Below the pieces are notes generated by a model, which made no database searches, was not told where the DNA came from, and was given only the letters and a program-made list of their open reading frames with translations. A stretch of DNA of 63,252 nucleotides, counting the filler, from Perkinsus chesapeaki ATCC PRA-425 (lineage: Eukaryota > Protista > Perkinsozoa), in the NCBI GenBank assembly GCA_013115145.1. It is 7 parts of 7 records of this genome, joined end to end, with 100 filler letters (N's around TTAATTAATTAA, not from the genome) between each part and the next. Parts side by side here need not be neighbours in the genome. Positions count along the whole stretch, not along the records: positions 1 to 31,245 come from JAAPAO010000423.1; positions 31,346 to 39,374 come from JAAPAO010000997.1; 5 more parts are not named here. One strand, 5' to 3'. Shown here piece after piece: positions 1-63,252 of this stretch; position 1 is the first letter of the stretch, and every line of letters begins with the position of its first letter. A program made the position numbers and the translations under genes.

Positions 1-543
1 TTGTGTGGATAAGACGTAGTTGAATGTTATTAATGTTACCACAGCGGTGGGATACATGTTTGGAATGGATTAGAAATACTAACGACGACGCTCGAGAATG
101 GAAGACCTCAATCTCGGCCGCCTCTAATCGATGATGGGCGCAACTCGAGACATCACTCGAGGGGGGCGTCTCCTTTTACCCCATCCGTCTCGAATTAAAT
201 GCGAACGGTTTATTTTATTATTGGATTGTTATTTCGTGAAACCGATGAGTTTATGGGACTGGTGAGATAATTGATATGAAAGGGATTATTTGACTGGTTT
301 ATTTTCAGGGTGTCGTTAAACCACAAAATCCACAAAGTGATGGAGAATGTATGATGGCATCGACAATAGAAGGAACTGCATTATTTCAATTTAATGAGAA
401 ACTGATTATGAAGGCATTGATTTGTAAGAAGACGAAAAATGGAATTAATAAAGGAAGAAGAATAAAGATGAGAAAACGGATAATATTTGAGGAAATGTGA
501 GAATTGATTTATTATAATTTGAATTGATTCATTTAGTGAAGAG

Positions 544-1113
544 TTGAATGAGATGATCGAATCGATAAAACCAAAAGGAAGGAAATCGACGAAAGAGAGA
601 CCGACAATGAAGAAAGTGAATCCCAAGGCTACAGCGTTCCGAAATTGTCGAGATGAGTTGGTGAAAATGAACAATTACCATCGAAAAAATAAACAAATAA
701 GAGGAAGAAGACAAACGAAGGCATTCGTTAAATTCCTTTGTGACAAGGCGATGATGAGAAAAATAAAATATCGAGAAATGAAGGAAGATGAAATAATGCC
801 GATGCCACAGCTACCGATGGAAGAAGAGGGGAAGAGAGGAGAGGGAAAGGAAGGAGAGGGAAAGGGAGGAGAGGGGAAGGAAGGAGAGGGAAAGGGAGGA
901 GAGGGAAAGGAAGGAGAGGGAAAGGGAGGAGAGGGAAAGGAAGGAGAGGGAAAGGAAGGAGATGGAAAGGGAGGAGAGGGAAAGGGAGGAGAGGGAAAGG
1001 AAGGAGATGGGAAGGGAAGAGAGGATGAGGTTGAAGAAAGGAGAGATGAAGATGATGAAGATGATGATTGGGGTGGACTGAGAAAAATTGAAGTTGAGGA
1101 ACTATTAAAATAA
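544..1113 (+). CDS. Last exon of an unknown protein with a Glu/Gly/Lys repeat and acidic tail; probable paralog of the next gene
   Basis: 189-aa ORF. Shares F..C...L.K......KFLCD plus an acidic tail with ORF 1548-1862. Upstream exons not resolved. Confidence 0.4.
   Translation: MNEMIESIKPKGRKSTKERPTMKKVNPKATAFRNCRDELVKMNNYHRKNKQIRGRRQTKAFVKFLCDKAMMRKIKYREMKEDEIMPMPQLPMEEEGKRGEGKEGEGKGGEGKEGEGKGGEGKEGEGKGGEGKEGEGKEGDGKGGEGKGGEGKEGDGKGREDEVEERRDEDDEDDDWGGLRKIEVEELLK
826..1020 (+). repeat. Purine-only 15-bp coding minisatellite (EGKGG/EGKEG)
   Basis: GAGGGAAAGG(G/A)AGGA units visible in tandem and translated in-frame in ORF 544-1113. Confidence 0.9.
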
Positions 1114-1182
1114 ACTAAATTGATGTTTATAATAATGTTTCGTTCGATTGTATTATTTATATAATAGTTTACTTTAAACTAA

Positions 1183-1862
1183 ATGTTGAAATATATCTCA
1201 TTCATTATCGTCTTACCAATCATCTTACTCATCAACCTCACCTATGCTGCGAAAGTGAGGATTGTTAAAACGGCATGAAATGAGGATTCCTTCTTCAGGT
1301 TAATAAAGTTGAAGGTGATAAACAGAGCTGCTCGATAAAGGAACAGAGAAAGAAATGGGAGGCAGCAATCGAGGCGAAGTTCACATGGAAGCAAAATCGC
1401 CTAAATTTGGTATCGCTTACATGTCCAACTGAACACGGGATCGTGAAGAAGGGAAAGAAGGAGAAGATTGTCTACCGCTCCGAAAGTCGACCAACGTAAG
1501 AAGAGAGGAATCTGCGCTCTAATTAGTTTTGTGTTTTTAGGAATACAATGATCGATAAGAAATACAAAGGGATTTACATCCCGAGTGACAAGAGTTTTGC
1601 AAAGAGACTAGGCAAGGCCAAGATAGATTTTTCAAGGTGTAAAGTCGGAGTTGAAGAGCTCCAGAAGGCACTTAAGAAAAATAATAAGCTTGAGGACCGT
1701 TTCATGAAGGGTTTTGGTCCGTTGATTAAGTTTTTATGCGATGATGTGCCAAGTAATGATGAAGCTGGTGAAAATGATGGAGCTAGTGAAAGTGATGAAG
1801 ATGGTGGGGATAGTGGCAGTGGAGGTGATGATGAAGAACAACAAGGAGACGATGAGTCGTAA
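1183..1862 (+). CDS. Predicted secreted protein, 3 exons, acidic C-terminal tail
   Basis: ATG at 1183 gives hydrophobic MLKYISFIIVLPIILLINLTYAAK (signal-peptide-like). GT-AG introns at ~1256-1298 and ~1495-1540 join in frame to ORF 1548-1862. Confidence 0.55.
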
Positions 1863-2296
1863 TAGAAATATGTGAATGATAAAACATAATTGCATCAACA
1901 ACAACTATGAAAGTGCTCAAAATTGATGTATAAAATGTTGAAAGAACCTTGTAATATTCATTGTGTTTTATAACTATCAATTGGATACCTTAAACGTTTA
2001 CGAACAGCAAGGAGAGGATTACTGTATGCCCTTTGGAATGTATTGCTGCTAGTATAGACAACAATGTTGTAAATACTCGCTATCAGCTCTTGTCTCCCCC
2101 CTCCGCTAAAGGAGCTATGGAGGATTCTTAATGTTACTTATTAACCGGTGAACTCTACAATTCTCTTGGAGACGATATCATAGAGCATGAGGCGAAATGA
2201 ACATAGCGGATGAATTTAGTATCCTAATAATAAACAACATCATATTAGTTTCTTGCCGTACTTGTTATATTTCAACATGAATGCTTGAGCCTATTC

Positions 2297-5200
2297 TCAC
2301 CTATCTCGTGGATTGTTAGTTTTCATTCTCAACTCCACCACGAAATATCTTCTCTCTTGATCGACATAAAGTGGAACTCCGATAGTATCAAGTTCTGATG
2401 AAATATATGCAATAGAAATCCTACAAAAGCTCTTACCGGGGTTCGAACCCTGGACCTTCGCGTCATGTTGTTCAGGAGTCCATTGAAGCGTAAGTGGCGG
2501 TACAGCCGAGAGAGGAGGGTCTTGTTGGTTTACATCCATCAATGTGAATGTAGACGGATCAATGCGGCACCCCTGAGATTAGAAGAGTTCTATCAGCACG
2601 CATGCGCAAGCCTAAGACAACCTCAAGATAAAGATTCTCAACAACTATTGCTGTGGCAGTGGTGGTGGATTTATCTGCTTCCCTTCCTTCTTCTTTTCTT
2701 GTAAAATAACTTTTCAATTTCAATGATGTATCCAGCGGGACCTGATGAAATACAGGACCGAGAACAAGACGTCGTTAGGGATCAGGTAATGATTAACGGA
2801 ATCTTGCAGTGACAAACAGGCTGTGTCTGAAGTACTCGTTGTTTACCTTTAACATTTTGGCAGTCTGTTGCTTTAAAGCATTGAGGAGTACTATTGGATT
2901 AATAACCTGTCCGAAGTCGAGGGGTTCATCGATGGGGAAGTCGGTATGAGTAATACGAGTCAACCACCGTGTACGTAGAGATACATAACGAGTGGAGAGA
3001 GCCTAACAATGTCGATCACGTGATCGATTTCGATAAAGATACTTTCAGGTATCTTAGCGGCTCATCGGGGGCAAACTCCCAATGGGAACTCCACATTGGA
3101 GGTACCTCTTGTTTTATGAGACTCTCGGCCACACCTAGAATGAGAAAGTTAGAGTCACTGCGCCACGAAATTCGGTACTGATTATCTCGGAGGTCAGTGG
3201 GGAGCGAGATGTCGTCGGATTTGCGCAAAATCCTCTGAGCGCTTTCAAATGTCGATCAACCTGAGTATCTTCAGGTCGACCATGCACGATGCAAAACAGG
3301 TTGCCCACTGTGTCATATATTTGTGTCACCATCAGAACATCCATTTTAACACAGGCGACTGTTGGCGAATCTGTTGGTTCGGCGACACTCAACGGAGTCG
3401 AGTCAGCTTTCTGATGCTCAACTGTCCGTGTCGACCAGAATGACCAGAGGACTTCCATCTCCTAAAGATCAAATATGCGAAGGAGAAGAGGCGAAATAAA
3501 CAAGTGATTGTTACGAAGCCCGGCAGAAGCAAGAGGAGACGGATAATGTCCAAGAAACGTCCCGAGTTAGGCTCTGTACTGATATTTATTATTATAACTA
3601 TGCCATATGATGGATAGGGCGTTATTCCATACCAGCCTGTCTTATCGATACGTTGTTGGACACAAGGGGGCAGTTAGAAATAAGTGAGAAATACTATAAC
3701 ATGCTGTGGAGTTTCATAGAGGAAAAACAATTCTTACTATTTTCCAAAGCTTTATATCAATGGACTGCTGCTGATGCTGTTGGTTGAAAGATGAGCTCCC
3801 AGGGTGGACCCAACTTGAGTTCAAGATACGTATCTGGCTCACAACCTAAAAGATACTTTTCGAGGTTGATTAATGACATCTTGAGCAGCTCACTCGCTGA
3901 CTATTTACTATTTGTAGATTCCTATCAGCGTTTGCTGCCATCCCCAAATCAATATGATCGGCACCAGACCGAGGCTCGTGAATGAGATGCGATTTGAATG
4001 TATCTGACAGACCCCAGTTCAAATCCCATGTACCTGACATTTCTTGGACTAACCCAGACTAGTAGAAGCTGGCAGATGGAAAGGTAGGAGGGAGGACCCA
4101 TTATCGATCGCCTGATCGATTAAAAATAGCGAATATACTGACATAGGAATCCTACCTGCTGCGCAAAGATACCTTTAACATATTGCCGTATTAACCTCAA
4201 ATCAAAATGGTTATCCACTCGGCATCCATAAATCGCATTCTCAAGAATTCCTCGAAGTGTTTGCCATTCCACTGGAATGAAAAGGTCCCGGGTTCTAATC
4301 CCAGAGCCGACATTTTACCGTTTTCCTTATTAATAACCTGTAGAGCCGACTCACAAGCACTTTTCAGATCAGCGGTAGAGAAGCCATAATCCTTCGACCA
4401 TCCCTGAAAGGCTTGAACATAAGGTTAGATAAAGTTACGATAGATCGCTTACCTGTGGGATGAAGGCACATCTCACTTGGATGATAGCGTGAAAGCAAGC
4501 ACACATGAATATAACCTAAAATGGATACTTTAACATACAATAGAGTTAAAAAATGGGATAATAATAATCAATAATAATAAACTGAGGGGATAAATACGAC
4601 GATTAACCGCTTGTTCATGCTAGCCGCATTATGTGAGTTTTATACTTGGTTGATGGATATGGACATCATTCATTAGAGGCTGCATTTTCGTGGCGCGTGA
4701 CAGAATGCACCTGCGATCTTCTAACTTCTCCTCCGGATCCGAACCACGCCCCATCCCAGTCCTCGCAGATCCTCATAATGTTATTCCTGATTCCTGGTGG
4801 AGATTCATACGCCACTTTTAAAGATGATTCCAGTAATGTTACGGGGAAGTTATCTCGAGGCTCAGTGGTAAGCCAACACCTGCAAGGATTTGGCACATGA
4901 GCTAATAAGGATAATGTGAGACCTGAAATCTTTGTGGACTTCCGCCGTGCTCTTCTCAAGTTGAGCTTCAATTTTGGCTGCCCATCCGAGCGCCAGATGA
5001 AGATTCATAATAAGCACCCAATGGCCTTCTTTAATGCCCTCTAATCGAAGCGCGACCCAGGTTCGAACCCGAGCACTGACATCATTTACTTTGCAAAGAT
5101 CCCAAAACTTCCTGCTCATTTCCTCCACCAATAGCCACTGCAACCAGGTTATGCCTGGAATAACTTCACGCGCCACGAAATATTCGGCAACTACCCCTTA

Positions 5201-8200
5201 GCAGCTGCATGTTGTGCAATCTCTTTAGTTGGATCTGCTCCCGGTGTGACTATGAATAATATTGGTCGAATGGTGTTACGGGATGAAGCAGCAACATCAT
5301 CAGATAAGAATGTAAGTGATGTATTGGAAGAGGATGCCGATGACACAGTTAAGGACTGAGAAAAGTCGCTACCCGGATTTGAACCGGGGTTGTCACGGCC
5401 ACAACGTGACGTCCTAACCACTAGACGATAGCGACTTAGTACCCACCTGAGTACCTCTGAGGAGAACTTAGCGAGTGCGGATTCAAGCCGATCGGGTCGC
5501 AATGCTTGGACGATGAGAACTTTCTGGAAGGACGTTAGTTTCAAGGCCACTGACTGTGGGAACTTCTCCTCGCATGCATCCTCCTATGAATATTCAACAT
5601 AACATACTTTCTATCTAACCAGCTTCGAGCTAAGATACTCACTTGCATCCACTCTTGCCACAAACTTGAGGTCTCCATTTCAGCCTTTTCATTCAATCCC
5701 GGCGATGCCGAAATTAAATTAATGAGATGATCTTTCCTATCTGTTGGGCACCAGACCCTATGTCCCTCCTTTAAAGTTTCCTTCACATCGTCACGCGCCA
5801 CGAAATTCCCCGTGAACAACCTCCACTCGTCCTCTGTAATCGATCTAGCTGCAAATGTTTTCGACATCAATATGGCAAACGTAAGTCTGATAGCAACTCG
5901 CTCATGAGTTTCGTGGCGCGTGAAGTTACCTGTCATGCTTGAATAGCGCCCTGTTGACATAGCCCAGAACATTGGCTTTCATTCTCATCATCATTTCACC
6001 CAGACGCGCTTCAATTTGATCTGACGGTTGCTCAACGGTTGTGTCTGAGAGTTCACATTTTTTAGGTGGGGAGGCGATGATGAACTTACCAATGAGTGAA
6101 TCTCGGAAGATGTGGATGAATTCGGTTAGAGAAAAACGATACATCGGCCTAGTATCCAGGCTTCAAGCATGCAAGATGCGCAGTAGGTTACCCAATCCTC
6201 GCCATATCCAACATAAGCATGAAGAGTTCCGCCCCTTCCACGGCGACAGCTCGGAACATCTAACAGCTTCGCAATCGAACGTTTCGACTCTCTATTTACA
6301 TTGCGTTGTTTATCAAGATCGTCTTGCAATCTTATGCTCTCTTGCAAACTCTCAACGATACTCAATGCACTCGTTTTAGTCTTTTCAAGACTTTCCATTA
6401 ATTTTTCATTCTCCAAAATGTTACCCTCAACAGCCGACAACTGCCGCAACAAATCTTCCTCAACTTCCATCAACCGATTCTGAGCAAGCCTCCAAATCGA
6501 TCATGTGATCGATTACAACCCACCTTGAGAGTATCTTCTTTCTCTATCAATTCCCCTCGTCTCTTTTCTAGCTCTGGCCGTTCATGACCAATAACAATTC
6601 CTACCAACTGTGATACCCATTGCATCCCTAACTACGCCCCACCTAGCAATTGGTGCATTAGTCCTTGCCGTGTTGCTGTGAAATTAACGCCAATAAGGAG
6701 ACTTCGCTCATTTGGCGCCATTGTCTCAAAAACTCCAGCATCCCGACTTGTAAGGAGAAGTCGAAAATCATCAGAATAATCGACGCTTCGCTCCGCCAGT
6801 TGAACGACTCTTCTTGACCCAATCAATTGGTAATCTTTTCTCAAGATAGGCAAGAGAACCGGTGAGATATTTCGATCGACGCCGAGATTAACCATAAGTG
6901 TTTTACCAAACCTCAGAGACAGTTCGAGTGTGTGCAGGAATGTCGAATCATTCTGATCAACGCACACCAATGATGTACCACTATCGGACAGGTGCCGGGC
7001 AAGCCATCCAAATGCCTTCTGAGTTGCATCGGCAATTAATGGCACTGCCGCCTAGCAGAGTGAGGTGTGCAATATTGGCAACGAATTTCGGTATACCTTT
7101 TCACTCTTGAGAACGACTAATGCATTTTCTGCTGAGAGTTCGTCTCCTCCAAGACCTTGGCTTTTGAACTTCATCAGCTCGGACTCTTTTCCGCTAAATT
7201 TCTTGAATGAGAATCCCTCCATTGTTATGGATTTAGTTGCAAGCTTTGAGCTCCAATCAGAAAGATACTCTGTACGAGCAATTTCCGAGAGTGCTCCGAG
7301 GTAAACCATAAATGCAGCAGCCAACATGCTTTCGACAGGCAGCCGATCTGAGGCATCAGATCTTGGGACGAGTTAGACTTGGGGTGCCCAGGTGAGTGAG
7401 AATAACAGTGAAATCATGTAATACGTATAAATGTAATGAGCCATAGAAGAATATATAAACGTTATGCTCACCTATCTTGCTGGATATTTCAGCTACCTCT
7501 TTCTCCCATCGCGTCTTCTCGTCCCCAAGACCTTCGAGAAGACCAACTGCCTTATTCAAAGTTCCACGTGCATGTTCGACCCCTTGACGGAGCCCCTCAG
7601 CCTCTCCTGAAATACGATACTTCATTGCATCAAACAAACTTCGATTGTGCTCGGAATTTGGGCTTGACGGTTAAACACGACACTCATTTTCCGGGATTGT
7701 TGGAACAGCTCGAGTTCTACAGAACATTTACCATAACAGGAACGAATTGTTGCTGAGCTCCACAGATGATTGTGGCCATAACGGCTCGGAAGGTTTGCGC
7801 AAGCTGATTAACGAATTTGTGCACACCTTCAGCGAACCTTCGCGTGTCCAGCTCATCGTCGCCTGTACCACCCAGGTTGTCAGATGGTGCGATGTCGCAT
7901 TAACTTCATTCACAAGAAGTCTTCTTGCGAATGGCCGACACCCGCGTCGCGGCGGTGCAAAACGGTGACATGTTAGAGCAACGCGTAGCAACCAATCGTT
8001 GAATTCCTTAAGTGAACGTAAGTTTTTTTGGGATCCACGGAGCTTTTACTCTTCATGGCTGGAGATTTTAAACTTCTTCTCAAGTAGCACGTCTTCGAAA
8101 GGTGAGCTTGTTGTTGAGGATGGGTCGGCCGTAGGCTATATCGCCAACTCAGGCGTTTCAGCCGGCCTACCATCCAGTGGTTACACCACATCCCCTCCCT

Positions 8201-11200
8201 TCCATGAAGCATCAATGATGCTTATTATCTTCAAGATAATATCTTGCGTCCATTTGCTTGTCAGCGTAAAAGTAGATTATGCTTAGTTCAACAACTGCGT
8301 CGTCTCCTTTTTAGCATTCAGGGAATGAAATCCACTTCCAATGTACTACATTGAATGTAGAGGAGACAAGATCGCAGCCTTTGCTTCATTCCTAGCCCGC
8401 CCCCGTCCAAGCTTTCAATGCTACAGCTACAATTGGTGGTGCTGCTGGCAGATGTTCACATCAGGGTAATTGTTGACGTTGTAGTTTCTGTTCCGATCCA
8501 ACAGAAACCCAGGTTTATGTTAACACTAGCTTAATATTACTGGTCACATCATGTGACTCACATGACTCGGATCAGCAGGCTCCAACTTGGCTCCCAACTT
8601 TAATAAGAGCCTGGCCAGGCCCAGCTCGACAAGCTGGAGGCCAGCTGGGAGTCCCAACTACACTATCAAGCAAAACTTGATCACAATCGGCCGCGGATTC
8701 CGCCGCGCGGAAGACCATTACCGATGATCCATGATCAATGATCCTGAGATATGACGACCACAAGTTGAGAAAAAGCTATAGAAATACCGATCAGAGAGAT
8801 AGACAAAGACAAAGCCGAAGAGGTTACATAGATAGTTTCCCCATGTCTAATACTCACCGGTTCGAACAGCAAACTCCTTTTGCATCTCTTTAACCTTTTC
8901 ACCAATCCTCTCTCGCTCAACCTCACATTCTCGCAGTCTCATCCGAGCTCCATGAAGATCATCTTCAGTCTGACGTAATTTACTTTCCATCGGAGCTACC
9001 TTTTCTATCACTCGAGAGTATCTATGCGCAATCGACACAAATGATCTACAACAAATCCTATAATCATAATAACTCACCTCACATTAGCCTTCACCCACAT
9101 CGCCAACGGTGCAGCGGCCAAGCTCGCCCGTCTAATAACCGAATCCTCAAACGATCGACCCTTCTCTTGCAATAACTTCTCAACATCCTCTCTGGCTTTC
9201 GAAGAAATCTTGCGCGCATCGAAATTCAGCACTCTTTGAATCACTCCCGCTCCGGATAGGAATTTCTTCATGGCATTCCAACTGTTATCAGATCCTCCCA
9301 TCAACAACAGCACGCCATACAGCACATCATGGATCGCCTCTGGTGGCATTTTCAGTGCCCGAATTTCGTTTAAATTATCTTGCCGAATCGATCCAACTGC
9401 CCGTCGTGCCTCATCGATGAGCGGTTGAATCTCAGCCAACTCATTTTCGATCCTCGCGTGCTCCTGCGTCGCCTCCAACTCATCTTTGCGAGTTCGTTCG
9501 CTAAGAATCTCAACTTCAGCTTTGTATTTTGCTGCCTCTTCCATTCCCACTTCGATGCTCTTCAAAGCGCCGCTCGCCAGTTTCTCCTTTTCCGATAATT
9601 CTTTTTCTTTCGCTCGCGCCTCGGTCGCTAATCGATCAACCGTTACATGCATTTCTCTCAGTTTTCCCAAACCCTTCTGCAAGCGTTCCCCTTCCAGTCT
9701 GACTCTGGTATGATGATCCCCATACCCAATCCTCCACAACTTGAGCAAGGTCAGAAGATATCTTTGACTACATTTCGAGCTCTCATGGATATCCACAGTC
9801 GCTTCGCATAGCTCTTTATGATAGCTTACAGTTGTCTTCTCTCCATCACTGGCAAGGAGCTCCTTTAATCCCCTTGAAGTGATGATTAAAGATGACCTGA
9901 TAAATGAAGGTTTTTCTTATTTCTGGGACTTCTACTATCTACTAACTAGCAGTATGATGGCTAGTATTATTTAGTCCGTCAATTATGCCTAGTGACCCGG
10001 CAAGTCACTTTTATTTCACTAAACTAGTACGCATGATGGTGATAAACAGTTACATTTATCGAGCTGAGCCAACCGTAAACTATCCATCTCCGTTGGGCAA
10101 TTAATCAGCCTATCTGCTTTTGAGTAGGTTATGAGTTATTCATAATAATCAGGAAATAAAAAATCTTCAATATTCTCCTCCTCCCTTCTTACTTCCTACT
10201 CCAACTTGTCCAGTTCCATAAGACTGTAGTATTAGTGAACAATGCAGGGTTCGTCGATGTTATCTCATAATAATGCGGATGATCAGGGTTCAACGATAAA
10301 ACGAAAGCCAAGTTATCTTTCACGCGCCTCAAAAAGTATTCCTCGAGGCTTTCAGCTGGCATCGACTCTTGCTGATGTTGATCCTTGATTTGTCCCAAAA
10401 TCAATTCCTTCTCCTCTGCTTGAATTAATCCTCCCACATCTCCCGAAGCGACGAGGCTGTTCAAAACAGCAAAGAATTCCTCAGCAGATCCCCGCAGATG
10501 ATGGTCCTCGACAAAAACAATTATTTTTTCCCGCTCCGCTCCGCCTGCTGCTGCTTTAATAACTGCCGCTTTTATTTCTTTCAAATTTATTTTTCCTTCC
10601 ATCGCCGTTAATGTCGGCGTTATAATTTCGTATTGGTGCATATGAGCCATCAAAGCCAAACTGCTCCTCCTGCCGCAACCAGATCGACCAACCATCAGCA
10701 CGCATGCGCAGCCGCCCTGTCCGACACGAACGCCGAGAGCTCGATCAAGGCATGCTAAATTCTCCAGCACCTACTACGACTTGAGCAATCGAATAAAAAC
10801 CGCGCGCCACAAAACTAACCTCATCCACAATAGAAATTCCTAACGGCTTGATGTCTCTTTCATACTCTGCCAATCCAGAAGTTATCAATTGGCGATAATC
10901 AGACTTTGGAATTCGCTCAAGTCGGTCAAGTCGATGACCTGATGACCACTAATCAGATGAGCCGGTGTAAGAAATGATTATCAAAGAAAGAATACAAAAA
11001 GATACGAAAGTTATTGACCACGAATTCTGGTGGACGAAAATTCGACAAACGCATTTCGCTAAATCGGAGAATTTCTAAGTACTTAACACTTGTGTTAACA
11101 TAATAATTTTTCATTCGACCGTTCATCTCACCATTATTCTTCTTTCTCCTTCCTAATGCCATCAAACCACTCCATTTAGCTGCTTCTTTATAATCTGCTA

Positions 11201-14200
11201 TTTCCCCGAACCTCGCCTCTGCCACGCCACGAAGTATCATATCAAACTTAGCGCGGTGCTGACCACCAACCAAACGGTCTCTAAAAATCCTTCTACCTTC
11301 GTAACTGAATACCAACAATACCAATCCATAAGCACGTTAAATATGCCAAATCCCACTGAGGTGGCTCATCTAGAAGCCCATGATGACCTGTCGCTTACAA
11401 CACCTATGTAGTAACCAAAAGCTCCTCGAAATTGCCCTTCTCATTATCGATGAAAAACAACAGCTCCCCGAATGGCCGCATATTCGTTGAAGTCGTTTGT
11501 CTATGGTCCCTCAGACCATCATATAAACACATTTCGAGCACTTCAAAACGTTCCAGTATTTTCTATCAGTGATATGATGATGAGAGACCGAATAACAAGA
11601 ATATATCTCAAGTCCAAAATGATGCTATTAGCCCCTCCTCCTGCTGCTATTGGGGGTTACCTACCCCCAGGCCTCGATGAGTGTCGTATCATCTGCTCCT
11701 GCTCCTGCTGTGGTGGTGGTATTATATAATAATAACTGCTGTAACCAATTGCTTATATCGCGGGGGGTGAATACGTAATGAGAGTATCTAATAAATGGGG
11801 ACAATCGCCGACTAACAACTGGAGGAGGAGGAGATAACTAAATTGCATCAATCTGTTTCTAATCTCAACTTTTCTCGCATTTTCCTTATCCTTGCTGCCT
11901 AAAGTAGCACCACCATTTCTCCGACCAATACCGAGCTGCTCCCAAAGGGCGGCAATACTTGCAATATTATTACTTCGTTCTTCTTCCCCATCTTACGTTT
12001 CTGGTCCAAAGTGTTGAGCTATTTGGTAATAAACATCAACCATTCCTTCAACTGCTGACTGCATAGCTTTTGACTCGTTACCGATGATGATAGTTGAATA
12101 AATACATTCCAACTCATTGCGATCTGGAGGAGATATCCAAGCTTGACAGATGCCCGAGGTGAACCTGAACCAACAACACACCGTCACTGCGCCACGAAAA
12201 TCCACATATTTCCGCCCAGCCGTACAAAAATGTAGTTCAATCTCTTTCTGTGGTGGTATTTCACTCGACAAGTGATTTCCGTGGCAAAGTCGAACCGAAA
12301 GGAAATTAAAAAATTTAACAGTTGAACTTCACAGTAGCTCGAGACTACACCGTATAAATTGAATTATGGAACGGTGGCTTGCGAATCAATTAGGTCAAGA
12401 GCTGATTGAAAATGTGATGCAGAGGAAAGAAATTTTAGGAAAAGTTCAAATACGCTTTCAATCCAAAGGAGCGTCGTCTTCGATGAGAAAATATGTCCCA
12501 AAACCGATCGTCGGATCAGAACTTACCGTTTTGAGATGACATGTCGTCCAAGTGATGATGATGGTGCAACAGACGATATAAATTGGATACTCTCCAAGGT
12601 AGCCGTCTCCAAATCATAATCATTAAAACTCTGATAACAAAGATACACGGGCTGGGATTCGAACCCGCGACCTACGCCATAAGAGACCATCTCCTGTAAC
12701 GCCGCCACGATTTGAGTTGTTCCATATTTATCTGGTTTGGTAAGATTAACGTCATCGATCATCAACACAGTTCGTTGGCCCGATCTCGGTCTGTAAGTCC
12801 TCCCTTTTGGACCTTCAAAAATGACAAGTCCACAAATGATGGAGGTTCAATTCAACAATGTCGCTTGTCTACTACTTCATATCATTGTTAACAATCTATA
12901 TAATAGTTTATAAGCAATAATAATACAGCCCGAAAAACTTTTAATGATATCATCATCTATTATATTACCTACTTGTTATAACAATTATACTATCTAGGTA
13001 ATTTATGAGACATTTTCATTTTCCACCTTCTGCAAAAAAGTGCAAAGGATTCTACCTTTTCCATCTTGAGACGATTATTTTTGAAAATTCACCTTCCCTC
13101 CAACGCCCCCACCAATCTCAAATTTTTTCTCAAGCCAACTAGTTCAAATAATGACCACCATCTCTGGTAACACTATCGGTGTTTGAGGAACAGCGAGCCG
13201 TCGGCGGCGGGGGCGATCGATGATGGATCCTTACCAGCTCCAATGTGGCAAATACTCCCCAATTTAATTGCAACATCAGCACCCTTGCTTTGACCGTTAC
13301 ACGATAAAGTTGCCCAACGAGCTGCTGCTCCGTTAATGTGAGCTGCTGATGAGATTTCAGGGCAACATTTTAATAAGTCACCTGTTAGTTCACTTTTAAT
13401 AAATAAACGTTTGCCCGATCCTTCCGGGCCACAGATGATGAAGTGATAACCTAAAGGATTACAATAGGAGGTCAAAGGAGCCATTGTCATTCACGAAGGT
13501 GCGTGGCGGAGAAGGCAGGAAAATTCTATTATTTTTCTGAAATTTTCCCGACTGTGGATGAATCTAAGTGTACTCGGATGGAGACAGGTTCGATAGTATA
13601 TAATGGGTAGTAAAATATCGCTTGTATTTCATAACTCACCTTTTCTAAGCCATCCACTAAATAAATCAATCATAGTTGCCACATGCCGGGTTCGAACCAG
13701 GGTCGTCGTCGTCGTTGTCACATCTCCACTATAGGTTACTTCTTCGCTGTACCTGTGAAATCTATAAATAAAAGTATCTTTCAGACTTCTTATCACCTCA
13801 CCAAACCGCCAATGTCATCACAAAACGTGCAATTACGAGGATTGCCCTCATCTGGTAATACCTCCTTGCCACATTTGAAGACGAATCTAAAGACAACAAC
13901 AGAAGCAGCTGCAGCTAGAGGTGTCAGAAAACAACTAACAAACATCGCAATCGTCGGTAATTTAATTCGATACTAACGAAGCGAACACATTCATTGAAAT
14001 GATAATATTGAGAATGTCCTTATTTATCCCAACCAATCTCACCTATATAATTGTTGTGCCAGACTATCATTGGATATGCAACCACCAAGACCACGTGCAA
14101 CCGCCACCAAGAACTTTCCCTGAAAACAACATCATAATAGCCTACTAGTAGAGCGAGTAACCGATGCATTCTTCAATCCAAAGGGCGTGAGTTCTATCCC

Positions 14201-17200
14201 CGCCACCTACCTTTTTTAAACCCTCATCAATTGCCGCTTCAATATGACATAAAACATTCCTCACCAACCCCATCAGTGTTACTTCTACACCAAGATCATC
14301 TCCAAGAGAAACATGCTCCTTTATCCAGTCAATACACCTGTGAATCTTGCAATCTTACCAATTCTTGCATTTCCTCAACGCTACTTGTAAAAGATGGACT
14401 CAAACCAATCCTCTAGCTCAATAAGATTAACTCCATTGAGTCTATCTTCGTTTGATTTTATCCATTTATTTACCACATGTTCGACCGGGACTCCTCCCTC
14501 GGAGAGGTAAACCATTCCTGAAAATACCCCTTCATTGCGGCGGCGGTGGCCTTCAGACCATCTGTTGAATATTACCCTATTACCCGAATGGCTATAATGA
14601 TTAATGAAAATTACAAGTATACAACTTGACCAACAGAAATCATATTTACATGCCGATTGCCGCTGATGAAATTAATAACTTTTTGTTAGGCTCGACTTAG
14701 TCGATAACATCATTATAAGAATCTCGGAATACTAATAACCGATGTGAAATGTACTCAAGCGGCGGAAGCGGCGGCGGAAGCGCATATGGTACAACTTACC
14801 AAGTCGGGAGACTGTCGCCGGGGAGGCAAAGGCGAGAGTGTCGGTCTCAAAGATGAAATTGATGTTATCATGGAATCGAATACGCTCTCCGTTGGGGAGG
14901 GTTAATAATCGATTATCATCTGAGAGAACAGGATGAGGAAAAATCTGGAAAAATTGGGGGGAATTTCACGAAAATTACGAATTTCAGTTTTTCCCGTAAA
15001 TTCGCTTACCAAGGACCGAGTTGAGGGACTCAATCCATTCGGGATCAACATCACCATCACATACGATCCAACACATTGTCTCCACAGGCTCTTTACTAAC
15101 CTAAAGTAAAACGTCACGCGCCACTAAATTAAAGCCTAACCACCTGACGGGCTGCTGCACTAATAACTCCATCTGACCATTCCCTCGTATCGACATTCAA
15201 CTTCCCCAAAAGATGCTGTCGAGAGATACTCTTTGGATTCACCGTGTGCACGCGTGCAACTTTACCAGTGCGCATGATTCCTTCGACAAGACTTCGCCAA
15301 ATGACCGTCTTACCACTTCCACTCGGCCCAACAATGCTCACACCAATTCGCTGTCTACAAGCCTCGTAAAGTTGTAATATTTTCTCCACTTGATTTCCAT
15401 CAATAGTCATTTGTCGACTCTTTAATGAATCTTTCACGCACCTTTCAACCTCGCCATAGTCAACCTCGTCACTTTCAACCCCCGGGAAAATATCTTTCAA
15501 TAGCGAGAAAAATCGCTGAGCATCTTCGGAGGAGAGCTTCGCCGAGATTCCCATTCGAGCCGACAGGACCAATACCCTGCACTCTTGTTCGTGGTCAATC
15601 GACCCACCGTCGCGGTGCAGTAATTTGCCAGCCAGAAGGAGAACGCTTTTCAGTGCTCGAAGGCCCCAATCGTAATGCTGCTGACGGGACAGCAGTTGCG
15701 AGCTCAAAATGAATAGAGAGACTATTCGACCAGAGAGCAACTTAGCGGAGCGAAAGCCTTGGGAGAATAATATGACCTGAAAACAATAGCAAAGAAAATA
15801 CAAGTACAAGTCTATTGGGGGAAATAAACCAAATGACATTGAGATGCTCGGAGAGGTGAAGTTAACAACAACAACAACCGGGTCAGGTGGAATGGTGTCC
15901 CAGGATCGCAAAAACTAATCTGTATACTTTTAGAAAAACCAGCCATAATATAAACCAACTTTCGTTGTAAACTTATCGAATCTTTGCCAGCTTTGAGCCA
16001 TTAGCACTCGCCAAAAGTATTGTAGAAAAATGGTAGCCATGGGATTCGAACCAGCGACACTAAGTCGGGAGAATTTCCTACTCATTTATCAGGATTGGCG
16101 TTTTAAAGCGCTGAATTTCAGCGGCTGAAAATAAATGATTCATTACAGTTCTCCACATACTTTTGGAGAGCTGTTTAATGATATTCAACTTAATAAAAAA
16201 TCACTTCTGGTTTCTAGTAATATTATTAATAGATATATTCAATCTTTATTTACCCCTTACCTCGGCAATAAGCTCATTGTCTGGAACTGCCATCGCGACT
16301 GGTCTAAATAATTGTTTTAAATTGTCCGGTAGTTTTTGCCGTCCACCGTATCCTTTACTGGCTGGGTTCATCGTTACAAATACACCAGCGTTGTGATTCA
16401 CTTTAACATCTGAAGGTAAGCCGACTAAATCTCAAACTTTCCTGAAGAAACCTCCACGATTGATCTAATAAATGACAGTAGTGAGGTGGACTGAGCCGAG
16501 AATCGAACCCGGGACCTCGGGCACCCGAAGCACGAATCATACCACTAGACCAGACAGCCTATTAATACGTTCAATGTAGCAGAAAAGATGCCATGAATGG
16601 GAAGGCCGCACAGTTAAGAATCCTGTTGAGCTTTCGTATGTCATACTCATTTTATGAAAAGGAATAATGTCATGTTGCTCATTGGGAATTGTTATCATTT
16701 TACCAGCAAAACTGTACGGTGAAACATACAAATAATTAAACGAGTAAATGATCTGCCTTGCCAAAAATGTGTTCCGCGAAGATCAAATAATTTCCCTGAT
16801 GAGACGAACCTTGTCCTTGGACAGTTGCAATTTTCAAACAATCAAAAGCGTCGTCAATTGAGTCACAATCATGAGCGTTGATGATGAGAACTCACTGAGG
16901 CCGAGGAGATCCACAAAGGAAAGCTTCTTTTTAATTGCTGATTGAATTAATTCAATCTGCTGGGAAATAGCTGACATCTGTTCTTCCAATAATCGATTGA
17001 ATTCATCAAAACACCCCCAAGCTCCACACCTGAGAGGAGGAGAAGGAGGAGGAGGTTCAGCTTATCGGAACTTTGTGAATTTTTTACTTCAAAAGCTTTC
17101 GGAAATTGCGATCATCGTGAAAGACGTAAAATGCGTCGAGGAAAAATAAAAAACCTATTTCTTAGCGGAGCGAAGCTTACCTAAGTAATCCAATAAATAT

Positions 17201-20200
17201 CCTTGTCATACTTTTATAATCTATACCTTCATCACAGTTAAATACCAACACTTGACGACCCAACCAACTTCCTAATGCTTTAACAGATTCAGTCTTACCT
17301 AGATAGTAGTAAAGATACCCCAACGACTGCGCACTATGAAGAATCTCACCGGTCCCAGCAGGCCCATAAGGATTTCCTCCGTACCCAAGATGCATTCCAT
17401 GCATTAAAGTCATGTAACATTTATCAGTGAGGGGAGTGTGGACGAGCTTTGGAGAGTTACCCTGAGGAATGATGAAAGTTCGGAAAATAATCGACAAACC
17501 TGAACAGAAAAATAAATGATATCTGAATACAAATCTGGGAAGTTCTCAAGACTCTCGAATCTTTTCATGTTGCCGATTTTTAAGAGAGCAACTTTTTAAG
17601 AATTTAACAACTAAAGTTCTGCAACTGTTTTGCGTCGAGTAGATGACCATCACCTGGTATTCAAACGAGTATGACTGCCGACAAGCCAGCATCTCAACAT
17701 GCGCATCGCCATTCGTGGAAGAGTAGAACCGTAACTGTTTATACCTGAATATATCAAAGTCAAGGTCGACCTAAAGATACTCCTACCATCCCCAATCTTT
17801 CCTCTTGATAACCCTTTTATCGACAATCTCTTCAATAATGGATGCATTATGAATAACATCCATTATCAAACCCTCCAGCTTCGCTCCGCTAAGATTATCT
17901 GCATCTTTTTGCATTTTCGTAAGGTCCCCTAATCTTCCCATTAATTTAAAATGAATATCTTTCATTGACTTTCCACTTTCCAGACAACCTTCAACCTCCG
18001 CAGTGAATCCAACAGCCTCCCCAAGGCACAGAATCTGTCCCGGTAAATCGAGCAAGTCACCGCCTTTGTAATTAGCAAGAAGAATCTTCAGAGTGCGTAC
18101 CATGCACGCATCAAGCTCACTTAGCCATACCTCAATCGATCGCGTGATCGATATTGCATCTATGAGTTTAACTTCTTCTCCCATCGAACTCACCATTGCT
18201 GTTATTCGATTGTTTCCATCGATTTCAACTTTATAAATTCCCGCAAACAAATTTTTCAAATGGCCTTGAACAACTCCAGAATCGTCACTGCGCCCCAAAA
18301 TCTCCAAAAGATCTTCATCGCCGATGAAGTAGAGCCTCGGACAAGTCAACCTCTTTTCTTCAAGATACTCGTTCAACGCTTTCTGGCATCGATCGATTTG
18401 ATCAGCCATCGAATTCAACTCTGAAACTTTACACTTTTCCCGATAGCCGGTCAATAAGCTGCTAACAGCACGATTGCTCTTCGACGAGTATGTTGAATTG
18501 ACAAAGTGTCTGAAGGCTTTGTCGACTCGCGAGAATCTTTCTTTCTCGGATGGTAAAGCTCCACGTCCGAGGACAGGCTCGAGATAGACCCACTTCCGCT
18601 GCACCTGATAGAAAACAGAAAAGATTGACTTCTGAGAATCCAACCGACGTGAGCGACAATGTACCAAAGTTGCACAATCTAACAGCCCTCATTAGCATCG
18701 TTATGTGGCATTTTTATTCAATGCCATAATAGGTCTAGTAACAATACCGATAATTCTTGCCCTATTCCCCCAAGCCTCACTTTATTAAGTAGTTGTAAAA
18801 TTTGAGCCAATGCATTTAACTTGTCCTCAATTCTTTCAACTTCATCTTTAAATCCATAATAAAACTTCGACTCCTTCAACGATAAACATAAGCTTTGTTG
18901 TTCACTCAATCCACTTAATAAATCTTGCCATTCTTTTATAATATCCAACCTCACTCCATCACATGTTATATATTCTGACACCTCTAGCTGTGTCGCATCA
19001 AACCAACAATTAAGCTCGGATACAGCTTCCCGAAGAGTCACCTCTCCAACGGCGCGCGCCACTAATTCCCGAATAGTTTTTTCGTTTTTAAGGATTTCAT
19101 CACAATTTTCGAGGATAGATGAAACCGTTAGATTCTCCAATCGAGTGTCTTTGGGTAGTCCAATGATAGAAAAGAGAATCTGAAAGCAAAAAAGTCACGC
19201 GCCACGAAATTACTGATAAGGAAATCGATCGCGTGATCGACTTGGACTTACTCTCCAGTGATCCTTCTCGAATGCCTCGCCCGTTATACATGATTTTATA
19301 ACAGGGTAAGTATTTTCCAGCGCGCCACAAAACTTCATCATCATTGCGAGCACCGAAGTGGGTCTCGAGCCCCCAGAGCATTCTCGGATCTGATCAGTTA
19401 CGGTCAAGTAATTTCGCCCAATTCAATCCGAATCAAATTTCTCGAAAAATTCCTGGTAAAAATTTCCTAATTTTCGCCAAAATTTTTTCGGAAACTTCCG
19501 GCAGGTTCATCAAATCTGATACAAGGTCTCAAATTGCTCGGAAAATTTCTGTTATGAGACGATGATTTCCTGGGCAAGTTGTCGGTCACCTTGGGAATCC
19601 ATTCGTCGATGAATCGAGCAAGTTTGGAGACATTTGGTCGAAAGTCCAACCAGAGCTGCTCGCCGAGCTCGAACAAGGACGAACGAAATTCGGCAAAGAC
19701 TCTCCAAGAAGAAATGGCGGCGGCTATCTCGTCATTAACAATAGAATAACCTTCAATCTGAAATGGGATGAGAAAAACGTCACGCGCCATGAAATTGTAC
19801 TTGTGGCTGATCCAAGCCGAATTCAGCACAGTCACTGTAGAGAGCATCTGGACAGAGGCAATTCTTGCGCGCCACGAAACTACTTCCTACCTGCCGATTT
19901 CTGTACCTCTGACCAGTCGTTCTGCCATTCTTCCATTCGTTGACAAATTTCCATTAAGCCTTCCGAAAGTGGGAAATCATGTTCATCAACAATCGGTTTT
20001 AAAGCCTAAATCGATCAAACCTCGCTCAACCTAAAGATACTTCTCACCTTCCATCGAGATTCGTATCTTTCAACTTCATTTTTAACCTCCAAAATCCGAC
20101 TGCCGATTTGTTCTTTCAATTTCTTCTTCAATTCCTCCACAACATTTCCGAAACTTTCTATTTTCTCCGTCACTGCGCCACATAATTCTCGTACTTCTTT

Positions 20201-23200
20201 CAAATCTATCACGCCCCCTCCAGAGCTCTCGACTAATCTGGCTCGTCCGGCAATCGCGTCCAGTTTTTGATTTATTTCCGGCAGCTCAATCGCCAACTTG
20301 CGCACTTCAAGCTCGGATTCGGATATTCCTTTCACATTTTGTGGCGCAGCGGTCATTTTCCCGAGAGAATCCTGCAACTTATCGACAAGACTTTTAACTT
20401 GCTCATTCAACCGTCGTTTCAGTGTTATAACCAATTCAAAGGAAAACCTAGAATCTTAGGTTGATGCGTGCAAGATACGAAATATCTTAGCTTACCTGTC
20501 TATCTGCTCCTCCACAACTGTCTTCAATATAACAGTATGAAGCACCATACAATCGACTTTAACAAAATCAGGTAGTCTTTCCAATTCTTTTTTCTTTTTC
20601 CTCATCCCCTTTAAATTATCTTCCCAAACACTCTCCTCTTCATTTTCCATACCTTCCACTATTTCCAATAATTTCTGCTCTCCGAGGCCCCCCAATACCT
20701 GACAGTTCATTGCCATGTAGAACGACGATAGAAATCGAATTTTAATATTCTATCATTTTTCCGCCGAAAATCGTCCCACAAAGCAGCTCTTTGATACATT
20801 GAAAAACTGGGCTTTTCTATCTCCATTTTCGAGGGTGTAAAGACCTGCTGGAATCCTTCCGAGTTTTCCTGCCGGCCGGCCTGTTCAACAAACTTTTCGG
20901 ACTATGCAATCATATTTCCCGATTGTTATTGCTGAAAGATAGAAGCTCCCTTGGAGAAGGTCGCCGGTTCGATCCACGGTGAGGGTATTTTTACCCCCCA
21001 ATGAGAGACTTTAGTTTTTTCTTCTTCCAACTTGTCCAACATTTCCTCGCCTCGACTGTAAACAATCGCCAATGCTTTTTTAACCTCAGAAGAATCTAAG
21101 AGAAGCATCCTCTTGAGGTATGAAATGCGCGCTTCAAGCTAAGATACCCTCGGTTAGCTTCCTGTAGATCTCAGGTGCTCCTCTGAAGCCTGCAATGCTC
21201 TCAATTCGCCCCACAAATTTTCCAACTTCTCGGTAATATTTCTGATCAACCCAAAATATATCAAATCGATCGCGCGATCGATTATTACTTTTCTAACCTC
21301 CTCCACTGTCGGCTTCAATGTCACTTCTTTTCGACTCACAATCACATCGACGCGTATCTTTAGGTCAACTTTCAAGCACCCGATGAGAATCTACAACCTC
21401 CGGAATGGTCTTATTAAATCCGAGCAGCCCTCTCATCAATTGGACTTCGACAATCGCTTTCAGTTGACGATCCAAATGAGCTCTCCAAGGCTTAGTCAAC
21501 GAATCCTATCAAAGGCGTATCTTTTGGAGTTATGAAAAGCCAGCTTGAACCTCCTTATCAGCTCCAACCCTTTCGGCCATTATGTCCACTTTCCTCTGTA
21601 ACTCCATGAGCCTCATCTTCCACATGTCATATTGACGGAGGATACACAACGAAGATAAATTAAGCAAACCACATAGGATCTGAAAGAGCGAGTTCATCAT
21701 CATCATCAATCCTCAAGTATAACTTATTGTGATAACTAAATGATCAAGTAAGGAAATACGGATATGGCATCTGAATCCTACATTCAACCATTAATGGCAA
21801 TTTCAAAGGATAGTCCAATTCTTGTTCGACGACACGATACTATTTCTGACTCAACTACAGTTTCCTACGGCATGAAGATGATGATCCGGAAATGAAGGGC
21901 AAGGTGGATGAAAATAATATTTGAGACTATCATCACTGTCGGTGCTCAGGCCCAACAACCAATCTCACTTCCGACCCAGCCACCCTCCGAAGAATAATGA
22001 TAATTGTCCTGATAAAAGACACGCTATTACGAGACATAGTACGATGTATACTTCGACGGTACTTGGACTCTGCCCTGGATACTCCACACAAAAAAATGTC
22101 GACAAGAGCATTCTCCATCCTAGCTGCCCCCCCAACTACTACTACTTCTGCATGTGCATTCCTCAACATCTCATTTATCCCTTTTAACCTTCTCCTGCCC
22201 TCCTCCGCTCGATCGGTGAATGTCTTCAATTGCTCCAAAGTATTCCAATTCGTATTAGATGACTTCGTGAGTGTCTCCTCAAATGCCAATGCTTCGTTCA
22301 ACAGCATCGGTTTTTGAAATGGTAGAAGGTCCAATGATAGACTATTATAAAATATACAAACTTCTCGCAATGTCACCGCAAACTTAAAGTATCTTTCCCA
22401 TACTTCAACCTCACCCGCTAGATTCTTCGGAATGGCATACCCAGCATTTTCGAATGCCCTCGCCTCCTTGATAGCTACCAGAAGCCTTCCGTCATAATTA
22501 ACATTCAAATCTCCGCTGGCTATAGATTTGATGGAAACTACTGCAGCTGATACGTCCAAGCGGACCGCCGAAAGACTTTCGCACCATTTCTTAAAAAGCG
22601 CATCTTTCCTCGCTTTAATTCGCCTCAATAATTCCCGACACTCATTTGCCACACCACTCGCTCCCTCCAAATCACGGAGGAATCCTGAGTTGGGAGCAAC
22701 TGCCGACAACATCTGTTCGACTTCTCCCCGCGCCACACTAAGGTTCTTCAAATCAGAAATGAAATCGATTGACTTTTCCCGTCCTAGATTATCTTTCATC
22801 TCTGAAATATGCCTCTTCAACATCATCATTATCGTCTCCCTTTCACTTCGTAATGCATCCTTCATCACAGAAAACTCCATCATGGCCCCAAAACGACCAG
22901 ACACTCCACGAATAGTCGCCACGACATCCCCCCCGACAGTTGACGAGCTCAGCTGCCGAGATATCACAGGTTTCAACCTCAATACGATCGGCTCGGCCTT
23001 CCTCGCATATTGGATGAAGAAGCTTCCCCATTGAGCATCCGAATATTCACTAATACCGAAGACACTCCCACGAGTGTTAATGTTGAGTAAATCCTCAGCA
23101 AGGCTTTCCACTTCGGCCGGAGTGATCGAAGATGAGCTGTCGGATGCTATCAGTCGTAGTTGTTCTAGTTGTTGACGAATTGAATTGATACAACGAATTC

Positions 23201-25264
23201 GGTCGGCCAAACGAATGGGAGAGTTGAGTACCTTAAATGGGCTGTGCCGAGAATTGAACTCGGGACCTCTCGCACCCTAAGCGAGAATCATACCACTAGA
23301 CCACACAGCCGATGAGAAAGACCACCTCTACAAACCCTGCTTCACCTCTTTCATATATTCCCTTCCCAACAGACTCCCATCTTGAACACTCTCCACCCAT
23401 CTGTCGAGGACCTGATGACGCAATACGAAAAAGCGCGCGCCCAGTTAATCGATTTTCGCCCAACCCACCTTGACCGCTTCTCGAAGTACAATGGACGTTG
23501 ATTTATCTTGGTGGAGCCGAAAGATATCTTTGAGGTCAATTAAGCGGCGACTGACTTCCGAGCAGACTTTGAACGATATGACAGTTAAAAGTCTGATAAA
23601 AGGACAAATCGATCAAATGGGACGCATTCGACCTCCAAAAATATCTTACCGTTTCATTCTTTTAGCTGGATAAGGAGGATCTATATTCTCATGAAGGTTC
23701 TCCAATATCATCAAAGTCTCATCTATCTCACCATAAATGTTCGACAGTGGCTGTTGTTGTTGTTGCTGCTGAGGGAGGAGAACTGAAATTTATTCAACTA
23801 TAATCATGACAACAATCGCTACCACGAATACGACTACACACCAACATCGAGATGCTCCTCGCAACTCATAGTGAATCATCGAAATCTAAGCACGCTGCTA
23901 TTGCCAAGCAAATGATCAATACGAATCAACAACATTATCACACCCACTAACCGAGTCATCTCTCACCTCCATTTGATATATTAAATATTAAAGGTGCATT
24001 GGTCGAACACTTCGCAAACTCCTCCGCGATTGTCGATGCCTGATAAGTGCTATTCTTCAATATCCTTCCTATCAACTTCCCTATCAATGGCTATGGACAT
24101 TGCTAATCGTGTCATGCTTATTTTCACTCTATTAACACAATCCCTAGCTTCTTGCTACATCATCATCACGAATCTAGATGATGATGATGATGCCGCCCTG
24201 GCCTATTCTCATTATCTTCCTCTTCAATATTAACCCCCTTAAAGACTCATCATACCGACTTTTTCTCAACGTATCTCGAAATTATTGACACCCCCTCCGT
24301 CACCCTTCTGCCACCGTTTCCCGATTCCTTCATTCCTCTCCAAAAAGCAGCCTCATCATACGGGATAATCACCTATTCAGAAGTCTTGCTAATCTTACCA
24401 AATCTTGCATTTCCTCAACGCCTCCTTACATTGTCGGTAACCTCCTCGTTGTAATTCATAACATCCGATGATCCTCTCTGCAGTGATGCTTCCAAACCAG
24501 CTCTCAGCGATTCACTAAAAGCCCCAAAAATTTCAGAAAAATAGAATTTCCAAAAATTCTTCTACATCGATCCTCCGACGTCCGTGTCCCCCAGTAACTG
24601 CGGAAATAAGGCTCCCCCAATTTCTGGGCGCGTGACTCTGCCTCACCTTCGAGTATACTTCTCTAAGAATGTTATCCAACCCTTGCCTTGCCCCTCTCCC
24701 GTCGATTGTGACTGTCATGACGCTTCTCGTCATCATTGTTGTTGCCGAGGACAGCTCACCCATACCAGTTTTGATGAACACCACCACGGTGCTGCTACCA
24801 GCTGAGAATGGTTAAAATAATCAAACAACAAATATTCCCCAAACCTTCAAGAATTGGGACTATTTGATCGTAAATGCTTGTCAATGTGACATTCCTGAGC
24901 GTCCCTCCATTGCCTGTTTGACTTTCATAGGCGAACAGGACCTGACAAGCAGATAAGCAGCAGCCTTCTAACAAAAGGACACCCCCGACAGATCGATATC
25001 TTTTCCAGTTCGCGCGAACATCTCCGAAAGTCACTTTTCCGATGTTCACCTTAGTGTTTATGTCATCCATAAATCTCTCGAGTTCAGTATTAGACTCCGG
25101 GTTGGACCTGCTGCAAACGTCACTCGCCACAAAATACTATTTAACCTGAAGGTAGCTCTCTCTCTTTGGCTAATACCCAAAAGCGCCATGCATGCTTCAA
25201 CGATGAACTCTTTACGAGGATCAGGTTGAGTATGATAATCAAATGAAGCGTTGTAGTCAGCCAT
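2297..25264 (-). CDS. DYNC2H1: Cytoplasmic dynein-2 heavy chain (retrograde IFT motor), dozens of exons; 3' end approximate
   Basis: Collinear exon peptides: N-term [11 protein letters not shown]; tail [29 protein letters not shown]; QRKWVYLEP and [15 protein letters not shown]; AAA1 GPAGTG|KTESVK and VFNCDEG; AAA2 GPSGSGKT; AAA3 GPEGSGK; AAA4 GRSGCGRR (dynein-2-type degenerate P-loop); stalk [14 protein letters not shown]; QALRPDRL; [10 protein letters not shown]; C-term [11 protein letters not shown]. Confidence 0.95.
5364..5435 (-). tRNA. tRNA-His(GTG) inside a ~90-nt dynein intron
   Basis: GTCGCTA/TAGCGAC acceptor, CGTC/GACG D-stem, TCACG-TTGTGGC-CGTGA anticodon arm, CCCGG-TTCAAAT-CCGGG T-arm, followed by TTTT. 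Confidence 0.9.
16488..16559 (-). pseudogene. Degenerate tRNA-Pro(CGG) in a dynein intron
   Basis: Colinear with the intact Pro tRNA at 23239-23310, but with 2 acceptor-stem mismatches and 1 anticodon-stem mismatch. A- and B-boxes intact. Confidence 0.65.
23239..23310 (-). tRNA. tRNA-Pro(AGG) inside a ~94-nt dynein intron
   Basis: GGCTGTG/CACAGCC acceptor, CTCGC-TTAGGGT-GCGAG anticodon arm, CCGAG-TTCAATT-CTCGG T-arm; all three fully paired. Confidence 0.92.
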
Positions 25265-25594
25265 ACGAGATACTCGGAAAACCAAGCTACAAAGTATCTT
25301 ACCTGCGTCAACCTGGGATACTTTCACAATAATCCCATGATTTTTAAGAACCCAACTCATCTCATTATCACATTACTATGCGATTACATTGGAAATAAAT
25401 CGCTAGATCGAACAACTAAGAATACCATACACCTGATTAGTATCTTGCAAGGTTCAAGCTAAGATAGTAATTAACTATAAACACAAGGCAACGATAATTA
25501 GCTGAAATTAACCTAGATCAGTCTCGGAAACACTCCAAAGATTTCGCAAACCTCCATCGCCGCTGCTGCCGATGATGATGATCGTTTAGCCGAT

Positions 25595-26825
25595 TTAGTT
25601 GCCACCGACAACCTGAGAAAATGAAAGGTAATAGAAGACGGAATAAACAATTAAAACAAACAAGTCTAAAAACACCAACCGACATTAGCACTCATCAACA
25701 CTGTCAACCACCGGGGGTATGTGAAGATATAAATGATAGTGGCATATTCGGAACAGAGGACACTTGAAACAGCATGAATGCATCAATTCCATCCCAACAA
25801 CTTTAATAAATTACAAAATATAATAGATATTTTGACGAGAAGAATGACAAGCATTATACAACAAAGCTGCTGCTGCTGCTTTTGCTGCTTACCGTCTTCA
25901 ACTGAGAGAGCCACCTCATATATTCCCTTTGCTCCTTATCAAGTGCAGTAGCATCGATGAAATCACAGACTGCATCAGTTAAGCCAACTTCGGCAAGATA
26001 CTCATCGAATGCCTCTTGCATATTATCATCCAAATCTTCAAACTCTGGGCCATTGTAGCTCGAAGCGGATTCCTTCTCAGCAACAGACGTGAATGCACGG
26101 CAGTTACCAATTACATAACGATGACCCTCACCGGCTGCTGTACCTAACAAATAGAGGGATCACCAATAACAGTGACCAGACGGAAAATTCGAAATATACC
26201 AAACATTAATACGGTAAAATGTTCGAAATAACAAGACATTGATAAAGGAGCTTACTGCAGTAAAATATGAGACCCTGACCAGCCTTGTTCTCAACGGTGA
26301 CAGTGAAATCTGTGGCTTCAGCGGGCTCCATAGCATCCTCACCTTGACCATCCTCACCTGATAAATAAATATCAAAGATACCTTATAGGTTGACTCACTA
26401 CCTTCCATGCCATCGAATCCAGCATCATTAAATGGGCTTGTCAGCTGCCATTCGACAACAGCAGTTTTATCACCAGTAAGTTGGCGAGTGATGCTCATGT
26501 TGACATCACCTTCGACTTCATCAAACTTCCAGGTTTGGTCGGCCAGGAATTGCTTGCAGATGGCCGGTTGCTCATATCTGATATTAAACTAATATAACAT
26601 TTATTAAATTAACTTACGATTCCTTCTCGTGCTGCAACTCAGAGGCGAGGGACTTGCTCAATTTGGCGCAGGCAGGGCTGGAAAATGCCACGGAAGACAT
26701 TCGCATGACACCTTAATAGTCAATAATAGAGTAATACCAAACGGCTGCTTACCTAATGATCGAGCCGCAATAGCTCTGGTGGCAACAACAGGAGCGTATT
26801 TGACGGCAACACGAGAGATCATCAT
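25595..26825 (-). CDS. Mitochondrial acidic glycoprotein (MAM33/p32/C1QBP family), multi-exon
   Basis: SYNGPEFEDLDDNMQEAFDEYLAEVGLTDAVCDFIDATALDKEQREYMRWL is the family C-terminal signature. Basic N-terminal targeting-like peptide MISRVAVKYAPVVATRAIAARSL. Confidence 0.85.
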
Positions 26826-29483
26826 AATTAATAAAAATGTGAAGCTGAAGAAATGATGAGAGATCATAGGTCAAGAAGATCGCATTGAACATTCATCATA
26901 CACTTCAATGATCTGATGAGATTGCCTTCGATCATCTGATGGCCAGGCTCATCGGAGACGTCGCATCACTCAAGGATGAACCACCAAAATTAACGTTGTC
27001 ACAGATGTGCGCGCGTACATATGATATATGCGCACGCCCTGCCGATCGATTAGTTATTGTGTCTCGCTTTTGCTGTATCTAAGGTTGAAGCATGCAAGAT
27101 ACTAGGGAGGTTGAGAATGATTCACTGAAGTCCGTGTATTATCTTAGACTGACTTTCGGGTTAAATGCGTTGGGGCAAGAGTGGGCGCGGAATGGTATAT
27201 TAGGTCAGCGAATGGCGCAGCGCAAGATACGCGATATATCACCGTATATCACTAACTTCTTAGCTTGCCGCGTGCAAGATACCCGGCAGGTTGGTCCGTC
27301 TACCATGTCCTCCCGTCCACGTCAACTGATATCCACCGAAGAATACCTTGGTAAGACCCTTTCCTCCTCTGACTTGCATTTCTTTTTAGATTTCTTCGAC
27401 ACCACCGATACCGAGACCACCTCGGATTCTCCTACAATCCATATCCAATCTCGAACATTGAAATCTTCCGACCAATTGAAGTAACACTTTACCTCTATAG
27501 TGCTCATCTACAATCCCTTTTGATTGTATAGTAATGTCATCCAATCGTAAGTTGAACAAAGAGGTTATCGTAATTTATCATCAGTACAGTGTAGTTTATG
27601 ATAAAATATTGTTTTTCACTCACCGACAGAGACTCATTCGAAAGCATTTTATATCGGCTTTATGGTTGTCAAACCGAAAACATCAAACAGACTATTCAAC
27701 CTACTAAACTGATGACAAGTTGTCAAGTTTAGGTTGGATGAAGCTGATTGCAGATTGGCAGTTGAGAGGGTCCTCGAAGCGGTGAGAAGGTTTAGTAATT
27801 TCGTGGCGAGTGACGATTAAGATACTTTGGATATGTCTGCAGCTTCACAGGAGTGGTCAAACTCAAGGGTCAGCTCGTTTGTTGAAGATTATCAACGTAG
27901 CGCAATCTGCTGGGGATTATGGATCCATCATAGAGGCCTATGTCCGACATGTTTTGTATCATGCATGCTCCAACCTACGATACCATTCATAGGCTGGCCC
28001 GTATGAGCTGCTAAACACCCTTTCAAAGGAGATGCCTTTGCTTTTCCAAGCCATTCATTTTCAATTTAACTTTAACGATCCAACTTGGCGACATAAGTTA
28101 AAGTAATCCTACCTCGGATCGAACCTGGGCCATTCGATTGCTATTTCAGTCGCGCCCTTGAAGCCAGAGAGGCTGTTTTGGAATTCGGCCTTCAGCCAGC
28201 GGGATATTCGGGTAGGTATAGGAGATATGTCGTGAAGTATGATATATCATTACACCCTTACATTTTAGATGTCCCAACAGCACCTATCAGGAACAATTCA
28301 CGAAGACGACCGGAAACTGCCAGATATCGAACGAATCAGAACACAGAAGTGAGGGGGGGGGGGGGTTGGGTGACAAATATTAAGATTATTGATCCTCTCA
28401 GCTGCACCATCATCGGTGTTATAGATTTCGTCGTCCAACTAGTGCCCCTCTTTCAAAGGCTTATCCAACAACAGAATCACGTTATCCATGACTCCTCCTC
28501 CTCCTTGACTTAGTGTTGGTTAATATAAGGGAACGGTCTATTGCGATGTTTTATCAGGTTGCGGTCTCCGAAGCCGTAGACCTTGTTAGATTTTTACAGT
28601 GCGATTCCTTACTGTAGCATTTCACAGCCCCCCCGCGCTGGCTTGACACTTTAAGAGTAGATACCATGAAAAAATGTTAATATTTAATCGATTTGGCTTG
28701 TCGTTCTAATAACGTTACTCCAGTAATATTACTATTAAATGGTCCAAGTTAACTTTACTGAAGAGGTTGAACTAGAACGAGTTCATGTAAGATGGTTGAT
28801 TCGGAAGTTGGACGGGATACCGCTCATGCTACCTTGTATCAGAATCTCAGCCCACATAATCGACAAGAATACTTGGAACGAGTCTTCGCCAAATTTGATA
28901 CTGTAAGCTTGTGGTATCATAGGTTGAAGCGTGCAAGATACGCAGTACCTTGAGAACCAACACTTTATCAGGACGGTAGTGGAGAGATCGAGTATCCGGA
29001 GCTTCTTGCTGCCATGCGATTTCTTGGCATTCAAACAAGCTCCTTCATTGTTAAGAAGTTGTTCTCGGATATGGATCAGGTAGATGTTCCATGCCGGAAT
29101 CGAACCCGATATCTTTCGATTGCTAGGATAAGTCGGGTACAATCGACGTTGAAGAGTTTATAGAATTCTTCTTCAAAGTTAAGAAGTTGGATGATCTAAA
29201 AGAAGAGCTCAGCCATAGGAGGAAGCAATATATATTTCGTCATAGGATATTAAACATGTAATGAAAATGCCTCGCCCCCGCCTCCTCCTCCCCCGCCTAA
29301 GACAACTCTTCCAAATTGGCCCAATCTGAGCCCCTCTATCGAGGGGCCCAATTCCCCTTCATATGTTATCAGGAAACGGCTTAGAATTGCTACTATTTCT
29401 TGTCGGGGAGCACTAATTAAAGGGCTTCACGACTACTTGAACAGTTTATTCTCCGACCCACATCGGTCGTCGTATCGATTGTT

Positions 29484-29825
29484 GTGGATCAATTTAGTGC
29501 CCCTCTTTTGGGACCTTCTCTTGTCAGGTATATTTTGGTATTATTTTTTACAGTATTCATTCTGGTTATTATTTACTTATCGGATGTAGCAACATCTGGT
29601 GATTCAGCCATAGAAGGAACACAAGCAACGTACTTCAATAATTTCATGGCGCGTGACGATTCATACACCACCTACAGGTCATCCTCCTCCTCCTCGTCCT
29701 CACAAGTGACCAGCAAATCCTCCTCTACTTCTCCTGTTGTCGTAGCCATATTTGCCCTCAGTGGCATTTTGCTCATCACCATCGCCTACGTGGTCATTGG
29801 CCCTATCATAATGCTCAAGTATTAA
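29484..29825 (+). CDS. Small membrane protein with Ser-rich linker, intron-containing
   Basis: Two hydrophobic segments and a poly-Ser run; GT-AG intron 29630-29677 carries motif A. Confidence 0.3.
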   Translation: MDQFSAPLLGPSLVRYILVLFFTVFILVIIYLSDVATSGDSAIEGTQATYFNNFMARDDSYTTYRSSSSSSSSQVTSKSSSTSPVVVAIFALSGILLITIAYVVIGPIIMLKY

Positions 29826-30755
29826 CAGAAATCTACCTTTCTTTCGTGAATCAATTTTCGAAGGTACAAACGAAAGCAAGACGAGAAGAATGGCAAGACA
29901 CAGTATCTAAACAGGCAGCGGTCCATAGGTGGGCAATTCCACCTTTATTTCGGGCATGTCCCGTTTGTTGATATTATCTTTAAGCAGCAGATTCACGCTA
30001 CCCTAGCTACTTTGACAGAGCTAACTCATGGCAAGTAAAAGGGTTTGATGGTGGGAATGATGATAGTAAGTTTAATGCCAGCACACGAGTTCGATCCCTG
30101 GATGGGGCATTTAGTGTCAGCGGGAGGAGGACGATTATCAAGATTGAAGAGTCAGGAAAGCATACGAGGAAGTGACAAGGTTATAATAAAAGGGAATCTT
30201 TTTTGGACGGGAAATTTCGGAAAATTCCACGAATTGTCTTTGTTGTTTTTTTTAAATTCTGCATGCCGCCAATGGTCGGTGAGGGTGGTCCAGATATGGG
30301 ATGATTTCACCGAGATATTACTTCTCTGTGGATCAGTGGATACGTGTGGAGTTTGAAGTCGTAGGGAGTACTTATGACGTGGATGTCGTCGCGCGCCACA
30401 AAATGAGTTTTTATGTTTTCTTCAGTTACGGAGGTCATTTATCAGGCAAGCATCTCAGGTGTCATTGGCAGGAAATAATGTTTTGCCTCAACTTGAAATT
30501 CAACGTAATCTTATTGGCCGAAAATAAATCAATTATACAACCTTTAGCGTTTACCGGATTTTACCACAATAAGCAAGAAGATGAGGATAAGGCCTTTGTT
30601 GGTCCAACTAGGTGTTTTAACCCACTCAATACTAAAAAATATGCATGGCAACCTCCTGTGTAGTCCTGTTGATCGCCACTCTTGTTTTGAGTTACAGTTG
30701 TCATCAATCCGATCTATTTTGAATCTTGCACGCGTGAACCTGAGATATTTTTCCT

Positions 30756-31070
30756 ATGACTCGCCATCAAAATTCCTTATCAGCCGAAAGCAGCAAATAT
30801 GAACGCACCGCGAAGCTGATTGTAAACTTCGTTGGTCGATTGCCTCGATCGTATTGGCAGGGTGTTGATCTACGAGAAGAATCCCACTTCCATTGGATAG
30901 TTGAATTGGCTGCACATTGTGGATTACCACCGGAATGGAAGGAATTTGTGGAAGAAGGTTCGGGGCAAATCGCCTATTATCATCCGAGGTTGAAAGTAGT
31001 ATTGCTGATGATGATGGGGGCGGAGTTGAATCTTTGGAGATCATCATCAACTGGCTGTGTCGGTTATTAG
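30756..31070 (+). CDS. WW-domain protein with CEP164-like N-terminal region (partial)
   Basis: GVDLREESHFHWIVELAAHCGLPPEWKEFVEEGSGQIAYYHP resembles the helix + LP..W...YY WW module of CEP164-type proteins. Confidence 0.5.
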   Translation: MTRHQNSLSAESSKYERTAKLIVNFVGRLPRSYWQGVDLREESHFHWIVELAAHCGLPPEWKEFVEEGSGQIAYYHPRLKVVLLMMMGAELNLWRSSSTGCVGY

Positions 31071-31245
31071 TTATTACAGAAGACGCATCCTATGTTGACC
31101 AGATTTGAGGAACTTGTTAAAAAACAAAGAGAATTTATTCGAAGAAATAATAGGTATTTAAATTGATAAGATTGATGCGTCGCACTGCGCATAAATTGTG
31201 CAATATCTTTGGGCGAGCGATACTTGAAGAGATATCTAATGCATG

Positions 31246-31345
31246 NNNNNNNNNNNNNNNNNNNNNNNNNNNNNNNNNNNNNNNNNNNNTTAATTAATTA
31301 ANNNNNNNNNNNNNNNNNNNNNNNNNNNNNNNNNNNNNNNNNNNN
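31246..31345. other. Artificial contig linker (N44-TTAATTAATTAA-N44)
   Basis: Identical 100-bp linker also at 39375-39474, 46006-46105, 58696-58795, 60832-60931 and 62078-62177. Confidence 0.98.
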
Positions 31346-34300
31346 CGGCGAAGTGGATCTTCCCGTTTCAGATTCGTGCGCTCAAATTCGCCCGTCGAGA
31401 CGAAATTGATGTTCCTAAGTGCGAACTTGACGTTGAAAAGGTGTACTTAGCTGGGCCCACTGAGAGCCCAAGAGAAGGTATTTAAGACATGGAGTCACTC
31501 AAATGACCCCTTTTTTTCTATGAATCACGGCAAGTCGTGTTCGTATAGTAAGTAATCTATCCTAGATTTGAAACATGTGGAAACGGTCCCATCAAAAGAC
31601 GACATTGACAACCAATGATTGGTTTTCGTACCCAAATTGAATGCGGCTAGTATAATGCTCTCATAGGTTGCTACATCTGACTCAGATGGCTCAGATAATC
31701 TGAGCCTCCTTAGTTGGCTTCGCATTGTCCGCCTACAGGCTGCTGAATTCTTGAATTTTCCACGACCTATCTAGTCGAAGCGCCATCCACACCCGATATG
31801 GTATCCACTCTGAGCCTGGTAATCGGTGGACACTGTCTACTAGGAAGGCTCATCATTCATGAAGCTCACAACGAGTGCACGCTGTTCATCAAATGGTGGT
31901 CTTCTAAAGATACCAGCGGCTTCATACTACCCTTATACAGATCTCAACAGACAAGAAGTCAGAAAAAAATATGATAAAATTGCTTGCTTGAGAAAACTAA
32001 ACGACATGGGAAGCCGAGGAATGCGAGCAGCCGACATCTCCCGGGGAAAGTCTACGACGTTACCTTGAGAGGAAAATCTTTCCTATCATAATTTCCATTG
32101 TATCTCCTCCGCGTTAGGAACACTTTTCGATCCTCATTGAACGTATGACATGTGTCGCATGTCTGTGGCACAGACTCTGTGTGGGTTGATAATATATTAT
32201 AAAGGTTTTGGTCGAAGTAAGTGGGCGCTCTTATATTGATAAATGGTTAGTAGGCAAAAGGTGGTAAGTACATGCTCGTCGGGGTAGAGTGAAGAGGAAT
32301 AAAGGTTAGAGTAGGGCGTCAGAGATTGGTTGCACTTGAGCAAGGGGTGATGATAATCACCATTACGGGTCAACTACCGTTAAACACCTCTCAAACTTTG
32401 GGGCCCCCCATTATCATACCAAAAGTCTCTCAAGAGAAGCCTTCTTGAATCTTTTCAGGGCGAACCGGCCGGATTTTGCTCGAAGGTCCTAGTGGGACGT
32501 GAGTAGTACTCACGAACCTCAAGAAGGATTCTCCAACCCGATTGCTTCTTAGGTCGAGGACGACCTCCTCTTCAAAGACGGCTCGATAAAAGATGCCCAA
32601 TGTACACGTTAAAGTCATTCAACGATCGATTCAACCGTTTTTCCTTCTCACAACGTCTAAGCAGCTTTATGGGCTTCCAGGGTTTGTCATTTGTGTGGTC
32701 ACGAAGGGTCGCGCCCTGACCCTAGCTCCGCAGATGTCAGAGTGAAATGTAGCTGAAGCTTGCAGGAATCTAACTTGAGCAACTTGGCTTAATATTCATG
32801 CTGAGTCAGTTTCCTTATGGCACATTTGGTTCAAGGATGACGAGGCGCAGGTTCAAATCCTAGGGGAGGCATGTGGTCTTTGTGCCAGGTAACGTTCAAT
32901 AAGGCTTTTCGAGGAATACAAAGGGCTATATTTCGGGTATGCCGCTTAATCTTATGCTTGCTCTACATTCCTATAACCTTAAGAAGCGGTTCTTATGATA
33001 GATCATTCTAAAAGGCCCCGAATTACGATAGACACGCGCACATTTATCTTGAACTCTTCAGAAATCTTGCACTCTCTCCATGCGGGCTCGCGAAAAGCGC
33101 ATTTGAAAATTTGTCGATCGAAATATTTCCTTCGCTTGTTTTCTGCCCTTTTCCGTTCTTTCGCAACATCCTCCTTACCGGGCGACACAAAGCGGTGCTC
33201 TACCGGTGTCTCCTAATCTGCAAAGAAGTCCCAGATCGAAAAGCGAACTTTAGAAGGAAGATTTTCTGGAAATTTATCGAAGTTCCGGTTGATCTTCCAG
33301 CGCTGGGTAGAAATGAATTCGCCATTTGAGGAAGGGGGACAAGTCATTGTGTGCTTAGATAGTTTATAGAGATGTCGCGTCAATGCCATCGCCGTCCGAC
33401 ACGGCACGCAGCCGTAGAGGCCCGTAGGCGATTAAGGATAACTTCAGCTGGACGTGGCACAAAAGCACAGTTGAAAAGGGCAGCCCCGGCGAATCAGAGG
33501 CGTAGAAGCTCCTCGAGGTCTGCAATGAAGAAGACACCACCGATGAAATCTACACAGTGCGAAGATACTTTGGCAAAAAGCGGGCGAAAAAAGTTTTGGT
33601 GTGAGGACGAGGAGATTGGGGAACTATCGAGACACTCGAGGCCCGGCAGGAAAATTTTATGGGAAAAAATACCAGGCTGCTCTGTGCAGGTGGGAAAATT
33701 TTCAGGGGAAAAATATCTTTCTGTCAGCTTGATTTTTCCGGGAAAAAAGTTGATTTGAAGGAGCATTCGGGCCGAGAGTTGGAGAGGGGCGAAAGGCAGA
33801 TTTACTTGGTAAGGAAGGATTTACTGTAATCCATCGGATGAGCGGCTGGGTGCAGGTTAACGAAGTCGTATTTGATATTCGTAACTGCTTGGGGGCCCAG
33901 TTGTTCGAAGAGAGCTTTCCTGAATGCAAACTGAAGGAAGTCGGGGAGCGCGGAAGATACTCGGGATCATCTCTCAACTGTGCAACACTCTGTGTAGGGG
34001 GGAGGGGCATACTTTGGTGTTGATGATGAAGATCACTGAGGGGAGATTAGCGATGCTTATAGGGTGCTCGTATGTGGAATTCACAACCCCAGCCAACGCA
34101 CGATTTTGTTGTATCTCTCCGCATGGGCCCATTTATGCCTCATCATGTGTTCTATCCCCACACTAACATTTCGGCATTTCCCGGAGAATGCATTTTCCCT
34201 TCAATACGGTTGTTCGGTCTGGTCGGAGAGTAGTTCCTTCTTTGCTCGAGTATGAGAGGGTATCGCAGGACTCGAGACTCGGATATTGATATTTCACCAA

Positions 34301-35271
34301 ACCTACAATAGAGCCATTGTTGTCGACAGGACTTGATCACATTCATAGCTGGTCTAGAAGTCTCGTAGGGTTGAGACTGTTAAAATGCATGACAGCGGCT
34401 TGCCTGTATGAAACGGTTAAGGTAGAAGTGAAACTAGAAGCAAGTAGTAATATAGAGTATAATAATTATCATACAAAAGCGTGCCCAGCTTAATCAACCG
34501 GCGGCCCATATACGTTAAAGGGTATATTCTCCACACCTTTAATATGTAAAGGGGTAATCCTTGATTAAAGGTGTTGATTGTCTGATTAGGGGAGGGTCAA
34601 ATTGGCAAAGTTGAGAAGCTGGATGAATGCTAGCTGGCTTTAGGCTGTAGTTTACAGTATGAACTGCGTACTGTCTGTAGATTTGTTCGATTTTCTTGCG
34701 AGTGAAGTAGAGGTGTATTATTGATTACTGGTATTGTAAAACGATTTTCCCGTTCGTTTATATACATTACGTTGAATCGTATCATAATAATATTGGCATT
34801 TCATAATCCAACTTAATCAAAAACATTTTCGAAGATGTGTAATTTGCAATGATTTATTGTAGATACTGTGCAGCGATTCCTCCGTAGAGCCGTGCGCTTC
34901 TATCTCCTCCTCCTCCCCCCCTCCACGCGATGCCCCTACAGTACTGGCATCATGCCTGTATCGATATGACTCGGTGAGTCGAGATGCTATGGTATTACTC
35001 TTTACAACAGCTAAGAGTGTTTTATATCCTGCCCCTAGAGGTAAGAAGAGAGGCGAGGGTTCGAATCCTTGCAGGGGCATTTTTAATAACTGGTAAAATA
35101 AAATTCGTCGACCATTTCTATGTGGGGTATCGTGTGCGACATTCAACTGTTTGCGAATATTGACTTGAATATTTGAAAAAATTGGCTAATTGAAAAGAAT
35201 ACGAAATTAATTTTATTATAAATTATATTAATAAAACTTATTAAGATAGCATAGGTATCATCTACCTGAGT

Positions 35272-35699
35272 CACTACACCATTTCAAGATCTTATTAGTA
35301 AAAGCCCAGACCAATTTCGTGATGAGAGTGGATGGAGGCTCAATTCACCATCAGATATCTATTCTGCGGTGAATGCTTGATACGCCTCATCTGTCATCGT
35401 TTGCCTCAGTCAATTCTCATCACTTCCCACGTGATGACGGAGGTTAGTAACCTACGTCATCACCTCGGTAACCTCATCTTACCCCGTCAAAGGCAATAGG
35501 TTGATCACAATTCATGACTCACAATCGGCGGAGTTCTTCGGACCAAATGGGTTGCGGCCTGCAACCCATTTACCGTACGTGATGCACATGTGCGTGAAAT
35601 GGTATAGGTGGCTCCATCGACATCATGGTTGCTAAATCGATCTGGGCTATATCAACTTGTTCTGGGCTTTTACTAATTAGATCTCGAAATGGTGTAGTA
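35272..35699. mobile_element. ~430-bp MITE with ~40-bp imperfect TIRs, CACTA-like ends
   Basis: Left CACTACACCATTTCAAGATCTTATTAGTAAAAGCCCAGA; the right end reverse-complements to TACTACACCATTTCGAGATCTAATTAGTAAAAGCCCAGA. No ORF. Confidence 0.7.
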
Positions 35700-36747
35700 A
35701 GGAAAATAGAATTCATATAAAATCTTTATTGCAAAAGTTAACTCTAATAATTAGTATTATGCCTATCCTTCAGGTAGGGCAGGTTACACGCTTGATTGTA
35801 GAGGACGTGGATTGGGACGAGTGTTGGATTATAATTTATGCGAATGGCTTATGAAGTATAAAGAATGCCGGTCTGCATACGTTGAGATGTTAAATCAGCA
35901 GGTCGCTCACTTCTGGACAAAGATCGGGTAAGAAGGCGGAGCGAAGCGATTTTTCTTTTGCATTTTTGCGCTGTAGCTACGTACCATTAATCAGCCGTCA
36001 CGACTCGAACCAGACCTTCCGCGGCTTCCACGGCACAGTTTTGGCGCGCAAGATGTTATGGTATTGAGGTTGAGCGCTTGACTGTTGCTGCTGCTGCCGT
36101 GGAGTTATATTGCGAAGGTCGCGAGTTCGATCCCTGGCGGCGGCACTTTTTTATTGCAGGAGCATATTTGATTCACTTAAAACCCTTCAAAAGGGCTCTT
36201 CGTTAACTACGCATTTAAGCCGATATGGGCGTCGCGTTGGTAGGGGAAATCTTGCTAATCTTGCATTTCCTTAATGCGAATAGCTCTCGTCTGCTTCTTC
36301 TCCAACGCCATTGTTTTGGTGCTGGTTTTTTTGGTCGCATTGGGTACAGCAGGGAAAGCACCGAAGGGGAGGAATCCTGAGCTGGGTAAGGCGTGGGTTC
36401 GAATCCTGGTGAGGGCATTTCAATGCAGATAGTGACGATGAACGTGTTGCGATGATACGGAAATACGAAGGACCGTGGAGTCGGATAAAAGAGCAATACC
36501 ATTTGTTTGTTAAGTAAGCAAGGAGCGGTATGAATCGCTGGAGTAGGAGCGTTCGGACTTTGCTGATTAATCATCCTGATTTATCGGTATAAGTTTTGAT
36601 AGTTAACTTTCAATGAGTTCCTTGTCACGGCGTGTTTGGAGATAGAAGGAATGTACACGGGGAACAGATATCTTCACTTTATAATTCCAGAGTACCCGTG
36701 TCAACCACTTTCGCCTGTGTCCGCTTGTCGCGAGCTCTGCAGGTGAG

Positions 36748-37070
36748 GGAAATATATACAGTACCTATTCATACAGTATTATATAAGTACTGTACTTAAA
36801 GTACAGTACTTAATGGAATACAGGAAATATATACAGTACCTATTTATACAGTATTATATAAGTACTGTACTANNNNNNNNNNNNNNNNNNNNNNNNNNNN
36901 NNNNNNNNNNNNNNNNNNNNNNNNNNNNNNNNNNNNNNNNNNNNNNNNNNNNNNNNNNNNNNNNNNNNNNGTACCTATTTATACAGTATTATATAAGTAC
37001 TGTACTTAAAGTACAGTACTTAATGGAATACAGGAAATATATACGGTACCTATTTATACAGTATTATAAA
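36748..37070. repeat. 75-bp AT-rich tandem repeat with internal palindrome, interrupted by an N gap
   Basis: GGAAATATATACAGTACC recurs at 36748 and 36823 and after the gap. Confidence 0.9.
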
Positions 37071-39474
37071 CATATATTTATATACCTGCCATCTGAAGAC
37101 TGTATTCTGTATATGCTCCTTCATTACCGATATCTGCCCCCTTCCAGCTGTGCATTATTAATGATTACGTAAATGCTATAATAACAATTGTTATCGATAT
37201 AATCACCACTAATGCTAACGCTATTCGCACTCCTCAACAGTCGTGTTGGGAGGCGGAGTCGGGTGTTTTGGGGCTAACAAGAGCCTCATCCCCAGAAACC
37301 AACCATTTGAGATTATTGAACCTGGCGTAACTTTTGATGGTATGGCATCCTGTTCTGTTGTCATGTCTGTCATTTGTTGTCCGCCATATGCCCTTATCAA
37401 TCCCTCCTGCTCTTCCTGCTTTTGCCCAATTGGGAGAGGCGCATTTGTTTCTGTTCCTTTTTAACTTTTATAAGGAATTCCTGCAGTGATAGGTTGATTG
37501 TATAAAGCTCATGGCCGTATGTATTATTATTAATGTTTTCCTCCTCCTCCTCCTCCTTCTGCTTCAGATTGCTTGACATTGCTATACCAGTGATGGCTAT
37601 GGTATTTGGTATATGCTTTTTTATTGAAATGAACATTATGATAGATGCCAAAGAGCATGGAGGAGTTGGCTCGATGGCTCAAGTTGCGTAAGTTGGGTAT
37701 GCATGGCTGCCCCGTTTTGTGTCGGAGTATGAAACGGTTGATCGATTTGGTCTTATAGGCCGTTAACTTTTACGAGTGTTATCTGATCAAGCTGCATATA
37801 ATATTTTTTATAAGGAAAATGATATTATTAATCTACCATTGTGTAATATTATTATTTGATCAATTTATTTATTAGTTGCATGCCGATATTGAGCCATAAA
37901 TTGAAATGATATATTCGCTTGGATCGCGGTTTCGACTCTGGGAGCATATTTCCTATTGCTCAGCGCGATCTACTATTGAGATACACAATACTGTTGTCCC
38001 CATTACCACACAAATACTGCTGTCTCCACACGAATTTCACGTTTCTGTTAATTCACATATCACCTTAGGATGTGTCTCGGACACATTGTATGCTTGTATC
38101 TTCTTACTCTATACGGAACTTTCCAGTGTATCTCCTCGGCAATAGGAGGACTTACTCCCCTCTGCTTTACCTGCCCCACCTCAATTTTGGCAGATATGTA
38201 CCTGTATCATCAATTGACAATATCCTACTGGCAAAGAAGGCGGCCGAGGCCTCCTGGGTGCCGCCCAAGACGGTCAGTGTCGAGATCGAGCTTCCGCTCA
38301 AGCAGATTACCTTCCAACCCGACCTGGTAACAACCGGCAACGAAAATGGAAAAGATGAAACGCTTCGCTCCGCTGTAGATATCTCGTGAGCCTGCAGCGT
38401 CACAGTCAGTAATTTTATCTCCAGGAGGGAAACAACGCGTTGCCCTCGACGTGCCGACGACGACCGGCGGGAAAATCCAACTTCTACTGGACCACTCCGC
38501 ACTCGCCAGCATCATCAGGAACAAGTCATAGAGTTTGTGAAAAGCGCGCGCCCGGTTGATCGATTTGGTATCAGGTACAGTCGGAAGGAAGCGGAGATTA
38601 CGCTTGATTTGGGTACGCTATTGGCGCTGAATACTTCCGGTGCGATTATACCAGGGGAAGGCGAAGGCGGAGCGATGCAGAAATTTGAGTGGCCGCTGGG
38701 AGGCAAAGTATGGAAAATGATGACAGGCGGATAGGGAAGAAAAAGGGATTAAAATGCCGGTGGTGGGAATCGAACTTGAGTGAGGCGAAGGCCGTGACTG
38801 TGACAGTTATATGATTGACGTATATAATACATTCTCTTGCGAATGTTTGCGTGCGTTGTTAATCTGGGCGGAAATTCCCCTAATTTTCCGGTGGTATCAT
38901 TTTGGGGATTTTCGCTGATTTTACTTCTTTCCAATTTTTCCCCATTTTTCAGACAATGTGATTTTCCGTACTTTCAGCTTTCCCCTGATTTTTCCAACTT
39001 CCCATGGGTTGTGGAGCTTCTTCCTCCGCCAAGACACAGGATACCCCTGCCGTCCCTGCCACTGAGGTATATGGAAAACTGCAAACATGAATCGCTTCGC
39101 TCCGCTCACCTTGCTGGATTTTCAGGAGCCTAAGGTTGAGGGAGAGAATGCTCCGGTTGTCGCCGAAAATGGTGGTGAGAATGATAAATTCGATGCGTTT
39201 GATATTTCATAATTTTCAGATAACGGTGCGAAGGAGGGTATGCGGGCATCGGTCTCTAACTACGTCCAGGGCTTAGCTAGCGCTTTGGTTGCGGGGGAGG
39301 GAGTGATGAGATTTGATGAGAAAGCTAGTTGTTCTCTAGGAGACTGCTGCACGCGACACGGAGCGCCGTGACGCNNNNNNNNNNNNNNNNNNNNNNNNNN
39401 NNNNNNNNNNNNNNNNNNTTAATTAATTAANNNNNNNNNNNNNNNNNNNNNNNNNNNNNNNNNNNNNNNNNNNN

Positions 39475-42430
39475 AGTAAATATATTCATATACTCTTCTT
39501 ACTCAATATTTGTTGTATTAACTAATGGGATCGGAGAAAGATTATGAGATGACATCGTGACCTGTTCCGCTTTGAATCAAAGCCTTTGATCCGTCTTCGA
39601 GTATCGTATGTGCAGTTTCACATATGATCCGCACAGATTCTTAGTGATATCTGAAGGTTTCAATGAAGCTACCTCTTTCAGCCTAAGCAAGCAGAAAACC
39701 CCTGTGAGAAAGGCCACGGTACTTATCTTTCTTCCTGATGGCGTAGTAAGGCATACGAGTTGTCTCACCTGCTGCAAGGGTAACGTATCTGTTCCGAACC
39801 TGCTGCAAGCAGAAACGAACAGACTGTTCGTTTCTGCTTGCGGTTCCTTAGCAGACGTTTCGCCGATTGCAAAACCAGGCGGACACTCTCTTCATCAGAT
39901 TCAGACAATGGGACCAATTCAAAGAGGCGAGATTCAACTCGAACGGTGTTTAAATATTTGTAAACAGTCTCAGACATAAGAGCAGACTTTGTAAGGCCTA
40001 CGACATACTCAACCAGGGCGTCCACACCAGCAGGGAAAGGTATTAGGCCTTGCTGGAAACAGAATTCTGAATGCCTTCTTAGGATCGAGTTGCGATCTTT
40101 ATTAGTTTACTCTGCTCGTGACCTCATCAGGCGTAGCATCACATCCTCATATGATACCAGAGGTAAGCCCGTACGGTACTTAGGTCCCTTGTCTACCACC
40201 GGGGCCGCTACCAGAGATGTATTAGAATTTTCGCCCGCTGCTTGTTCACTAGGAGGCTCCTAGTAGGAGCTGGACATGTGCTAATACTGGTACCATCATT
40301 ACGAATGGCATCTGTATATCTACTACCCCGTCTTGTAATAGAGGTGCGGCCCCTCAGCTGTCGGCTCAAGTTGGTGGAACGGGAAATCTCTCGACGAGGT
40401 TTCGTATACGTTCCGGAACGTCTGCTAGATATGGGTCTCATGAAAATAATTGGTAAGTCAGTGACTTAAAGTCACCTGACAATCAAAACTGCTAGCAATA
40501 TCATCAAACCCCCGACGCTAGTGTGTTACACATCTTTATATCATGAACACAACTCTTTGAATAATTATTGGTTATGGTGTGTAAATTACAGCTTATAAAA
40601 GTTGTGTAAACACTCTCCTGAAGCTCGTTAATAAGGATGCGGCGTCAAACTCTGATCCCAGAGACCCAGACGATTCTTTGATCGTGAGCTTGTCGTTTCT
40701 TGATAAATAGTCCGCCAGACTATTGTTGTCCCCTCGTATGTGATAGGCCATTACTACAAAGCCGCCCACTGGCCAAAGGCTATTAAATGCTCTGAGGATA
40801 GATTTCATGGACTTGGACGTAGCCGAATTTTTCCTCAGAGCATGAACTGTTGGGGTATTGTGACAATACTATTGTCCGACAACGCTATTACCGTATCTGG
40901 CTTTCTTCCAAGGGCCTTTGTAACACCTAAACCGGCAGCCAGCAATTCCAGTGAACATATATCAGCACTAGTAGGTGGGTTCCCTGTAATGAAGTGTGAT
41001 AGTTCGAGTGATTTGAAATACTCTTGCGAGAACTACTCTGACTTATTCTCAGAGGAATCCAAGTCAAAGATGACACCTCCTATCCCTTTTAATGAAGCAT
41101 CTGTCACCACGACTGAGCAGCGATCGTCAGGAGTTGCCGCCCAAGTTGGGCGGTCCAACCGAGCAACTGCGAGGCAGTCGTGCTTGTCAGGCGAGGGGAC
41201 TCCAGAATGTTGAGGAATAGTCGACAGCTTTCTCGTACTGCTACACCTAGACTAATTGTCCGGAGAGCGTGCTTGCGAGCCGAAGCTTGTAGTGCGCGAA
41301 GGGTGCCATGTGGACTTTCAGGCGCGGTGTGATTTGCATAAGCCGTGTTAACCTTCCCGTTAATTTCGCAAGCTCAGAAACGGCCACACGCCGGTTGGTG
41401 CCGCTACCAAGAAAAAAGCTGAGCTGTGCCACTGGCACAGTGCCCGTAGTGCCAGGCGCTTCTGTTCCGGCACCCGGACGGTCCGTCCGGGACGGATCTG
41501 GTTTCCCGATCCCACTCAAAACCTAGGTTATGAGGCCTCGAAGAGATACGAAGTTTATCGTAGGTTATGTTGAGGCCCACAGCAGAGTAAATAAGGAGTA
41601 TTTTCATACTTACTTCAGGAGCTCTGCTCCTGGGTACGATCCAGCCGAGATCGTCAACATAAATCCTGCCTGCTCCGTCTTCAGGGTTCTGGCAAACTAG
41701 CTTTTTAACCAGCCTATGAACACAACCAAATAATCTGCACCACATTAGAGGGGAACTTCTCAGACCAAAGGGCAACCGAACATGTTGATAGAATAGGTGG
41801 CCAACATGATTAACCAGGAACCTTCTATCTAGTACATGTACCGGAAAATGTCGAAAAGCCGAAGCGATATCTGCTTCAATCCAGACCATGGGGTCTTCTA
41901 ACGTACTTGCCCTAGTCATATGTTGAACCAAGTATGCTGCCGCTCTTAGGCCTGTTAAACTTATCGTCTCTTTGCAATGGACTCGCTCGTTAGCTCCAGA
42001 CCTTCGCAAATCGTCTATTAATCGAAGTTTCCCAGAAGGCTTGATGACACAGGCTATCTTTGTACAGAGCCTGTACTACAGACTGACTCATCAGGGGGCT
42101 TTTCGGAAGTGACCCATAATTGTAGTTGCCGTACTTATTCTTATAGTACTTGTTGCCATTGCTCTTCCAATCAGTTTCATACCAATCATACCAATCAGTT
42201 TCACACCAACGATTGTAATGCTTGGTGTTACCGCGCCAGCGTTCCTTGTCACCTTTATCATCATAATGGTACCAATCATCATCGTAGCAATTACTGTTTT
42301 CTCCATTACCGCTATCCTCAGTGCTGTTAGCTCTCTCGTTGCATGTGGTGTTGTTGTTGGGGTTCTTGTCGGGGGTGTTGTTGGGGGTGTTCGTGTACAC
42401 TATGTAGCAATCCTTGAGCGGGAGCATATC
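39475..42430 (-). mobile_element. DIRS/Ngaro-type tyrosine-recombinase retrotransposon, frameshifted and truncated
   Basis: RT: WIEADIASAFRH..LPFGLRSSP..IYVDDL. RNase H end: HIRGDNNSLADYLSR. YR: FCLLRLKEVASLKPSDI..HIRYSKTDQ. The RT-RH-YR order is that of DIRS-group elements. Confidence 0.85.
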
Positions 42431-42945
42431 GTGATTGGTTTGCCGGACTGACTGAGCTTATAATGAAGGGGGGAGGGTCAGAACGCTAAAAATAATCGAT
42501 TAACTAATATAACACAAAGGGACAAAGTTAGACAGTATCAAGGTTGGTCATTGAATGGAAAAAAACCCTGAATTTAATTCACGAAAAGAATTGCTGTGAA
42601 TTGAAAGAAACAATCGAAAAAAACTATACTTTTCGGGCGCGCTCCGCGCGCGCAGTTACAAATCTCGCTCGCCCAAATTTCATCTTGTTGCGAGCGCACA
42701 AAGGTATTTTTGGGCGTGCGCTTTTGATAAGCTGTGCAAGCTAGCTCTAGCACTGATCTGAGATAAGTAAATCTATAATAAAGTTAATATATAAGTATTT
42801 TACGTGTTTCACGTATTATACGTTACGTATATCCAACTATAAGTTAGTAGCACCCCCTCTATTACAATACCCAAGGCTAGGTGGGTATTATTATTTATTG
42901 GTATTAATCACTATTATCCTTGGTTGCGTTATTCTATAAAGTGTT

Positions 42946-45900
42946 ATGAGCAATTCCTTGAGAAGCATCGACGACATTGAGCAAGAAGTCACTAACGGCT
43001 CCCAACAAATGGTAGCAGCTCCTTGTTGGAGCCATATGTTATTGGCTAATCTTGGGAGGACTAATCTTGAGGCTATTATTACTATTCGGAATATCCCAAA
43101 TCCGGGTGGGTCGATTCAAGAGATGGCTAATTATATCTATGAAGATAACTGTAAAGTGTTATCTTCGGTAGAGAAGGATCTCTTTATGAATGTGTATCGC
43201 ACTGTTTATGGGAAACCTTATGGTGAAGAGTCTCTTGCTAAGTCTTCGGGATTGCAGGCTTCTTCTAATGAATCCGACAAGGCTGATAAGGAATCGTCTT
43301 ATGAAGTATTTAAGGAGGATTCCCCTCTAGCAGGGAAAACCTTTGGAATTGGTAATACTGCTGAAAAGGGTGGTTCTTTGGATGATTTGACCCACAAAAG
43401 CTTTGAAGATGCTAAAATTGGCGAAATTATTTCTCGTTCTATGAGTTCTGGTGATGTTCAAAAGCTTACTGAGTTTATGGCTAATGAGTTTCAGAGGCTC
43501 AGACGAGAGTATAGCACTGCTTATTCGTCGATTTTAGACATGGTGGGTAGGAACAAAGAACTTGGTGATATACAATATGCCCGGTTACGTGAGGATTTAT
43601 ATGGTATTTTGGGTATGTTCGAAGAGAGGGTTAATACCTCGACTGAGAATTTTAATGCTCAGCTAGAGGACTTGAAGTCTGCTACTAATGATAATTTTAA
43701 TGCTATTCAAGCTTGTATGGAGTCCCAAGAGCGCCAAAATGGTAAGGTTGCTTTAAAGCTACAAAGCCAAGTTGATGGACTGAATCTCAAGTTATCTGAT
43801 GATTGCCTGAGAGAACCCGTTAAGAAGGCGGCTCAAGGTCCCCAAAGGTTTGATTTAAGTCCTGGTCATAATGGAGATCAGTCTGCTAATATCGTTGATA
43901 ATAATATTAGAGATTTGGATGGTCCTTATGATAGGCATGTTACGCTGAGTGAGCGTAGTGGTTCTGCTACTAGCGTGTATTCTAGTGGAGAGCTGAATGG
44001 CCGCAATGCTTATGTGAGTAGTTGTGGTCAAGGTCTTTCTCGAAGTGGTGACGCTCCGAAATGTGGTCTGTTGCTACAAGGTCAGGAGAGTCCGACGTTT
44101 TGTTCAAATCCTAAGACTTCTGGCGGTGGGTCTACGACAGCCGGAGAAGCTAGGCGTAGGTTGGTGCAGAGTAATGCTTATAACTCATCTAGTCCCACTT
44201 TGAATGTGGGTAGTTCCCGAACGGTGGCCAGTAATTTGAGTGCCCCTAGTAAAGAACGAGTTGGCTTGGTTGAGGATGTTGATGAACATCGAGAGCGAGC
44301 TAGAGTTTCTGCCTCCTACGATGGTAGGCCGAACCACAGTGGTAATTTGGCCGCTGCTGGGACCTACACCCGCAATGTGGTATTTGCGAATGCACATCCA
44401 CAATTTGTGAGCCATTCTGAGGAACCTTTGGGTGGAGCCATTTCCAATGGTGATAAGACTCCACTTCTTAGGCAGCCTGATGGCAATTTTAAGAGAGTTC
44501 CTATCAGTGATAATGACTCTGTCAACTCAAATTCACTGAGTCAGATGGAGTCAGTATTGTCTGAGAGTCTGAGGAACATCGCTCCGACTAATGCTAAGAA
44601 AGCCCAAATTCGTAAGAATATGGGTTATCGAATGCCAAGAAATGGATACCTTAAGTCCTTTTGGCTACTTCCTCCTCAATGGCAGAAGGAGAGGCCTGAT
44701 GGTTTACCTATGACTTCTGATGATGGTGCTATTAGTGAAGCTCATTTGGAATTTGTCAAACATCGAGTAGCTCAAGCATCTGAGAAGTTGGTAGGCCAGA
44801 TTAAGAAGTTGCAAGGTGGTCCATATCAAGGAGCGGGTGATGTTACATCCTGGCATTATGTTGAACGTGAGATTGTTGATAATCTCAATCGTTCATCTTT
44901 GGTAATTGCCAGAATTCATTTATTGTACCTCACTGACTGTGTGAGTCCTAATATAAGCCAAAAGATCAGGCGAAGACTTGGTACTGATTCCTGGTTTGAC
45001 GCTAATCCTGTTGATCTATTATTGGCTATGCAGTCTGCACGAGAAGCAAAGTTTATCATTCTGAAGACTGTCACTAAGGATAAAATACTTATTGGCAGAG
45101 ATCAGTTTGAAGAGTTTGGCTTCGTGATTGGTAAAATGCTTAATTGTCATGATGACAAGACGTGCCTATTGAAGGATCCATCACAACTTAATCAAGCTGT
45201 TGTTGAAGATCCTCATAGTTTGGTAGTATATTGGGATCATGGACCCTTGGTATCTCTTGACCCCGCTGAGAACAATGAGCTTAATACTTCTACGGTCTAT
45301 GAAGTTAAATCTTGTGAAGGTAGAACAGCATCATTAGAGTGGAGATTGTCCCAAAGGCCACCTCGATCTTTTAAACTTGCTATTAAGCAGGCTAAGAGAT
45401 TGGAGTTTTTGTTACGTCGTTTTTTCCTTATGTTTGCGAGACCATTACGGAAAACCACTAATGCTGTTCGGGAGAAGCTCAATGATGCCAAACCCTTTGA
45501 TCCACTGCGGGGTGCTGAGTCTTTGAAAGAAAAGGTCAACACGCCCACTGTGAAAGGAGTGGCTAAAGCATCTAAGAAGATTCGCCTTTTATTAACTAAG
45601 AGGTTTGAGAAGACTTGGGAGGATATGCGAGAGAAATCTCGGCAAGAATCCATACATATATCTTCAAAGTTGCCAAAGCAAGTGATATGCGAAGGTGACC
45701 GAGGTCCCTATAGAGTAAGGCGAGTACAAGGAGTATCGGTAATTGTGAACGTTAATGGCAAGATGGTGACTGATAGTATAGCCCATGTCCTTAAGGTTGT
45801 ATCACCGCAAGAAAGTGAGTTTGCCAGTAAGAAGGGTAAATCACTGATTATGGTTAATACACTGGTCTGGTTTGGTAATAATGAAGCTGGACTAATTATT

Positions 45901-46005
45901 GATGGGCGTGGTAACGATCACATCTTGCATATGGTAAAGATTCAGCAAGAATCAGTAGATGAATATGAAGTTCTACTGTTATTCTGGGATGAATCTAAAG
46001 GTTTG
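42946..46005 (+). CDS. Intronless >=1,020-aa ORF, probably LTR-retrotransposon-derived (gag-like plus pol remnants); runs into contig end
   Basis: Uninterrupted ORF in an intron-rich genome. Short segments recall the RT palm/thumb and the integrase GPY motif, but no YxDD or DDE core is seen. Confidence 0.55.
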
Positions 46006-46105
46006 NNNNNNNNNNNNNNNNNNNNNNNNNNNNNNNNNNNNNNNNNNNNTTAATTAATTAANNNNNNNNNNNNNNNNNNNNNNNNNNNNNNNNNNNNNNN
46101 NNNNN

Positions 46106-46748
46106 AGATTTTGGCCGAACTCTGGCTTGTCGGCGACAACGCTCAATAACATCTCGTATCTGTGAGGAACAGAAGAACATGCTTTGAAGTAGCTACAAAT
46201 ACTACAGATGATTCACATAGTCGGACATAGTTGTTGGAACGGGTCCCTCGCTGAAGCCAACCGGGCCGGGAGCATCGATGAAGATACCTCTGGCATTCTT
46301 AGTCCACGAGTTACTGAATGATTCAGTATAAGGAGTATAACAGTTTGGAAAATATCACTGATTTAGCAAAGGAGTCTTATTGTCTGTATTGAGGAAACAC
46401 GGTCCAATTATCGATAGAACACCAGACACGCTACTCCCTCCTGGCCCTCCTGGTAGATAGAGGAAACTTGGGGTAGCAGCGGTAGGAGCCTCGGCATCAA
46501 CCGTCATATAGAAGTACCTGAGGAAACGTCTGCCATGTTGCACGGTGCATGATTCACCCCGTACACTGCTGACTCAACAGTGTTGAGTGTTCCACAATTA
46601 TGGCTAATTTCACATGTTTCGAACAACGGCTAGTAAGTTTCTTACTTGTTTGATCGAGAAATCTGTTTATAACCAAACAACTGCTCCCCTTTACTTCCCG
46701 GGCATAGGGGACCGCCATTGGATTGGAGCTGTCGCAGATGATGATCAC
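46106..46748 (-). CDS. Serine carboxypeptidase (S10 family), 5' part; truncated by contig start
   Basis: RYFYMTVDAEAPTAATPSFLYLPGGPGGSSVSGVLSIIGPC followed by NPYSW matches the S10 N-terminal GGPG.SS...GP motif. Confidence 0.8.
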
Positions 46749-47926
46749 CTGGACAAGAAAAATAGGGAAGATCGAACGGGTTATTATACCACTACTTTGA
46801 TTGTAGTATAAGGCAAGTGCTGAATACTCGGTGGCGCACGTCGCTCCCGATGGGACATTACTTCGTCATCCCCAGGCCCTGCGACTTCGGTATTCGATAA
46901 CCTCACAGCAAGGACCATCTTCGTGCTACAGCTTTAGCAGCTATGCTGGAAGATACTGACGTCGAGGAAGGGTTCTCAGCTTAGGTGTAGCTGACTGACC
47001 AGAGCGGAACTTCAAGGATCACTAACCGGATGCCCGGGCCTCGTGGAGCTAAGTCATAATATGGTACTGTTCATTAAGAAGAGCATCTACTGTGGCTGGA
47101 TAGTAGCCATATAGAGCAGGCTATTGAAGCATTGGTGAGTGTATGAGGAAAACTTGGTCCAGTTACAAGACGGAGTTACCGACAATGGTTGCCTCACGAG
47201 CCCACAATTGCGCGATTACGAGCGACCCTTACGCGGCATCCGTGGCTCGGCCCGAGTTGCGCCTAGGGATAAGGATCAACGTCGTTGATTCAATGATACT
47301 GAACGGTTGCTAGTAGCAACCGCAACCGTTGCTCAGCAACTTGCTACCTTCTTAGGTGGTGCCATTGGACTTAACTCAACAAGAATAAAGATAGAACTAT
47401 CTCAATATATATTACAGCAAATAACTTATATGCCAAGTAGACAATTATTGTGTTATAGTCTATGGGATATGTCTCCGACACAAGTTGTGTGCTACAGATC
47501 AGTCGAACAACTATCAGTACTGTATCGTTGAACGATAATCCCGTTGGATTTTTGCCGTATTATGGAATTCGTTCCAAGAAATCACCAACAATGGTTGCCT
47601 TATAAGGTTTCGGAGATATCATATCTCATTCCGCCAGCAAAGCGGTCCGAGGGAGCCGAAGGAGCCTTCGAATGCAGGGCCTCTACGGCAGAGGCCCTGT
47701 GTATTTGGTTTACTGCAAACCAACTCGTTATCGTTATGTAAAGCGTTTAGAGTACGCGTATACTGTGACAGTCACCATAGGGTTCGCCGAAGAATGCAAC
47801 TAGTGACAAATACCAACTGTCAGTTCTGCTCTTTCTTCGCGCCCATCTAATAACAATCGAAGCATCTTAGCTTGTCTTGATTGACGGACTGAAGAACTCG
47901 GCAACAAAGTAACCCACGCACTGAAA

Positions 47927-49501
47927 CTAATCCGCATAATGCACCGGAAGCAATTTTATGGCGATGCCTGGGATTGTCACCATCGCTGAGAGAGCTCCAC
48001 AAACCGCCAAGAACACTGACACTCTTCTGCGCACTGCGATGCCCCATACTGAAGCCGACATGTACGCGCCATTATTGAGCAATGCGGCCGAGTGAGCGCT
48101 CATACCGTGGCCCTTGCTGGACTGATAGAGCAAGATCGATGGGAAAAACAACATAGATCCCAACACACCGATTGCGCCCACTACGGACGTTATATCAGCG
48201 AGTGCAGAAAAGGTAACAAACAAGACGTATGACAGTAAAATTATGGCTAATGTTACGAGACTGTGAGTGTAACAGTTGAACTCGCGTTTAGAGCTTTCAA
48301 TGATAACATTACGGATAGGGTGAACAGCCAGCGGGATCTTAGTTAAGGAAATGACCCCGAAACCAATACGTAGTGCAGTGAATGGAATAGATTGGGGTAA
48401 AGAAAGCAAGATGTTAGCTTCTCTGCCGGACCCGAAGCACGGGCTCATCGCTGCAGAGAGGGCAAATGACAGGTATATAGCGAATGATACTGAGATTGAA
48501 ACCGCCATGATGAGGGGCATTTTGGGACGGATCTCTCGAGGCAGTTCAGAATGCAATCGAGGGAGGTTCACGTGACAACCAAAGACGAGCATGGCTGTTC
48601 CGAGGACCTAAACCCGGCATGACTCGAGACAACCGCGGAACTTACTGTGGATGCTTCAACGAGCAGCCCTTTTCGGTATGAATAGTGCGGCACTCTTGGT
48701 TCTATATCACATCCAACAATTGCAGTTCCAATTACCAGTGCCCAAGCTGACGTTAACAACAGCACCCCGATAGCAGATACGATCCGCATGCCATGTAACG
48801 ATTTCGGCAATGACATTACAAATGCAATAGCAGCGAGGATCGCACCGCTGATAGACCGAGGCGCCACAAAGCCAAAAGTGGTAGCGAGCTCGATGGCGAA
48901 GCAATCGTATGCTACAACCAGAAGCATAGCTATCACCTATTAACAAGACATAGAGGGGAAATAAGAACTCTACTTACCCCGATGAGACTCAGACAGATGG
49001 TTCCGTCGATGAATCGAACCGTGATGGTGTTTTTGCACAGCTTCGTAGCCATGGCGTGATAACTATCCTCGTCGACAAAACCGGGCAGAACAACTCCAAC
49101 CACAAACCTGCGGAAAACCGTGAAAGTTGAGGCTACCATGGCGTACATTGATAAGTATGATATGGAAGCCACAACAATAAGGAGGGTAATTATTATGACG
49201 GGACTGGAGAGATACATACAGTACGGTAGAGCAAACATGCCTGTGAGGATGCAATGATGATTTCAGCGCAGCTGCGATTGCGCTCACCGCTGCCAACCAT
49301 AGTGTTTATCATATTGAGGGCAGTGCTTGCCGATGTTCCATTATTCTTCACACTCTCCAACTGACCAGGAATCTCCCAAGTTTCAGAAGGCGACAGATGA
49401 CTAACCTGATCGCCTCGCCTTCTCACATCCTCGGGGATTTGCAACCTCGGGTGTGCCAGCAATGCTCTACGGACTTCAATATTGTTGAGTGACGTTGTCA
49501 T
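47927..49501 (-). CDS. Amino-acid transporter (AAAP/Aa_trans, SLC38-like), multi-exon
   Basis: TALNMINTMVGSG..LPY first-helix motif; FGCHVNLPRL..EL; LTKIPLAVHPIR; many hydrophobic helices. Confidence 0.85.
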
Positions 49502-49805
49502 TGGACGTTATTCACCGTTCTATTTTCCAGTGTGGTTATGAGGTTCTTTATTTGGTCGCTTTATATCACTCAACACTATGAAGAACGACTACGAAAATAT
49601 CTGACGTCTTCCATGAACGATCAACGGACACATATGGAAAAATATGCATCAGTAGCCCGGCAATGATAAAGGAAGCGCCCACAGTATATTCGAGCCAGTG
49701 CTAACCCAAGCGAGAACCGGTTCAAAACCATTCCACAAATCTGCTTTGAGCAAAGCTCGGAATGATAGAGGGAAACTACAAGTGCATTTTACCATAAACA
49801 CTAAA

Positions 49806-50213
49806 CTACTTCTTGACACATAGAGATTTAGTAAGCCACACATCCTTGGATCCACGATAGCTTAGGTAGATGGAATCATCTTTAATGTTATATTTGAGCT
49901 CCTCGAAATCACCGGCATTCAATAGAGTATGAAACGGCTTCAAGATACCAATGAGGTCGGAATTATTAGTATCAACTTTAAGCTGTAAGATACTGCCGGC
50001 TGCATCATGCTCAGTGGCATCATAAAAGATATCAGGGGCCACTTGGAGCTTGTCGTACAATGTAAACTCGAAATTGAACCTCGATGGGGTAGTGAAGACA
50101 AAGTGGCCAAGATAGGAGCCATCATCAGCACAGTACCTCCCAGTAGGCCAAGTCGTGGTCGCTATGACGAGCGACACAAAGTTAATGATATAAATGAAAG
50201 AGTATAACATTGA
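49806..50213 (-). CDS. Small secreted protein, single exon
   Basis: In-frame MLYSFIYIINFVSLVIAT signal-like start, then PTGRYC..FEELKY..D..LC two-Cys pattern. Confidence 0.6.
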   Translation of the reverse strand, partial: SMLYSFIYIINFVSLVIATTTWPTGRYCADDGSYLGHFVFTTPSRFNFEFTLYDKLQVAPDIFYDATEHDAAGSILQLKVDTNNSDLIGILKPFHTLLNAGDFEELKYNIKDDSIYLSYRGSKDVWLTKSLCVKK

Positions 50214-53200
50214 ACTAATAATAAATACATATTGCAAAAAGAATATACAACGCAACCTCATCACAGCGACATGTCGACAACGGTTTTTTGCACGCATGCG
50301 CATTCCATTATGTCACCCCAATTCTATTTGCGACTTGTTCTTATCAACCATCGCTTCCTTCGCATACTCCGGGAACCTACCATTCGACTATGAACTAATC
50401 ACACATAAGAATAAGCAATTATAGCTCACAACAAGTTCTCGATTCCACCAAAGAACGCTAACTTTGAGTTGCACGCACGCGCATGAAGCTTACCTCGCTC
50501 GCGTGTGGCCGAAGTTATCGTCGATGCCGATGGACTTGAGGCGGTGGCGACCCGGTACAGTGCCTATTGGACTGTAGATCAACGCCGCTATCGGACTCTT
50601 GAGCTTCACCTATTATCATGCTTTCGCGCTGTGAAACTGTGAAGCCCTCCCTATCTAGCTGAGTGGCCCGGCCTACTGATGGGGCATCTTGGAAGGGTTC
50701 GAAAAACCTGCCAAGAGCGACTCGGCGAATGACCCCCAGAGGAATGATACTTACCTGTGTTTGGATGCTCGCATTCGATTGACCTCATCCCTGTAATGCT
50801 CCGCGAAAACAGCCGTCATCGACTGTGTTGGATTCACTATTGCCTTGCCGACACCTGAGACGGTGGCGCCCTGTCGGGGGTAAGGACTCCTTACTAAGCA
50901 CTGCATAGTAAGGAGGGCCACGGCAATAATAATGAAGGTTGGGCGTGCATAGAAGCCCACTGAGCCTTGCATGCTCATAAAACCCATAAAGAGGAGTTGT
51001 ATGAACGCATACACCCAGCGGAGCGAAGCGATGCACGAGTCGCGAATTAGAATAACGAGGGCGTAGTGTCCACTTGTTTGGTAGGACCTCGTAATAGACT
51101 CAATATCTTGGGGAGGATCTTTAGGCATGACAAGTGATTGAACACAATTAGTAATAGTTATTCCTTATAGACGAGCGAGATGCACGTATTAAGTGGCGAG
51201 CGAGAAAGACATGTCACCTTGCGTGCAAGCAGCGAAGACTAATCCATCAAGCTCATGTGGATAACAACAGGAGAATCTTACGCTCTCTGAGCTCGGTCTC
51301 TCAAAGGGGAATATCTTTTGGGAATTAGAATGCATGCATGTAAGAAGCGAACCACTGGTCAGAGCGCGGCCACTGCTATCCATGCTGTAGAAGAAGGCAT
51401 CATCGATTCCTCCTCTACCACGAGACGGCTCCTCGCACGGGGACGAATCCAGGCGACGACACGAGCATCCAATCATTCAAGGCAGACTCGGCTGATCGAC
51501 TGAACATTGGCGGGCTTATAGTGGTTCAATTGACCAGTGATCCCCACTAGAATAAACTTTCGAGCAAAATCTACTCCGCACTAGGAAGACTACTACTCCG
51601 TAAGATCATGCTCTTACCGCGGAATTCTCTATCTCTATCACCGCCCTCCCCAGTGAGGATGTTGAAAGGGCACTCTCGTGCATTCAACAGAGCAGCCTCC
51701 ACGCTAGATCTGACAGCTCAAATGCGAAAAAAGTCGCTGGAATTCTTACCTTGCCAAAGACTCACGCCGCGCGTCTCTGGATTGCTCGAGGGCTCTAAAA
51801 ATTTCGAGATTGAGAATTTCACTATGCAAAGTAATACTTCAAGTCACTCGTAGGCCTTTAATACTAATTTTATCCACACGGGGTAACTTTACCTATCAAC
51901 CTACTGATTCTAACCTACTAGTATTTAGCAGTGTTCTAATTAGTCAGCGCTCCTTCACTCAGGCGGATAGCGGCCAGTACCGGAGTGTAGCTGCGGCTAC
52001 TCGTGGAGGGTGAATACCACAAGACGATAATAATCATAATTGACCATCATGATGTACCATCAGCTCACATGAGCAGCTTTAGAAAAAACTTATCTTTTTT
52101 CTAGTAGAGGTACGCCATGACAGGCCGCCATGAGTCATAGAGCACCATCAGAAAAAAAGGCGAATAAAATATCTAGTCCCTTATAAAAACGAAGTCGGGT
52201 TTTCATGAATACGAAAATATTATTTTCCGAATATGGATAATTTTCATTTCTCAAACTTTAGTAGCTTCACTCGATTCTCTCTCCTGAAAGTTGCCCCGCT
52301 ATGACTTACAATCTATCAGCATCTGGTTTTATACTTGTATAGTGACGGCGGTGGAATCCTCGATGAAATCTTGTCTCTGTCAAATCAGGGGAAGGCCTGG
52401 GACCGATTGAATGCATACACAGGAGATTGTCACGAGAAGTAAAAACAAAATGGTGGTGGGAAACGAACCGTTGAAGAAGTGGCGCCTCACAGAACCGCTT
52501 AAGAAGCCTAAACTCCCGGTCACATAATAGCGACTGCAACAACACTCAACTGTCTCAATGTGCACTACTCCCAAGTAGCCAGAATTGAGGAATATGCCAA
52601 ATCAACTTGGATTTGCTCTACAAATCTCGTAAACCAGCAGGTGCCAGCCGGTGGAATCCGGGGGGGGGTGCTTCGAAGCCTATATGTGCACGAGAACCTC
52701 CGATTTTTGAGCCACCCAATCAACGAAGGATTGTCACACAAAAGACTTCCTACTGAATTTATCTGAAGGAGTATTGATTGCCCCATTAGGCAGTTTTTTT
52801 AAAGAAAAAATAATAGCCATTCAATCGAAGTTGGAATCAGCGCGAATGGGTCTCGAGATTATGCTATGTTTGTATTGAATACACATTAGCAATCATTTTC
52901 ACGCCAATTTATTTATCGGAATTTCGACAGTTCTCCTTCACCTGTAATGATACGCCACACCGTCTGGTATCCTCTCAGTCGACTTGAGATAGTTGCTCCG
53001 AACGTGCTCCGGCGTAGAAGCGGGACAACTTATCTGCACAAAAATGTGGACAATCTCAGAGCGGAGTATCATACCATCTTCTTGCTCGAAACCGGATGTC
53101 GGATGTTCTCCCATCGTTTCAGCAAGCCGCCGGTATCATGTCCGTGTGGCTGGAGGGGATGGGTTCCTGGGTCCCAGCGATTGTAGACAGCACTCATTCG

Positions 53201-53279
53201 AGAAATCAACTGGGCATGATTCCGGTGATAGTGAGACGAAGAGAGATACAAGTGTACATGAAGGATAGTGTAACAAAGT

Positions 53280-53417
53280 TAAGACGGTTTAACCTGTACG
53301 GTAGATAGAATGAGACGGTTTAACTTATACGGTAGATAGAATAAGACGGTTTAACTTATACGGTAGATAGAATAAGACGGTTTAACTTATACGGTAGATA
53401 GAATAAGACGGTTTAAC
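53280..53417. repeat. 31-bp minisatellite running into an N gap
   Basis: GTTTAACTTATACGGTAGATAGAATAAGACG, ~4.4 head-to-tail copies with no spacers. Confidence 0.95.
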
Positions 53418-54845
53418 NNNNNNNNNNNNNNNNNNNNNNNNNNNNNNNNNNNNNNNNNNNNNNNNNNNNNNNNNNNNNNNNNNNNNNNNNNNNNNNNNNN
53501 NNNNNNNNNNNNNNNNCTCATGAAATTTATACAGGAAGAGGATAGGACGATGAAAATACACGTCAGCGATCCAAAGGCATAACTTATACCGTAAAATATC
53601 GTTTCTGATGGAGTAGTTATAAACTCATTCCCAATCGATCCCGACTGTCCCGAGTTGCACAATCCATCAGCTAGTCCTGCGTGACTACAGAAACTTACGA
53701 GGACCACAGACGGTGCCCGGGGCACCGTCGATGGGCACCCGGTGCGGCACCGAGCCCCATTAAGGAGTAAGTAAGTAGCGACACTCCTGGCTCAACCAGC
53801 GAGGGTTGAACTAATCAATGACTATCAACATTTCACCGTCGACAGTTTGCCGTATCATCCAGTGGGTTCGACACTGGAAAAGGAAGTGAAGTTGGGAATA
53901 TAGGGAATATTCCTCTTGTGAAAGCGACTGAGAGCCTTGGCGAACAGTCGGTTGTAGTTATTACACTGGCAACCATTCGCGTAGTTACCGAGCTACATAA
54001 AAGAGAAGCTATATGTTTTATCTCTGAAATAGAAGTCGTAATGAAGGAATTATTCCTTCATCATTATTCCTTACGAATACGTTTCATATCGCTTCTCTAA
54101 TTTCTGCGATGTTATTCAGATTTGCAGGTTGCCGTTATTGGTATCTTCATCCGAGCCGCCGTTTGACAAGGTCCAACGAATTGAACTGTTGTCAAAGAGC
54201 GAGTGTTCAGTTAATCAACAGTAGTGGGCGTGAGGGGCAGAAGTACTCCATGGATCAGGATCGAATATCATCCTATTAAAAACACCATACCACACTTTTC
54301 TCAGAAACAGTCACAACTCATAGCACACATACTCCTGTACACGTCTACGGTACTCTTGGTCTCGTAAGGGTTCGATCATGTCATGTAGCAATCCATCACC
54401 AGCTAAAACACTTTCGAGGGCAAGTGGCCCGTCATCCGGTTTGGGGAGCCTGACAACAATTCCCATTCATACCAGTACCGAGAGTAAAAAGTAAGACAGC
54501 TTCACAGGGGGACAGCGATTGTGTAACTGCTGGAGCCGACAGGCCGCCATGAGTCATAGAGGAGCATCAGATCATCTGATTCAGATGTTCTGCCGTCCAG
54601 GGGAGATGCATTTGACATTCTATCTTGGAATTTTAGGAACATATTTTCTATCAGAACTTCCAATCGTTTAAATTGGATCAATTTGTCCTTCACTCCAAGA
54701 TGCAATCGTATCTCAGTAGCCCTACTAAATACGATGGAAGGTGATGGAGACACAAACATTGTCTCCTTCATCCGAGCAAAGCCCGTCCTAGATCGTGTCC
54801 AGGGTTTTGCTAACAATATCACTTGATAACAAAACAGTGCGCTTC

Positions 54846-57740
54846 TCACCTGTGGTCGACTGCTGTACCGTTCAGGTAGTTGTAGGATCGAATTTTCTCA
54901 CTTCGGTCGCCGCTTCCCATATGGAGCTTCCGTATGATGCCGCGTTCCTTGGCGATTCTCTTCGCTTTTTCATCCATTATTTTCTGCGACAACTGCTGCA
55001 AGGCCAAGGCCTTGTTAGACTTCAACGCTCTATAGCAGTCGGCAAATCCTTCCAGGCCAGTTTCAATATGGCGCACTCTGACCGCCTGGTGAGCTGCATT
55101 CACGCACTGCCCGCCTGGCCCGGAAGATTTCTTCGTTATCCATATTTTGTATTCGTGCGGTTTGAGGATTGGCAGTAAGTTGCTGTTAGGGTCCTCTCTA
55201 GGCAGGACAACAACGCTGCATGCCGAAGTCTGCGGTAGGCTATCTGCCGGCCATGACGGAACCCGTTGGACCTGGACGGCGAGAGTGAACGGACAGGTTG
55301 TGCTGAGAAGGAAGGAAATACGTGACATATTTCCGGTTCTATCATGTGTCTGCAATGGGACAAATGTGACACAAAAACGGATAAATCCGATGACTATTTT
55401 CTTGTTTTACGTATTCTAAGTATAAACAGTACGTCTATGAACATAGTAGATACATATAGAGATAATATATAGATATTTATATATGCTCGAAAAAAACAAG
55501 TGTTATATACGGTTCAAAAATCTCGCTCGCCCGTCCTTCTGAGAAACGGTGGCCATCATTCATGGCACTAATGCATTCACAATATGTCGAGAGCTATACC
55601 TTCGAAATTTCAAGTGAAAACTGAGAGCACGGGGCACGTTGAAAGTTGGATCATCTCTATATGGTACTGCATCTCTTCCGTATTGGTAACACGCGTTGAG
55701 CCGCAATGAACATATTTTTATGACGCTAGATGACTTCCTGTTCCGCACAAGGAAGATTTTTACCATAAAGATATTCAAATCGAGTAACGCATGACAATAC
55801 GGTTCAAGTTAGAAGGAGAAGTTGTCCCTTTCACCGAGTTCCCCCGGAGAGCTATCGATATTTGCGACCCACTCGATGTATCCCTGCCTCGAACTTCAGA
55901 TACCCGAACACGCCCTTCTCGGGAGTTCGCTGTGCACCCGGCTTCAATGAAAAATCGGCGATGATTTCACGGTAGCCAGATTGCTGAGGAGGGAAGCGAT
56001 GGTATTTGACGCTGCATCACTGGGCCCATCAAATTGATGGGCCCAGTGATGCAGCGTCAATCCACACTTTGGCATCACGGAAGGAGCAATTGACCGAAGC
56101 CCTACGGAAAATTCGTCCCTTTTACCGATAATGCATGGTTTAGTAACTAGTAATTAACTTTTGTAATTAGCAAAAGTAATATGTACAAATATATACAAAT
56201 GTATTTAAAATTGTACGTGGAATTCTCCCAAAGCTGTGTATGATGCCCGTTGAAAGTCTATCCGTTTCTGGACGGCGGTTACTGCATTTTCATTGCCTGT
56301 CTCGATATAACGAAAAGAATAACAACACTCGCCGCAGATTTTCGCAGAGCTCAAATTAGAACTATTGTTCGGAACGCCAACCACTTTGCCATTTCTGAAA
56401 GCGGGAAATGAGGCAGTTCTCGGAAAGTAGAAATTTGGTGACTTTCTTACCCAACCTTGCTCCATCACTTTAACATCGGGCGCTGCCCAACCCATCAAAG
56501 CAGATAATCTATCGAACATGTCATATACGTCTTTGCACCATTTGCCGGCCTCAACCCCACCAACACCTTGGAAATCGAACAACAGGGCTACAGAGGCTCC
56601 GTCTGTTGACGGTGGAACTGCTTCGCAACGATTATGTTCTTAAGTGCAACAGTTCAGAAATTTCTGAAATTTCCAGTTCTCTTTTTCGCAAGCGTATGCG
56701 CCCATGTCGGGAGAGTATTTACAATTCAGCCAGGAAGTCTGGCGATTTGTGGAGTTAAGAGGAGGAGAATCTCCTCAGGAGATAGTGCAAGGAGTGTTAA
56801 TCGACACTTCTGATGCGGAACAAATTGGAGAAACTACAAAGTCGATTTTCTCACTTGGGAACAGGGGAAATCGAAAGACGTTGGAAGAAGCACGGTAAAG
56901 TATCAGACTGATGTGGCACTGTGTGGGATTGTGCATAAAATGCTGGAATCATTAACCGTTTCTTTGATGATGGTTGATAAGGAGCACAAACTAATATTCA
57001 GAGACTCGATTTGTTCGATGGCCGTTTTCGAGGCTAACTGCAGTGGCGCGCGAAGTAGATAGAAAGGCCGTACTAATTGGGAAACGGTGATTGCACGGCT
57101 GCTGCTGCTCACCTGGCCTGATCTCTACTGTACAATCGTTAGCATCTTTGACATACTCATGCCACGTAGCACATTCGATGCCTTCTGTACTCATACGAGA
57201 GTGTAGATGGGCAAATAGTCTTTCCTCGACTTCAACAAATTTACCGATTTGTGTGTCAATCTCGGACTGGAACATTTCCTTCATTCTGAAGCAGCAGCAT
57301 TATCAGGAAACAGACAGCGCAAGCTCACAAGGTCTCCTGTCTGTCCAGCTTTCCCTCATCTTCTTTCAGCTTCTCAATCTCTTGGGTTATGCTGATCATC
57401 TCATCGACTATGTCATAATACAAAGTCAGCTCTGGTCTATCTCTGAAGAAGAAGATCTCACCAAACCCACTTCGGTATGGCAAACTCACCCGGGGGCCTT
57501 CAAATTGAACAGTTTTGATACCACAGGTACGACTGTGTCATCTGGCAGCCTCTCTAAAAGCGCCGTTGGTAAGAGAAGCGCCTTCGGTTTATTTGCCAGT
57601 GTTGAAAAGCGAGAGCCGAGAGGCCGTAACGATGAGGGCGGTCGAAGCCTTTGGCTAGGCCGTAGTGTTGCCAATAAAACGGACATAAAGGATATAAATC
57701 TATCACATGAGGAGATTATAGAGGTCCAAATCCTGCTCAA
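54846..57740 (-). CDS. Class-1 peptide chain release factor (RF1-like, organellar), multi-exon; ends approximate
   Basis: DCTVEIRPG|VGGVEA; QRVP...TSACSVVVLP; KKSSGPGGQCVN..AVRVRHIETG; GSGDRSEKIRSYNY..DHR. Confidence 0.88.
56006..56060. repeat. Perfect 55-bp palindrome (27-bp arms, 1-nt loop)
   Basis: TTGACGCTGCATCACTGGGCCCATCAA-A-TTGATGGGCCCAGTGATGCAGCGTCAA. Confidence 0.95.
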
Positions 57741-58285
57741 TCCATGCTCCAGTCTAAGACTTAGACTCCAAGTCCAGCGTCTGGAACATGTCGATCAGTA
57801 ACTCACACTCATCACTGATCACCCGCTTAGCTCTGTGGGGCAACTTCTATTGACAGGAACTGATGAACCTCCGATGATATTATGACGTGGCCCTACTTTC
57901 ATATTTTCATTTCACTGACAATTTCGATTGTCAGTGATTGCCCGGACTTTGAACGGGACCAGCGGGGCTTGAAGCGACCAAAGTTGACGACGACGAGCTG
58001 ATGCATTCGGTATTCCGTTCTACGCGGTCGCCCATGTGCCATATTCGACAAAGAGAATGTCCAATGCGAACAATACGTCAATTTCAAGGCCTTCAAGGCC
58101 GTAGATGGCTCCCAACCGCGTTGTTCAAATGCCTTATTTGGCTTAGTTGGGACTAATACTGTTGAGTCCCTATAGAAATGTCATACTTTGGTATTATGGT
58201 TGAACTGTAGCGTATACAGTATCAGGTTGCCACTCTCTGCTAGGATTAACTCAGGGGTAGCTGAGACCAACGAGACTCATATTAT

Positions 58286-58695
58286 AGATCAAGAAGAAGT
58301 AGAGGGACATGACTGATTGGTAGCTCAGATCAATAAGAAGTAGAGGGACATGACTGATTGGTAGCTCAGATCAATAAGAAGTAGAGGGACATGACTGACT
58401 GGTAGCTCAGATCAATAAGAAGTAGAGGGACATGAGTGATTGGTAGCTCAGATCAATAAGAAGTAGAGGGACATGAGTGATTGGTAGCTCAGATCAAGAA
58501 GAAGTAGAGGGACATGAGTGATTGGTAGCTCAGATCAATAAGAAGTAGAGGGACATGAGTGATTGGTAGCTCNNNNNNNNNNNNNNNNNNNNNNNNNNNN
58601 NNNNNNNNNNNNNNNNNNNNNNNNNNNNNNNNNNNNNNNNNNNNNNNNNNNNNNNNNNNNNNNNNNNNNNNCAGATCAATAAGAAGTAGAGGGAC
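58286..58695. repeat. 41-bp minisatellite, ~7 copies plus a partial copy after the gap
   Basis: AGATCAATAAGAAGTAGAGGGACATGA(C/G)TGATTGGTAGCTC at 58286, 58327, 58368 and onward. Confidence 0.95.
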
Positions 58696-58795
58696 NNNNN
58701 NNNNNNNNNNNNNNNNNNNNNNNNNNNNNNNNNNNNNNNTTAATTAATTAANNNNNNNNNNNNNNNNNNNNNNNNNNNNNNNNNNNNNNNNNNNN

Positions 58796-60048
58796 TTTTT
58801 ATCACAGAATACATACTGTGAATGGTGCTGCACCATCGCACTTCCAATATGCTCAACACAGCGGTACCCGCATATATTCCAGCCACATAAGGGATACGTA
58901 CCAGCCTTCTGACTTTCTGGGTCACGTCGGTGATAAAAGGAAACTGTTCTTTCACCAAATCTTTAACCAATAGAGAATTAATATGGGCCAGACAACCGCT
59001 GTGCGCTACTCGGTAGCTCACAGCGGCAGAGCCGTATAGCCTCTGCGTATTAGGATAGTTATGGAGATCTCCGTTTAGCGTGTCGCCGTCGGATTCAACA
59101 TGTAAGCATGTATGATACATGATGCTATGATAATGCTTCCTCGTTGGATACATGATGTATCCAACGAGGAAGCATTATCATTCGCTTCATCATCACCCCC
59201 ATCATCATCATCATCTTCTTCTTCTTCGGATATAGAAGAACACTCAGTATCGAGTGATGACAATGACTCGTCAGCATCATCGTGTATACTCATACCACTC
59301 TCATTGACGGAGCCGTCCTAAAAAACTCCACGTGTTCATCAGTGGCGACTCGTACATTTACCACTTCTTCCTCATTTAAACTCTTTCTGGTCATATTTAG
59401 CGAACAACAAACTTCTTTTCTGGCTCGTTTTGTGTTCGGAGCGCTGTCCGTGATGATATAATCGACCTTAATCCCACCTAAACAGGAAAGCTTTACAAAT
59501 GGAAACATGGACTAGCAATTAACGTACGATCGGCTAGCATTTCAACGGCTTCCAGGAGTATCCGCCTCAACGTCGCCACTACTTCCTTCTCCTTCTTTTT
59601 GAGCGGCTCCCCGAGAAGGGGGTAGCTGCGCCAGGCATCGGCATTAGTGGACTTGAAGACAACTGCGCATACGATTATCTGCTTCCCTCCATGTCTCGAT
59701 GGAGCCGTCCAACCATCGGCCACTAGCGAGACTCGGCGACCACATATAACACTAGAGTGCAGCAAGTCGCTGAACATCCGGGTCCTTCCGCGCTGGAAGA
59801 GTTTTGCTTTCAGAGACATCACTTTGTGTTTGGTGAGCTTGAAGTCGGCACCCAACAATCCTAAGGCGTCATTGAAAGCTGAACTGCTCATTGCTCTCAC
59901 TGACCAGCCATACTCTGTGCCAGCTGCTACCATACGTTCCAGCACTTGTTCGGCGTGTTGGTTTGTTACGCCGACCGACATGGGCACCCATCAACGGAAA
60001 CTGAAGGAACTTGTAATACAAGTCTTGTATGCACGGTTTCAAATTTGA
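58796..60048 (-). mobile_element. hAT-superfamily transposase, fragmented
   Basis: SLVADGWT, IITDSAPNTKRARK and GCLAHINSLLVKD match the hAT D, TDNA.N and C.AH motifs in order. Confidence 0.75.
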
Positions 60049-60149
60049 CCGTTGGGCTGCCCAACTTGGGCATGCGTGCGAATTTCGCACTGCGAAAGTG
60101 CTTGCACATGCGTACATTGACGTGCTTCACGATCTGCAATATCGGATAT

Positions 60150-60676
60150 GGTGATTATATCACCACTCTGATGGGATTGTGCCCTGTAGGGACTCGAATG
60201 GGTGGCCCGATGTGGAAACATAGCATGGTACGTACTAAAATATGTACAGGAGCGACTTTGAGGGAAATATCGCGGCACGTGCTCTAATGTGTGCGAAGTG
60301 ACACCGACCACAGAGAGGTGCATCGTAAGTTGATCACAAGCGAAGACAAGAGCGACTTGAATACAACTCTGATGGGATTGTGCCCTGTAGAGACTCGAAT
60401 AGGGGGTCCGAAGTGGAAACATGCCACTGTACGTACTATAATGTGTGTAGAAGGGACTTTGAGGGAAATAGCGCGGTCCGTGCTCTAATGTGTGCGCGGT
60501 GTCACCGATCACACAGAGGTGCATCGTAGCCTGTTCGCCAGGGAAGACAGGAGCGACTCGAAGCCAACTCCGATGGGATTGTGCCCTGTAGGGACTCGAA
60601 TAGGTGGCCCGAGGTGGAAACATAGCATGGTACGTACTATAATTATTATAGCGCAGTCCGTGCTCTAATGTGTGCG
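60150..60676. repeat. 201-bp tandem repeat, ~2.6 copies
   Basis: ACTC(T/C)GATGGGATTGTGCCCTGTAG(G/A)GACTCGAAT at 60165, 60366 and 60567. Confidence 0.9.
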
Positions 60677-60831
60677 TTTCATGAAATATCTTGAAATTTC
60701 GTGAAATTTCGTCTGAAATTTCATCTGAAATTCCGGCTCGCGAAATTTCGTGAAATTTCGTGAAATTTCGCTTGAAATTGAAATTTCATGAAATTTCATG
60801 ATGAAATTTCAACGCCTCCGATGAAATTTCA
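60677..60831. repeat. Array of GAAATTTC palindromic units
   Basis: >10 GAAATTTC(G/A) units with 1-6 nt spacers, ending at the contig end. Confidence 0.9.
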
Positions 60832-60931
60832 NNNNNNNNNNNNNNNNNNNNNNNNNNNNNNNNNNNNNNNNNNNNTTAATTAATTAANNNNNNNNNNNNN
60901 NNNNNNNNNNNNNNNNNNNNNNNNNNNNNNN

Positions 60932-62077
60932 CTGGCTAACGAGAAAACAGTCAGCGCACTGGATCCCAGTGAAAGGAATTAGCAGAACAGCGGTAGAATC
61001 ACGATTACAATATTATGAAGATACAGTAAAATATAATAACTTGAATATAATAGTAGAATGGATACCATCAGCGAATAATTACGCTGATGAGTTATCGAGA
61101 GTACCATCATATATGTTGAAATCAGAGCTCTATTCAAGGTCGTCGTCAGATACCATGGATACTTGTAAGGCAGGAATAGTAGCAGTAGGTAATCCAAGTG
61201 CAGTAGATCCATTGGATCCAGATGAACCTTTTGACCAACGCAGTTGGATCAGTAGGTTGGCTCGAACTGATACAGGAAAAGTTATAGTACCAGAGGCAGA
61301 AGCTGATAAGTTTACTAAAAAGCTACATAATCATGAAGGAGCAACAGCTCTATATAGTCGATTAAGGCCTTGGGTAGACATGAAAAATCTAAAACAGCAC
61401 TGTAATAACGCAGTGGCGCAATGCGAAAGATGTCAGAAAGGAAAGACATTTCCAGGTGATAGACAACAATGGTACGAGTCAATTAACAAACGCAATACTA
61501 AGGTCCCGTTTGCTAAGTTATATACTGATATAGTTGGACCGTATAGATCATCAAATGGAGAATCATTATTGTATGCAATTACAATTATAGATGGAGCCAC
61601 TGGATATGCTTTGGCAAAGCCTACCAAACACTGTCCAACCAGTAATGATGTTGTAGAGATATTCCAATATCTTACTGAGGTGTTTTGCACAGTACCGTTG
61701 GTTGTGCACACTGATAATGGATCGGTGTTTATCTCAGAAAGGTTTTCGAAATACCTGAGATCAATTAAGGCGATTCACGAGCGGTCAGCCGTTTTTGCCA
61801 GTTGGTCGAATGGTAAAGTAGAAAGACTACATCGGAATATAAATGCTTATATTAGGTGCGCTAATGAGAGTGAGAATTTACCATATAATAAGTTCAAGGA
61901 TATGATTAAGATAGCAATACTTCAGCACAATACTATACCTCGAAGAGATGGATTGAGTCCACATGATAAGATATTTAGATTTAAACCTGAAGTAGAACCG
62001 TTACAACCAGTAGAATTAAGGTCAGGTTATAATGATTTACTTGGATCTAGAGGAGATCCTGATGATTTGCCAGAAAC
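60932..62077 (+). mobile_element. LTR retrotransposon pol fragment (RNase H C-terminus + integrase), Ty3/Gypsy-like order
   Basis: EWIPSANNYADELSR; H..H...C..C zinc-binding region; YTDIVGP, HTDNGSVF and SNGKVERLH (D,D,E). Confidence 0.92.
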
Positions 62078-63252
62078 NNNNNNNNNNNNNNNNNNNNNNN
62101 NNNNNNNNNNNNNNNNNNNNNTTAATTAATTAANNNNNNNNNNNNNNNNNNNNNNNNNNNNNNNNNNNNNNNNNNNNTTAACACTCTTGTGCGCCATGAT
62201 GGCGCAGCCATCAGCAAGCCACACTCGATACTCTAGCCTAGAATATTCAGACATTCCCACCTGACTCGGGACCAGTTGTACTGCGGTAATGCCGTGAATA
62301 GTATCTATCGGATTCGATAAGACTCTACTCCGTACACCGTGGGCCAAGGTCCGTGGCCGGAGATATTAATGTGACAAGACTTCATAGCCAGTGAGACTTG
62401 CGGAGCTTCGAACATAAGAACGCCAAAACACATACTCCTTTCGAGTTGTTAGTATCGCCGCTACTGTAGCGGGGAGGTTCATAAAATAATGCTGATTCGT
62501 CGTTGAAAATGCCTTTCTGATACTTTTTTGTGGAATGTTTCAACGACGAGATTCGACCCCTTAATGACTTGACCCCTTAATGATAAAGACTCGATCTAAC
62601 GCTTAGCCTTGTGAATAAGAGCTGTACCCGCAAGATGGACCAGGTATCAAAGCCTGCGGCAGGCTATAATAGGGTACTTATGCTTAGGCTGCCTGCCTAA
62701 GTACTTAGGAGCGGAAAATTGGTCTGCCGAACTTTACTAAATTAACCACGTTGAAACTCAACGACTCTATCGTTGCACGGTTGCACGTTTATGTCATCAG
62801 CATGCGCACGAATTGTACGACACAATGCTCAATTTAGACTATGACTCGACCATTATGGCGGCTACCATACTCGGCTTGATCTGTCAAGTCACTGGCACTT
62901 CAACGTTGGGGCCTCCGGGATACGTCCCATCAAACAGCCATGTGTAGCAACCAGCCTAGCAGAGCCTTTGCCGAGCAAGATATCAACCGGGGTTTCCAAA
63001 GCTTGCATCGCACGCGTGCTAAACGAAACGTTTGTGCAGAGTGCAGGAAAAATGCGCCCAAGTGACAGCACCAGGGTTCGATCCAGGGACTCCGAACCTT
63101 GAGCGATTAATCGTTGTTGTAATGCTAATCTCGCTCTAGGATGACCTCTGGAGTCAAGGCGGGCCGGAGGCCCGCCTGGAACTACCCATATAAACTATTT
63201 CCGCGTTTGTTGACGTTCGACCCGTTTTCTGTATACGTTCGACCCCGCGGCC

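Follow-up and report, generated by a model that had tools for sequence, protein, structure and literature searches.

The dynein-2 locus and its introns

The window analysed, a stretch of 63,252 nucleotides of Perkinsus chesapeaki ATCC PRA-425 in which seven contigs are joined end to end, harbors a dynein-2 heavy chain gene (2298..23762, minus strand, annotated as P0240) with a traced open frame of 4097 aa. Its introns were defined by protein homology and number 70 in the working set, including three upstream of this stretch, where the 5' end of the gene, reaching to about 24800, is uncertain. No RNA contig lies over the dynein part of the aligned stretch; the RNA runs covered a small share of the window, and this is not proof of silence. 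ARAGORN and Rfam called only three tRNAs, all on the minus strand within dynein introns, namely the intact tRNA-His (5363..5436), the intact tRNA-Pro(AGG) (23239..23310) and a tRNA-Pro(CGG) (16488..16559) with a weak Rfam score of 30.3 bits; nothing else in the search rose above the Rfam gathering score.

Families of recurrent words

Five families of short words were counted 62 times within 2428-39106 (A 17, B 17, C 14, E 7 and F 7), with thresholds at which 39 kb of order-4 Markov sequence yields 0.25 matches for each family, which bears out the original observation of five families recurring about 60 times in contigs 1 and 2. Two additional families, G and C2 (n = 4 each), contribute eight more copies, while contigs 3-7 gave two matches in 23.8 kb. 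Fixed consensus sequences, used without fitting, retrieved 12 copies of A (≤3 mismatches), 11 of C (≤7), six of E (≤4) and six of F (≤1), against means of 0.00-0.05 in 20 simulations, and leave-one-out scoring was passed by all 59 non-exonic copies. Invariant cores and variable centres are found across the words.

Family A (3153..30405, consensus CGTCAC(T)GCGCCACGAAATT, 17 copies), whose TGGCGCG core resembles an E2F site, is present in dynein introns at 3153, 4684, 5164, 5907, 12182, 15112, 19193, 19778 and 24619, in dynein exons at 5789, 10318 (weak), 18283 and 20168, and in other genes at 25118, 27797, 29640 and 30387. Family C (3265..30748, 14 copies) is a 28-bp word with 7-bp inverted ends (GTATCTTAGGTTGAAGCRTGCAAGATAC), found at 3265, 5611, 6152, 20012, 20293 (weak, exonic), 20451, 21120, 25294, 25440, 27075, 27255, 27956, 28914 and 30721. 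Compensatory pairs were looked for in its arms and none was detected, so that hairpin selection on C was rejected. Family E (3010..33847) is a palindrome, ATCGATCRCGTGATCGAT, of variable centre, located at 3010, 4102 (across an acceptor), 6495, 18134 (exonic), 19223 and 21264, and weakly at 33828. Family F (6784..39106, CGCTTCGCTCCGCT) occurs in dynein exons at 6784, 10532 and 17877, in an intron at 17164, and at 35935, 38361 and 39093, with a further copy beyond 39106 at 51017; within dynein-2 it is thus mostly exonic (3/4). Family G (23430..38566, GCGCGCCC..TTRATCGATT), which has a half-site in common with E, lies at 23430, 24974, 27027 and 38541, and in part at 23606. Family C2 (14361..36277, plus strand, AATCTTGCATTTCCTCAACGC) lies at 14361, 24401, 33063 and 36257. 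The 17 members of family B comprise two intact tRNA genes and 15 non-intact copies, described below.

In the DNA run X2, 107 of the 138 placed contigs match only partly and read depth rises at the motif loci, which implies that the words are multicopy genome-wide; X2 is without indels across 23400-31245 and possibly derives from the same source DNA as the window. A pattern scan for A returned 118 single-match loci, with a second match in four, at 55-69% GC, that was taken as chance. Pattern scans for C in metagenome and viral contigs gave no match.

Placement, orientation and spacing

Most of the copies placed originally were in tiny introns, filling 30-70% of each. In dynein-2, 23 of the 44 copies do lie in introns of ≤60 nt and fill 37-69% of them; longer introns account for ten and exons for 11. 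A word is present in 23 of the 43 dynein introns of ≤60 nt, at a density of 11.6/kb versus 1.4/kb in longer introns, i.e. 8.5-fold higher per base (p 4e-9); counted per intron, the difference (23/43 short versus 9/27 long) is not significant (p 0.14). At threshold, the other 20 short introns are without a copy, and several of them hold partial words. The co-occurrence of E and A in a single intron, also noticed originally, was confirmed in the 72-nt intron 19180..19251 (minus strand). Two motif-bearing introns, and only these, have RNA support: the 40-nt intron 27782..27821 (plus strand, with A), the 3' end of which is RNA-backed and the 5' end inferred from the RNA-contig gap length, and the RNA-backed 51-nt intron 27942..27992 (plus strand, with C in reverse). 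Outside dynein, 21 of 26 copies are bracketed by GT..AG against 45% at random, a weak test, and P. marinus proteins contain no translated retained introns at intron positions. Words cluster as well in the divergent intergene 27000-27300.

Some copies overlap splice sites. The E copy 4102..4121 spans the 3' splice site at 4112 and is whole in DNA and cut in mRNA; partial C copies also straddle splice sites, and C provides the donor at 21147 and the acceptors at 3846 and 21358. The C copy 27255..27282 (plus strand), in a 5' region with contig loose ends, lies across a trans-splice acceptor (AG 27262-27263), presumably of spliced-leader type.

The claim that all asymmetric families occur in both orientations holds for A, B, C and F, but A is strand-skewed (10 antisense, 3 sense), its exonic copies being antisense in four of four cases. 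Words run through the 22-kb dynein gene body at about one every 500 bp; even spacing was rejected (CV 1.20 versus 0.97, largest gap 3.5 kb) and the motif centres have no significant period (p 0.17). A spacing of 149 bp is fitted by 14 of the long intervals that separate short introns (p 0.044; p 0.0007-0.027 with jitter), which weakly suggests phasing of the tiny introns near 150 bp. The phase of the exonic words is weak (0.09-0.23).

Exonic copies and comparison with P. marinus

With profiles trained without the dynein exons, these exons contain 11 matches versus 1.14 expected from 300 synonymous shuffles and, at ≥20 bits, eight versus 0.24. Exonic copies, of which a few near-perfect ones were noticed originally, amount to a quarter of the copies of the gene (11/44) and not to a few. 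The top-scoring copy of A, at 5789..5807 (plus strand), encodes NFVARDD (NFVARDG in P. marinus); F at 6784..6797 (plus strand) encodes LAERSV, identical in P. marinus, where other dyneins mostly have I/V/L-G-D-K. The peptides SGAKL under F at 17877..17890 (plus strand), ISITRSI under E at 18134..18153 and ELCGAVT under A at 20168..20187 (plus strand) are likewise identical in P. marinus. The A copy at 18283..18302 (plus strand) encodes EILGRSDD, whose R is shared with P. marinus and replaced by Q in the seven other dyneins compared; taken by itself, this peptide has no excess conservation (6 versus 6.3 in matched windows).

The strong exonic A, E and F copies are colinear with other dyneins, and the alignment under six shared sites is gap-free at five, the sixth (A 5789) having a gap column opened by the other dyneins. 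Under the seven strong A, E and F sites, 40 of 44 residues are identical in P. marinus where 24.9 are expected (window-matched p 2e-6 for the six gap-free sites), in a comparison of one gene with one other species at the level of protein sequence, whereas the flanks are ordinary (identity 0.60 versus 0.64 expected). Matches below 20 bits (A 10318, B 13687 and C 20293) were left out of this test; residue-by-residue conservation is lacking under A 10318 and B 13687. By this protein proxy, position-specific constraint between species was found for exonic A, E and F, at residues that are variable in outgroups and with near-optimal synonymous codons. Word-permissive peptides are realised as words in seven of seven cases in the own protein and in six of six predicted from the P. 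marinus protein, against 0/120 and 0/122, respectively, for decoy profiles. Peptides permissive for A or E number four per Perkinsus protein and seven in total among 25 other dyneins; those permissive for F abound in the other dyneins, which have 0-10 each. The conserved exonic words and the permissive-peptide results indicate that the words look old and actively kept at the DNA level. The original interpretation is partly supported, its DNA-level reading being supported for A, E and F; no exonic copy of B, C, G or C2 is conserved, and the selection argument extends to these families only by analogy.

Family B

The 15 non-intact copies (2438..36407; at 2438, 4008, 4283, 5058, 12654, 13687, 14182, 16041, 20958, 29095, 30080, 32842, 35050, 36116 and 36388) have the B box GGTTCGANTCC but no complete tRNA gene, in the layout of a tRNA 3' end: variable loop, B box and a 7-nt acceptor strand of variable sequence. 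Position 73 is A in 12 of the 15 aligned rows, one of the 15 being a base out of register, and a T tract is frequent. One to four of the five T-stem pairs are retained, versus five of five in tRNAs. The copies do not fit a tRNA-derived SINE, which has a common body behind its tRNA head: they stop at the tRNA 3' end and differ in T stem and acceptor strand. Judged by this geometry, B is derived from tRNA 3' ends, and TFIIIC is its likely reader. ETC sites, eight of which are known in budding yeast, mostly in divergent intergenes, combine a B box lying away from any functional tRNA gene with a 3' extension that is conserved (PMC3395662). Family B, to which alone this comparison applies, is similar in having B boxes without a functional tRNA gene and differs in numbering 15 putative TFIIIC sites in 39 kb, mostly intronic and with tRNA 3'-end geometry kept.

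Proposed maintenance and origin of the words

The reading favoured here, to which a probability of roughly 0.55 is assigned, is that these unrelated 14-28-bp words are putative binding sites of proteins that recognise specific DNA sequences, and that selection preserves them along gene bodies. When a peptide is common to two species whose proteins differ by 37%, and the synonymous letters are still optimal, this suggests that something reading DNA must hold the word. Such sites would cost least in tiny introns, where each would guard its intron against loss as deletion cuts the remainder down to about 45 nt, and in a long exon the site would be written into codons. Its role would likely be local chromatin or transcription control, perhaps at nucleosome linkers given the weak 150-bp phasing, and some words may have first spread by copying, B from tRNA genes and C2 as a micro-repeat.

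Molecular drive without benefit, in which a protein or a repair bias favours the word-bearing allele (break protection or biased conversion) and words accumulate where tolerated, is unlikely, even though it would account for both orientations, irregular spacing and exonic copies at outgroup-variable residues. Bacterial DNA uptake sequences (Haemophilus, Actinobacillus and Neisseria) offer a parallel: they are short fixed words in many copies, coding DNA included, that favour poorly conserved residues and reshape peptides (PMC2817400). The Perkinsus words are similarly over-represented in coding DNA and, in one gene, shape peptides at otherwise variable residues; uptake sequences, however, belong to bacteria, each species having a single word linked with DNA uptake, whereas the eukaryote studied here has five or more words, unrelated to one another, that are concentrated in tiny introns, and the likeness is a works-like analogy only. 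Drive would have to have arisen three or more times independently, each time for a long word unrelated to the others, and alone it leaves the tiny-intron enrichment and the near absence from contigs 3-7 unexplained.

Introners have reportedly been described in Amoebophrya. With these elements Perkinsus has in common that many short introns of unrelated genes share sequence, that linker phasing is possible and that some elements supply a splice site. It is also unlikely that the words are decaying relics of old introners, micro-transposons or tRNA-derived repeats that made the tiny introns, although the concentration in such introns, the inverted ends and splice sites of C, the tRNA ancestry of B (which overlaps a donor at 12675) and the 149-bp fit, introners preferring nucleosome linkers (PMC9860276), all point that way. 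Over 31 nt the C2 copies at 14361 and 24401 have 97% identity, and 14-15 X2 contigs have loose ends that accumulate at 24384 and 24421; C2 may be a young repeat. Target-site duplication was absent, 54 copies fitting a random distribution, and repeats at intron ends were 2.1 against 2.3 nt. Likeness outside the word is no higher in 43 same-family pairs (local score 3.97) than in 210 other pairs (3.87) and does not reach the splice boundaries; the word is internal, at a variable offset of 0-34 nt from the donor. These variable offsets, together with the missing duplication and likeness, indicate that the words are not introners, and the introner alternative raised originally fails on its defining tests. 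As to inverted repeats, C has its 7-bp inverted ends and starts at the donor in one of six dynein introns, and A and F have no such ends. Moreover, copies are held in codons, colinear and conserved, and Supplementary Table 4 of PMC9860276 gives an introner score of 0 to three species of Perkinsus. The relic reading probably does explain where B and C2 came from, but not how A, E and F are maintained; with B tRNA-derived and C2 perhaps a young repeat, the families need not share one origin.

Templated copy-and-patch repair, by which pieces of abundant sequence would be pasted into breaks, making introns and converting near-matches, is very improbable: mixed word pairs exist in the window (E+A; half C with E or G), and X2 contigs from elsewhere have G+C, C2+C, C2+A and C+A joints with sides of 20-28 nt, but words of constant length, whose cores are invariant and centres variable, and exonic sites in common with P. 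marinus point to position-specific constraint. RNA-level splicing signals or intronic small RNAs, to which the tiny-intron bias, the strand skew of A and the overlap of C with cis- and trans-splice acceptors could be referred, are scarcely credible given words in both orientations, only tRNAs above the Rfam gathering score and C arms without compensatory pairs.

Implications and related systems

If the words are protein-binding sites, those held even in codons are exact baits for the binding proteins, and tiny introns would have a testable reason for their persistence, as carriers of DNA-level sites. Origin is also separable from upkeep, in that repeats failing introner tests are still under constraint. 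Perkinsus is a nucleosome-bearing sister of the dinoflagellates, and the genus branches just before their loss of normal chromatin. A broader and doubtful extension is a gene-body chromatin code, in which a small lexicon of protein-bound words might mark a subset of genes over their full length, in linker-sized introns kept for the purpose, taking precedence over the choice of codons and amino acids where there is no intron. The literature searched, which took in neither subscription-journal papers on Perkinsus genomes nor bioRxiv supplements, contained no account of these words and no cis-regulatory DNA code of Perkinsus.

Transcription-factor sites within codons are known as duons. Like transcription-factor sites in general, the Perkinsus words are orientation-free with invariant cores. 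They differ from duons, and from the E2F and AP2 motifs of Cryptosporidium (PMC4117751), in being longer (14-28 bp), in comprising several families and in extending along a 22-kb gene body. As a separate observation, AP2 domains are present in P. marinus.

Copy number of the recurring words

Short recurring words were counted over positions 1-39374 with fixed consensuses and no fitting, yielding 12 copies of family A (≤3 mismatches), 11 of the 28-bp C (≤7), 6 of the palindrome E (≤4) and 6 of F (≤1), whereas 20 Markov simulations averaged 0.00-0.05. When dynein exons and intact tRNAs were masked during training, the resulting profiles detected 62 copies of the five families, including B (tRNA 3′ ends), between 2428 and 39106, which bears out the roughly 60 recurrences of the original prediction; two additional families, G and C2, contribute eight more, and all 59 non-exonic copies passed leave-one-out scoring. 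Among contigs placed from the DNA sequencing run X2, which may be the source of this DNA, 107 of 138 fit in part only, and depth rises from about 30-40 generally to 48-407 in word-holding bins, indicating that the words recur across the genome. No account of them was found in the open-access literature covered.

Contigs 3-7 (39475-63252) contain two word matches in 23.8 kb, and some stretches there resemble, by eye, intron-bearing genes.

Dynein-2 and neighbouring genes

The window consists of eukaryotic contigs with N linkers between them. The dynein-2 heavy chain gene lies on the minus strand of contig 1 (1-31245), where the annotated P. chesapeaki protein P0240 aligns without gaps over 4326 residues; the P. 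marinus orthologue (P0232) shares 63% identity over 2974 aligned residues. Introns were traced with a purpose-written spliced aligner and three profiles blind to the motifs, built from the annotation, from the P. marinus protein and from 28 dyneins, one of them a P. marinus-cluster fragment, and were accepted when backed by two of the three, seven others being placed by hand. This gave 70 introns and an open frame of 4097 aa (23762 to 2298); homology beyond the annotation backs 38 of the 43 introns of ≤60 nt. Perkinsus introns are described as common and mostly shorter than 100 bp (PMC3101222). Exon lengths (2298-24700) fall mainly into groups of 90-140 nt, roughly 400 nt and roughly 820 nt, and the longest intron (7607-8857, 1251 nt) is word-free and part of the largest word-to-word gap (3.5 kb).

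RNA contigs, placed on 23400-31245 only, confirmed three of the MAM33 introns listed in the joint table. In the adjacent gene they confirmed a 51-nt intron containing C and, for a 40-nt A-bearing intron, its 3′ end. A MAM33 exon on contig 1 agrees with Perkinsus olseni proteins at 95-97%, which together with the P0240 alignment identifies the DNA as P. chesapeaki. In the public 4326-aa model the MAM33 gene (25535-26825) is joined to dynein-2, whereas in the RNA contigs MAM33 is an independent spliced transcript. Its four introns (26144-26752) all lack words, although the adjoining gene and dynein-2 have them, so it may be that only some genes are marked by words. Between 25891 and 26474 the RNA runs X6 and X8 each contain another MAM33 transcript that differs at 29 positions in 250 nt and shares the intron positions, representing a divergent allele, a paralogue or a second genotype. 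Loose 19-21-nt 5′ ends in run X7 mark putative spliced-leader acceptors at 27262, 27288 and 25667; these ends match the dinoflagellate-type spliced leader but may be primer-derived. The first two, 26 nt apart, serve one gene, 27262 falling within a C word, while a separate leader-capped minus-strand transcript begins at 25667 and overlaps the last MAM33 exon.

Words in introns

Within dynein-2, words occur in 23 of the 43 short introns (11.6/kb), in nine of the 27 long ones (1.4/kb) and as 11 copies in exons (0.9/kb), the short-intron excess having p 4e-9 per base and p 0.14 per intron. The concentration in tiny introns noted in the original prediction stands, while exonic copies are more than the few it noted. 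Asymmetric families occur in both orientations, as noted there (sense/antisense: B 7/4, C 4/3, A 3/10, F 1/3), A being mostly antisense.

Family B copies comprise the variable loop, B box, seven following bases and often a T tract of tRNA 3′ ends; position 73 is A in 12 of the 15 rows, and T-stem pairing holds at 1-4 of five positions, against 5/5 in three tRNA genes (5363, 16488 and 23239) located in dynein introns on the same strand as the gene. A 91-nt intron (14150-14215 region) appears by eye to hold a full-length decayed tRNA gene, and these four possibly form a source series for B, whose simplest origin is that tRNA genes scattered through the DNA decayed but kept their B boxes.

Words within codons

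Exonic copies decide most of the question, and the exon test is the addition made by this window. The spliced dynein frame contains 11 matches, eight of them of at least 20 bits. The corresponding values are 1.14 and 0.24 after synonymous shuffling and 0.42 and 0.01 after codon shuffling (300 shuffles each). Exonic words align colinearly with other dyneins and are therefore not insertions. Splice sites are crossed by one E copy and by two partial C copies, all intact only in DNA or pre-mRNA.

Conservation was assessed at seven A/E/F sites of at least 20 bits (among them A 5789, 18283 and 20168, F 6784 and 17877, and E 18134), with expectation taken from columns of like outgroup conservation; B 2438 (past the P0232 end, with an ambiguous exon edge) and three matches below 20 bits were left out. 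Identical residues in P. marinus number 40 of 44 scorable (24.9 expected), and 37 against 22.1 at six gap-free sites compared with matched windows (p 2e-6), while flanks show ordinary conservation. No residue-for-residue conservation was found under A 10318 and B 13687, and conservation at the EILGRSDD site, where both Perkinsus have R and the seven other dyneins displayed have Q, was no higher than in its matched windows. All six P. marinus peptides able to spell A, E or F correspond to actual words in the DNA of P. chesapeaki, against 0 of 122 permissive peptides in 60 column-shuffled decoy sets; given the peptide, the codon probability per site is 6e-5 to 5e-3. The peptides would thus be older than the split of the two species and, since neutral synonymous drift should erase words, their persistence suggests that they are held. 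This case for selection spans one gene, with protein sequence as proxy for the second species.

Possible role and alternative explanations

The words are real and, judged from sequence, appear akin to known binding sites in introns and codons and to ETC sites. Our preferred reading, at a probability of roughly 55%, is that they are candidate protein-binding sites kept by selection: tiny introns would host putative binding words, these would be written into codons when needed, and their role would lie in chromatin or transcription. Like known sites, these words occupy both introns and codons, binding here being predicted; likewise, family B has B boxes outside whole tRNA genes, with putative TFIIIC binding, as TFIIIC binds such boxes in yeast (PMC3395662). 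P. marinus possesses nucleosomes (PMC6313786) and AP2 domains (PMC4117751). The exonic A/E/F evidence favours the DNA-level part of the original prediction; no even spread along the dynein gene was found, which argues against a strict spacing role.

Drive without benefit, proposed as the origin of bacterial uptake sequences, could also spread and keep words; it accounts for the exonic data equally well, and yet we consider it unlikely. Uptake sequences affect peptides (PMC2817400). Slightly less probable still is that the words are relics, as suggested by the inverted ends of C, the source of some splice sites, by two near-identical C2 copies with sharp ends in X2, and by weak phasing of the 43 short-intron centres near 145-150 bp (14 long gaps, 149 bp, p 0.044; jitter tests, p 0.0007-0.027). 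Introners are defined by likeness reaching both splice boundaries (PMC9860276), but here likeness ends at the word, offsets within introns vary, and duplications around words or at intron ends are at chance level, which speaks against relics, leads us to reject introners and weakens the earlier alternative of intron-generating micro-elements. Supplementary Table 4 of that source gives an introner score of 0 for P. olseni, P. marinus and P. chesapeaki. Templated patching is improbable, and RNA signals are the least probable reading.

Other repeats

Runs of GAAATTTC-like units occur at 60683-60830 and, by eye, at 14940-15000, 19420-19500 and 24530, and two tiny-to-medium introns consist almost wholly of them. 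A 15-bp tandem array (816-1025) lies within a 196-aa frame and encodes G/E/K-rich repeats.

Follow-up and report, generated by a model that had tools for sequence, protein, structure and literature searches.

A conserved 28-bp element with unequal inverted arms in ultrashort introns and intergenic DNA of Perkinsus: a candidate recognition site of fixed geometry

Short introns are commonly regarded as spacers that are close to neutral, and sequences repeated among introns are commonly taken for introners that are young and decaying. The genus Perkinsus is the sister group of the dinoflagellates and includes parasites of oysters and clams. Introners and introner-like elements in general have been described by Gozashti et al. 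(2022, PMC9860276; 2025, PMC12130899). In the introner elements of Amoebophrya (Farhat et al. 2021, PMC7789003), inverted repeats lie near the intron ends; these repeats, 8-20 nt long, join the ends of the intron, direct repeats of 3-5 nt are present at the boundaries, and the splice sites are mostly non-GT-AG. The element considered here comes from Perkinsus chesapeaki ATCC PRA-425 (GCA_013115145.1), from a stretch of DNA of 63,252 nucleotides, filler included; the sample consisted of one 31-kb window and one 34-kb locus of Perkinsus marinus (L003). The literature was searched for the 28-bp element, and no description of it was found.

The element is built from a short arm GTATCTT, eight variable bases and a long arm YRACCTnAGATAC. 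The initial annotation had described inverted ends around an asymmetric core; beyond that description, the arms themselves are unequal, 7 nt against 13 nt, and the similarity reaches past the 28 bp. An upstream second box, CAACCT or CCGACAT and usually CAACCT-like, is separated from the 28-mer by 5-6 nt, and in sense copies the repeated unit amounts to about 41-43 nt, essentially the whole intron. The consensus ends read G-TA-...-TA-C, and the best paralogue pair is identical at 25/28 positions. The copy family reported in that annotation is real: with GTATC-N18-GATAC at no more than one mismatch as the criterion in the window, 10 matches are found against 0.68 expected, and 10 is reached in 0/100 dinucleotide shuffles. 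Four matches are perfect (25294, 27075, 27956 and 28914), and at two mismatches the excess is weak (21 matches against 12 expected). The claim of a fixed length is equally borne out. In a length histogram of arm pairs GTATCT..AGATAC, with at most one mismatch in total and a total length of 14-60, the window gives 6 matches at 28 nt against 0.09 expected, one match at 27 nt, and no more than one at any length other than 28 nt; this sharp peak indicates that the fixed length is real. Longer elements with the same arms show no excess at other lengths up to 60 nt, and none was seen in the 31 + 34 kb. The copies offered as examples are all present where they had been placed, and the 27-nt and 30-nt variants correspond to 3830-3856 and to the degenerate 17751-17780. 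A metagenome scan for further copies returned one match, which was judged to be chance (50% GC, without any motif family).

The copies are collected in Table 1. All strong copies checked are non-coding and lie in ultrashort introns, in the 5'UTR region or between genes, one of the intergenic copies occupying a divergent spacer, and copies sense and antisense to transcription are roughly equal in number. Both orientations also occur, as had been proposed, within the dynein gene, a dynein-2 heavy-chain gene on the - strand, and the 43-nt intron 6149-6191 suggested earlier is confirmed by homology (...DMARIG/PMYRFSL). For this gene, only introns backed by RNA, homology or P. marinus alignment were used; automatic models from three dynamic-programming versions, ranging from 3,219 to 5,096 aa, skipped exons or read through introns and were rejected. 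The RNA contigs carry a dinoflagellate-type spliced leader, and 10/10 RNA splice joints are GT..AG, as are the element-bearing introns (42-69 nt), one of which is RNA-confirmed. A ciliate genetic code was considered and set aside, the ORF statistics under alternative codes being unconvincing and RNA splicing being of the ordinary GT..AG kind. A-type introns occur in four genes (dynein, EF-hand, the 27.3-28.2 kb gene and the 3.2 kb gene). TAG or TCAG follows the long arm in introns 6149-6191, 20448-20495 and 3261-3308, and the placement of the splice sites relative to the element varies, the long arm standing at the 5' splice site in 21096-21147 and the splice sites being 14 and 9 nt off in 27942-27992. 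A general spliced-leader acceptor signal was rejected, acceptors 25667 and 26846 being without the element.

Further families of palindromic motifs in these introns are likewise conserved between species, and the palindromic motif ATCGATCACGCGATCGAT is unchanged at every base within an exon; such conserved families, one of them within an exon, argue that DNA-level elements may be common here. A different intron family is tRNA-half-like. A tRNA origin of the 28-mer was rejected, no convincing match to the tRNAs compared being obtained. Similarities to U2 snRNA and to the start of the P. marinus SL-RNA intron (GTAGATATCAGGTCC; primers in PMC3101222) extend over 6-8 nt only and are kept as leads.

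Table 1. Copies of the element in the window, with their contexts and their counterparts in P. marinus
Position	Strand	Copy	Context	P. marinus	Further detail
3265..3292	-	28 nt	sense to - strand gene; putative 48-nt intron 3261-3308 = GTGGGCAACCTGTTTT + element + TCAG	L003 25242-25269; flanks TGTTTT (before) and TCAGGTTGATC (after) conserved	box pairs with 3' junction over 9 bp
3830..3856	+	27 nt	downstream of dynein gene, intergenic or 3' region	degenerate related stretch only; orthology with L003 25034 ruled out by alignment	extra AAGATAC arm adjoining at 3823-3829
5611..5638	+	28 nt	antisense to dynein; 4 nt past 5' splice site of 59-nt intron 5584-5642	L003 23301-23328, same intron, likewise GTGA then element	intron confirmed by homology (...WMQ/EDACEEKF)
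6152..6179	-	28 nt	sense to dynein; with 12 nt upstream and TAG makes up whole 43-nt intron 6149-6191	L003 22759-22786, same intron	tblastx HSP spans element
17751..17780	+	30 nt, degenerate	antisense to gene; 42-nt intron 17745-17786		in gene's direction GTAGGA, then GTATCTTTAGGTCGACC...GATAT
20011..20040	+	degenerate	antisense to gene; 42-nt intron 20006-20047	intron position common, element unrecognisable	
20451..20478	-	28 nt	sense to dynein; 48-nt intron 20448-20495, 3 nt before 3' splice site	L003 10072-10099 (= L001 2242-2269)	3' splice site in P. marinus inside long arm
21120..21147	+		antisense to gene; long arm begins exactly at 5' splice site of 52-nt intron 21096-21147	orthologous intron of 40 nt, without element	
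25294..25321	+	28 nt, perfect arms	antisense to dynein; 5' region downstream of spliced-leader acceptor 25667	surrounding 5' region unalignable	
25440..25467	+	28 nt	dynein 5' region, antisense to gene		
27075..27102	-	28 nt, best consensus	415-bp spacer of two head-to-head genes		spliced-leader acceptors of the two genes at 26846 and 27262
27255..27282	-	degenerate long-arm end	overlaps spliced-leader acceptor of + strand gene		acceptor AG 27262-27263 in CTTAG of long-arm end (gene's strand); loose end CCGTAGCCATTTTGGCTCA before 27262 in three RNA runs
27956..27983	+	perfect arms	sense; RNA-confirmed 51-nt GT..AG intron 27942-27992		14 nt past 5' and 9 nt before 3' splice site; joint 27941/27993 in three RNA runs
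28914..28941	-	perfect arms	antisense to EF-hand gene; 69-nt intron 28903-28971		frame across intron, read from sequence: ...FAKFDT/DGSGEIEYPELL
30721..30748	+	2 arm mismatches	about 35 nt upstream of likely acceptor (ttatcag, cut after the final g)		about 50 nt before ATG at 30799; gene context predicted from sequence

The closest relative found is P. marinus, with 66% amino-acid identity, and its syntenic locus L003 shows the 28-nt peak too (5 matches against 0.05 expected). An apparent absence of the family from this species was discarded, patterns based on the window core having missed it and an arms-only search having found it. Four orthologous pairs occupy the same spot of the same intron and are identical at 18-21 of 28 positions (64-75%) with no indels; the flanking parts of those four introns carry indels and differ in length between the species. 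At fourfold-degenerate sites (746 sites) identity is 37%, where composition alone would give 25%, which places neutral sequence near saturation. The short arm, which is intron-interior and has no known splicing role, is conserved at about 79% between orthologues, close to the figure for the long-arm end. A duplicated or allelic pair of copies in P. marinus agrees at 26/28 positions and differs in the core alone, and its upstream flank differs at about 10/35. Of the window copies that can be tested, only about half have a conserved counterpart in P. marinus. Paralogues, orthologues and the second species all keep the 28-nt length. The same position and length in P. marinus indicate that selection keeps the element. 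Judged from this two-species sequence comparison, perkinsozoan genomes hold in this element a non-coding module that is old and maintained by selection.

As to what reads this module, we tentatively favour, with somewhat less than even confidence, a candidate recognition site of fixed geometry, selectively maintained, which would probably be read on DNA by a dimeric factor. A sequence-specific factor would contact both inverted arms, the centres of which lie about 21 bp apart, equal to two turns of B-DNA, and the site would most likely be read on double-stranded DNA; the effect of binding may be transcriptional, architectural or other. In a compact genome the copies within genes would be confined to introns, and there the element would form most of an ultrashort intron. 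The long arm, set against the exon boundary, could double as splice-site-proximal sequence, offering GTATCTTAGGT at the 5' end in one orientation and CTAAG..YAG at the 3' end in the other. The initial annotation had raised a dimeric-factor site among three possibilities, and this putative site fits the data best, with a kept length, freedom of orientation and arms devoid of an RNA-helix signature. Against a DNA site, 28 bp is long for a transcription-factor site, and the asymmetry of the element means that a simple homodimer does not explain it. Furthermore, the long arm next to the exon, the paralogy of whole introns, in which the repeated unit of sense copies runs up to the 5' splice site, and the complementarity of box and junction tie the element to intron structure, and these three features are not predicted by a pure DNA-site model. 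The core of the window copies reads TTGCAYGC; as a lead only, it may be set beside the conserved AP2 motif TGCAT(GCA), Perkinsus having DNA-binding domains of the ApiAP2 type (PMC4117751).

Another reading, which we consider somewhat unlikely, takes as the actual unit a whole minimal intron of about 41-43 nt (GT, the CAACCT/CCGACAT box, 5-6 nt, the 28-mer and YAG) that was copied as DNA into many sites in the manner of introners. Copying as DNA would account for both orientations and for the intergenic copies, and the unit would be retained since introns this short leave hardly a base without a part in splicing, as 5' splice-site region, as branch-point-like CTAAG or as a hairpin presenting or masking the 3' splice site. 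This is consistent with several observations: most short introns of the window fall into a few sequence families, with A-type introns (42-69 nt) mostly filled by the element; similar introns are found in unrelated genes, the similarity reaching the 5' splice-site-proximal box, and the 5' flank CCGACATGTTTT is common to the non-orthologous introns 27942-27992 of the window and around 25226 of L003; in 6/6 independent introns the exon lies nearer to the long arm than to the short one; and one copy (27255) supplies a spliced-leader acceptor. Complementarity between the box and the 3' splice junction of the same copy is present in 5/8 sense copies (permutation p ~0.03), and the box changes along with the exon start (AACCUA/UAGGUU, GCCUGG/CUAGGC, CGACCUC/GAGGUCG), but such pairing is present in only 1/9 antisense copies. 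Inverted-repeat introners are known from the related Amoebophrya and from other dinoflagellates (PMC7789003, PMC12130899). No sign of recent gain was detected, however, since near-identical copies (the best paralogues agree at 25/28), target-site duplications and empty sites were all unseen in the window and the flanks of 12 copies, and 4/4 A-type introns compared in the L001 overlap are common to P. marinus, so that any gain would be ancient. Moreover, about 6/15 copies lie outside cis-introns, and known splicing signals leave both the conservation of the interior short arm and the exact 28-nt length unexplained. Nor do the arms have thermodynamic or covariation support for an RNA helix, a result that also bears on the possibility, improbable in our estimation, of an element acting as RNA. 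Here an RNA-binding protein would recognise a GUAUCUU/AAGAUAC hairpin, or a switch between it and the box/3'-junction hairpin, and the element would control splicing, the decision between cis- and spliced-leader trans-splicing, or the turnover of the intron. The transcript reads GUAUCUU...AAGAUAC in either orientation, 87% of arm cells are complementary and thus pairable, and the box-junction complementarity fits an RNA switch as well. A two-sided double change GAAUC/GAUUC is present in two independent P. marinus copies; double changes at arm pair 2-27 amount to three cells, two of them allelic. A signature of compensatory changes and G.U tolerance, as expected of a structured RNA, is nevertheless not seen in the arms: their covariation is not significant, the score being reached in 31/500 shuffles, and mismatches on the transcribed strand comprise 7 G.U against 9 A.C, with no preference for G.U. 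Minimum-free-energy folds use the arm helix inconsistently, with fold z-scores around 0 (-2.2 to +0.8), and a hairpin needs no fixed loop length.

The same arms may instead be the binding sites of a cognate, possibly domesticated, transposase or recombinase that keeps a selfish palindromic repeat uniform, as a eukaryotic parallel to the REP/REPIN-RAYT systems of bacteria, with concerted evolution within each species; this we hold to be quite improbable. Both species retain the arms as well as the length. Core identity is 0.66 among window paralogues, which share the core GCAYGCTT, against 0.26 (essentially random) among P. marinus paralogues and 0.50 between orthologues, but part of the homogeneity in the window stems from ascertainment, the copies having been gathered with a matrix that contains the core. 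A candidate enzyme gene is absent from the window, conservation of position across saturated synonymous divergence would be unusual for a selfish repeat, and the RNA and DNA contigs examined showed neither joints nor inversions. The possible recombinase site put forward in the initial annotation gained no positive support, no core inversions or joints being seen. The further suggestion there of a 22-bp TA-duplicating micro-insertion, on which the copies would be neutral relics of a 22-28-bp micro-transposon or internal eliminated sequences (IESs) of the Paramecium type, is very improbable. Inverted termini and the G-TA-...-TA-C ends of the consensus are what this idea has in its favour. When 12 copies are aligned on the element, however, their flanks show no consistent TA or GTAC target and no direct repeat. 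The element is present in assembled DNA, and in RNA copy 27956 is removed within the larger GT..AG intron 27942-27992 rather than at TA boundaries. The four orthologous copies are conserved well above synonymous sites; without indels and at 64-75% identity despite near-saturated synonymous sites, they fit neither a neutral relic nor an IES.

The recognition-site reading can be extended to a class, which we call 'caliper' and regard as unlikely: previously undescribed 28-bp units of fixed spacing under purifying selection that, together with the other palindromic and tRNA-half-like families, would build the bulk of ultrashort introns and be read by a dedicated factor. Such a factor would couple intron identity to the masking of 3' splice sites and the choice between cis- and spliced-leader trans-splicing or, alternatively, to chromatin or transcription architecture, and introns would be retained in this lineage as housings for modules. 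A repeated 28-bp unit is in any case kept in sequence, exact length and position across almost saturated synonymous divergence. Should this apply across the genome, it would point to a trans-acting factor not recognised before and, for the Perkinsus lineage, to a further, new layer of information in cis. It also gives a concrete case for the questions of whether introners can be exapted and of how, where spliced-leader trans-splicing operates, cis-introns and outrons are told apart. For P. marinus, CRISPR/Cas9 editing has been published (PMC8062965), which makes the role of the element testable at the bench.

Like the Amoebophrya elements and other introners, the element is a sequence repeated among introns that bears inverted repeats close to the intron ends, here too in a myzozoan lineage with a spliced leader of the DinoSL type; its repeated unit can equal the whole intron, and it occurs in many unrelated genes. 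The splice sites are canonical GT..AG here (all ten joints), whereas they are mostly non-canonical in Amoebophrya; the arms, of 5-7 nt, are internal, placed 0-17 nt inside the intron, and not at its exact ends; and direct repeats, which overlap the boundaries in Amoebophrya, are absent. In contrast to introners, which reach about 100 bp or more and are strain-specific, the unit measures 28 bp (about 42 bp when extended), orthologous sites carry old and conserved copies, and many copies lie outside introns.

Described MITEs are generally larger than 28 bp. The element resembles them in being short and non-coding, with terminal inverted repeats (GTATCTT/AAGATAC) and many dispersed copies in both orientations, but the flanks of the 12 aligned copies carry no target-site duplication, neither an autonomous partner nor insertion polymorphism was seen in the 31 + 34 kb, and the sequence, length and position of the element are under purifying selection across species. 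The REP/BIME/REPIN repeats of bacteria are abundant imperfect palindromes of 20-40 nt in non-coding transcribed DNA; the element would be analogous in its species-specific sequence variants and fixed architecture, but those repeats are bacterial, no RAYT-like gene is known to accompany the element, and the element lies in spliceosomal introns. With regard to U12-type introns (5' splice site RTATCCTT), GTATCTT, the short arm, resembles GTATCCTT, and a branch-like CTAAG stands in the long arm near the 3' splice site, comparable to the U12 branch site TCCTTAAC at 10-20 nt from the 3' end. The motif is, however, one C short and is found in either orientation, GTATC begins 14 nt downstream of the start of the RNA-confirmed intron, and the minor spliceosome is reported absent from alveolates (PMC7789003). 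Composite protein sites, such as the heptamer-spacer-nonamer of V(D)J RSS, CTCF-type sites and palindromic bHLH/bZIP sites, offer an analogy only; like the element, they combine two unequal conserved blocks with a spacer fixed in length and not in sequence, and act whatever the direction of transcription.

The 28-bp element that the initial annotation had described, with inverted GTATCTT/AAGATAC ends, is real, as indicated by an excess of copies over shuffled sequence and a peak in length. When one mismatch is tolerated, the pattern GTATC-N18-GATAC has 10 matches in the 31 kb of the window analysed versus 0.68 expected, a count reached by none of 100 shuffles, and a core-plus-arm pattern (≤5 mismatches) retrieves 9 copies where mononucleotide shuffles give 0.0. 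Scanning the same 31 kb for the arms GTATCT..AGATAC at total lengths of 14-60 nt yields a sharp maximum at 28 nt (6 vs 0.09 expected); there is a single match at 27 nt, and no other length has more than one. The coordinates were verified, as were the 43-nt intron at 6149-6191 and the mixed orientation of copies within the dynein gene, and the original observation is confirmed and strengthened. Within the sequence on which the whole analysis is based (31 kb + 34 kb), the element does not belong to a longer repeat, the unit extending to ~42 nt at most.

Ungapped alignment of 21 copies from two species gives the consensus GTATCTT-nCAnGCTT-CAACCT-AAGATAC, with G1, A3, T4, C5, T7, G24, A25 and T26 near-invariant. 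The element is asymmetric, comprising a short arm of 7 nt, ~8 weakly constrained bases and a long arm of 13 nt (YRACCTnAGATAC). Upstream of the short arm lies a second CAACCT-like box (or CCGACAT), then 5-6 nt, often TGTTTT, while the long arm is followed on its 3' side by T, often TAG or TCAG. In sense intronic copies this extended unit of ~41-43 nt is a nearly complete intron, as in 6149-6191, which reads GT-AACCT-ACTGC-(28-mer)-TAG.

This part of the window (G+C ~43%) carries a cytoplasmic dynein-2 heavy-chain gene on the - strand, from ~25.2 kb down to ~4.1 kb, identified by the Pfam domains DHC_N1, DHC_N2, AAA_6, AAA_8 and MT; its homologues are annotated dynein heavy chain 2, and tblastn of full-length references agrees. 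The nearest database relative shows 66% identity over 268 aa and falls into a cluster, at 90% identity, with Perkinsus marinus ATCC 50983 proteins. This makes the organism a perkinsozoan that is kin to P. marinus and yet plainly separate from it. RNA contigs over 25246-31245 contain ten joints, all GT..AG, seven of them spanning introns of 39-51 nt and the rest 112, 252 and 280 nt. The same contigs bear a loose end, CCGTAGCCATTTTGGCTCA(AG), attached at the AG acceptors 27262-27263 (+), 25667 (-) and 26846 (-), which is taken here to be a dinoflagellate/Perkinsus-type spliced leader, implying trans-splicing at these acceptors; three of the four RNA runs are metatranscriptome libraries described as RT-PCR, and the leader letters may be primer-derived if these were leader-primed. 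In the fourth run, whose label names the window's own species, the introns are visible. Two published studies are consistent with the reading of CCGTAGCCATTTTGGCTCA as a dinoflagellate-type leader (PMC3101222, PMC9399869), and P. marinus introns range from 39 to 1622 bp, most being <100 bp (Zhang et al. 2011). Acceptor 25667 falls within the last intron of the upstream gene (25613-25892).

Strong copies of the element are absent from coding sequence, and copies sense and antisense to transcription are about equal in number. Six independent introns have known distances to the exon for each of the two arms, and in every one the long arm is exon-proximal, lying 0-11 nt from the exon versus 12-30 nt for the short arm (five window introns, 28903-28971 and P. 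marinus orthologues, counted from sequence). The copy at 27255-27282 contains the spliced-leader AG 27262-27263.

Positions of the 28-mer and of other intron-associated features in the window, with orthologous positions in the collinear P. marinus stretch (L003). Copies are named by start, except 20040 and 17780, which are named by end.
Feature	Window position	Location and support	L003 position
28-mer	27956	intron 27942-27992, RNA-confirmed	
28-mer	6152	short intron 6149-6191, confirmed by homology	22759
28-mer	5611	short intron, confirmed by homology	23301 (element starts directly after GTGA in both)
28-mer	20451	short intron, confirmed by P. marinus alignment	10072
28-mer	21120	short intron, confirmed by P. 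marinus alignment	
28-mer, degenerate	20040 (20011-20040), 17780 (17751-17780)	short introns, confirmed by P. marinus alignment	
28-mer	28914	69-nt intron 28903-28971 of EF-hand gene	
28-mer	3265	48-nt intron, inferred	25242
28-mer	25294, 25440	dynein 5' region	
28-mer	27075, 27255	415-bp spacer separating two head-to-head genes	
28-mer	3830	downstream of dynein gene	
28-mer	30721	immediately 5' of another gene	
TTTCGTGGCGCGTGAC	4686, 5165, 5790, 5909, 15113, 19194, 19779, 25119, 27799, 29642 and others		
ATCGATCRCGYGATCGAT	18135-18152	dynein exon, encodes ISITRSI	
ATCGATCRCGYGATCGAT	3011, 4103, 6496, 19224, 21265		
Antisense tRNA-half introns	28103-28149, 29080-29126, 4272-4318, ~20932-20994		
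tRNA-His and two tRNA-Pro genes	5363-5436, 16488-16559, 23239-23310	dynein introns, all - (the gene's own strand)	7779-7850, 14005-14076 (both tRNA-Pro)

The decisive evidence comes from the comparison with P. marinus, in which a 34.5-kb stretch of contig GG680063.1 (L003) matches the window collinearly between 26.86 kb and ~3 kb. Patterns including the window-specific core miss the P. marinus copies, and an arms-only search is needed; it returns 7 matches vs 0.72 expected, with the same sharp length maximum (28 nt, 5 vs 0.05 expected). Four orthologous pairs occupy the same place in orthologous introns and are identical at 18-21 of 28 positions with no indels, and outside the 28-mer these introns differ in length and are unalignable. 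By region, orthologous arms are 82% identical, the CAACCT boxes 71% and the 8-nt cores 50%. Since identity at the fourfold-degenerate sites of 2,808 aligned codons is only 37% (25% expected from composition; ~1.3 substitutions per site after Jukes-Cantor conversion), this preservation means that the elements are under purifying selection. About half of the testable window sites are conserved; copies 21120, 20040, 25294 and 25440 have no recognisable partner in L003. Two P. marinus copies, 25034 and 30660 (duplicated or allelic), differ at 2 core positions and at ~10 of 35 positions of the upstream flank. The public P. marinus assembly holds the 3' end of the dynein locus twice, in diverged form (L003 24.0-25.6 kb vs 29.6-31.4 kb) with N gaps between, probably as two haplotypes. 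A satellite of 18 copies of a 53-nt unit lies beside a MAM33-like gene at L003 1184-2140.

With regard to how the element acts, the arms offer little sign of an RNA helix. Although 87% of arm cells are able to pair, this is because the arms are conserved; the covariation score is matched by 31 of 500 shuffles, and only one double change is present, GAATC/GATTC, seen in two P. marinus copies that are independent of each other. An RNA helix is expected to favour G.U, whereas arm mismatches in the transcribed orientation number 7 G.U versus 9 A.C, and folds of ten element-bearing introns give z-scores of -2.2 to +0.8 with inconsistent use of the arm helix. Indels are found in flanking intron sequence and not inside orthologous elements, and the apparent selection against them suggests a constraint on geometry; with ~21 bp between their centres, the arms would be two helical turns apart. 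Because the geometry is fixed and an RNA-helix signature is missing, a single factor that recognises both arms on double-stranded DNA is favoured. The earlier proposal of a site for a dimeric factor is thus supported in part, through its fixed spacing. The 28-mer would then be a DNA-level fixed-geometry recognition site housed in introns, a reading held tentatively, at somewhat less than an even chance.

Its strong rival, held to be somewhat less likely, is an introner-like module linked to splicing. This is retained because the polarity of the long arm towards the exon, the extended unit, which makes introns paralogous end to end, and the complementarity of the upstream box to its own 3' splice junction in five of eight sense copies all connect the element with intron structure. 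The box varies with the exon start (AACCUA/UAG·GUU, GCCUGG/CUAG·GC, UCGACCUGA/UCAG·GUUGA and CGACCUC/·GAGGUCG, the dot marking the junction), and permutation of five independent copies gives p ~0.03. The remaining probability is divided among a selfish repeat of the REP kind, an RNA structure and other explanations.

The 28-mer is one of several recurrent motifs. On inspection, most of ~34 short introns contain a member of a small set of motif families, the others being TTTCGTGGCGCGTGAC, an 18-nt palindrome (ATCGATCRCGYGATCGAT) and tRNA 3'-half-like sequences, all kept in orthologous P. marinus introns. TTTCGTGGCGCGTGAC is found 14 times where 0.2 are expected; it runs in both orientations and fills introns of 38-43 nt; a 24-nt stretch containing it in intron 19180-19251 is missing from the P. 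marinus orthologue. ATCGATCRCGYGATCGAT recurs in introns, and its one exon copy lies in 25 nt identical in P. marinus despite diverged synonymous sites around it. Furthermore, entire short introns are antisense to a tRNA 3' half (anticodon-loop side, T-arm and acceptor; e.g. GTAATCCTACCTCGGATCGAACCTGGGCCATTCGATTGCTATTTCAG), their T-arm part being conserved in the orthologous introns. Genuine tRNA-Pro genes are also present in two dynein introns, the same two in both species. As few conserved families occur in most short introns, introns of the Perkinsus lineage give the impression of containers for conserved modules at the DNA or RNA level. Adjoining the palindrome copy 3011-3028, an array at 3020-3076 consists consecutively of a long-arm-like end (AAAGATAC), a TTTCAG that resembles a 3' splice site and a further GTATCTTAG. 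A purine-rich tandem repeat at 819-1024 (~13 copies of a 15-nt unit, AGAGGGAAAGGGAGG) lies within an open frame on the + strand.

Among known systems, Perkinsus literature on introns, inverted repeats, palindromic motifs, MITEs and short introns yielded no such element, and papers outside this search may hold one. A U12-type signal is ruled out by the RNA-confirmed intron and the alignment consensus, and a general spliced-leader acceptor signal by comparison of the acceptors. The suggestion of a TA-duplicating micro-insertion, akin to an IES, is rejected for the present copies: the element is spliced out only within a larger GT..AG intron, its sites share no target sequence and it is conserved. 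Amoebophrya-type introner elements differ as well, the introns of the 28-mer having canonical GT..AG splice sites without direct repeats at their boundaries, and arms that lie inside the intron.

Follow-up and report, generated by a model that had tools for sequence, protein, structure and literature searches.

The window (the whole stretch of DNA that was analysed, 63,252 nt in length) harbors a dynein heavy chain gene on its minus strand and neighboring coding sequence at 27-31 kb. The mini-introns of the dynein gene repeatedly contain a sequence of 18-19 bases, AATTTCGTGGCGCGTGAC(G), denoted motif A in the following. The individual features are:

2300-25230, minus strand: cytoplasmic dynein-2 (intraflagellar transport) heavy chain gene, approximately 4200 codons, at least 50 introns
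3154-3172, minus strand: motif A, GCGCAGTGAC variant, sense, in mini-intron 3135-3178 (44 nt)
4684-4701, plus strand: motif A, antisense to the gene, at the start of the longer modelled intron 4516-4701 (186 nt)
5165-5182, minus strand: motif A, sense, in mini-intron 5155-5194 (40 nt)
5790-5807, minus strand: motif A, sense, in a coding exon, reading N-F-V-A-R-D (GNFVARD)
5907-5924, plus strand: motif A, antisense, in mini-intron 5887-5929 (43 nt)
10799-10816, minus strand: degenerate motif A AGTTTTGTGGCGCGCGGT, sense, 13.9 bits, in mini-intron 10771-10819 (49 nt)
12183-12201, minus strand: motif A, GCGCAGTGAC variant, sense, in mini-intron 12165-12205 (41 nt)
15113-15130, minus strand: motif A, sense, in mini-intron 15101-15140 (40 nt)
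19194-19211, minus strand: exact motif A, sense, in intron 19180-19251 (72 nt), shared with palindrome B
19779-19796, minus strand: motif A, sense, in mini-intron 19758-19800 (43 nt)
19864-19881, minus strand: degenerate motif A AGTTTCGTGGCGCGCAAG, sense, 15.7 bits, in probable mini-intron 19848-19890
24619-24636, plus strand: motif A, antisense, in mini-intron 24598-24646 (49 nt)
25119-25136, minus strand: motif A, GCGAGTGAC variant, sense, in mini-intron 25111-25145 (35 nt)
27797-27814, plus strand: motif A, in putative plus-strand intron 27782-27842 (61 nt) of the neighboring gene
29640-29657, plus strand: motif A, in putative plus-strand intron 29630-29677 (48 nt)
30388-30405, minus strand: motif A, antisense to the putative plus-strand gene, in putative intron 30344-30425

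The host gene encodes the Pfam domains DHC_N1, DHC_N2, AAA_6, AAA_8, MT and AAA_9 in this order, and a profile built from 21 full-length dynein-2 proteins aligns as a collinear chain spanning positions 194-4179 of 4194. Its closest relative is found in Perkinsus marinus, where the 5' exons align to L030 4413-6359. Three complete tRNA genes are located in sense orientation within introns of the dynein gene, two of which are kept in P. marinus. Exact-protein look-ups of the open reading frames of the window and of a piece of the P. marinus gene returned no match, a second protein search yielded no named Perkinsus paralogs, clusters of dynein paralogs carried no organism names, and searches with the neighboring gene or genes at 27-31 kb gave no identity. 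Intron borders are based on GT-AG ends, reading frame and protein homology. Ab-initio chaining of introns without homology over-predicted introns and was replaced by profile-guided models; since the latter read through some in-frame mini-introns, the borders of motif-bearing introns were curated against P. marinus.

The motif has a three-part make-up (AATTT / TGGCGC / GTGACG), and its sub-words are the top over-represented 10-mers of the window. Allowing for up to 3 mismatches, AATTTCGTGGCGCGTGAC(G) has 12 matches in the window, compared to 0.01 expected from shuffled sequences. A position matrix constructed from the clear copies gives 16 hits at a cut-off of at least 10 bits, compared to 0.17 expected from Markov controls, and bears out the roughly 16 close copies noticed in the initial annotation of this DNA. 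Thirteen good copies are located in the dynein gene, three in the neighboring gene. The one-base-longer form GCGCAGTGAC accounts for four further copies (at 3154, 12183, 18284 and 20169), and GCGAGTGAC is confirmed as a sub-variant at 25119 and 27797, such that both recurrent sub-variants proposed earlier (3154/12183 and 25119/27797) are real. Copies are grouped into two clusters of about four, each within 1-1.2 kb, and the copy at 5165 forms a perfect 20-nt inverted repeat with positions 5909-5928.

With respect to location, the dynein gene has 13 intronic copies, and 12 of them reside inside GT-AG mini-introns of 35-72 nt, as had been suggested from first inspection. Introns of up to 72 nt comprise about 1.6 kb of the approximately 10 kb of intron DNA in this gene, corresponding to p ~1e-8 under a uniform spread (the mini-intron share being computed from gene models plus locally curated borders). 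Nonetheless only about one third of the mini-introns of the gene carry the motif. Within exons of the window we find one good copy and about four weak look-alikes (20169, 18284, 19047 and 10315), and the approximately 3 kb of intergenic DNA in the window contains no copy, in agreement with the previous view that the motif is distributed within genes rather than at promoters. Among modelled introns the orientation is approximately 11 sense to 4 antisense; this ratio agrees with the three quarters sense orientation estimated initially, though it is not significant by itself (binomial p ~0.12).

The assignment of the individual introns differs in strength. The introns 3135-3178, 5155-5194, 15101-15140 and 19758-19800, as well as the antisense-bearing introns 5887-5929 and 24598-24646, have GT-AG ends and are consistent with both the reading frame and the alignment of exons to P. 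marinus. The borders of 19848-19890 derive from local inspection only, in a poorly conserved stretch. On the plus strand, the putative intron 27782-27842 is bordered by GTGAGA...CTGCAG and 30344-30425 is flanked by open frames of 101 and 78 codons; 29630-29677 is in frame and has no stop codon, and is either a coding insert or, plausibly, an intron. Positions 5790-5807 are coding, as the profile alignment passes through them without insertion. Of the 17 seed copies, 3 have a GT directly in front of AATTT (W27797, W19194 and Pm15127, where W denotes the genome of this window and Pm denotes P. marinus), as does the weaker Pm16595, and hence motif A can start at intron position +3.

The sequences surrounding the copies are unlike: flanks of 150 nt on each side share no similarity except for neighboring motif copies, and the motif is therefore not the end of a longer, dispersed repeat. 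Nor is the motif confined to this locus, as the orthologous P. marinus gene contains 8 matrix hits. In metagenomes, the exact 18-mer occurs at 28 loci, nearly all of them on high-GC bacterial contigs, in single copy each and without the other intron modules described below, a number close to the chance level. The observed/expected ratio of CpG is 0.95-1.06, that is, about 1, and gives no depletion as a sign of methylation.

The comparison with P. marinus is informative with respect to selection. The dynein proteins of both species are 66% identical, and four-fold sites (n=569) are 36% identical. Across 7 pairs of orthologous introns, identity amounts to 85% in the motif columns and to 59% in the other intron columns; unrelated introns aligned in the same way give 58%, which is the chance level. 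The motif is therefore kept at the same introns while neutral sites have fully diverged, as expected for a working signal. On the evidence of these alignments motif A is a conserved non-coding cis-element under purifying selection. We thus confirm that the motif is real, repeated and selectively maintained.

Orthologous positions in P. marinus retain 5 intronic copies (1 antisense) and 1 exonic copy. The intron orthologous to 3135-3178 carries AATTTCGTGGCGCTGAGAC (L030 ~25369), the intron orthologous to 15101-15140 reads GTAATTTTGTGGCGCGTGACGGTGGTTTTAG, and the counterpart of 19758-19800 contains an exact 16-mer (L001 2933-2948, equal to L030 10763). The degenerate copy in 10771-10819 corresponds to a good copy at L030 18931. 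The copy at 5907 is kept at L030 23017-23032, likewise antisense, and the exonic copy at 5790 is kept at L030 23137-23152, with 5 of 6 third-codon positions identical. The orthologs of the 5165 copy (13.4 bits) and of the 12183 copy are partly decayed and decayed, respectively. No counterpart of the 4684 copy was found in P. marinus. Turnover of copies is evident from W25119 and W24619, which have no counterpart in the orthologous introns: the P. marinus intron at 25111-25145 is without motif A, and the one sharing the borders of 24598-24646 carries a different (C-like) module. At the site of 19180-19251 the P. marinus intron contains palindrome B only, without motif A. All of the 11 checkable motif-bearing introns have a P. 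marinus intron at the same site, with differing content in 3-5 cases. Orthologs preserve the distance from the motif to the 3' splice site (22 vs 24, 13 vs 12 and 20 vs 13 nt) but not the one to the 5' splice site (4 vs 21 and 10 vs 2).

In our preferred reading, to which we assign a probability of roughly 40%, one class of mini-introns is marked by motif A as its identity element or extended branch site. The terminal GTGAC places its A 9-29 nt from the 3' splice site, in line with the yUnAy pattern of branch sites. The stretch from the motif to the 3' AG is entirely free of A in W25119, W19194, W12183 and Pm15127, and in W15113 and W5165 it contains just one, 6-7 nt away from the splice site. 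Altogether, at least six sense introns have no plausible branch point other than the A of GTGAC. The sense predominance, about 11 to 4, is likewise counted in favor of a role in splicing. Provided that the copies are spliced as modelled, a sense intron would consist of the 5' splice site, 2-15 nt, AATTTCGTGGCGC, GTGAC, 8-28 mostly T-rich nt, and AG. The A of GTGAC would serve as branch point, and the 13 bases upstream of GTGAC would act as an intron-identity or splicing-enhancer element. Its reader on the pre-mRNA might be a dedicated protein, or else a small RNA that carries GTCACGCGCCACGAAATT and base-pairs with it; in this way introns of 35-50 nt with weak 5' splice sites could be recognized. 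The class, with motif A as its selectively maintained core in perkinsid genes, probably arose long ago through the spread of a tiny intron unit, and selection has held the core since. Copies exist in both orientations, one in tandem beside another intron and one within an exon.

Several observations count against this reading, among them the turnover of copies between the species. The copy at 5907 stays antisense in both species (L030 23017), and an RNA element that is read in sense fails to explain this conservation unless the copy is paired with the conserved exonic sense copy located 100-120 nt downstream (predicted duplex of -33 kcal/mol). Moreover, GTGAC is equally well kept in antisense and sense copies. 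The presence of the motif in only about one third of the mini-introns means that it is not a general requirement for splicing. In RNA folding, motif introns perform no better than shuffles and have no conserved fold.

The main rival is a double-stranded DNA site of 18-19 bp for a sequence-specific factor acting in the gene body, either in transcription or as an architectural protein, which corresponds to the general idea of the initial annotation. The introns would then represent free non-coding DNA of a compact genome, and sense copies would merely double as branch sites. A DNA site accounts for both orientations, for the conserved antisense copy and for the conservation of the exonic copy including its third-codon positions. 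The length and the three-part make-up are consistent with a multi-domain DNA binder, and the clustering of copies and their turnover between species resemble binding sites. The introns in question are also enriched, in either orientation, in tRNA B-box-like sequences and in a perfect palindrome, ATCGATCACGTGATCGAT. A DNA site would, however, not be expected to favor mini-introns so strongly while the long introns hold about 5-fold more DNA, nor to be lacking from the approximately 3 kb of intergenic or promoter-side DNA. It also leaves the conserved spacing to the 3' splice site and the provision of the branch A without explanation, and no known binding consensus is matched. We consider such a site, and with it the secondary role of the introns, possible but doubtful.

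Another explanation concerns the origin of the introns. Motif A could be the relic of a tiny intron-generating mobile element ('mini-introner'), functioning only through ordinary splice signals. The motif nearly fills its intron and occurs in both orientations; its reverse complement opens with GT, such that the modelled intron 4516-4701 takes its GT from the 4684 copy (GTCACG). Two complete GT-AG units seem to stand in tandem in intron 19180-19251, whose 3' half, GTAATTTCG...TTTCAG, is a complete 34-nt GT-AG unit by itself; the P. marinus intron has the first unit only. One copy is in frame within an exon, and other short modules recur in the same introns. The curated borders, on the other hand, have unlike flanks and neither terminal inverted repeats nor target-site duplications, and nearly all introns have a counterpart at the orthologous site in the other species. 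A core that is 85% conserved within introns otherwise at chance level is incompatible with a neutral relic. A mobile element may thus explain the origin of the motif, not its maintenance, and as a full account it is unlikely.

A broader and bolder interpretation goes further. Perkinsid mini-introns might be assembled from a small vocabulary of selectively kept modules, with motif A introns as a distinct spliceosomal class: an 18-nt identity element including the branch site, a dedicated small RNA or protein as reader, in a lineage-specific analogy to the U12-type system, and antisense copies that mask sense copies in cis. We regard this as a speculative and rather improbable extension. The modules named in this context are motif A, a CACGTG-centred palindrome, GTATCTT/AAGATAC and pieces resembling the tRNA T-arm or B box.

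The presence of tRNA genes within the dynein introns raises the question of a Pol III-type box, that is, motif A as A-box-like remnant of tRNA- or 7SL-type genes that would bind TFIIIC, next to B-box-like remnants located in other introns. The tRNA B-box-like GGTTCGANNCC is enriched in introns (7 vs 0.28 expected), and the four GCGCAGTGAC variants read TGGCGCAGTGA, a lead in that it comes close to the A-box consensus of tRNA genes (by eye 10 of 11 positions of TRGCNNAGTGG). No such match is seen for the main variant, which is without the A14 of the A box; the conserved AATTTCG has no A-box counterpart, and the introns are too short for a B box to follow at gene-like spacing. A search of Rfam with E-values up to 10 gave no partial match to tRNA, snRNA (U6) or SRP/7SL at any copy. 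A Pol III-type box is very improbable. We make no claim of a resemblance to the tRNA A box, to the 3' region of U6, to the 5' region of 7SL or to SCB/MCB boxes. Least probable of all is the E2F/DP site or class-C bHLH box suggested initially: a GGCGCG core lies beside a T-run and E2F exists in some alveolates (Cryptosporidium; PMC4117751), but TTTSSCGC is found in 0 of 16 copies on either strand, CACGCG (CGCGTG) in 9 of 16 copies covers 6 of 18-19 conserved bases, the conserved block has three times the length of either box, and the host is an intraflagellar-transport dynein rather than a cell-cycle gene, with sites in mini-introns and not upstream.

A full-text search of literature naming Perkinsus returned no description of such a motif, and a search with the core string GTGGCGCG alone was uninformative. 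With 35-50 nt, introns approach the physical minimum on which a spliceosome can assemble, and the recognition of tiny introns with weak 5' splice sites is, to our knowledge, an open question. Motif A represents a long, near-invariant internal element in a subset of mini-introns that has been kept over a time span in which synonymous sites became saturated. Perkinsozoa are the sister group of dinoflagellates, have a poorly understood gene expression and include serious shellfish parasites. Should motif A act in splicing, it would open intron definition in alveolates to direct tests, since P. marinus is transfectable; should it be a DNA site, few cis-regulatory motifs would have been defined for Perkinsus before it.

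Compared to known systems, motif A shares with E2F/DP and CACGCG sites the CpG-rich GGCGCG/CGCGTG core, whereas the E2F/DP consensus is absent from all copies and neither location nor host gene is fitting. U12-type introns form a minority class with a long conserved internal sequence that contains the branch site and base-pairs with a dedicated snRNA. Under the boldest reading, motif A introns are similar in that a minority class is set by an internal branch-site sequence; the U12 5' splice site RTATCCTT and the branch site TCCTTAAC are absent from the motif A introns examined, and we know of no partner RNA for motif A. Short intronic splicing enhancers, such as the G-runs of small vertebrate introns, are degenerate elements of 3-6 nt. 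Like these, motif A is found just inside short introns near weak 5' splice sites, where it would aid intron definition; unlike these, it is 18-19 nt long and nearly invariant. Introners and introner-like elements are described for Micromonas, Aureococcus, fungi, dinoflagellates and Amoebophrya (PMC7789003, PMC9860276). Motif A resembles them as a sequence family shared by many introns of a single genome, found in either orientation and within the alveolate neighborhood. Motif A introns differ in that they share only a core of 18-19 nt without whole-length similarity, have no inverted or direct terminal repeats and, in contrast to the recent gains of introners, are ancient and orthologous with a core under purifying selection. 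The extended branch-point and 3' intron motifs of intron-poor protists and yeasts (PMC2483917) likewise combine a long conserved motif with short introns and a branch A near the 3' splice site. Motif A is distinct from them: it marks about one third of the mini-introns of an intron-rich gene, is located 9-29 nt from the 3' splice site with 13 conserved bases upstream of the branch site, and has antisense and exonic copies.

The initial annotation had described a repeated motif of 18-19 nt (motif A here) within introns, and this was borne out. In the 31.2 kb piece (positions 1-31,245), the 18-mer AATTTCGTGGCGCGTGAC has 12 matches with at most three mismatches, compared to 0.01 expected, and the most over-represented 10-mers of the window are sub-words of the motif. 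A position matrix, seeded with 17 clear copies from the window and its P. marinus counterpart, yields a conserved block of 19 nt, AATTTCGTGGCGCGTGACG, with three near-invariant segments (AATTT, TGGCGC and GTGAC(G)); the most variable columns are positions 6-7, where CG is mostly replaced by TG or CA. In the window the matrix scores 10 bits or more at 16 sites, versus 0.17 in Markov controls, and a variant with a one-base insertion, GCGCAGTGAC, contributes 4 additional copies. The sub-variants described previously, as well as most of the introns named there, were confirmed on checking.

The principal host is a single minus-strand gene for a dynein-2 heavy chain, extending from about 25230 to 2300 as delineated by Pfam domains together with a profile built from 21 full-length dynein-2 heavy chains obtained by a representative protein search. 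The profile is covered collinearly over positions 194-4179 of 4194. Cytoplasmic dynein-2 heavy chain is the retrograde intraflagellar-transport motor. The exons are most closely related (66% identity) to a protein cluster with members from Perkinsus marinus ATCC 50983, which places the window in a perkinsozoan alveolate akin to P. marinus yet clearly distinct. For comparison, the orthologous P. marinus locus was used, GG680063.1:14034-48493 (denoted L030), which has the gene order MAM33 then dynein-2 in common with the window. Beyond 25630, the 3' half of the dynein gene recurs in L030 (a second, gap-flanked copy at 25730-34460, probably an uncollapsed haplotype or a mis-assembly), and this tail was excluded as an assembly duplicate. 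L030 also harbors a 53-nt tandem array (1184-2130, 18 copies) upstream of MAM33. In the window, a GA-rich tandem repeat (801-1055, 15-nt period, about 14-17 copies) sits within a long ORF on the plus strand (523-1110), downstream of the 3' end of the dynein gene.

The dynein gene contains 13 good copies of motif A, with further copies next to it:

25119, 19864, 19779, 19194, 15113, 12183, 10805, 5165, 3154: nine copies in sense orientation, each within a GT-AG mini-intron (35-72 nt)
24619, 5907, 4684: three antisense intronic copies; 4684 opens a modelled intron of 186 nt, its reverse complement GTCACG providing the GT
5790: exonic copy, coding, reads GNFVARD; the dynein profile aligns across it without insertion
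20169, 19047, 18284, 10315: four weak exonic look-alikes
27797, 29640, 30388: copies in putative introns of a neighboring plus-strand gene or genes, two sense and one antisense

Inferred borders include those of 19848-19890, 4516-4701 and the three putative introns of the neighboring gene. Of the intron DNA of the dynein gene, roughly 10 kb, mini-introns of up to 80 nt account for about 1.6 kb, yet house 12 of 13 intronic copies (p ~1e-8 under uniform spread). The copies lie within genes rather than promoters, as had been proposed, with none in the approximately 3 kb of intergenic DNA of both loci. The proposed excess of sense copies holds in direction (about 11 sense versus 4 antisense in introns) but is a tendency only (p ~0.12). 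All counts derive from about 57 kb of sequence, two loci of two species.

Conservation was assessed against a background of essentially saturated neutral divergence, since only 36% of 569 four-fold degenerate sites are identical between the two species (protein identity 66% over 2210 aligned codons). With W and Pm denoting copies in the window and in P. marinus, motif A is found in the orthologous introns W19779/Pm10763, W15113/Pm15127, W10805/Pm18931, W3154/Pm25369 and W5907/Pm23017, the last antisense in both species; the counterparts of W12183 and W5165 are partly decayed. Across these seven intron pairs, 85% of motif columns are identical (114/134), compared to 59% of the remaining intron columns (81/138), the latter matching the 58% of identically aligned, unrelated mini-introns. 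The exonic copy is likewise common to both species (W5790/Pm23137), with five of six third-codon positions identical. At W25119 and W24619 the intron borders are common to P. marinus, whose intron carries another recurrent module; the P. marinus intron at the W19194 site has only the palindrome described below, and Pm16595 is without a counterpart in the window. Single copies therefore turn over, but selection maintains most of them.

Several features relate the motif to splicing. In sense introns it starts 2-15 nt after the GT (40 nt once) and stops 8-28 nt short of the AG; orthologs agree better in its spacing to the 3' splice site than in that to the 5' splice site. The 3' splice site follows the A of GTGAC at a distance of 9-29 nt, and this pentamer matches the TNAC pattern at likely branch sites of other introns in the gene. 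The stretch from the motif to the terminal AG is devoid of A in four introns (W25119, W19194, W12183, Pm15127), and in two more (W15113, W5165) the sole additional A is 6-7 nt away from the splice site. Judged by sequence, these six introns therefore offer no plausible branch point other than the A of GTGAC. AATTT directly follows the GT in three of the 17 copies used as seeds, and likewise in Pm16595 (16591-16614), a weaker copy, so that the shortest motif introns (31-34 nt) hold little beyond GT, motif, T-run and AG; intron 19180-19251 resembles two such complete units in tandem.

The facts pull in two ways, toward a splicing element and toward double-stranded DNA or RNA pairing. We rank first, at a probability of about 40%, an intron-identity or extended branch-site element: a role in recognizing or splicing tiny introns on the pre-mRNA is suggested by the nearly exclusive tie to mini-introns, the lack of intergenic copies, the putative branch-point role, the conserved 3' spacing and the excess of sense copies. 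Except for that excess, these observations also count against a DNA site that a protein reads as double strand, which we rank second as a possible but less probable reading; it would explain why an antisense copy (W5907/Pm23017) and an exonic copy (W5790/Pm23137) are conserved, and why antisense copies preserve GTGAC as well as sense copies do. Alternatively, these facts may reflect RNA pairing of antisense with sense copies: the conserved exonic sense copy invariably follows the conserved antisense one 100-120 nt downstream, with a duplex energy of about -33 kcal/mol. Furthermore, 5161-5180 and 5909-5928, a sense and an antisense copy 728 nt apart, form a perfect 20-nt inverted repeat, both arms carrying the non-consensus tail GTGAAGTTA. 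The repeat is not conserved in P. marinus and could stem from recent conversion or serve long-range RNA pairing. A functionless relic of a mini-introner is plausible as an origin but does not account for the conservation, and is unlikely. A Pol III A-box-like site is very improbable, and the E2F or class-C bHLH site of the initial annotation even more so: the E2F consensus TTTSSCGC occurs in none of 16 copies, and CACGCG in only 9 of 16.

The 150-nt flanks share no sequence beyond neighboring copies and the palindrome, and neither terminal repeats nor target duplications were found around the copies; together with the orthologous positions, this excludes the end of a dispersed transposon and a recent introner burst. 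Motif introns have no U12-type signal and fold no better than shuffles, Rfam has no partial match at any copy, and no CpG depletion was found.

The introns harbor further modules. The palindrome ATCGATC(A/G)CG(T/C)GATCGAT lies mainly in mini-introns (3009-3036, 4101-4128, 6494-6521, 18133-18160, 19222-19249, 21263-21290). It is exonic once (18133), also in P. marinus (about 4721 of the P. marinus sequence L001), and the P. marinus ortholog of intron 19180-19251 has retained it. A fourth core, GCGTTGAGGAAATGCAAG, is shared by introns 14338-14384 and 24373-24429 and by the P. marinus ortholog of the former (L030 15882-15911). Complete tRNA genes also occur, all on the minus strand and sense within the dynein gene. 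tRNA-His(GTG) (5364-5435, 61.7 bits) fills an in-frame intron of about 91 nt (5356-5446) as GTGGGTACTAA, tRNA and TTTCTCAG, and the P. marinus site is a 31-nt intron with a T-arm-like remnant only (L030 23519-23549). tRNA-Pro(CGG) (16488-16559) and tRNA-Pro(AGG) (23239-23310) are both retained in orthologous introns (L030 14005-14076 and 7779-7850). Outside called tRNA genes, the T-arm/B-box-like GGTTCGANNCC occurs 7 times in the window versus 0.28 expected (positions include 2439, 5060, 12655, 13688, 16042 and 29096) and 5 times in P. marinus versus 0.12 (L030 14452, 17076, 22641, 23841, 24469), mostly in introns and in either orientation; 12655 and L030 17076 are in orthologous mini-introns.

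A third module combines the arms GTATCTT...AAGATAC with the core GCGTGCAAGAT/TTGAAGC (20448-20495, 21096-21147, 17745-17786, 20006-20047, 27077-27112 and 28916-28951, among others), with GTATCTT often the very first bases of a mini-intron; the module may bear a loose resemblance to the 3' portion of the spliced leader of Perkinsus, ATCTTGGCTCAAG (PMC9399869). Motif A is described neither in that Perkinsozoa spliced-leader paper nor in the Amoebophrya introner paper (PMC7789003). Full-text literature searches on Perkinsus returned no description of such a motif, a string search with GTGGCGCG being uninformative. Among known classes, motif A is most aptly grouped with conserved intronic cis-elements or intron families, with a low probability of representing a new class of introns.
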